In this document: piece after piece, positions 1 to 36,719 of the stretch | How the letters are laid out: every line of letters starts with the position of its first letter | Position numbering within the stretch: the first letter of the stretch is position 1 | Notes under the pieces: generated by a model | Databases searched by the model: none | The model's input: only the letters and a program-made list of their open reading frames with translations | Told to the model about the DNA's origin: nothing | Origin: Amoebophrya sp. A120 | Taxonomy: Eukaryota; Protista; Dinoflagellata | Direction: 5' to 3' | DNA: 36,719 bases | Assembly: GCA_905178155.1 (NCBI GenBank) | Contig: CAJINV010000010.1 | Span: 997,837 to 1,034,555, forward strand | Program-made: the position numbers and the translations under genes

Positions 1-190
1 GGGTACACAATTCGGCGAGGGTACTGAATTTGCCAAATCGGGCTAGGGCACAAAATTAGGGAGATCGGGATAGGGTACAAAATTCGGGGAGGGTACAAAA
101 TTAGCCAAATCGGGGTAGGGTACAAAAGAAGGCGAATCGGGTGAGGGTATGAAATTAGGGGAATCGGGGTAGGATACCAAATTGGCCAAA
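1..190. repeat. Degenerate tandem repeat of 18/27-bp units (GGGTACAAAATT..AATCGGGGTA), truncated by the window start
   Basis: GGGTACAAAA-like words recur at short regular intervals. Confidence 0.75.
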
Positions 191-321
191 CCGCGCAGCC
201 TTCGACAGGAGGGCTTTGGCTCCCGCGGTTCTGCTCTTCCGGCGCTAGACAAAAATACCCCCTGCGACCCCACCAAACCCCTGCTTTATATATCATTTTG
301 TCAACAGGACGAGGGAACTAC

Positions 322-1275
322 TGGCACGCTGTTCACACTACATTCGCTTGGTCGTTTCTTTGTTCTCGTATTATTAACGCAGAAGCACCCGGCGCTAAAT
401 GTAATCGAAACGCAATTCAAATGAAATTCAAAAGCTCAGCAATTTCAGTTTTTTCGAGTAGTAGAGTCGTAGTGATAGGCTTGCAATTATAATGCGTTGC
501 ATCAGTAGCCCTAGCCCTTACACACTAGATTCGCAAGCGATTTTTGTGCTCTTTGCGAGCATGCTTCTTTTCGAGTATTCCAGTCACACCGTCGAGCTTT
601 CGCCTTCCAGGTAGATCGCTTATTAGTGCCTTCACAGCTTGTGTTTGACCATCGGCAACAAGGCCGGCTTTCCTTCTCTGATGGCCTTTTAGCTAGGGTC
701 TGCCCTTCCTCTTGCCTATCTAGTCCTGCGCGCGCCCCTTTATCGTAGTTCTTTACCCTCTCGGCATTTGTGCAGGAGAATGAGCTGCGGCATTTGCACA
801 TCTTGATACGGTAGCGATATTTGCACGCTGTTTCGCCACTGTGGGCGAGCAACAGGCGATCTTGCAGTGAACAGCCCCGCAGGGGAAAGACCTCGTCTTC
901 CCTCATCTGATAGAGATATGTAATAGCTGGCCGGATGTACGTCGGCTTCTGACATTTTTCATGCCTAGACAGATGCTCTTCTCTGCTTGAAAGCCAGCGC
1001 TCACCTGTTTCACGGCAAGGAAGACAGACAAATTTCCGCCGCCTGCAGTGTTTATCTGCTTTGCGTATGCCTTTAGGAGCGGGCCCTCCACCTTGAGAAG
1101 CAGTGGCCTCGCTTGGTACCACAGCGACAGCGGCGGCCGCTCAGGTTTTCGCCAATGGGGCGCCGGCTCCATCGAGACGGAGCTGCCCGGATTTATTTTC
1201 TAAGACTTAAAAAGAGGGCTTTGGTTCTGGCACGCTGTTCACACTACATTCGCTTGGTTTCTTTGTTCTCGTATT
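322..1275. repeat. Pair of ~50-bp direct repeats at 322-372 and 1227-1275
   Basis: CTGGCACGCTGTTCACACTACATTCGCTTGGT(CG)TTCTTTGTTCTCGTATT occurs twice. Confidence 0.85.
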
Positions 1276-1569
1276 GAGCTCTTCGTTCTTCTTTTTGACG
1301 AGAGTGATTCATTGTTTTCGTTTTTATCGTGATCGGGTGGGCGTTGAGGAGTTGTCTCTTTCGCAGTGAGAGAAAGGCCCGCGCATAGACGAAGTGCTTC
1401 CACCCCGCCGCGCCTCACTACCATAGATCTGAGAAAATAATTATCCCCAGGGTTGAACAAAGCAAGCACACAGTAACTAAGTAGTTAATCACCACGACTA
1501 CCACCGCACCGCAGAAATCGAGAGCAGGACGAACAGCACTGCATCACAATACAAAAGTAACCTACAAAG

Positions 1570-4500
1570 ATGACTGAGGACACGGCCCCTGTGTCTCCTC
1601 CGCCTCCGGTGCTTGATCACGAAAATTCCTCTCCTGGACGAGAGCAGCAGTTTCAGAAAATGGTTACCGATGGTGCAGCAGCTGAAGGAGGTCCTCATGA
1701 TCTTCTGGACGAGATCGTGGCGCAGACCCAGCAGCTGCTGTCTAGTGCCAACATCGAGAAGCCTATGGAGAGAAAAAAGTTTGTCACAGTCACTAACTTG
1801 CAGGTTTTGCACTACAAATTTTCTCAGCATCACAAACTTTCCTTGTGTTGCAGAAACACTAGGGAAATCCCTCATGAAGTTTGGCTGTGATGCATTTTTA
1901 CGCATGACAAGCAATTTTGTATTGCAAGAATGCGCATGAGTGATCGCGACGAACTTTTTTTCCTTGATAAAGCCCCGGCTAACCGCCGACCGCTTGAAGA
2001 AGCCGCCGTTCCTATTGAGAGGAAAAACCCCCCATCCCCATATTGAAAAGGTATGTTTCATCCGAAAATGTGTGTAGTTGCTGATTTGTGACCACAAATC
2101 AGGTTTGTCTTGCACGAAGACAAGTGCAGAGGCATCCGCCCAATTGTGAAGCGATTTGGCACGCTGTTGGTCCTAGATGGTAGCCGTTTGCAATGCTGAG
2201 CAACTAGACCCGAGCGCTGCCACCCAGGCTGCGGATCTGGCAGGAGTGCCGCACTGCAAGACAAGTCGGATTTGTGTACACAAATCAGCAACAGAAATTT
2301 TTATTTTGATATGGGGAGGGGGGATTTTTCATTTTGATAGTTCCGCTTTCTGTTTGATTTTTTGCACGCGCTAATCGAGAAATTCCCGGAAGAGCTCGAG
2401 GACCTCAAGACTTCGCTACCAGTATGCATTGCAAATAGTAATTGCTAATCGTAAGTAGTATTTATTGCAATACAAATAATTAGCTCAGCATGACAGAGGG
2501 AACTTGTCATGCCGATTTACCCTCCTGAGCAAGAGACTTGTCATGCGTGATTGCGATTACATACTTTTGCAATGCATAACCAGGAGGGGGCAGCAACTCG
2601 TCGCAGCCCCAGCTTCCGAACAGCAAGCAAGAGAAGTGCGATTGGCTCGACGCGTGGATCATTGCGGTCATGCAAGCGATATGCATTGCAAAAGTATCGT
2701 ACTCGTATGAATGCATTACAAATTTCCTCAGCATGAGAAAGAAAAATTGTAATGCGGATTTACCTTAACAGCAAGACTTAGTGCATGTTTGCAATTACTT
2801 TTACTACGAGTGCGATACTTTTGCACAGGATAAGCGAGCGCGGACCGGAACCCCTTCGAACCGCCCTCCTCGTTGAAAGTGGTATGCGGGCAGGAGGCGG
2901 AAAAGACAAATTTGCTGTTGCAGAGAACCTGGGACATGTGCGTCCGGAACAAGGAAGAGCTGAACAAGCCCATACCAGCAGGTATACTTGTAAGTGTAAG
3001 TGTATCGGGCAAGTAAAGGCGGAACAGCTGCGGCTTTGAGTTAAGTATTTTCATGCTGCAGCCAGCAGAAGTAACTACACCACACATGATACAGTGTCGT
3101 ACGAGCAATTCGTAATTCTTATACCAAACAATTTCAGATGACTTCTCCGCCGCATTGGCGACCATGACCACGTACAACCAGAAATGGCTGAACAGCAAAG
3201 AGTATCCACTGCAAAAAATAGAAACCCGGGAGGTCTGGCGGAGATGACTTGCGATGGTGCGTAGTCGTGGACGATGACCAAATCTTTATGTCTTCGGGAA
3301 AGTGGTCAGCCTAGCATGGGAAGACACGCCGTTCTTGGCACGGTTTCGCATGTAGTGCAGCGCGTTGATATTACACTGCATGAAGACATCAAAGGCAGCT
3401 GTGCTTCTGTTGGTCGTTACGCACAACAACCCAAAAAATTTCACATATAGCACCATACCGTGCAAGAGGACTAACACAGTGGAAGTTCTACCAGTCTCCA
3501 GGGCCAGCCTTGTACATATTTGCAATGCATAACAAGTACGAGAAAGTGCAGAAGATCGAGATGCCGGTAGATCTGGACGATGAGAACAGCGAAGAGGAAA
3601 TCGAGCATTTGGACAACGAGGACGATCATATGATCCAAGAAAAAAACTGTGCTGATGCGTCTTAGAGTTGTATTAGCATGACAAACTTGTTGCCCCACAT
3701 GACAGATAAAGTTTGTCATGCACAACGAGTTTAACTACGTGATGAAAACACACATGAAAACAAGAGGATATCATGGATGTCTGGCATGACAAGTGTGATT
3801 GTTTTGCTTTTTCTGCATGACAGACTTTGACTTATACTTACACAGCTTTTTTCATGCATAGACCACACGAAGACACTAGAAATAGATCCGGACAGAATCA
3901 TCGCGGAAGAAGACTCAGACGGGGAGATTTTGACAAAAGAGGAGCGTGTGCGGAAACAAGCCAGGGAAGATTTGCAGAAGGATGAGCGGTTCGCGAAAGT
4001 GCAAAACCTGTTGGACGAAATGGACGCGGTTCTCGGTTCGGACGACGATGACGGGAGGAATAACAGAAACACACGAGCAGGTGGGTCACAACAGAGTAGA
4101 ACTACTGGGTCAACATCTTTACCACACAGCCAGGTCGCGGCACCAGCAGCACCACTAGACCACAACAACTCCCCGCACCTGATGATGAATCGCAAACTGC
4201 ACCAGCAGGAAGCCGCCAGCTTCGCCCAGCGCCCGGAGAGCCGGGGGGAGCGGCTGCGACCGAGCAACCAAATGCAAGCGTATTTCCAGCAGCAGCAGCA
4301 GCAGATGGGGCACCACCTCCAGAGTGGTCAAAATATTGTGCAGAGTCGGATGGGAGGAGCCACACCAGCAGCATACGAAGACAACAATTCCTATGGAAGC
4401 GTCAGGATTGAAATCGTCAGAGTTGAAATAGTTTGTGATGCATAAAACGCAACCCACAAAAGGCCTGTCTTGCAGAGTAGGCAAGTTAGGCAGATTGTAA

Positions 4501-7500
4501 GCCTGTTGAGGGGTAGAAATATTAGAGCTGCTAAAGTAGCATCACAAAAGGCGCCTTCCTTACCCAAACAGCATGACAAACTGGATTTCGGTTCTACCCA
4601 GATTTGTCATGCGCCACTTGAAAACTAGGGGCCAACTGGTATTCGTTTTATGCATTACAAATTGTTTCAACTTTGTCGAGTTCAATCCTGACACTCCCAT
4701 AATTCCAAACTGCGGCCGTACGAGGGGAGCAGCTCTTCCGGATCCGGCTCGGAGTCGGAAATCTCCGACGCAGAGTCGTCACCAGAGCGGATGCGGCGGC
4801 CGACGCAACCACGTGGTAAAAACAACTATCCGGGGTCCTCGCTCGATTCCGAAGGACTGTCTTCCGCCTCGCCAGCCGCAAGGGGAACAAGAAACGAAGC
4901 GCGCAATAACAATAAGTTCCCGAAATCAAGAACAGCGGGCGGCGGGAAAAACGGCGCACGGATGATCACATCTATTAGTATTGGTTTTTCTCGATAAACC
5001 TAAGTGTTGGCCTAAGTGAATCCTAAGTAAAACCGAAGTAGTCCCTAAGTCTTTTTCCGGACTCGTGGCCGACGCAGAACCGCGGGAAAGTGGACCGGAA
5101 GAGGGCTCCAGCGGAAAGGAAAATCCCGCGGAAGCAAAACAAATTGGGGCGTATCGGCGCGGTGCAGGTACGTTCCGGCGGGCAAGATTATTGGGACCTG
5201 CTTAAAGAGAAAAAATAACAAGCGGCGTCCTGTTTGGCCGCGCAATGCAGGGGAAAATGCCGCGGGGACATGAAAAAAAGAGCCGGGGCACGAAAAAACT
5301 CGCGAAACTAGCCAAAAAACAAAAGGCGCGCGCAGCGTGGAGGGTGCTCCGCGCGGCTTTGCGGGCGACCGTCGGAGCTTGTGGATGCGTCGCGCGCTGC
5401 CCCGCCGGCGCCCCCGGCGCTTTCCGCCTGGAAGCCATTCTGTGGCGCTTTTTTGTGTCGAAAATAGCAAAAAGGGTCGCAGACTGAAGAAAAAAACTCG
5501 CAAACTCAAGAAAAAAGGTGGCAAACTGAAGAAGAAAAGTCGCAAGCTGAAGAAAAAAAGTTGCAAACTGAAGAAAAAAGGTGGCAACCTGAAGAAAAAA
5601 AGGCGGCGGCGGAGGGGCGCAAGGTACGGGGGCGCTTGCCGGGCGGCCTCGACAAGAGCCCGCGGACGCCGCCGCCACGGGGCCCCGCCCCCGGGGGGCG
5701 CCGAGGCGGGCGGGCCGGAGCCGTGTTCTGGCAGCCCTCCCGCCCGGGCCGCCTTCCGCGTTTTTTTTTTGGCGTTTTCGCCTTTTTTTTTCCGCAAAAA
5801 CGACAAAGCGGAAAGTGAATGGGTGCCTGTGGCACTCGGCAAAAACAGGAAGGCGGGTGGCGGAGTTCGGCCCGCAGCCCTCTGCAGCCAGCGGGACACA
5901 CGCCGCCAGGGGCCCTGCGCCGGGACGGCCCCGCGGGTGCGTGGGTTTCCCGCCGACGCGAACCCAGCATGGCCGCCGAAGGGGGCCGCGGCCGCTTCTT
6001 TTTTGTTCGCCCCGGCTTTTTTTTGCTGATTTTGCAGAAAAACTGCCCAGAAACGGGAAAAAAAGGGGCACCCCAGGCCCCCCGAAAGCCCAGGCGCCCG
6101 GGGTGCCGGCCCCGCCAAAGAAGGCGGAGAGACCATTTCGCGCTTTTTTTTGCCGTTTTCGCAGTTTTTTTTCGCGTTTTGCAGCTTTTTTTGCGGTGTT
6201 TTGCATATTCTGTTGCGTTTTGCCGGTTTTCATTCGAGTTGTTTCCCCCCAGCCAATGGCAGGCGAACTTTTTCTCCAACAATTGGCGGGAGGAAACTCG
6301 GCCGAAAATCGGGAAAATGCAAAAAAAAAAAGCAAAACGCGGAAAAAACCAGCAAAAAACGCGAAAAAAAGCTGCAAAACGCGAAAAAAAACTGCGAAAA
6401 CGGCAAAAAAAGCGCGAGGCGGTCTCTTGAAATTCCACAAGCAGCGCGCGCCTGTTCCACGTCGCAGCCAGGCGGAACCTGGTTGCCACCTAGGAAGCCG
6501 AAGCTGGCTGGGGCCTCCGTCGAATTGGGTGCAAAAATTGGAAGTGGAAGTCTCCGGCAAAGTCGAAACCGGGAGAAAAAATCTCCGGCAAAAGTTGGAA
6601 ATCCGGAAAACCCTAAGTGAGAGCTTGAGTGGGACCTAAGTGAAACCTAAGTCAGACCTAAGTCAAACCTAAGTCAAACCTAAGTGAATCCGCATGGTAT
6701 GGCCTAAGTTTCACTTAGGTTTCACTTAGGTTTCACTTAGGTTCCACTTAGGTTTCACTTAGGTTTCACTTAGGTTTCACTTAGGTTTCACTTAGGTTTC
6801 ACTTAGGTTTCACTTAGGTTTCACTTAGGGTTCCACTTAGGGGCTCACTTTTTTCACTTAGGTTTCATTTAGGTTTCACTTAGGTTCCACTTAGGTTCGA
6901 CTTAGGTTCCACTTAGGTCTCACCTAGGTTTTTCCGAATTTTCCAGCTTTTCCCGGAGATTTTGCCTTCCATTTTCGACTTTGCCGGAGATCTTTCCTTC
7001 CACTTTTTACTTCCAGCTCGACGGAGGTTTGACGCAGGCGCCAGCTTCCGCTTCCTAGGTAGCAACCAGACTTCGCCTGGCTGCGATGTAGAACAGGCGC
7101 GCGCTGCTTGTGCAATTCCGAGACTTTTTTTACCATTTTCGCAGTTTTTTTCTGCAAAACCGGAGAAAATAATCGCGAAAACAAAAAAACCTACGCGGGC
7201 GCCGGGGCCCCGTCAGCTTTCCGGATTTAATGTCGTGGCCTTTTTGGATTGTGGATTTTTGCGCGCGCGCCACATTTTTTGGCGTAAAAACCGAAAAAAA
7301 AGTGCTAAAAACCGAACAAAAAGCGCTAAATCGAAGAAAAAAACGGCGCCACGGCAAAATTGCTGAGACCCGCGGGGGCTTTGTGTTTTTGGCGTTTGCA
7401 ATTTTTACCCGCGCGGCCGGCGCCGCGGGCGGGGCGGGCAGCCGTTTGACCCTCCGGGGCCCCGCTGGGCTAGGTTTTGCATGTGGCCAGTTGGTTTTTT

Positions 7501-10500
7501 TTTGTGTGTTTTGCGATTTTTTTTCGCGTTTTGCCGCTTTGTTTGCTGTGTTTTGCATATTTTTTTCGTGCTTTGCCGGTTTTCAATCGAGCTGGCCCCC
7601 CCCCTCAGCCAATGGCAGGCGAACTTGTTCCCCAACAATTGGCGGGAGAAAACTCGACCGGGAACCGGGAGAACACCAAAAAAAGCAGCAAAACGCGAAA
7701 AAAAGCTGCAAAACGCGAAAAATGGCAAGTGCCCAGCTTGCGACGGGGCCGCTTTTGTTTTTCTTCCGCGAACGGGCCCTGGAGCCTTTCCAACTTTCCC
7801 AAACAAGAGGAAAAGTCGCAAAAGTTTCAGCGTCCGTTCGTGGGGGAAGAATGCAGCTGGCTGCGACCGTAGTGCCACTGTGTATACGGCGTCGGGCGGC
7901 GGCAGTAGGTGGGCAGCCGGTTTGTTCTCTCTCCCGCAGGCGGGTGTTGGGGCGCTATTTTGCAACTTTTCCAGAAGGGGGTGGAAAAGTCGCAACAGTT
8001 CCAGCCCGCCCGCGCGGGGGAAAGAACAAAATGGCTGCGGCCGTAGTGCCAACTTGTAAGCGCTGGCTGCCACACGACGGCACTACGTGGGCAGCCATTT
8101 TGTTCTTTCTCCCGCAAGGAGGGGCTGGGGCTTTTGCAAATTTCCCAAAAGCAAGAGTAGCAAACGGCCCAGCTCTTCTCTAGTGCAAACGCCGCGCAAA
8201 GAATCGCATCGCGCGGCGTCTCTTTTCCTTCTTTTCCCCGCTATGTCGCTGATTCGTAGGCGCGATTTTGCGTCGGGCCATTGTCGCGAAATTCATTTGT
8301 GTTGGGTCTAGTCTAAGCTGGTTGGCATGTTGGAAAGAAGACCGATGGAAATGCGCAGAACGCATCAAAATGCCATCGGTCTACGTATGGCAATCCAAAA
8401 TAATCAGAACAGAATCCAGATACTAAGCGGCTTTTGAAGCGAAACACGAGGGGAGTACACTTAGGAATCACTTAGGTCAAATAGTCCTTTATTGAGAAAG
8501 TCCACTAGTAACATCTAGTACTAGTTCCGCGCATGACGCAACAACTTTTGGTGCGCCGGGCGACGACGATTTTTCGGAGGAATCTGACCACGGGAACGAG
8601 ATCGTCTTGTCCGACGACGAGAGACGGAAGAAAAAAAAGAAGGAAAAACAACGGCAGCAAAACGTCGGCCAAAAATTTCCGCAAGCGAGAAGTGAAAATA
8701 AACACCAGCGGGCGCGCATGGTGGCAGAGCCGATTGTCACGATAGCGGACGCGAACGAGCAGGAAGAAAAAGAGCTTATGCACTGCAAGAGCATCGTATT
8801 GGTATTAGTATAAATTGCATCACAAATTTAGCTCAGCATGAAAAATTGAATTTTTCATGCTAAATTACCTAGGAAACCAGATTTGTCATGCTAGTCTGGC
8901 ATTTATACGATACTTTTGCACAGGATAGAGCTCTTGGAACAGCAATTGATAGATCTGCAAGTAGATGAACAACATGCGGAGCAAGATTCGTCCGGATTGA
9001 CTTTGAACGAGGATCTATCGCAAGAAAAAACTGTTTCACTGTGAACCTGTGATGCAGAAAATGGAACACAGAACTATTTGTCTTGCTACACCTGCAAGGC
9101 ATTGGATTTCCCCGCGTGTTTTCCCTTGGGAAGTGCGCATGACAAATTTTCAGCGTCATGCGTATACAAACTTGTGATGCAGATCTTGCAAAATCATCAT
9201 AGTGAAACACTTTTTTCGTGGGATAGGACCCAGACACCTCCAACCTAACGATTGCACCGGGAGAGGGGGAAGAAGAGACTTTGGTGTCTTCACCACAAAA
9301 GCAGCTGCAAGGGAACAACAAACAAGGACACCAGAACTTGAAGCACATCGAGTCGGAGCCCACTAACGTCGGCACAGATGTTGGAGAAGATGCTCTTGCT
9401 AGTGCAGCAGACTATGAAGAAGTAGAGAACTGTGTTGACGGCACCTCTCCGGGCGGGGGACACCGACAACGAGCAAAACAACAAGGCGATGAACAAGAAA
9501 ACAACGCACCGCCAGAAGACGAAGAGCAGCAGCTACAGCAGCTCGACCTCGCGAGTTTAACCATCAGCTCAACGGTGAAAACCATTTCCGAAGAGGCTGT
9601 CACCCGCTACGCAGGGGAACAGTTTCTCAACCAGCTACGACAAAATCTGGAAAACTACGTGACTTTTGTCGCAAACGCGCCGGTATCAAATGCGAATATG
9701 TCTGGGTCTGGAAGCGTTGTGCCAACTTGTCATGTTAAATCTGGATGATGCGAAAATCTGTGTTGCGTAAAAATGACCAATAGCTGTGCATTTTGGACCA
9801 TGTTGAGAGGGAGTTTCTCATGCAGGGTAGGCATGATACAGATCTTACAGAATCTGTCATGCTAGTTCCTGCATTCGAGACCTCACGCGTCATGGAAAAC
9901 TTGCATGACAGGTCTTGCATTCCGTCGCAGCCGTCCCAGACGTCCCAGACGCTGTTGTGTTTGTCTTTCGATAGAAATCGCGTTGTCCAGAGATTTCTTC
10001 TAGAGTTTACCGAGTATGTGGCTACAGTTTGTAGGAATAGTTTACGAGGGGACGCCCAGCCCTTAGCCTTCCAACATGACAGGTCTTGCATTCATCTTCC
10101 AAACCCAGACAAATATTTGCATTTGATAGCCGGCCAGCAGCCTGGTGAAGCAGGTGCAGCTGGTTGAGAAAAATAATGGAAATGAGGAGGAGGATGAGGA
10201 AGAAACAGATAAAACCCCGGAGCAAAGATTTTACCAGCAGGCCGTCGTGGTGTCTATGTTTCAGCAGATTCTTCTCGGTTTACAATTGCACACACGGTTG
10301 TTGAGCTCATCTGGTGGAGCCGAGCAACAAGAAATGATCACGGAAGTAATCGCAGGTTCTTTGTCGGAGTTCGGACTGGTGGAGGAGTTGAAAGAAAAAG
10401 CGCTTGCGAGTTCCTCTTCTCCCGATGGTGCTGGTTTAGTGGACCAGCAACTTGGTACAGCAATTAGAACAACTTCTTCGCTGCTGCATTATCAAATGTA

Positions 10501-20058: not shown

Positions 20059-23000
20059 ATGGCAGAAACAAGGAGGCCCGCCTCGACGTCCCCAGAAGCG
20101 GAAGAGGAAGTTAGCGGATCGCAGGAGGACGAGCAGCAGGCCAGGAGCAGAACGCATGAACGGAGTGGAGCAGAGACGCAGAACTATAGCTCGAGCGTTG
20201 TTCTGTCCGGAGAGGACGAGGTGCTCCCCGAGGAAGAAGATCCGTCACAGGGAGGTAATGTTAATGTTTCTGGAACAAATCAAAACAAGTGCCGGTTTTG
20301 TCTCTCTGGCGAGGAGGATGGGGAGTTGTTCACGCCCTGCGGCTATCAAATGTAAAAATGTCTGGGTCTGGAAGAATGCATGTTTGTCATACTTGTCTGG
20401 CATGACTATTAAATCTGTCATGCACGTTGCCCAAGAGCCGCATTTTTCTGCCATGCGGAGACGCAATTTGTCATGCAGAATAGGCAACACCTACAAGCTC
20501 AGAAATTTGTCATGCTGAGCCAGCACTTGTGGCCTCTTCATGCTACGCCACTCAGCATCACAAGTTTCCAGATCCAGACATTTTTGCAGTTGATAGCGGC
20601 TGCCTCGGAAGCAGCAAGTACGTGCACCTGCACTGTCTCCGCGCGTGGCAGCGCACGGTCCAGCTCCAGATGCGCGACGACGGGCCGGCCGCGGGTCGTG
20701 CAGAAGGCCGGGGAGGGGGCAACGCTGCGGCCGGGGAGAGGGAAAACGAAAATGACGCGAACATCAATGTGGGGCCAGGAACTACTCCTGGAGAGGAGCC
20801 ACGACCCCGGGAACAAGAGGTAGAAGAGCAGAACAAGGAACAGCGGCACGAGAGATGCTCGCTCTGTCTGCAAAAGTTTCAGCCCGGATTTGAGCCCCTG
20901 TCGCGGTCTATCAAATGCAAATATGTCTGGGTCTGGAAGAATGCAAAACTTGTCATGCGAATTTTACGTGACCCACACCCATGACGCCTGTAATGCATAA
21001 TATAGCATCGCAGATTTTTAGAGGGCTTCCTGATCCCTATTGCGTATGAGAAACAAATGCCCTCTCAATGTAGCACAAACTGGACCCCTCTTGCTGGGTA
21101 TGCAATACAGATTTTTTGAGAGTGAAGAGACACCATCACAAGTTGCATCCTTCCAGACCCAGACATATTTGCAATGCATACGGTCGGAGTTTCTGCAAGA
21201 CCTGTGTAAGAAAACAGAGCAGGACTTCGACATCGGGACGCTGTTCGTACACGAGCGGGAGCGGGGTAGGAATTTGAGGCTGCAGTCATTGCCGTTCATG
21301 CTGCGGGTCATTGTGGAAATGAAGCACCAGCACTTCCGGAACGCGTGTTACCTATTAGTTATCAAATGTAAAAATGTCTGGGTCTGGAAGAATGCAACTT
21401 GTCATGCTAAATCTGAAGCATGTAAAAATCTGTGTTGGATGTGCATGATTACCAAAAGTCGCCCAGTTTTGACCAAGTCGGGAGGGAGTTTCTCACGCAG
21501 GATAGGCATGAGAAAGATCGCACAGAATCTGTCATGCTAGGTCCTGCATTCCAGACCTCATGGGTCATGGAAAATCTGCATGACAAATCTCACATTCTTC
21601 CAGACCCAGACATTTTTACACTTGATATTAGTGGATGAGGAGCAAAATGAGGCGGAAAGCAGTACGCCCGTGGGGACAAAAACTACCACGATTGGGAACA
21701 ACGTCGATAAAACTAGTGAACGCGCGAAGCGAAAGGTGATCGGTTTTAACTTGGTACGCCCGATCTCCCTGACGCCGGACGAATTATCCTGAGAAAGAAG
21801 TGTCACAGTTCAGTTGCGCACTCTGACCGAAGACAAGCAAGACAGACAACCTATGTCATGCAGGAAATGCTTGCCAGCCTGCCTCATTTCATTCTTGTTT
21901 TCGCTTATAGTCTCCTGCGCATCACAGGTTTTCTTTGCCATGTCGAGCAACTTTGTGATGCAGAAACTCCAACAGGTGTGTAACTGTAACACTTTGTTCC
22001 TGTGATACGAATGGAACCTGAAATACTCGTCGCTCCGGGACTTCATCAGCGAAAAACCCAGCATCAAGGTCTACGTGCTGGCTATCGCAAGAAAAAACTG
22101 TTTCACTGTGAATTTGTGATGCAGAAAATGGAACACAGAACTCTTTGCCTTGCTACACCTGCAAGGCGTTGGATTTTCAAGCGGGTTTTCCCTTGGGAAG
22201 CGCGCATGACAAATTTTCAGTGTCATGCGTAGAAAATTGTGATGCAGATCCTGCAAAGTCATCACAGTGAACCAGTTTTTTCGTGGGATACTGGCCGGCG
22301 GCCCCTGCCATCCACGGGCCGCGAAGGGACTGGCTGTTTTAGACCGGGAATTGCTGCAGGCTGAGTTCAACAAGTTTGGTCTACATGGTGCGGGCGGGGG
22401 ACGAGGAGAGAACTCCACCTCGTCCTTTCGGCAACAAATCGTGCTGAAACAGTTATTGGACTATTTTGTAGTCGATAATATAGGTCCTGTTCCACCTGCA
22501 CCGGCGGAGCAGGGAGTAGGAGTGGAGAAGATACGCATTGGAAATTTTTTTTATATATATGTCTGGGTTTGTTTTGTGTGGAATATTGCAAGACACTTCT
22601 AAAATTGCTGGGCTCGTCGCAGGACCACACTGGATTCTGTGATGCGTGTTTCTGCGCATGATCCGCATGAGAGCATGAAAATTTTCCAGACCCAAACATA
22701 GAATTTGCGTTCGATAGAAAAAAGATGCTGCTCCAGCTAGTAGTTCTACGTCTTCGAGCGCTTCCACTCGCGGCGAGGCGGGCGGTGAACAAAGCTGCAG
22801 CTCCGAAACAAGAACTGTAAAAATATCTTCCTCGCCGTCCTTGTGTACTTCAACTTCTAAGGAAGAACCCACGTCGTCGTCGTCGTTGTGGTCCTCCACC
22901 CACGGCCCGCGCGGTTGGATCCCGTGCAAGGCCATTGCCGCAATCACAGAAGCAGCAGGGCGGGAGCGAGGTTTTCCATCTCCAGAGGAGATACATGAAA

Positions 23001-23695
23001 AGATGAATCAACAGGATGAACTAATTGTACAACCACCTCAAGAATTGATTCCTGCAAGGAACAACTACAGCGAGGATGAAACTAGAAACGAAGCAGCAGG
23101 GAAGGAGGTGAAAACGAGGATATTAAGCGAGCGCGAAGTTTTCCATCTCCGCGTAGTCGAAGTGGACTTCACTAAAAATCGGCTACTAGTCTACGCCACC
23201 GACTTTCACCACTTCATGAACCTGCACGGCCTGCGCAACAGCGTGCGTGACTATCTCGCGCTAGTCTTGGGACAGGCGGAGTGGGACAGCACCCAACTAT
23301 TGGGAGAGTATTGCAAGGGAAACTGGGGTCTACTACAACAACACCCGATAGAATTACGTCGAAACAGCACGAATGATGGTAATGGCGAAGCAGAGGGACG
23401 CGAGCGTGTCGTGGCTGCTGCTGTGAAGAGTACTACAGAAAAGACATTCCGCAGAAACGACTGCAACTTTTTCCGGAACAATCTGAATACCATCCTGCCT
23501 GCGAACGTGTTTGACGCACTGGAGCCAAAGTCTCGGTTCACGGAGGCAAACGAGATGCAGGCACAGCATGCCAGGGACCGCCAACTGGGGCAGACTATGG
23601 GGGAGAACGCAGAGGCAGTACCGTATGAAGACCCGGGAATCATGCGGATGGCGAGACAGCTGGAACAGCAAGTCAGAAATCGGGCGCCGGACTAG
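20059..23695 (+). CDS. Spliced gene, ~732 aa: RING-CH (RINGv, MARCH-type) zinc finger fused to a DUF179/AlgH/YqgE-like domain; putative E3 ubiquitin ligase
   Basis: Exons 20059-20343, 20601-20908, 21186-21359, 21633-21784, 22013-22082, 22296-22531, 22722-23695, giving a 2199-nt open frame. CRFC..PCGCLGSSKYVHLHCLRAW..CSLC is a C4HC3 finger. GFNLVRP, VYVLAGGP and LVLGQAEWDSTQLLGEYCKGNW resemble DUF179 motifs. Confidence 0.85.
20344..20595. mobile_element. Introner family B, 252 bp
   Basis: DR GCGGC/GCGGC; splits the RING motif PCG|C. Confidence 0.93.
20909..21180. mobile_element. Introner family B, 272 bp
   Basis: DR CGGTC/CGGTC; family B TIRs. Confidence 0.93.
21360..21627. mobile_element. 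Introner family B, 268 bp
   Basis: DR TTAGT/TTAGT; family B TIRs. Confidence 0.93.
21785..22007. mobile_element. Introner family G, 223 bp
   Basis: TIR core AAGTGT.ACAGTT; DR CGAAT/CGAAT; relative at 28369. Confidence 0.92.
22083..22290. mobile_element. Introner family D, 208 bp
   Basis: DR CTGGC/CTGGC; family D TIRs. Confidence 0.92.
22532..22716. mobile_element. Degenerate family B-like introner, 185 bp
   Basis: TATGTCTGGGT / ACCCAAACATA; DR GAAGA/GAAAA; frame restored. Confidence 0.8.
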
Positions 23696-24526
23696 ACTTG
23701 TGAATGTATTATTAAATAGTTCTAACACATCGCTCACGATCATCTGGAATTTTGAACCGCCGATGAAATAAGAACCCGGAAGAACAAGAAGATCATGCTG
23801 CTAGTTCTTCATTGCGCGGACATATTTTCAGGTAGTAGCCAAGAAGATCGAAGATGCGCGGGACCACGGACGAGTGTCAGCACCAAACTGGAACAAATCC
23901 GCATGATTTCATCTATTGTGACGTTGAGTTCTTGTTGCAAGATCCTACGCCGCGCCCTGGTTTTTCGAGCGGGTGGAGGCGATGAGAACACCTACTTTTT
24001 CGACCGTTGTTTCTGGGATTCTTTTCTGTCCTTGAGTGAGAGAGACGCCAGTTTATAATTTTGTGTGCAGTTTTCGTTTTGTAAGTTGTTCTGTTTCTTT
24101 CCTTTCTCTGAGGGAGGCCTGCTTGACGGGAGAGAGAAAGGTTTGCGCATGCAGCTCTGCTAAAAGGTTCCTAGAGCGACGCTGAGGTAGGTAGAGGGAG
24201 ATAGCACTTTAACCTGCGTTGTTTCCTGCCTTCTATTTACAGAGTTGTGAATCTTCCTCCTGTCCAGCTAAATCGATGGAGTACTATAAATTTTTTTTCC
24301 TTCTTCCATTGTTCAACGCACATCCGAAATTTTTTTTGATTCAAGTACTTGCAGCACCCACACTTAAATGAACGAGTAGTGACGTTTAATATTTCGTCGT
24401 GTGTGCTTGTACTGCCGCAAAGAAACTACAAATAGCAGGCGCCAAGCTTTGTCGAGCAAGAGCTCGTCTTTTGCGCACCCCGCGGCTGCCCTACTCGACG
24501 GTGGCCACGTTATTTGAGGACATATA

Positions 24527-25217
24527 CTAGCCAACAATGCTCGCCTCCCTCTTCGCCGTTTCTTTCAACGACTGCTTCGTCGGGTTCCTCCTCGTGAAGC
24601 TAACCATGCTGCTGTATCAAAATGAAAAATCCCTCTCCCCAACATATCAAAACGGAAATTTGCGATGCTGATTTGTGACCACAAATCAGCTTTGTATTGC
24701 AGAGAGGCACTGCGGCCAGATCCCCGGGCTAGGTAGGGGCGTATGGGTCTAGTAGTTCAGCATGGCAAACGGCCCCCCTTTAGGCCCACCAGCATGACAA
24801 ATCGCTTCCATAATGGGGCGGAGGCTTCTGCCCTTGTCTTCTTGCAAGACAGACGTGATCTGTGTCCTCAAATCTGCAACGCAAATTCTTGGAAACATAC
24901 CGTTTCAATATGGGGAGGGGGGATTTTTCCTCTCAGTATGTTGATGTGTGAAGCGCGGAAAAGTTTGCGGCTCCCGGACGCCCGAGTCAGGAAATTGTTG
25001 TGGGACAGTTGCTATCCCGTGCAAAAGTATCGTGCTAGTATGAATTGCATCACTAATTCGCTCAAGTACAGAATTTCAATTTGTCATGCTACTTTGGGTA
25101 GAAAGTTGGGTTTGTAATGCATGCTCGCAATCACTACGAGTACGATGCTTTTGCACTGCATAGTTGCTTGTCACTTCGGGACTCACCGCCGATAATGTAG
25201 TACGTCGTGAACATCAT
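24527..25217 (-). CDS. Small two-intron hypothetical gene (~68 aa); strand uncertain
   Basis: Removing elements 24615-24938 and 25013-25162 (+5 bp each) gives MMFTTYYIIGGESRSDKQLSHNNFLTRASGSRKLF..EASIVG* on the minus strand. A 59-aa plus-strand frame (24537-25200) is also open. No recognisable motif. Confidence 0.4.
24615..24938. mobile_element. Introner family C, 324 bp
   Basis: DR TGCTG/TGTTG; reverse orientation relative to the copy at 2013. Confidence 0.9.
25013..25162. mobile_element. Introner family A, 150 bp
   Basis: DR GTTGC/GTTGC; family A TIRs. Confidence 0.92.
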
Positions 25218-25396
25218 TATATCAACTTCTACACGAGCTGCCGCTCATTTTCAACGAACTCTCTCTCTGCAGGAGACACGCACACGGCCGCATCTTATTC
25301 GCGACAGGTAGTTGTGCCCCGCGCACCAAGTAATTAAAAGACAGCAAAAATCGGGTGAAGACGATATTACGTCGGAAATAAAAGTAAAACAACCAC

Positions 25397-28300
25397 ATGA
25401 CGACTGGCGCAGCGGTAAAACAATCAGAGTTTCCATCTGTGATGTCGGGGAAAAGGTACGATGAACATCCACTCCCGGCGGACCAGAACGTGGTCATTGG
25501 AAGGGTAATCACGACGAGCGGGCTCCTCATCGACGGCAGAGCAGCTAGTACAGGAAACGACAAAAACTACTCCCATAGCACTACCACGACCGCTTTGGGC
25601 AGCAGCGCACACGAGAATCGCAAAATGAGTTCAACACCTACTACAGCTAGAAGGACGAAGGAGAAGCTGTATCAGGCCTCCCTCGGATATATGCATTGCA
25701 AAAATGTCTGGGTCTGGAAGGATGCAAGGTCTGTCATGCTTGTCTGGCATGAGTAAAGAGCTTGCAATGCGTGTCCAAGAAAAGACTCTTTTGCTTGTCA
25801 TGCAAAAACGCAGTTTGTCATGCGAAAACTGCAACACAAAGCCTCGCAAATTTTTTCTCATGCTTGCCTGTGCATTAGACAGCATTCACGTATTCACAGC
25901 CCAGCATTACAAGTGTCCAGACCCAGACATATTGGCATTTGATAAGCAACGCCGTGTCCTTCGCGTTTTTCGCTTGTTGGGTGCGGTTTCTCACCCTGTA
26001 CTTCCTTTCCATATCCTGCTCGGCCAGCCAGATCGGGCTGCTCGTGTCATCCGGGAAACTGACCACCATGCTGACCGGCCCCATCGGCGCTTACCTGGCA
26101 GACAAATCACGGGAGGCGAAGCTGGTTTTGCTGTTTTCCATCGGGTTTAGCATGCTGAGTTTCGCAGCAATCCCCCTGACGGTGGTGGACGCGAGCCAAA
26201 GTTTCTATCCGGAGCACTTAGAATTATACCGACACCGTACTAATTTATTTTACAATTTCAACTCTGCTATACAGTTACATCAGAAACATACAGTCAAGAA
26301 GTTTTGGGTAAAAATATTGCGCATGACATCAACAAGTCCGGAGTTGTCGGTAGATACGTTTTTCAACGGCACACTATCGGCACCTTGTTCTTTCTCTATG
26401 TGACCTTCAACATCCTCCGGGCGCCGCAGGGTTCGCTTTTGGACGCTCTGATTCTTGAAATGTCGGAAAAAGATAGGGATGTGTGGTCGAAGAGCCGCAT
26501 GTGGGGCGCAATCAGCTGGGGCGCGACACACGTGGTGCTTGGGTTCATGCTAAGCCATTCAAACGGAAGCTTTCTTCCGATGTGGGGTGGGTATCAGGTA
26601 TAGATATGGAAGATTTCTAACTCGATCTGTGATGTGTGTACTAACTTCTACTGAAAATAACCTCTTTATTAATAAACAAACAGCTAATTGGCCTGCTTTT
26701 TCTCTATACGGGCAAGAAACTGTTCCCAAAACACGCGGGGAAGGATATCAAAAGACAAAAATCCCACCTCCCCATATCGAAAACGAAATTTGTGATGCTG
26801 TATTTGAGTACACCAATCGATTTGTAATGCTAGAAGGCCAAGCACCGCAGTTGTGGCCTCGTTTGCAGGCAATTTGTCATGCTGTTTCCCACTTCCAGCT
26901 GCCTCCTTTCGTGCTAAAGATGCAAGGCCTTGTTCCCTTCCCACGACACCCAGAACTACAGTCCGCATCTTTTCCCTTCTAGCATAACAAAGCTGGTCTG
27001 TGGCCACAAATCTGCATCACAGATTTCCTTTTGGATATGGGGTGGGGGGATTTTTCTTGTTCATAAAGGACTCGGCTCCGGTGAACTACGACCTCCTGAC
27101 CCAAATGGTGAAACAGCGGAAAGTATGCATTGCAAAAGTATCGTACTCGTTGTAATTGCATGCCCGCATTACAAATTTTTTTCTTAAGTTGAATCCGCAT
27201 TACAAATTTCATTTCTCATGCTGAGAAAATTTGTGATGCAATTCATACTAGTACGATGCTTTTGCACTGCATAGAAAGTCTTTTTTCTCAATCTGACCAT
27301 GATTGGCGGGGGGTTTTCGCTCGTGGAAGCCATGTTGTTTCTCGCGTTAGATGAATTGAACGCGACTCCGCTCCTGTATAACCTGCTCAGGTGATACACT
27401 CTCAAACGTTACAATAGAATCTGGAATTTGTGTTGCAAGAATTGCATACTCTAGCCAACTCTCATAGGACGATTGCGCATGACAAGTTCTGGAGTCCTAA
27501 TCCTCACTACAATCTGGCGAAATTTGTATTGCAGAAAGTGGAATGGTCTGCGAGTCTGTCATGCTCATTATGCAGGACAAATCCCAGACTCTATTGTAAC
27601 GTTTGAGATTGTATCGTTTGAGCAGGTCATATCCTGTGCGGCATGAGTGTTTTGACCACGGTGATTTTCGAGCTACCGATTTTCTACTACGGGGAATACC
27701 TGCTCGAAACGCCTATGGACTGCAAATATGTCTGGGTCCTCTGGGGGATTGCGAGGTTTGTCATGCTAGTCTGGCATGACTCTGAGTTCTGTATTGCGTT
27801 GCCGCAAAGAGCTCCTCTTGCCTGTCATGCAAAAACGCAGTTTCTATTTCTAATGCGGGGCACGCAACTCAGAACCACGGAAAAACTTGTCATGCTTGGC
27901 AGTGCATTACAGTGTACTCACTGCAGTTCCATCAATTGCATCACAAGTAGTTTCCAGACCCAGTCCCAGACATATTTGCATTTGATAACGCTCGGTGCGA
28001 AGCAAATGATCCTCCTCGGACAAGCCGCTTGGGTGTTCCGCGCCATCTTCTACGCCTGGATGCTATCAACTGCAAATATGTCTGGGTCTGGAAGGAACCT
28101 GTGATGCTGTGTTGCGCATGACTGCAACTACGCTTGCAATTGCAGCCGAGCATGACAAACTTTCGGACCGCTTTCTGCTGCCTGACGCGCATTACAAAAT
28201 GCGTTTTTGCCTAACAAGGGAAGCTGCTGCTCACTTGTTGCTCATGCAACACAGATTTTCCAGGAATGCAAGGCACGCAAGACAAGTTCCACCTTTTCAG

Positions 28301-29534
28301 ACCCAGGCGTATTTGCAATGCATAGATGCCCAAGGCGGACTACGTGCTGCTCGTGGAACCGCTTCACGTATCGTGAGAAAAAAGTGTTACAGTTACACGC
28401 TCTGATGCAAGATAGCAAGACAGACAACCTCTGTCATGCAGGAAATGCCAGCCAGCCTCATTTCGTTCGTGTTTTCCCTTATAGTCTGCGCATCACAAGT
28501 TTTGCTTGCCATGCAGAGCAACTTTGTCATGCTGAAACTCCAACAAATGTGTAACTGTATACACTTTTTTCCTGTGATATCACGGCGTCACCTTCGCCCT
28601 GGTGTTCATCGCGGCCGTCCAGGAGACGAACAAACTCGCTCCAGACGGCATGAAATCCTCCGCGCAGGCGGTGTTGGGATTTACCTTCGGAGGTATAGGT
28701 CCTTGCGTCGTCGTTTTCCTCGGGGGCCTGTTGTTTGACTGGATCGGCTATGCATTGCAAATCTGTCTAGGTCTGGGTACTTGTGATGCAAGCAAGGGAA
28801 GACGAAGAGCGAGCGCACTGTTGTAATGTGCTCCCCAGCATGACAAGTTTTTCCGTGGTTCAGAGTTGCGTACTGCGCATGAGAAACTCCGTTTTTACAT
28901 GACAGACGAGAGGAGCCCTTCCCGGGCACGCAATACACAGTTCAGAGTCATGCCAGACTAGCATGTTGACAAATCTCGCAATCTCCCAGACCCAGACATA
29001 TTTGCATTTGATATCGGCTACAAAAAATCGTTTTTCGGGTTCGCGATACTGGTGCTGGCGAGCATGGGCGTGTATTACTTCGCGAGAGAGGAGGAAAACG
29101 AAAATGACGTGGAAATAGGACGAGCAATACCCGTAGCTGTCGAAAGTGCGGAAAGCGCTCTTGAAGATAGCAACATGACTAGTTCATCTCGGCAAGTTGT
29201 GCAACTCGAAGATGCGCAACACCTTCACGGGGGCAGCCACGACTTTGAACTCGAAGTTGAGGAAACCATCGCCAGTCCTGCGGTCCGTGAGCGCGGCAGA
29301 GAAGAAGACGATGTCGAATCAATGACCCCGACCAACTTTGGAAAAACTACTTCCGCGAAAAAGAAGCACCAAAATAAACTACAGCAACAACAGCACCTCG
29401 TCCGCACGACAAGCAGCGGGGTGAAGGCGAGTTACCAAAGAGCGGACTCGTCAAGTCCGGAGAAAGAGTTGTACGATAACAGGAGGGGCGGTAGGACATC
29501 ACCAGGTGGAGAAGGTACAACTAGTGTGGAGTAA
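25397..29534 (+). CDS. Spliced gene, ~627 aa: major facilitator superfamily transporter, MFSD6/MFS_1_like type
   Basis: Exons 25397-25689, 25950-26224, 26362-26597, 26684-26745, 27071-27123, 27279-27376, 27637-27713, 27993-28063, 28330-28368, 28585-28748, 29019-29534, giving a 1884-nt open frame. Many hydrophobic helices; motifs GAYLADK, WSKSRMWGAISWG, FELPIFYYG, VEPLHGVTFAL, APDGMKSSAQA, GGLLFD. Confidence 0.88.
25690..25944. mobile_element. Introner family B, 255 bp
   Basis: Family B TIRs; the DR has decayed (GGATA/AGCAA) but +5 removal restores the frame. Confidence 0.88.
26225..26356. mobile_element. Old, degenerate introner, ~132 bp
   Basis: Residual IR TACCGACA/TGTCGGTA with TA ends; DR decayed (AGAAT/CGTTT); +5 removal restores the frame. 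Boundaries are less certain. Confidence 0.55.
26598..26683 (+). other. Canonical GT-AG intron, 86 bp, with a TACTAAC branch-point-like word at 26639-26645
   Basis: CAG|GTATAG..AAACAG|CTA; phase 0; AT-rich. Confidence 0.85.
26746..27065. mobile_element. Introner family C, 320 bp
   Basis: DR AAGGA/AAGGA; family C TIRs. Confidence 0.92.
27124..27273. mobile_element. Introner family A, 150 bp
   Basis: DR GAAAG/GAAAG; family A TIRs. Confidence 0.93.
27377..27631. mobile_element. Introner family H, 255 bp, ~55-bp TIR
   Basis: TAT.ACCTGCTCA..GATACA.TCTCAAACGTTACAATAGA; DR TCCTG/TCCTG. Confidence 0.92.
27714..27987. mobile_element. Introner family B, 274 bp
   Basis: DR ACGCC/ACGCT; family B TIRs. 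Confidence 0.9.
28064..28324. mobile_element. Introner family B, 261 bp
   Basis: DR GATGC/GATGC; family B TIRs. Confidence 0.92.
28369..28579. mobile_element. Introner family G, 211 bp
   Basis: DR TCACG/TCACG; splits EPLH|G. Confidence 0.92.
28749..29013. mobile_element. Introner family B, 265 bp
   Basis: DR TCGGC/TCGGC; reverse-oriented relative of 27714. Confidence 0.92.
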
Positions 29535-30370
29535 CCTGCTGTTCACCGACTGCACGTGTTATTTGTCCGGTTCAATAGGAGAAGTAGATTCTCGGGCTTT
29601 ATTCTCATCTCATTACCTCTCCACATCCGTCGAAAATATTAAGCGGCTTTCACTTTATTGCTATTCGGCATGTTTGACTTTTTGGACACAAACCGCCCTC
29701 GCGCCCCCCCTCTGAAGTTTTCTATTGAAATTTCAATTTGTGAAAATTTGTTGTCATGCAGTACTTGTACTATTTCCCCTTCGGTAGTACAAGCTAGCAG
29801 ATGAGAGCTTTTCAACAATCCTGGTCCTGTACAATCAGACTCACTCAGATTCTGTTGTTTCGGTTTCATCTGTATCTTCGGAGAATTTCAGCCGTGACCG
29901 CGTACAATGGCAGTGCGTTTTTATCTCGACATCGAAAACGAAAAGAATGGCACCGTTGACCTGATAGTTTCTATTCAGCCTCCCGCCGTGTTTCACAATA
30001 AAGATGAACAAGTCTCATCAACGACAAGTACCTCGGTGCCAACATCTCAAATCAAGTCTTATTTCTGTAGTTTGTGTAGCTTGTTTATGTTTCACAACGC
30101 GATTTCTTGTGGATGGCGATGGTGTCGTCATATTTCCTTCCTTCGGTCGACGGTACACTCTGCTTGAAACTGCCCGGACTTCGTTCTCTTTGATCATTCT
30201 AAAGCTAAGAGTGCAACAAGAGCTAACTACGCTCGACTCGCAGTTGCGGTCACTTCGGTGTTGGCATTCTTATATGCTTCGAACAAACTAAGTAGCATGA
30301 TGTAGTTGCAACAATATTTATTAGAAGACGACTCGTACATCTTTGTCTTTCAAGAGTTGTTTACATCAAG

Positions 30371-32409
30371 ATGGCTCCGCCCGCGACCTCTTCGAAAAAC
30401 TCGGAATGCGTGAAAGTGGTCGTCCGGTGCCGCCCCATGTCCGGCCAAGAGATCCAGGACGGGCGGCAGCAGGTAGTTTTTATGAACGCCAAAATGGGTA
30501 GTGCAACGCTGCTATGCTTTGCAAATATGTCTGGGTCTGGAAGAGTGCAGAGTTTGTCATGCGCGTCAGCCAAGCGTCCCAGTTTTCTGTCATGCGGAAG
30601 CGCAGTTTGCCATGCAGAACGGGCAACACCTAGCAGCTCGAAAACTTGTGATGCGTGGCGACCAATTATTGGGACGTGTCCAAGATTCTTCAGCCAGCAT
30701 CAGAAGTTTCCAGACCCGGACATATTTGCATTTGATAGCTGCAGAAACCGGAGGGGAGCTCGAAGGACAGCAAGGATTTTACCTACGATGCGGTGTACGA
30801 CGCAGAATGTATGCATTGCAAAAGTCTGGATGTCGCACTAGTGGTAATTGCAATACAAATTTGCTCAGCATCAGCCACACAATTTGTATTGCTGCTTCAG
30901 CTCAAGACTGACATGTGTAATGCATGATTGCGATATACTAGTAGCGCGATGTTTTTGCACAGCATAGAAGCCACCCAACAGCAGATTTACGAGGAAACGG
31001 CTTCTTCGATCGTGGAATCTGTATCCAAGAAAAAAACCATGTGAGTGTAAATCTGTGATGCAGAAAGTGCAAACTTGTTCTTGTATACGATTGTCATGCT
31101 AGATGTGCGTCCTAGGCGACTTTGATACAACGTGTTTTCACGTGCTAGTTGCGCGTGACAGGTTTTTTCTGTAATGCAAAGCGAATTTTTGATGCTGCTC
31201 TTCCTTTACAAAGTTACACTTCCACAGTTTTTTTCCTGGATAATCTGTCATGGAGGGCTACAACGGCACGGTGTTATCGCATGCAAAGAAGCATGGAGCA
31301 GGGGTCTGGAAACTTGTGATGCTGATACCTGAATTAGAATAAATTAATTTCAGAGCGGCTGCCTGTACTGTTATTCTTATTCATAATAGCATCAGAAGTT
31401 TTTTAGGCTTGTTGCAGATTCATTCGCAACTACACGCATATGAGATGACAAACACAAGCCGGCATGCAGCACGACAAGAGAAATTAGAAAATGGACAATC
31501 ATATTCATGGATCACAGACCTTGTCGTCCTCCAAACCCAAAGCTCGCAAGAGAAGACAAACCCAGACCAAGACATAATTTTTGCAAATTCCATACTTCTT
31601 CGCCTACGGCCAAACGGGGTCCGGGAAGACACACACCATGGTATTACAACGAAAAATGCCCCCACCCTCGAACTTGAAAGCATTTGTATTGCAAACCTTT
31701 CCAAATGAAACATTCGCCCTCTTGCATGTATCAGCATCACAGATTTCATCCGATCGTGAATAGCAAAAATTTGTATCGGATGTCGATAAATATTACTAAA
31801 CAAATGAGAGTGCGTCCCCGGGCCCCTTGTTGAATCCGCAAAATGCTGCGGGTCGTGCTAATAATTCCTCAACTTTCTCGCGCCCGCTCTTTTTCTCTTG
31901 AGAAGAATGCCCGTCGCGCCCTTCGTTTTTTTTGAGGAGATTCANNNNNNNNNNNNNNNNNNNNNNNNNNNNNNNNNNNNNNNNNNNNNNNNNNNNNNNN
32001 NNNNNNNNNNNNNNNNNNNNNNNNNNNNNNNNNNNNNNNNNNNNTCCTTTCATGCATGACAAAAAGTTTTCATTTGGAAACTTCGCATCACAAATTTTTG
32101 CAACTGTGGGGTGGGGAGCACTTTTCACTGTAATACATGGCCGGCCCGAGTTCCGGCGGGGCGGAGCAGAAGGGATTGCTGCCGAGGGCGTTTGACCACA
32201 TTTTCAACGACATCAAGACCGCAGATATTGGCGTGCGGAACTTTTTGGTGCGGGCGTCTTTTCTGGAGATTTACAACGAGGAAATCCGGGATTTATTGTC
32301 GAAGGTGGACGTGAAGGCGAGATGCGATTTGAAGGAGCACCCGACCAGCGGGGTTTATGTCAAGGACTTGTCCGCATTTGTCGTCAAGGGCGTGGAAGAA
32401 ATACAGCAG
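30371..32409 (+). CDS. Kinesin-2 family (KIF3/KIF17-like) motor, 5' part; the gene continues beyond the window
   Basis: Exons 30371-30512, 30743-30809, 30972-31021, 31248-31274, 31600-31641, 32141-~32409. They read [46 protein letters not shown] (P-loop)..[34 protein letters not shown]. Confidence 0.93.
30513..30737. mobile_element. Introner family B, 225 bp
   Basis: DR GCTGC/GCTGC; family B TIRs. Confidence 0.93.
30810..30966. mobile_element. Introner family A, 157 bp
   Basis: DR GAATG/GAAGC; frame restored. Confidence 0.9.
31022..31242. mobile_element. Introner (D-related TIR), 221 bp
   Basis: TATCCARGAAAAAAA TIR; DR ATCTG/ATCTG. Confidence 0.92.
31275..31594. mobile_element. Degenerate family B-like introner, 320 bp
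   Basis: DR decayed (GGTGT/CTTCT); removal gives GYNGTVFAYGQTG. Confidence 0.85.
31642..32135. mobile_element. Introner (F-related TIR) spanning an assembly gap (Ns at 31945-32044); true length unknown
   Basis: TATTACA..GAAAA.TGC.CCC.ACCC TIR; DR CATGG/CATGG. Confidence 0.88.
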
Positions 32410-32544
32410 GTAATAATTATCGGGTTTTTTCGACCCATATTGAAAAAATGATTTCTGTCGGTACAAATGAGAATGTCTAGGTAGAGGGTGAAGAGTATAG
32501 AAGTCACGAAGACGATAAAGGTAAGGAGTGTAAGCACAATTTCT

Positions 32545-35500
32545 GACTTTTTCTCCCGAAATTGCGTGTTTAGCCAGCTTATTCTGGCTACCTTTGTTTG
32601 GCTACATCCAAACGTGTTGGTGTCGCGGGTAGTGAGAAGCATCTCGCAGCTCTGCCATATTCGCACGCCCAAGGACTGACGCCCTTGCGTGTTACAAACG
32701 GTTCGGGTCCTGCGGGTGCGACGCTCGAGGGGCTCATCACCCCGTCGACGGCGACGTAGTGCGGAGCTCCCCAGCTCAGGCAGTCCGCGACTTTTTTTCC
32801 ATAATCATCCGAAACTGGATCGGGAACACACCTCCCTAGGCTGATTTCTATATCTGCTGTCGTAACTACGGCAGAAAGTACTCGTCATTCTCCTTCTTTC
32901 TATGTTGCCGGAAATCGTTAGTAATTTAGTACGGGCATAATTGTCGCGTTTCACAGAATTACGATAGATACAGGGCCGCTCCGCCCTGCCACCTGCACTG
33001 GCGGCAGGGTTCATCTGCGTGGAAAAATAACTCGCTTTTACCCCGAAAGAACTCCACTTTTTTGCCCGAACGTCACTGTTTAGCAGGGGTCATTCTGGCC
33101 ACCCTGATGTGGCTCTGATCGCTTTAGAAGTAATCGCACGGGTAGCGTGTTGAAGAGATTCCTCTCTCACGCAGTCCTGCCATGAGCGCGCCCACTTGCT
33201 GGACGCAAATGGTAGCCTTTGGTTCCTGGTGACCGCATGGGTTCTGCGGATGCGAGGCCCGCGTCGGTCTGGTTCTAACCTAGTACTGACACGTGGCAGC
33301 GTAGCGCGAACGGTTCGTATGGCCGGGCAGTCCGTGCGGCTTATTTTGCCACTAGAACAAAAGGTCGAGCTTGAGGTCGTCCTCTCTCCTTAAAGGTGCT
33401 ACCTGAACGTGGGAAATGAACTTCAGGTTTCTCTGATTATTTTGCCCGAATAACTGTATTTAGCACGGGTATTCTGGTACCCCTTCTACCGTTTCGTCCC
33501 GATTTGTCCAATCGTGCGGGTAGCCGCGAAAATCCACTCACCTCTGTGGGCGGTAGCGGTACATCCAAATCTGCAATGCCTCCACACCTCAGCGGCACGG
33601 AGAGTCCGGTGCGCGGGCGATCGGGTGTGCACGAGGCGCGACGCCGAGCTAGGGGGTCCTGCGGGCGCGGAGCTTGAGGGGCTGGCCACTCCGAGGACGG
33701 CTCCGCGGTGGGACGGGCGGGTGCATGGGCCCGGTGAATATGACCGGGCTCCGTAAGTCGACCCCCGGGCAGTCCGCACGCATTTTACTTACTAGGGAAT
33801 GAAGTTACAAAAATAAACCATGTTTTGTCTCCTGAACAAGGAGAGAGGTGGGACAAATATGTACTTTTTTGCCTGTGTTGCAGCATGACAAACAGAGGTT
33901 CTCTTTAGGCGGAAGTAGGGTCGTCGGGCAAGCTGCTTCTAGCATGGCTCCTGTTCCAGCGTGACAAACGCTACTTTTCAAGCGGAATTAGGCTCTCAGA
34001 GCCGGTTCCTAGCATGGCTTCTGTTCCAGCGTGACAAACGCTGCTGTTGAAGCGGAATTAGGGTTGCGCAGGCAGGTCCCAGCATGGGTCCTGTTCTAGC
34101 GTGACAAACGCTGCTTTTGGAGCGGAATTAGGGTTGCCCAGGCAGGTCCCAGCATGGCTCCGTCCTGTTCTAGCGTGACAAAGGCTGCTTTTTCAGCGAA
34201 ATTAGGGTTGCGAAGGCAGCCCCCAGCATGGCTCCTGTTCCAGCGTGACAAACGCTGCTTTTTCAGCGAAATTAGGATTGCGCAGGCAGGTCCCAGCATG
34301 GGTCCTGTTCCAGCGTGACAAACGCTGCTTTTCAAGCGGGATTAGGGTTGCGCAGGCAGGTCCCAGCATGGCGTCTGCTCCAGCGTGACAAACGCTGCTT
34401 TTTAAGCGGAATTAGGGTTGCGCAGGCAGCTCCTAGCATGGCTCCTGTTCTAGCGTGACAAACGCTGCTTTTTAAGCGGGATTAGGCTTGGAAAGGCGGC
34501 TCCTAGCATGGCTCCTGTTCCAGCGTGACAGACGCCACTTTTTAGGCGGAATCAGGCTCACAGAGCCGGTTCCTAGCATGGCTCCTGTTCCAGCGTGACA
34601 AACGTGTGTTTTTAGATGGAATTAGGGTTGCCTGACTGCAGGGCCGGCGTGGTAATACACACCGGAACTACAGGGCCCCTCGGTACGCGAAACGCTGACT
34701 AGCCGGCCGCGCTTTTTGCTTTTCCGATAGATTGAGTTTAGTTGGGGTTTTCCCGGCCCGCGACGCACAAGGGTAGTTCGCTGCTGTTGCTTTTTTCCCG
34801 AATTGCGGTGTTTAGCACAGGGTATTCTGACGTACATCCTCCCTCCGTGTTCCTCACGAGTAATCGCGCGGGTAGTGCACGCAGTTGCGCACCCCTGCCA
34901 CCTTCGCATGCCCGCGGAGGACCAGAGCTCTGCTCGTCTGTAGCCTGGAACATAGTGGGCAGCCAGGTGGGGCCTCGAGTATGGTCACCACGGAGAACCA
35001 GATGTCCAGGCTGCGGAGCATTGACGCACTGGAACTCGGGGTCCCGCGGGTACAACGCGGGAGGAGCGCCGCGCGCACTCCAATGACGGCGATGTAGTGC
35101 GTCGAGATAGGTTCCTAGCTCGGGCAGCCTGCGCGCTTTTCATTGTGGTAGTAGCACTCAGGCGGTCACAAGACGAACGAGAATGATCGCTACTGTGTCA
35201 ACATGCAGCACGAGTAGGAGCTGCTGCTGCATCATGCGGTGCGATGTGGAAAAAACTCCTGTATTTAGCAATCTCATTCTGGCTACCCGGTGCGACAAGC
35301 GTCCTCAAATCACAACACGCGTGGGTAGCACTATGCGAAGTGCGATCTCCTCCACACGCCCACGGAGGCCCGCCGGTGTGTGGTCCCTAGGGCCCCGCTG
35401 TGTGGTCTTCGGGGTTGCTTAACAGGCGGCGGGCCGGTATGGTTCACGCGCCTAAGCGAGCTCGGAGCTGCCAGGGTTGGGTTCTCGGGGTTCCGCGGAT

Positions 35501-35970
35501 GCGACGCTTGAGCAGTGACTCTCGGGTCGCTGCGAGGACGGCGACGTAGTGTGATGCCTGGGCTAATTACGGTCCGGGAGGCAGTCCGCGCAGTTATTTT
35601 TCTGCTGAGATAAGGATAACTGCTACTTGATCTTGAACTCCAATTTCCAGGTGCTGTTGAGGCGCTGACGTCAGAAACGAGAACAACTCAGACCATGCTC
35701 CCATTATTTCTTTGATTTTTCTCCGAAGCGGGGTTTTTAGCAAAGCAATTCTGGCTACCGTAGTGCAGCATTGCTTCGCGATGGGAAAACACGCGGGTAG
35801 GAGGGCTCTCTGTAGAGGCGCCAATCTGTTCCACGCGCCCACTGGTACGCAGAGTGCGAGAGATCGGGTTCCGCTATCGGGGTTCTGCGGATGCGACGCT
35901 GTGACGACAGCGACGTAGTGTGATGATCAGCGGTGGTCAAACGCTGAAGGCAGGCCGCGTGCAGTATTTT
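32545..35970. repeat. Dispersed degenerate ~250-300-bp repeat unit, ~6 copies
   Basis: TTTAGCA..ATTCTGGCTACC-like blocks near 32550, 33060, 33440, 34790, 35255 and 35717; GACGGCGACGTAGTG-like words near 32747, 35085, 35537 and 35906. Confidence 0.75.
33885..34630. repeat. 69-70-bp satellite array 1 (~10 units)
   Basis: Unit AGCATGGCTCCTGTTCCAGCGTGACAAACGC..TTTT.AGCGGAATTAGG; GTGACAAACG recurs at 33961, 34031 and 34101. Confidence 0.95.
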
Positions 35971-35984
35971 GCCGCGTGAACAAG

Positions 35985-36719
35985 CATGTTGGGGCTTCTG
36001 TTCCAGCGTGACAGAAGATCTTGGTTTTCATGCGGCATAATTGCGCTTGGACCACAGGCGGCTGCCAGCATGGCGCCTGTCCTAGGATGACAGACACGGA
36101 TTTTTGGGCGAATTCCGGCTCAGATAGCCGGTTCACAGCATGGGTCCTCTTCCAGCGTGTTGACAAACACCACTTTTCATCAGGCGTAAATGGGCTCTGA
36201 ACTAGCGCTCTCCGGCATGGCTCCTGTTCCAGGGTGACAGACGTCGCTTTTTAGGCGGAATTAGGCCCACAGAGCCAGTTCCTAGCATGGCTCCTGTTCC
36301 AGCGTGACAAACGCTACTTTTCAAGCGGAATTAGGCTCACAGAGCCAGTTCCTAGCATGGCTCCTGTTCCAGCGTGACAAACGCCACTTTTTAGGCGGAA
36401 TTAGGCTCACAGAGCAGGTTCCTAGCATGGCTCCTGTTCCAGCGTGACAAACGCCACTTTTGAGGCGGAATTAGGCTCAGAGAGCCGGTTCCTAGCATGG
36501 CTCGTGTTCTAGCGTGACAAACGCTTCTTTTTACGCGGAATTGGGCTTGCGCAGGCAGCTCCCAGCATGGCTCCTGCTCCAGCGCGACAAACGCTGCTTC
36601 TCAAGCGGAATTCGGCTTGAGCAGGCAGTTCCTAGCATAGCTCCTGTTCCAGCGTGACAAACGCCACTTTTCAGGCGGAATTAGGCTCACAGAGCCAGTT
36701 CCTAGCATGGCTCCTGTTC
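35985..36719. repeat. 69-70-bp satellite array 2 (~10 units, runs off the window)
   Basis: Same unit as array 1; AGCGTGACAA recurs at 36301, 36371, 36441 and 36511. Confidence 0.95.

Follow-up and report, generated by a model that had tools for sequence, protein, structure and literature searches.

We found that the genes in a stretch of the genome of the marine parasite Amoebophrya sp. A120 (the window, 36,719 nt; GCA_905178155.1, CAJINV010000010.1, positions 997,837-1,034,555, forward strand) are interrupted by introners that persist in the DNA but do not appear in likely-RNA contigs. Removal likely occurs at a fixed register, with the donor 1 nt before the terminal TAT and the acceptor 4 nt after the ATA (N/UAU...AUA NNNN/, slashes marking the cuts; hereafter -1/+4), and likely by a derived spliceosome without U1. 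Taken as a whole, we give this account a little better than an even chance.

Interrupted genes and census of the elements

Between positions 1764 and 32135, exons are interrupted by 43 elements that have inverted ends and are flanked by 5-bp direct repeats (DRs), as the first-pass annotation of this DNA had described (Table 1). Its count of perfect DRs was also right: the two copies agree at 5/5 positions in 32 elements, at 4/5 in 6, at 3/5 in 3 and at 2/5 in 2, and per-position identity is 37-41/43 at the five DR positions versus 3-15/43 outside them. Counts by position reveal terminal inverted repeats (8-20 nt, beginning with TAT-N7-AAA) at either end of the elements, a few old ones being degenerate. 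All 43 elements start with TA, as claimed, and 41 end with TA and one with TT, but the TT end is not the only exception, as one more element (26206-26373) ends CA; it was bounded only after a 173-nt RNA gap was seen, and the bounds of the earlier reader may differ. A 44th element sits outside exons, within a canonical GT-AG intron. By BLAST, the 44 elements form 7 multi-member families and 13 singletons, and the opposed orientations reported for 4392 and 16862 and for 10490 and 21360 were confirmed.

The 5-bp DR rule extends to a second assembly used for comparison, in which 243/316 elements (from 416 kb) have perfect DRs, and 34/44 window elements have relatives there. Ten long ORFs of the two largest elements gave no Pfam match, stop-free frames in the 4 long elements examined reach at most 85-137 aa, and an autonomous element with the same termini was found neither in the window nor among the 316 elements. 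The transposon origin that had been proposed is supported, and the elements are best explained as non-autonomous TIR DNA-transposon (MITE-like) introners with 5-bp target-site duplications.

Three annotated A120 proteins (P0001, P0121 and P0122) are 100% identical to the window over the exons queried. P0122 equals the gene 2 prediction over about the first 528 residues and then reads into element 18606, which the annotated model retains, against its removal in an RNA contig. Gene 2 had been called a caspase, but a Pfam search returned nothing and a PDB search nothing meaningful; it is putatively caspase-like, by its SGHG/DACYSG motif. The predicted mRNA of gene 3 (20001-23902) is 2464 nt long, equal to the length of one RNA contig. 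The annotated kinesin model lacks the P-loop exons.

Table 1. Genes, canonical introns and elements in the window (a single DR sequence stands for a perfect pair; P0121 and P0122 mark elements spliced in these proteins; sums and joints refer to likely-RNA contigs)
Feature	Position	Strand	DR	Evidence and remarks
Gene 1, MIP-T3/IFT54-like, 992 aa, 14 elements + 1 canonical intron	1570..12179	+		PF10243; spliced prediction equals P0121, 992/992, registers 3-5
Gene 2, 543 aa, SGHG/DACYSG motifs, 7 exonic elements + 1584-nt canonical intron	13932..18922	+		RNA contig sums 2813, 546
Gene 3, RING-variant protein, 732 aa, 6 elements	20059..23695	+		weak RINGv match
Gene 4, MFS_1-like transporter, 615 aa, 9 elements + 86-nt canonical intron	25397..29534	+		likely-RNA joints, ORF, domain search
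Gene 5, kinesin 5' part, 5 elements	30371..32409	+		P0001 (A120) 100% identical over queried exon; likely-RNA joints
GT-AG intron (GTATAC...)	2982..3137	+		required for P0121 identity
GT-AG intron (GTATAA...) holding element 15249-16636	15228..16811	+		RNA sum 2813; P0122
GT-AG intron (GTATAG...) with TACTAAC	26598..26683	+		86-nt joint, 4/4 runs
Element	1764..1969	.	AAGCC	P0121
Element	2013..2339	.	GTTCC	P0121
Element	2423..2578	.	ACCAG	P0121
Element	2680..2832	.	AGCGA	P0121
Element, weak terminal duplex	3203..3531	.	AAGAG/ACAAG	P0121 permits registers 3-5 only
Element	3629..3860	.	GATCA/GACCA	P0121
Element, opposed to 16862	4392..4701	.	ATTCC	P0121
3538-bp element, internal repeats, no Pfam domain	4973..8510	.	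ACATC	P0121
Element	8777..8927	.	GAGCT	P0121
Element	9016..9225	.	GGATC/GGACC	P0121
Family B element	9684..10128	.	GCCGG	P0121
Family B element, 13-bp tandem insert	10490..11238	.	TGCAT	P0121
Element	11308..11635	.	GTTGA	P0121
Element	11783..12053	.	CTCAA	P0121
Element	14563..14717	.	CAACC	sum 2813; P0122
Element	14762..15084	.	GTTTA	sum 2813; P0122
1388-bp element in canonical intron	15249..16636	.	CATTT	
Element at SGHG motif	16862..17161	.	ACGGG	sum 2813; P0122
Element	17203..17364	.	ACCTA	sum 2813; P0122
Family B element	17477..17740	.	CAGGA	sum 2813; P0122
Element	18277..18546	.	TGGAA	sum 546; P0122
Element ending TT	18606..18871	.	CCGGG/CCGAG	donor -1 or later; gone in X3 contig, kept in P0122, intact in DNA contig
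Family B element in RING finger	20344..20595	.	GCGGC	257-nt gap between adjoining contig pieces
Family B element	20909..21180	.	CGGTC	sum 1181
Family B element, opposed to 10490	21360..21627	.	TTAGT	sum 1181
Element	21785..22007	.	CGAAT	sum 1181
Element	22083..22290	.	CTGGC	sum 1181
Element, weak duplex	22532..22716	.	GAAGA/GAAAA	donor -1 or later; RNA piece restarts at 22721; intact in DNA contig
Element ending GTA, short ORF or 5' UTR of MFS gene	24615..24938	.	TGCTG/TGTTG	removal predicted
Element, short ORF or 5' UTR of MFS gene	25013..25162	.	GTTGC	removal predicted; intact in DNA contig
Family B element	25690..25944	.	GGATA/AGCAA (2/5)	donor -1 or later; 260 nt by subtraction, piece ends 25688
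Degenerate element ending CA	26206..26373	.	GTTTC/CTATC	donor -2 to 0; 173-nt joint, 4/4 runs; intact in DNA contig
Element	26746..27065	.	AAGGA	325-nt joint
Element	27124..27273	.	GAAAG	155-nt joint
Element, internal CAG/GT...CAG/GT pair unused	27377..27631	.	TCCTG	260-nt joint
Family B element, only non-GT-AG upper bound	27714..27987	.	ACGCC/ACGCT	donor -1 or earlier; 279-nt joint, range -6 to -1
Family B element (reverse)	28064..28324	.	GATGC	266-nt joint
Element	28369..28579	.	TCACG	216-nt joint
Family B element (reverse)	28749..29013	.	TCGGC	270-nt joint
Family B element	30513..30737	.	GCTGC	230-nt joint
Element; intron 30809-30970 is GT..AG, register exactly -1/+4	30810..30966	.	GAATG/GAAGC	162-nt joint, unambiguous
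Element	31022..31242	.	ATCTG	226-nt joint
Element, weak duplex	31275..31594	.	GGTGT/CTTCT (2/5)	donor -1 to +1; 325-nt joint; intact in DNA contig
Element over assembly gap (Ns), just past P-loop	31642..32135	.	CATGG	loose end 31641 joins sequence of 32141 onward, 4/4 runs

Removal from transcripts and position of the cut

The RNA evidence consists of contigs from one sample, in four runs whose RNA status is a tool's guess; they look like RNA, with the canonical 86-nt intron spliced out and zero depth at 29980-30173. In these contigs the element plus 5 nt is missing directly at 14 sites, namely 12 joints found in 4/4 runs (one concerning element 26206, bounded afterwards), the adjoining pieces at 20344 and the loose end at 31642, and for 13 further elements the same removal is given by exact sums (2813, 546, 1181 and 260). 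Removal is supported for 27/43 elements by likely-RNA contigs and for 14/43 by annotation, and the A120 public annotation already splices most of them. The RNA gap of element length plus 5 that had been predicted was the one found, and the contigs support precise removal of the element with one DR; exactly one DR length is removed, and therefore the gene is restored. The claim that this restores the frame in all cases holds for ORFs of 992, 543, 732 and 615 aa and for 199 aa of kinesin, but the test says little for 24615 and 25013, which lie in a 59-aa ORF or 5' UTR. The frame cannot separate +5 from +2 or +8; the RNA contigs fix +5. The 3538-bp element obeys the same rule as the short ones.

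Splicing in both orientations, also claimed earlier, is seen in family B, where 27714 and 30513 lie one way and 28064 and 28749 the other, all removed at +5 in RNA contigs. Both ends share one motif and therefore splicing works in either orientation; because the termini are symmetric, this independence is uninformative on which machine acts. The proposed independence from GT and AG stands for 42/43 elements, but the statement that no register within any DR yields GT..AG fails once: element 30810-30966 gives GT..AG at 30809-30970, the exact junction used in 4/4 likely-RNA runs and, at the fitted register, the 1/43 with U2-type ends (GT/GC donor, AG acceptor) as GT-AG.

The donor lies at -1 or later in 18606, 22532, 25690, 30810 and 31275, at -2 or later in 26206 and 3203 (3203 from annotation), and at -1 or earlier in 27714 and 30810. 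Only -1/+4 fits all informative junctions (n=8, none conflicting), with an upper bound set by two junctions, of which the GT-AG one may follow the ordinary splicing rule; from these few junctions with diverged DRs the register is extended to the remaining elements. With this register, T occupies +2 in 43/43 elements, A +3 in 43/43 and T +4 in 41/43, while +1, -1 and -2 are near random. In a codon-likelihood test on the second assembly, DR position 5 leaned against the register in 6/7, with small margins. Since elements with 2/5 DRs are still spliced, the DR is a target-site relic and no signal; none of DR identity, G+1, AG and a strong terminal stem is needed for removal.

Roughly 65% of A120 introns lack GT-AG, and a fixed register narrows the candidate splicing machinery. 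It brings numerous dinucleotide classes under a single rule, and the "no clear signature" in earlier work may be artefactual, caused by junctions that slide in the 5-bp repeat. It would also correct A120 gene models (kinesin P-loop exons, the element retained in gene 2) and supplies exact ends with which to assay circles, lariats and end chemistry.

Candidate machinery and alternative readings

The 5-bp duplication seen in the DR pattern would have arisen upon insertion by a transposase, although none was found. The element plus 5 nt is removed from transcripts, as seen on contigs of one sample, at N/UAU-N7-AAA ... UUU-N7-AUA-NNNN/, a register that a few diverged-DR junctions display and the others probably share. 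The machine likely takes U+2/A+3/U+4 as a G-less donor, canonical donors here being GUAU, and likely measures the acceptor from the U-tract/AUA motif without AG scanning. The 3 verified canonical donors in the window are GTAT, a resemblance that with three introns may be due to chance. Table S4 of Farhat et al. 2021 (PMC7789003) has T at +2 in 18/18 predominant non-canonical end pairs, which may stem from aligner placement, and its text reports 83/89 spliceosomal proteins and no U1 snRNA; a U1-less spliceosome is described in C. merolae. Such a derived spliceosome is our best guess, to which we lean slightly, ahead of an endonuclease/ligase system. The elements show no branch-point consensus (CTRAC in 2/43; YTRAY in 17 vs 14 in the mirror control) and no pull toward spliceosomal ends (GT start 12/43, AG end 2/43).

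These missing signals (G+1, AG, branch point) would suit RNA-level removal at -1/+4 by a non-spliceosomal endonuclease plus ligase binding paired termini, a mechanism put forward for the non-conventional introns of euglenozoans and here a serious candidate that we nevertheless hold to be rather less probable. Mirrored terminal positions are highly paired by prediction in most of the 41 folded elements, Euglena has a paired motif with fixed spacers, comparable euglenid introns come out as circles without lariats, and for diplonemids the proposals include RNase III-like or tRNA-splicing-like routes. Most elements do have strong predicted terminal stems, but the guidance by structure suggested earlier is weakened, because 31275, 26206 and 22532, with a weak predicted duplex, are still cut at +5, as is 3203; the ends of 31275, 22532 and 3203 pair no more strongly than unrelated ends would (31275, -9.7 vs a null mean of -13.2 kcal/mol). 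The geometry also implies a 3-nt 3' stagger, unlike the 2-nt stagger left by RNase III, and the register places U+2/A+3 where canonical donors carry them.

A register variable within the DR, with agreement at the informative junctions partly due to chance, is implied by a figure legend of Farhat et al. 2021 (PMC7789003); such junctions are few, with a single non-GT-AG upper bound, contigs report the majority form only and the codon-likelihood margins are small. We regard it as improbable, given 8 informative junctions without conflict and, in the 4 likely-RNA runs (3% threshold), no second way of joining at any of the element ends. If the nucleus of the growing parasite excised the elements from DNA in IES-like fashion and transcribed the element-free copies, this would account for the transposon ends, TA termini and clean removal, and the DNA run (X1, taken as DNA from even intergenic depth) is single, perhaps the assembly source and of unspecified life stage. 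Nevertheless, this option of the first-pass annotation is very unlikely: all 8 DNA contigs listed run from exon into element at depth 40-52, with 5 elements intact inside and without differences (18606, 22532, 25013, 26206 and 31275), 4 of them missing from RNA contigs. At 8/8 informative junctions the DR bases that are kept go with the sense strand (left copy positions 1-4 at 7/7, right copy position 5 at 2/2), which disfavours a symmetric DNA cut. Amoebophrya is not known to have a germline/soma split, and without one excised elements would be lost, yet the second assembly holds the same families. Excision of Paramecium IESs leaves one TA, whereas here no TA remains at the RNA joints and the elements are intact in the one DNA run.

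Returning to the U1-less spliceosome, one splicing code (N/UAU-N7-AAA ... UUU-N7-AUA-NNNN/) might serve the tens of thousands of "diverse" A120 non-canonical introns, with the transposon terminus as G-less donor and the acceptor counted 4 nt past the mirror terminus, a tentative extension that falls just short of an even chance. If true, any insertion of this transposon group of up to 3.5 kb, whatever its site or orientation, would leave the transcript cleanly, and ordinary GT-AG introns could arise by drift of old copies (30809-30970).

Comparison with known systems

The link drawn earlier to the IR/DR-flanked introners of Farhat et al. 2021 (PMC7789003) is supported, the genome being the same by protein identity. 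Their text and legends describe inverted ends starting TAT-N7-AAA, lengths of ~240 nt, families, RNA support and DRs of 3-5 nt (5 bp in the example of the Fig. S19 legend). The introner class and its features (5-bp DR, TAT-N7-AAA ends) were already published and our result is a refinement, not a new system; the new detail is that the cut likely has a fixed position, one base before the element and four after. The Fig. 3 legend has splice sites varying with respect to the hairpin and gives the border as unknown, whereas here a single DR length and a single register suit every informative junction, a comparison with text and legends of a paper whose figures may already show part of this result. 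Their intron analysis covered 40-1000 bp; here the 3538-bp element fits too. We found no later literature settling the border. Gozashti et al. 2025 (PMC12130899) likewise report A120 TIR DNA-transposon introners, many with non-canonical ends, but in 21 of their 58 A120 rows the ends are scattered, TSD calls range from 2 to 5 and co-option calls vary by family, with no common register.

The GT-AG introners of Micromonas, Aureococcus and Symbiodiniaceae (PMC9860276) are also TIR/TSD transposons turned intron upon insertion, but their canonical sites are carried or co-opted, whereas 1/43 elements is GT-AG here. Introns of Fritillaria borealis (Henriet 2019, as cited in PMC11282704) are MITE-derived with TIR and TSD and are removed by an adapted U2 spliceosome, but prefer AG-AC/AG-AT ends and have an exonic TAC context, while +1, -1 and -2 are free in A120. 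The non-conventional introns of Euglena, in the text of Nomura et al. 2025 (PMC12501133), similarly lack GT-AG, have a paired terminal motif with fixed unequal spacers, occur alongside GT-AG introns and show TSD-like repeats. Their motif is CDG/CH'G, set off by spacers of 3 and 5-6, and exon 2 begins with a purine (5'-N3CDG...CH'G-N5-6/R), in contrast to TAT/ATA with spacers of 1 and 4 in A120, where the ends are N-TAT ... ATA-N4 and no exon-start purine bias was seen. Euglena belongs to an unrelated lineage and its introns were tested by knock-in, whereas the A120 rule is a putative one; if it holds, A120 would have a ruler-type code to set beside that of Euglena.

Excision from transcripts

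The TA-ended inverted-repeat introners of the window, named here by their start coordinate and flanked by 5-bp direct repeats (DRs), are almost certainly removed at the RNA level. We set an initial 43 elements and their predicted gap lengths before comparing them with contigs of four likely-RNA runs from one sample (X3 to X6), whose RNA status is a guess supported by their splicing pattern, none of them being on record as RNA. In these runs an 86-nt GT-AG intron is spliced, and depth is zero between genes at 29980-30173. The first-pass annotation had expected RNA gaps of element length plus 5, and these were indeed found, as 12 direct joints in four of four runs and as exact sums of 2813 (six gaps of gene 2 added), 546 and 1181 in X3 pieces, which also gave 257 for element 20344. 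Subtraction gave 260 for element 25690, and for gene 3 the predicted transcript and the RNA contig both measure 2464 nt. Among the 43 exon-interrupting elements, removal is supported by RNA contigs for 27, by annotation for 14 and by neither for 2. The raw RNA runs X9 and X10 contributed 3 and 1 mapped reads to the window.

A loose end in the likely-RNA contigs joins 31641 to 32141. Another joint, at 30549-30708, was seen in X3 only (depth 5.6) and lies inside an element; it was taken for a related copy.

Elements, repeats and genes

The window was scanned for TA-bounded inverted repeats both with a partial DR required and DR-blind. One of the initial 43 (15249) proved to be intronic, and element 26206, missed by the scans, was revealed by RNA, leaving 43 exon-interrupting elements and one intronic. 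A 117-nt GT-AG intron at 26237-26353 was rejected, as it breaks the frame and the RNA shows a joint of 173 nt instead. All 43 begin with TA, and 41 end with TA and one with TT, much as the first-pass annotation described, but one ends with CA. The annotation's count of perfect 5/5 DRs (32 of 43) was obtained again, and identity between DR copies is 37-41/43 at the five DR positions vs 3-15/43 beside them. There are seven multi-member families and 13 singletons, with both orientations present as previously noted. We take IS3EU-like termini to be TAY..RTA, a candidate assignment only for these elements. No Pfam domain was detected in ORFs of the large elements, and no Rfam match was found. With both orientations counted, the internal motif GCAT[G/C/T]ACA[A/G] occurs 105 times, 102 of them within elements and none in 9460 exonic bases; it is carried by 38 of the 44 elements, is common to unrelated families and may be a shared binding site for a transposase or host protein.

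A second assembly, 156 loci (416 kb) from a metagenome collection, holds the same families at up to 97.6% identity. A DR-blind search recovered 316 elements there, 243 with perfect 5-bp DRs, while any other repeat length from 2 to 9 was perfect in at most 31; 5 bp is therefore the target-site duplication. No strong target sequence was found around these 316 elements, and no autonomous element among them or in the window. At 77 of 148 strand-called perfect-DR sites there, and at 17 of 41 in the window, the first DR base falls on codon position 3 (phase 0 in the register described below), for which a palindromic target preference may account.

Removal of each element plus 5 bp opens five genes, all on one strand (see the table). 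Frame restoration had been claimed before, and the reading frames do open, but long frames mostly survive removal of +2 or +8 as well, and an open frame is by itself no proof of +5. Three exon queries each matched an annotated Amoebophrya sp. A120 protein at 100%. The gene 1 protein P0121 equals the spliced prediction at all 992 residues, and the 14 gene-1 elements are therefore already introns in the public annotation. The gene 2 protein P0122 matches the prediction for some 528 residues from its start, after which it runs into element 18606, which may be spliced inefficiently. The annotated kinesin P0001 begins after a gap-containing element and lacks the N-terminal P-loop exons present in RNA contigs (30371-32140).

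Genes and other features of the window
Feature	Coordinates	Observation
MIP-T3-like gene		992 aa after element+5 removal
Gene 2, protein without assigned family		543 aa after element+5 removal
RINGv protein gene		732 aa after element+5 removal
MFS transporter gene		615 aa after element+5 removal
Kinesin gene		first 199 aa after element+5 removal
Large element	4973-8510	3538 bp, nested inverted repeats, 11-bp tandem array at 6676-6964; spliced in annotated protein
Intronic element	15249-16636	perfect DR and terminal inverted repeats, within canonical intron 15228-16811
TT-ending element	18606-18871	absent from RNA contig, kept in P0122
CA-ending element	26206-26373	
59-aa ORF	24537-25200	two elements, directly upstream of MFS gene, whose contig extends 319 nt upstream of 25162; may be 5' UTR, upstream ORF or separate gene
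70-bp tandem satellite	33809-34742, 36054-36719	probably inside long kinesin intron starting at about 32410

Register of the cut

The register can be read where the two DR copies differ, since the transcript tells which bases stay. This places the donor at -1 or later in elements 18606, 22532, 25690, 30810 and 31275, at -2 or later in 26206 and 3203 (the latter by annotation), and at -1 or earlier in 27714 and 30810. The sole register fitting all eight informative junctions is -1/+4: the intron likely starts with the base that precedes TAT and runs on for four bases past ATA, a refinement drawn from a small sample. Element 30810 is GT..AG in this register, contrary to the earlier statement that no register yields these dinucleotides; its intron is open to splicing by ordinary rules, and the non-canonical upper bound therefore comes from the single element 27714.

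Aligned in this way, T+2 and A+3 are invariant and T+4 is present in 41 of 43. A T tract occupies -19 to -15, followed by ATA at -7 to -5; base composition is almost random at +1 and over the final four positions. GTAT opens each of the three verified canonical donors. In the second assembly, codon-likelihood polarising of diverged DRs (47 mismatches in 38 strand-called elements) gave no support, with 6 of 7 cases at DR position 5 leaning against -1/+4 by small margins, and codon phase confounds the G enrichment at DR position 4 (60/148, p about 0.005).

Several features are dispensable for removal: DR identity (25690 and 31275, at 2/5, are excised exactly), G+1 and AG (present in 12/43 and 2/43) and a perfect closing TA (18606 ends TT and 26206 CA). 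The predicted end pairing of 31275, 22532 and 3203 is no better than that of unrelated ends, and a strong terminal stem is probably not needed.

Candidate machinery and the published introners

Symmetric excision at the DNA level would not yield the sense-strand asymmetry of the cut, an argument limited by the five genes sharing one strand and by the lack of a reversed family copy with a diverged DR. The first-pass annotation had proposed a check for element-free genomic alleles; in the likely DNA run X1, depth is even outside elements (about 46-55), all eight contigs listed enter elements, and 18606, 22532, 25013, 26206 and 31275 are intact. X1 may be the assembly's own source, and its joints are repeat-dominated (15 listed and 1124 more), so rare excised alleles could escape.

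Among candidate RNA machines we lean towards a derived spliceosome, because A120 retains 83 of 89 spliceosomal proteins and no U1 snRNA was found (Farhat et al. 2021, PMC7789003), a spliceosome without U1 is described in C. merolae, the -1/+4 register places UAU at the UAU position of canonical donors, and Fritillaria MITE introns are reported as spliceosomal (PMC11282704). An endonuclease/ligase route acting on RNA is a serious if less probable candidate: strong terminal stems are predicted in most of the 41 folded elements, no branch consensus was found in the elements, and Euglena, with a paired motif at fixed spacers (PMC12501133; PMC12621601), offers a parallel.

The elements of the window are the introners of Farhat et al. 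(2021), and the system is already known from the A120 genome. That paper describes inverted repeats that begin with TAT-N7-AAA, together with DRs of 3-5 nt (5 bp in one example); in the legend to its Fig. 3 the sites are said to vary and the border is given as unknown (PMC7789003). Two reviews and a later Amoebophrya genome paper restate this description, and ends and target-site duplication calls are scattered among the 21 of 58 A120 rows seen in Gozashti et al. 2025 (PMC12130899). No statement of a fixed register was found in the accessible literature, though one may stand in figures or in closed papers. Table S4 of Farhat et al. lists T at +2 in all 18 predominant non-canonical pairs (PMC7789003), which agrees with -1/+4, yet could be produced by aligner choice. 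Set against this published system, the -1/+4 register sharpens the open splicing question and makes it testable.

Follow-up and report, generated by a model that had tools for sequence, protein, structure and literature searches.

The introners of Amoebophrya sp. A120 are non-canonical repeated introns of ~150–330 bp with short direct repeats and with terminal inverted repeats (TIRs) that begin with TAT, seven nucleotides and AAA; how they are mobilised and spliced was left open, with no U1 and no splice consensus (Farhat et al. 2021, PMC7789003). The text of that paper considered here describes only terminal repeats, and an internal motif, its spacing and a second motif class go unmentioned in it. 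One A120 TIR introner family has homology to LTR elements and is without Ginger termini (Gozashti et al. 2025, PMC12130899), and this family would fit an integrase-like transposase. Internal repeats are described for other TIR elements: the non-autonomous Emigrant/Lemi1 elements carry repeated internal motifs to which a transposase provided in trans binds cooperatively (PMC1636448), and the P element transposase uses 10-bp internal sites at fixed spacings from the TIR that are unequal between the two ends (9 and 21 bp; PMC7776569).

In the window, that is, the whole stretch of 36,719 nucleotides analysed here, the TIR form, the junction direct repeats (a 5-bp target-site duplication, TSD), the removal without GT-AG and the repeated families of the A120 introners are all matched (PMC7789003), and, judged from their sequence, the elements are the introners of Farhat et al. 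or very close kin. They also carry an internal motif of which we found no description in the text of open-access papers or of the Farhat supplement; the elements themselves are already published. Like the Emigrant/Lemi1 MITEs, the elements are non-coding, have a TIR and TSD, and repeat a motif at conserved distances from both ends; unlike there, one motif recurs across families with different inner TIRs and bodies, it covers the whole element, the elements are introns, and binding is putative. As in the P element, the distance from site to end is unequal, differing by one turn between the two ends in several subfamilies (46/37 bp in F2–F4 and 59/48 bp in F6); however, the P element has an 8-bp TSD, perfect 31-bp TIRs and one site per end, as opposed to a 5-bp TSD and 4–9 sites per element here. 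TA..TA termini are shared with the IS3EU/GingerRoot DNA transposons, whose TSD is usually 6 bp (PMC10045372), whereas here it is 5 bp throughout and RNA skips length + 5. Those transposons are further defined by an IS3-like DDE transposase, and no transposase was detected in the ORFs analysed here. The nonconventional introns of Euglena are likewise non-GT-AG, and their signal consists of terminal motifs that pair with each other and lie at a set distance from each junction, but the terminal code is another one and no internal DNA lattice is described in the texts considered (PMC12501133, PMC11282704).

Elements of the window and their ends

We defined 41 elements by TIR and TSD, independently of the motif, with 10 of the 41 coming from relaxed scans of zones picked by eye. 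They are given below with the control elements and a tandem repeat; the strand field is '.' for every element, and the evidence follows the semicolon ("ORF" stands for the arithmetic of a 992-aa open reading frame, "gap" for a contig gap spanning E21–E26).

E1, 1764–1969: group D (F10), 5 strict sites; TIR + 5-bp TSD, 992-aa ORF requires removal
E2, 2013–2339: group A (F6), 2 sites; TIR/TSD, ORF
E3, 2423–2578: group B, 4 sites; TIR/TSD, ORF
E4, 2680–2832: group B (F1), 2 sites; TIR/TSD, ORF
E43, 3203–3531: decayed TAT..ATA element, control, no internal site at PWM ≥8; TIR pair
E5, 3629–3860: group D, 5 sites; relaxed scan, ORF
E6, 4392–4701: group E (F11), 6 sites; TIR/TSD, ORF
E42, 4973–8510: 3,538-bp TA..TA element with 5-bp TSD, without the motif, control; RNA contig joint
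E7, 8777–8927: group B, 2 sites; RNA contigs skip length + 5
E8, 9016–9225: group D (F9), 4 sites, TSD copies unlike each other, the upstream one retained in RNA contigs through position 4; RNA contigs
E9, 9684–10128: group C, 3 sites; RNA contigs
E10, 10490–11238: group C, 3 sites, 487-bp secondary insertion; RNA contigs skip 754 nt exactly
E11, 11308–11635: group A, 3 sites; RNA contigs
E12, 11783–12053: group F (F8), 3 strict sites, all minus strand; RNA contigs
E13, 14563–14717: group B, 2 sites; RNA contigs
E14, 14762–15084: group A, 4 sites; RNA contigs
E15, 15249–16636: 1,388-bp TAT..ATA element within GT-AG intron 15228–16811, control; TIR/TSD
E16, 16862–17161: group E, 4 sites, inverted relative to E6; RNA contigs
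E17, 17203–17364: group B, 4 sites, inverted relative to E13; RNA contigs
E18, 17477–17740: group C (F3), 5 sites; RNA contigs
E19, 18277–18546: group F (F8), 2 strict sites, minus strand; RNA contigs
E20, 18606–18871: group D, right end degenerate, 3 strict sites, upstream TSD copy retained; relaxed scan, RNA contigs
E21, 20344–20595: group C (F3), 4 sites; motif sites, gap
E22, 20909–21180: group C (F0), 3 sites; gap
E23, 21360–21627: group C (F0), 3 sites; gap
E24, 21785–22007: group D (F5), 4 sites; gap
E25, 22083–22290: group D (F9), 4 sites; gap
E26, 22532–22716: degenerate group C, 2 sites; relaxed scan, gap
E27, 24615–24938: group A, 3 sites, inverted relative to E2, E11 and E14; relaxed scan
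E28, 25013–25162: group B, 2 sites; TIR/TSD
E29, 25690–25944: group C (F2), 5 sites, TSD unconserved; relaxed scan
E30, 26746–27065: group A (F16), 5 sites; TIR/TSD
E31, 27124–27273: group B, 3 sites; TIR/TSD
E32, 27377–27631: group G (F20), 4 sites; TIR/TSD
E33, 27714–27987: group C (F2), 6 sites; TIR/TSD
E34, 28064–28324: group C, 6 sites; TIR/TSD
E35, 28369–28579: group D (F5), 4 sites; TIR/TSD
E36, 28749–29013: group C (F2), 3 sites; TIR/TSD
E37, 30513–30737: group C, 3 sites; TIR/TSD
E38, 30810–30966: group B, 3 sites; TIR scan and relaxed scan
E39, 31022–31242: group D (F5), 3 sites; TIR/TSD
E40, 31275–31594: degenerate, group C-like, 1 strict site; ends placed by eye
E41, 31642–32135: group H, 4 sites, crosses assembly gap; TIR/TSD
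70-bp tandem arrays, 33941–34626 and 36215–36719 (feature 33874–36719), strand not given: one-letter motif variant (TGTCACGC, minus strand) in most units

The elements are non-coding, combine a TIR with a TSD and have a high copy number, and such elements supply most of the introns in the genes of this marine parasite. In X5, the contig depth summed over elements exceeds the unique depth by a factor of hundreds to thousands, a figure that is not a copy number. TA(T)..(A)TA termini and the 5-bp TSD are common to every family. In most of them the TIR begins with TAT, seven variable nucleotides and AAA; the exceptions are groups E and G and element E15, where TIR positions 11–15 read TCAGG or TCAAC instead. 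Sorting 351 elements gave 21 subfamilies of 3–71 copies each, and once the motif and TIRs were masked the 21 subfamily consensuses fell into six groups with no link at z>4. The families had been called otherwise unrelated in the initial annotation, which is too strong for their ends, while the bodies show no detectable homology between the six groups.

Enrichment, spacing and conservation of the internal motif

The window contains 155 matches to TGTNWTGC compared to 12.85 ± 3.75 in 100 dinucleotide shuffles (largest 21), and 141 of these lie within the 41 mapped elements (11.9/kb inside vs 0.57/kb outside), where shuffling within elements gives 7.2 matches (maximum 13). All 40 short elements have the motif, 39 with at least two copies and 32 on both strands, and its sites are spread across the whole element, beyond the subtermini. 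By comparison, there are two matches in the 7,631 bp of exon of the window and none in its 438 bp of GT-AG intron. Thus, the initial observation of a motif repeated several times per introner, on both strands and rarely in exons, is borne out. An unbiased k-mer ranking placed TGTCATGC first among 8-mers (31/41 elements), and in a second assembly the motif was present in 307 of 310 elements (147 loci) at a density of 15/kb. The 8-mer first reported is real but incomplete, as the full motif spans ~13 bp, about RAAYYTGT[CGA][AT]TGC[AT]. Two perfect motif sites precede the 70-bp tandem arrays. In viral contigs, the family-C TIR pattern had no match, and the motif-pair pattern picked out seven stretches, none of which had more than one site besides the matched pair; we treated these as chance.

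Spacing from the termini is stereotyped. The first site lies 36–37, 44–49 or 56–59 bp from the element end, and 419 of 492 inward first sites are within these three narrow windows. Distances of sites from the ends have a period of ~10–11 bp. Same-strand pairs of sites at 31–33 bp occur 24 times in 15 subfamily consensuses, as opposed to 3.0 times by permutation (at most 11 in 5,000 permutations), and the spacers inside these pairs are mostly unlike in sequence. The distance windows of this analysis were set after the data had been seen.

The motif is also conserved. In 322 copies, divergence from consensus is 6.1% in the motif core and 18.5% at other body positions, i.e. ~3-fold lower, and terminal branches have 486 core changes where 1,193 are expected from trinucleotide context. 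Together with the fixed spacing, these data support the earlier proposal that the motif is a shared, constrained cis-code. Of the two outcomes named initially as refuting it, a lack of enrichment and an end-to-end alignment of the families with neutral decay, neither was observed. That the motif has no function, and reflects common descent or CpG deamination generating TG/CA-rich words, is consistent with the termini and TSD length common to all families and with the CpG depletion of the elements (observed/expected 0.63; TpG/CpA excess 1.19 with the motif masked). However, the six groups cannot be aligned beyond motif and TIR, the deficit of core changes remains when sequence context is accounted for, and spacing is constant across dissimilar spacers. 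We conclude that conservation and spacing largely refute this explanation, which we regard as very improbable.

A role of the motif in RNA, as a protein site or in stems between the motif and its reverse complement, is in line with predicted folds, where 124 of the 246 sites form pairs with other sites and core bases are paired more often than others (78% vs 62%). However, in subfamilies F7 and F8 the six sites are all on one strand, and because of this motif–motif stems are impossible there, yet ORF-based strand calls place these elements within inferred ORFs in the sense (5) as well as the antisense orientation (7). The same subfamilies speak against the initial suggestion that the motif would work in either orientation by virtue of occurring on both strands. 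Nor did we find the strand specificity of an RNA-level splicing element: the 197 elements with an ORF-based strand call have 557 vs 501 sites (p=0.09), polarised families 28 vs 21 (p=0.39), six elements have only one form of the motif in RNA and eight only the other, and core divergence is near equal on the two RNA strands (6.1% and 6.5%) and equal in both halves. An RNA-level role is, therefore, in our judgement highly unlikely.

Removal from RNA and the control elements

The RNA evidence consists of assembled contigs of one sample, presumed to be RNA. In these contigs, 13 of 13 short elements in 8400–18950 are skipped by length + 5 without GT-AG, i.e. exactly the element plus one 5-bp TSD. 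Removal of E1–E6 and E43 yields the 992-aa ORF, and E21–E26 together explain a contig gap (944 = 944); across E29–E36, the contig arithmetic leaves 259 nt, representing further introns. Of 175 raw RNA reads at the locus in X8, 174 fit only partly, leaving the locus uncovered.

The initial annotation also offered the motif as a mark recruiting the excision machinery. In line with a DNA-level mark whose bound protein licenses co-transcriptional removal of the element, in a cell seemingly without U1 snRNA, each of the 13 short elements examined for RNA joints has two strict sites or more. The three control elements weaken this option. First, the X1 and X2 RNA contigs join 4967 to 8511 (at a loose contig end), an exact skip of E42 for which no GT-AG placement is possible; E42 has one PWM site of the introner motif in 3.5 kb and carries instead a CCTAAGT repeat of its own, which recurs close to either end at a spacing of 11–12 or 22 bp and again in a central array. 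Second, the 487-bp secondary insertion in E10 moves the first site to 530 bp from the left (5′) end, and the element is still spliced; seven further element ends in the loci, one of them in the RPB1 gene, are separated from the body by inserts. Third, E43 has only weak sites (6.1 and 7.0 bits) and its splicing is inferred from ORF arithmetic, as retention gives a stop at aa 219 and removal 992 aa. Thus, the motif is absent from some introns of the class, as seen for E42 by RNA joint and deduced for E43. In E15, strict sites are absent and variants with an ATGC core are confined to the vicinity of its ends; its enclosing intron is skipped as 1,584 nt. Because E42, E10 and E43 point to the paired termini and not the interior, we suggest that the terminal hairpin acts as splice signal; in predicted folds, the TIRs pair in 21 of 21 consensuses in both orientations (19–30 of 30 nt). 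A motif-blind survey for old ORF-restoring TA..TA introns found none, its second version returning 51 candidates vs 154–184 in negative controls.

Changes after insertion bear on the same question. In 20 of 20 subfamilies, the core has fewer private changes per position than TIR positions 17–30, with a ratio of core to TIR 11–30 of 0.54 (95% interval 0.47–0.63). Two or more sites are present in every one of 392 TIR-detected elements with a score of at least 44 of 60, and site density across them is steady at 2.8–2.9 per 100 bp as TSD mismatch climbs from 0.029 to 0.080, so that sites persist where TIRs and TSDs are worn. The deficit and the steady density could reflect selection in the host, i.e. 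a mild post-insertion constraint, as a DNA-level mark would predict; degenerate copies, too, often retain clusters of sites, although these copies were found via the motif and are biased. On the other hand, private core changes amount to 0.029 per site (340/11,794), similar to the post-insertion clock given by TSD mismatch (about 0.03), a rough clock as TSD mismatch does not correlate with body divergence, and conservation is equal in exonic copies and in those without a call (6.3% vs 5.9%). All considered, we find a DNA-level removal mark unlikely. More doubtful still is a variant in which each TA..TA class would have its own helix-phased lattice (TGTCATGC-type in short introners, CCTAAGT-type in E42), the binder of which would both mobilise the element and license its exact co-transcriptional removal, as a maturase-like transposase replacing the missing U1.

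Candidate binders and two proposed codes of an element end

Our working hypothesis, which we consider probable on the basis of this analysis, is that the motif represents putative internal binding sites of the transposition machinery, with the terminal hairpin as splice signal. Specifically, a protein would dock on the motif sites along one face of double-stranded DNA, from where its catalytic domain would reach the TA tip over an integral number of helical turns (36–37, 44–49 or 56–59 bp), much as the P element transposase acts from its internal sites. One transposase, or its DNA-binding partner, may mobilise all families in trans. Because specificity would come from the internal sites, the inner TIR would be free to differ between families as long as it is self-complementary, and removal from RNA would rely on the paired termini. 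Selection on the motif would act mainly during transposition, followed after insertion by erosion at about the neutral rate.

Of the binding proteins proposed initially, a transposase is the best fit, with a host protein kept as a rival. Specifically, the motif may bind a chromatin or architectural protein that is abundant in the host and that the elements have recruited to bend their ends or make them accessible for mobilisation. A motif common to three inner-TIR classes and spanning the whole element would agree with such a protein, as would its one-letter variant in most units of the 70-bp satellite, and helical phasing suits any protein on double-stranded DNA. In addition, A120 is without a reported transposase, the text of Farhat et al. 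considered here reporting putative transposases in A25 only (PMC7789003). We detected no transposase among the 12 ORFs of the window, no transposase family among 77 long ORFs of the loci, no Pfam hit in the nine ORFs of E42, no transposase domain in E15 or E42, and no autonomous element with the same motif in the window or about 0.5 Mb of loci, results that count against the working hypothesis. Against a host protein, site numbers in exons are those of the background, the fixed distance from motif to TA tip suggests a protein that acts on the tip, and E42 follows the same logic with another motif, as expected of lineage-specific transposases. We view a host chromatin protein as rather unlikely.

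If the motif is bound by the transposition machinery, it would explain how many families with different TIRs could use one mobiliser. The motif separates two questions, what moves introners and what splices them, and the trans-acting factor and the autonomous parents could be sought with it, as a defined bait on the DNA side and as a search pattern. If splicing by paired termini holds true, the introner would be a transposon whose end carries two codes: a hairpin that drifts freely and is read in RNA, and a phased internal lattice that is read at the DNA level.

Motif content and family relations of the elements

Open reading frames (ORFs) in this eukaryotic, gene-dense window are interrupted every 30-500 bp by elements of 150-330 bp. 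By searching for inverted ends flanked by direct repeats, supplemented by relaxed scans in chosen zones, we mapped 41 elements (E1-E41) that end in TA(T)..(A)TA and have 5-bp target-site duplications (TSDs), mostly exact, in agreement with the Amoebophrya sp. A120 introner ends described in the text of Farhat et al. (TAT, 7 variable bases, AAA; PMC7789003). The motif TGTNWTGC has 155 matches in the window against 12.85 expected; 141 lie inside elements (11.9/kb versus 0.57/kb outside), where element-wise shuffles predict 7.2. It occurs in 40/40 short elements, in 32 of them on both strands; the window's exons hold 2 matches in 7.6 kb, and its 438 bp of GT-AG intron sequence hold none. The full site approximates RAAYYTGT[CGA][AT]TGC[AT]. 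Scanning one family's terminal inverted repeat (TIR) against a metagenome collection gave 149 stretches in 147 loci totalling 494 kb, and all 80 stretches among the matches listed come from JACKZZ01 contigs. The 147 loci yielded 310 further elements, a set enriched by design for family C, and 307 of these carry the motif, replicating the window result. One family-C element of the second assembly (locus L055, 4001-4972; locus L056, 3060-4031) has a ~700 bp secondary insert and lies inside the RNA polymerase II largest-subunit gene. Exonic insertions are uneven in phase (96, 64 and 61 of 221 calls).

The initial annotation regarded the families as unrelated. This fails at the ends: because TA termini and a 5-bp TSD occur in all families, the data suggest one transposon superfamily. 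It largely holds for the bodies, as only 17/210 pairs among 21 subfamily consensuses reach z>4 after masking of motif and TIRs, leaving six unlinked groups. Positions 11-15 distinguish at least three classes of inner TIR (AAAAA, TCAGG/TCAAC and CACAA). Across all elements, TIR variability is lowest at the terminal TAT and positions 11-12 (about 1-2%) and high at positions 4-10, a profile partly biased by the way elements were detected; this pattern may represent a code with fixed spacing for splicing or cleavage.

The elements are depleted in CpG (observed/expected 0.63, against 1.06 in exons), which hints at element-directed cytosine methylation. Separately, most units of 70-bp tandem arrays (33941-34626 and 36215-36719) contain TGTCACGC (minus strand), a CpG version of the motif, of which TGTCATGC is the deamination product; we speculate that a motif-binding protein may recognise both TpG and methyl-CpG. 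A long interruption (32410-36000), its right end outside the window, contains, in addition to the 70-bp arrays, several dispersed and diverged repeat units, in a gene labelled kinesin-like by its motifs.

Geometry, strand and conservation of the sites

Among inward-pointing first sites, 419/492 lie 36-37, 44-49 or 56-59 bp from the element end. Site-to-end distances are periodic at ~10-11 bp (resultant 0.47-0.55, compared with a null 99th percentile of 0.35-0.40 in the inward set) and same-strand pairs 31-33 bp apart number 24 versus 3.0 by permutation (maximum 11) in 15 non-redundant consensuses, null comparisons that are somewhat flattering given that distance windows were picked after inspection. 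Per-copy counts peak likewise, with 432 same-strand pairs at 31-33 bp; head-to-head pairs cluster at 15-16 and 46-48 bp, tail-to-tail pairs at 16-18 and 34-35 bp, and spacers inside site pairs are mostly dissimilar. Because the spacing corresponds to whole helix turns across unrelated sequence, these data point to a protein bound on one face of double-stranded DNA.

The motif's presence on both strands had been proposed to let it work in either insertion orientation. A codon model assigned gene strand to 197/351 elements, and among these orientation bias was not significant for any subfamily (lowest p=0.059). In subfamilies F7 and F8 all six sites lie on a single strand, yet their copies were called sense in 5 cases and antisense in 7, leaving that proposal unsupported. 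The transcript receives just one motif form in 6 elements and just the other in 8, and the motif is equally well conserved on the two RNA strands and in the two element halves. Because counts and conservation are strand-indifferent and F7 and F8 are one-stranded, an RNA-sequence signal is unlikely, and the motif requires no complementary partner site; we therefore give very little weight to the motif being an RNA element. The TIRs themselves pair in the predicted folds of 21/21 consensuses in either orientation.

In 322 copies with perfect TSDs, difference from consensus is 6.1% in the motif core, 18.5% in the other body and 6.7% at TIR positions 17-30. In trees of 388 copies, the core/other change ratio is 0.25 for internal branches and 0.38 for terminal ones, and the latter have 486 core changes versus 1,193 predicted from trinucleotide context. 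The motif does not drift neutrally among copies. TSD copies differ by 4.3% per site (394 copies) and by 6.9% at third codon positions, implying post-insertion change of ~3%, a rough clock because TSD mismatch is uncorrelated with body divergence. Private core changes (2.9%) fit neutral erosion after insertion by this clock. Against such erosion, the core is kept better than the inner TIR in 20/20 subfamilies and site density stays flat while TIR and TSD wear rises (392 TIR-detected copies). That the motif has no function is highly improbable.

Removal from RNA

Splicing was assessed in contigs of runs X1 and X2 from one sample, guessed to be RNA, in which the elements are skipped. All 13 short elements in 8400-18950 are removed by exactly their length plus 5, among them E9/E10 and E13/E17, pairs in opposite orientation; the GT-AG intron enclosing E15 is likewise removed, and E21-E26 are consistent with removal by contig arithmetic. 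In E8 (9011-9230) and E20 (18601-18876), which have mismatched TSD copies, the upstream copy is retained in RNA through position 4 (n=2), placing the 5' cut at TAT or 1 nt upstream of it and the 3' cut 4-5 nt downstream of ATA.

Control elements in the window
E42, 4973-8510: 3,538-bp TA..TA element with a 5-bp TSD; X1/X2 contigs join 4967 to 8511
E43, 3203-3531: decayed element without a strong internal site; the ORF requires its removal, and it is presumably spliced

The suggestion that the motif marks elements for excision is weakened by three elements. In E10, a 487-bp insert 40 bp from the left end displaces the first site to 530 bp, and excision is still exact; E42 lacks the motif apart from one weight-matrix match in 3.5 kb; and E43 has no strong site. 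A DNA-level licence for splicing is thus possible but doubtful. No GT-AG placement is possible for the 4967/8511 junction, and removal of E42 leaves a 992-aa frame open. E42 is a second element class and a non-canonical 3.5-kb intron, longer than the 1,000-bp limit stated in the text of a published intron survey. It has its own 11-bp-phased repeat, CCTAAGT: 4 copies near the left end and 2 inverted ones near the right, at spacings of 11-12 or 22 bp, plus a central array of 24, with one copy elsewhere in the window; it also has long internal palindromic arms, and its central array switches strand.

The first gene (1570-12178) encodes 992 aa once 14 TA..TA elements and one GT-AG intron are removed; its N-terminus presumably resembles the IFT54/TRAF3IP1 family. 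In a transporter-like gene, a frame shift at 26200-26380 stems from either a 38-nt GT-AG intron or a ~170 bp decayed element with one motif site.

A predicted site for a mobilising protein

A transposase site and a chromatin-protein site had both been put forward. We favor, as the most likely reading and with somewhat better than even confidence, that the motif is the predicted binding site of a mobilising protein. One factor would move families with different inner TIRs by reading the internal lattice and, bound there, would reach the TA tip an integral number of helix turns away, while the TIR, constrained solely to self-complementarity, would act as a hairpin for RNA removal; what we infer here is site binding, the identity of the protein and a splicing role for the hairpin. 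The ORFs examined in the window and loci contained no transposase, and binding by a host chromatin protein is possible, if considerably less probable. Internal transposase sites are a known sort of feature, and there are precedents for the proposed lattice binding by a mobilising protein: Lemi1 proteins bind Emigrant subterminal repeats cooperatively (PMC1636448), and the P element has internal sites at distances of 9 and 21 bp from its TIR (PMC7776569). IS3EU/GingerRoot elements, as described in the text of PMC10045372, share TA..TA ends with the introners here; we do not place the introners there because IS3EU/GingerRoot TSDs are usually 6 bp rather than 5 bp.

Introner elements of Amoebophrya A120 are already published. 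We found no description of the internal motif in the text, figures aside, of Farhat et al. (PMC7789003) and its supplement, nor a mention in the available text of Gozashti et al. 2025 (PMC12130899), the review PMC11282704, PMC12005148 or a dinoflagellate introner preprint (10.1101/2020.10.14.339549); searches of the literature (text outside figures and subscription papers) returned none. What is new is one phased motif that unites many introner TIR classes and is separable from the splice signal, and this phased motif gives a direct means of seeking the mobiliser that is still missing.
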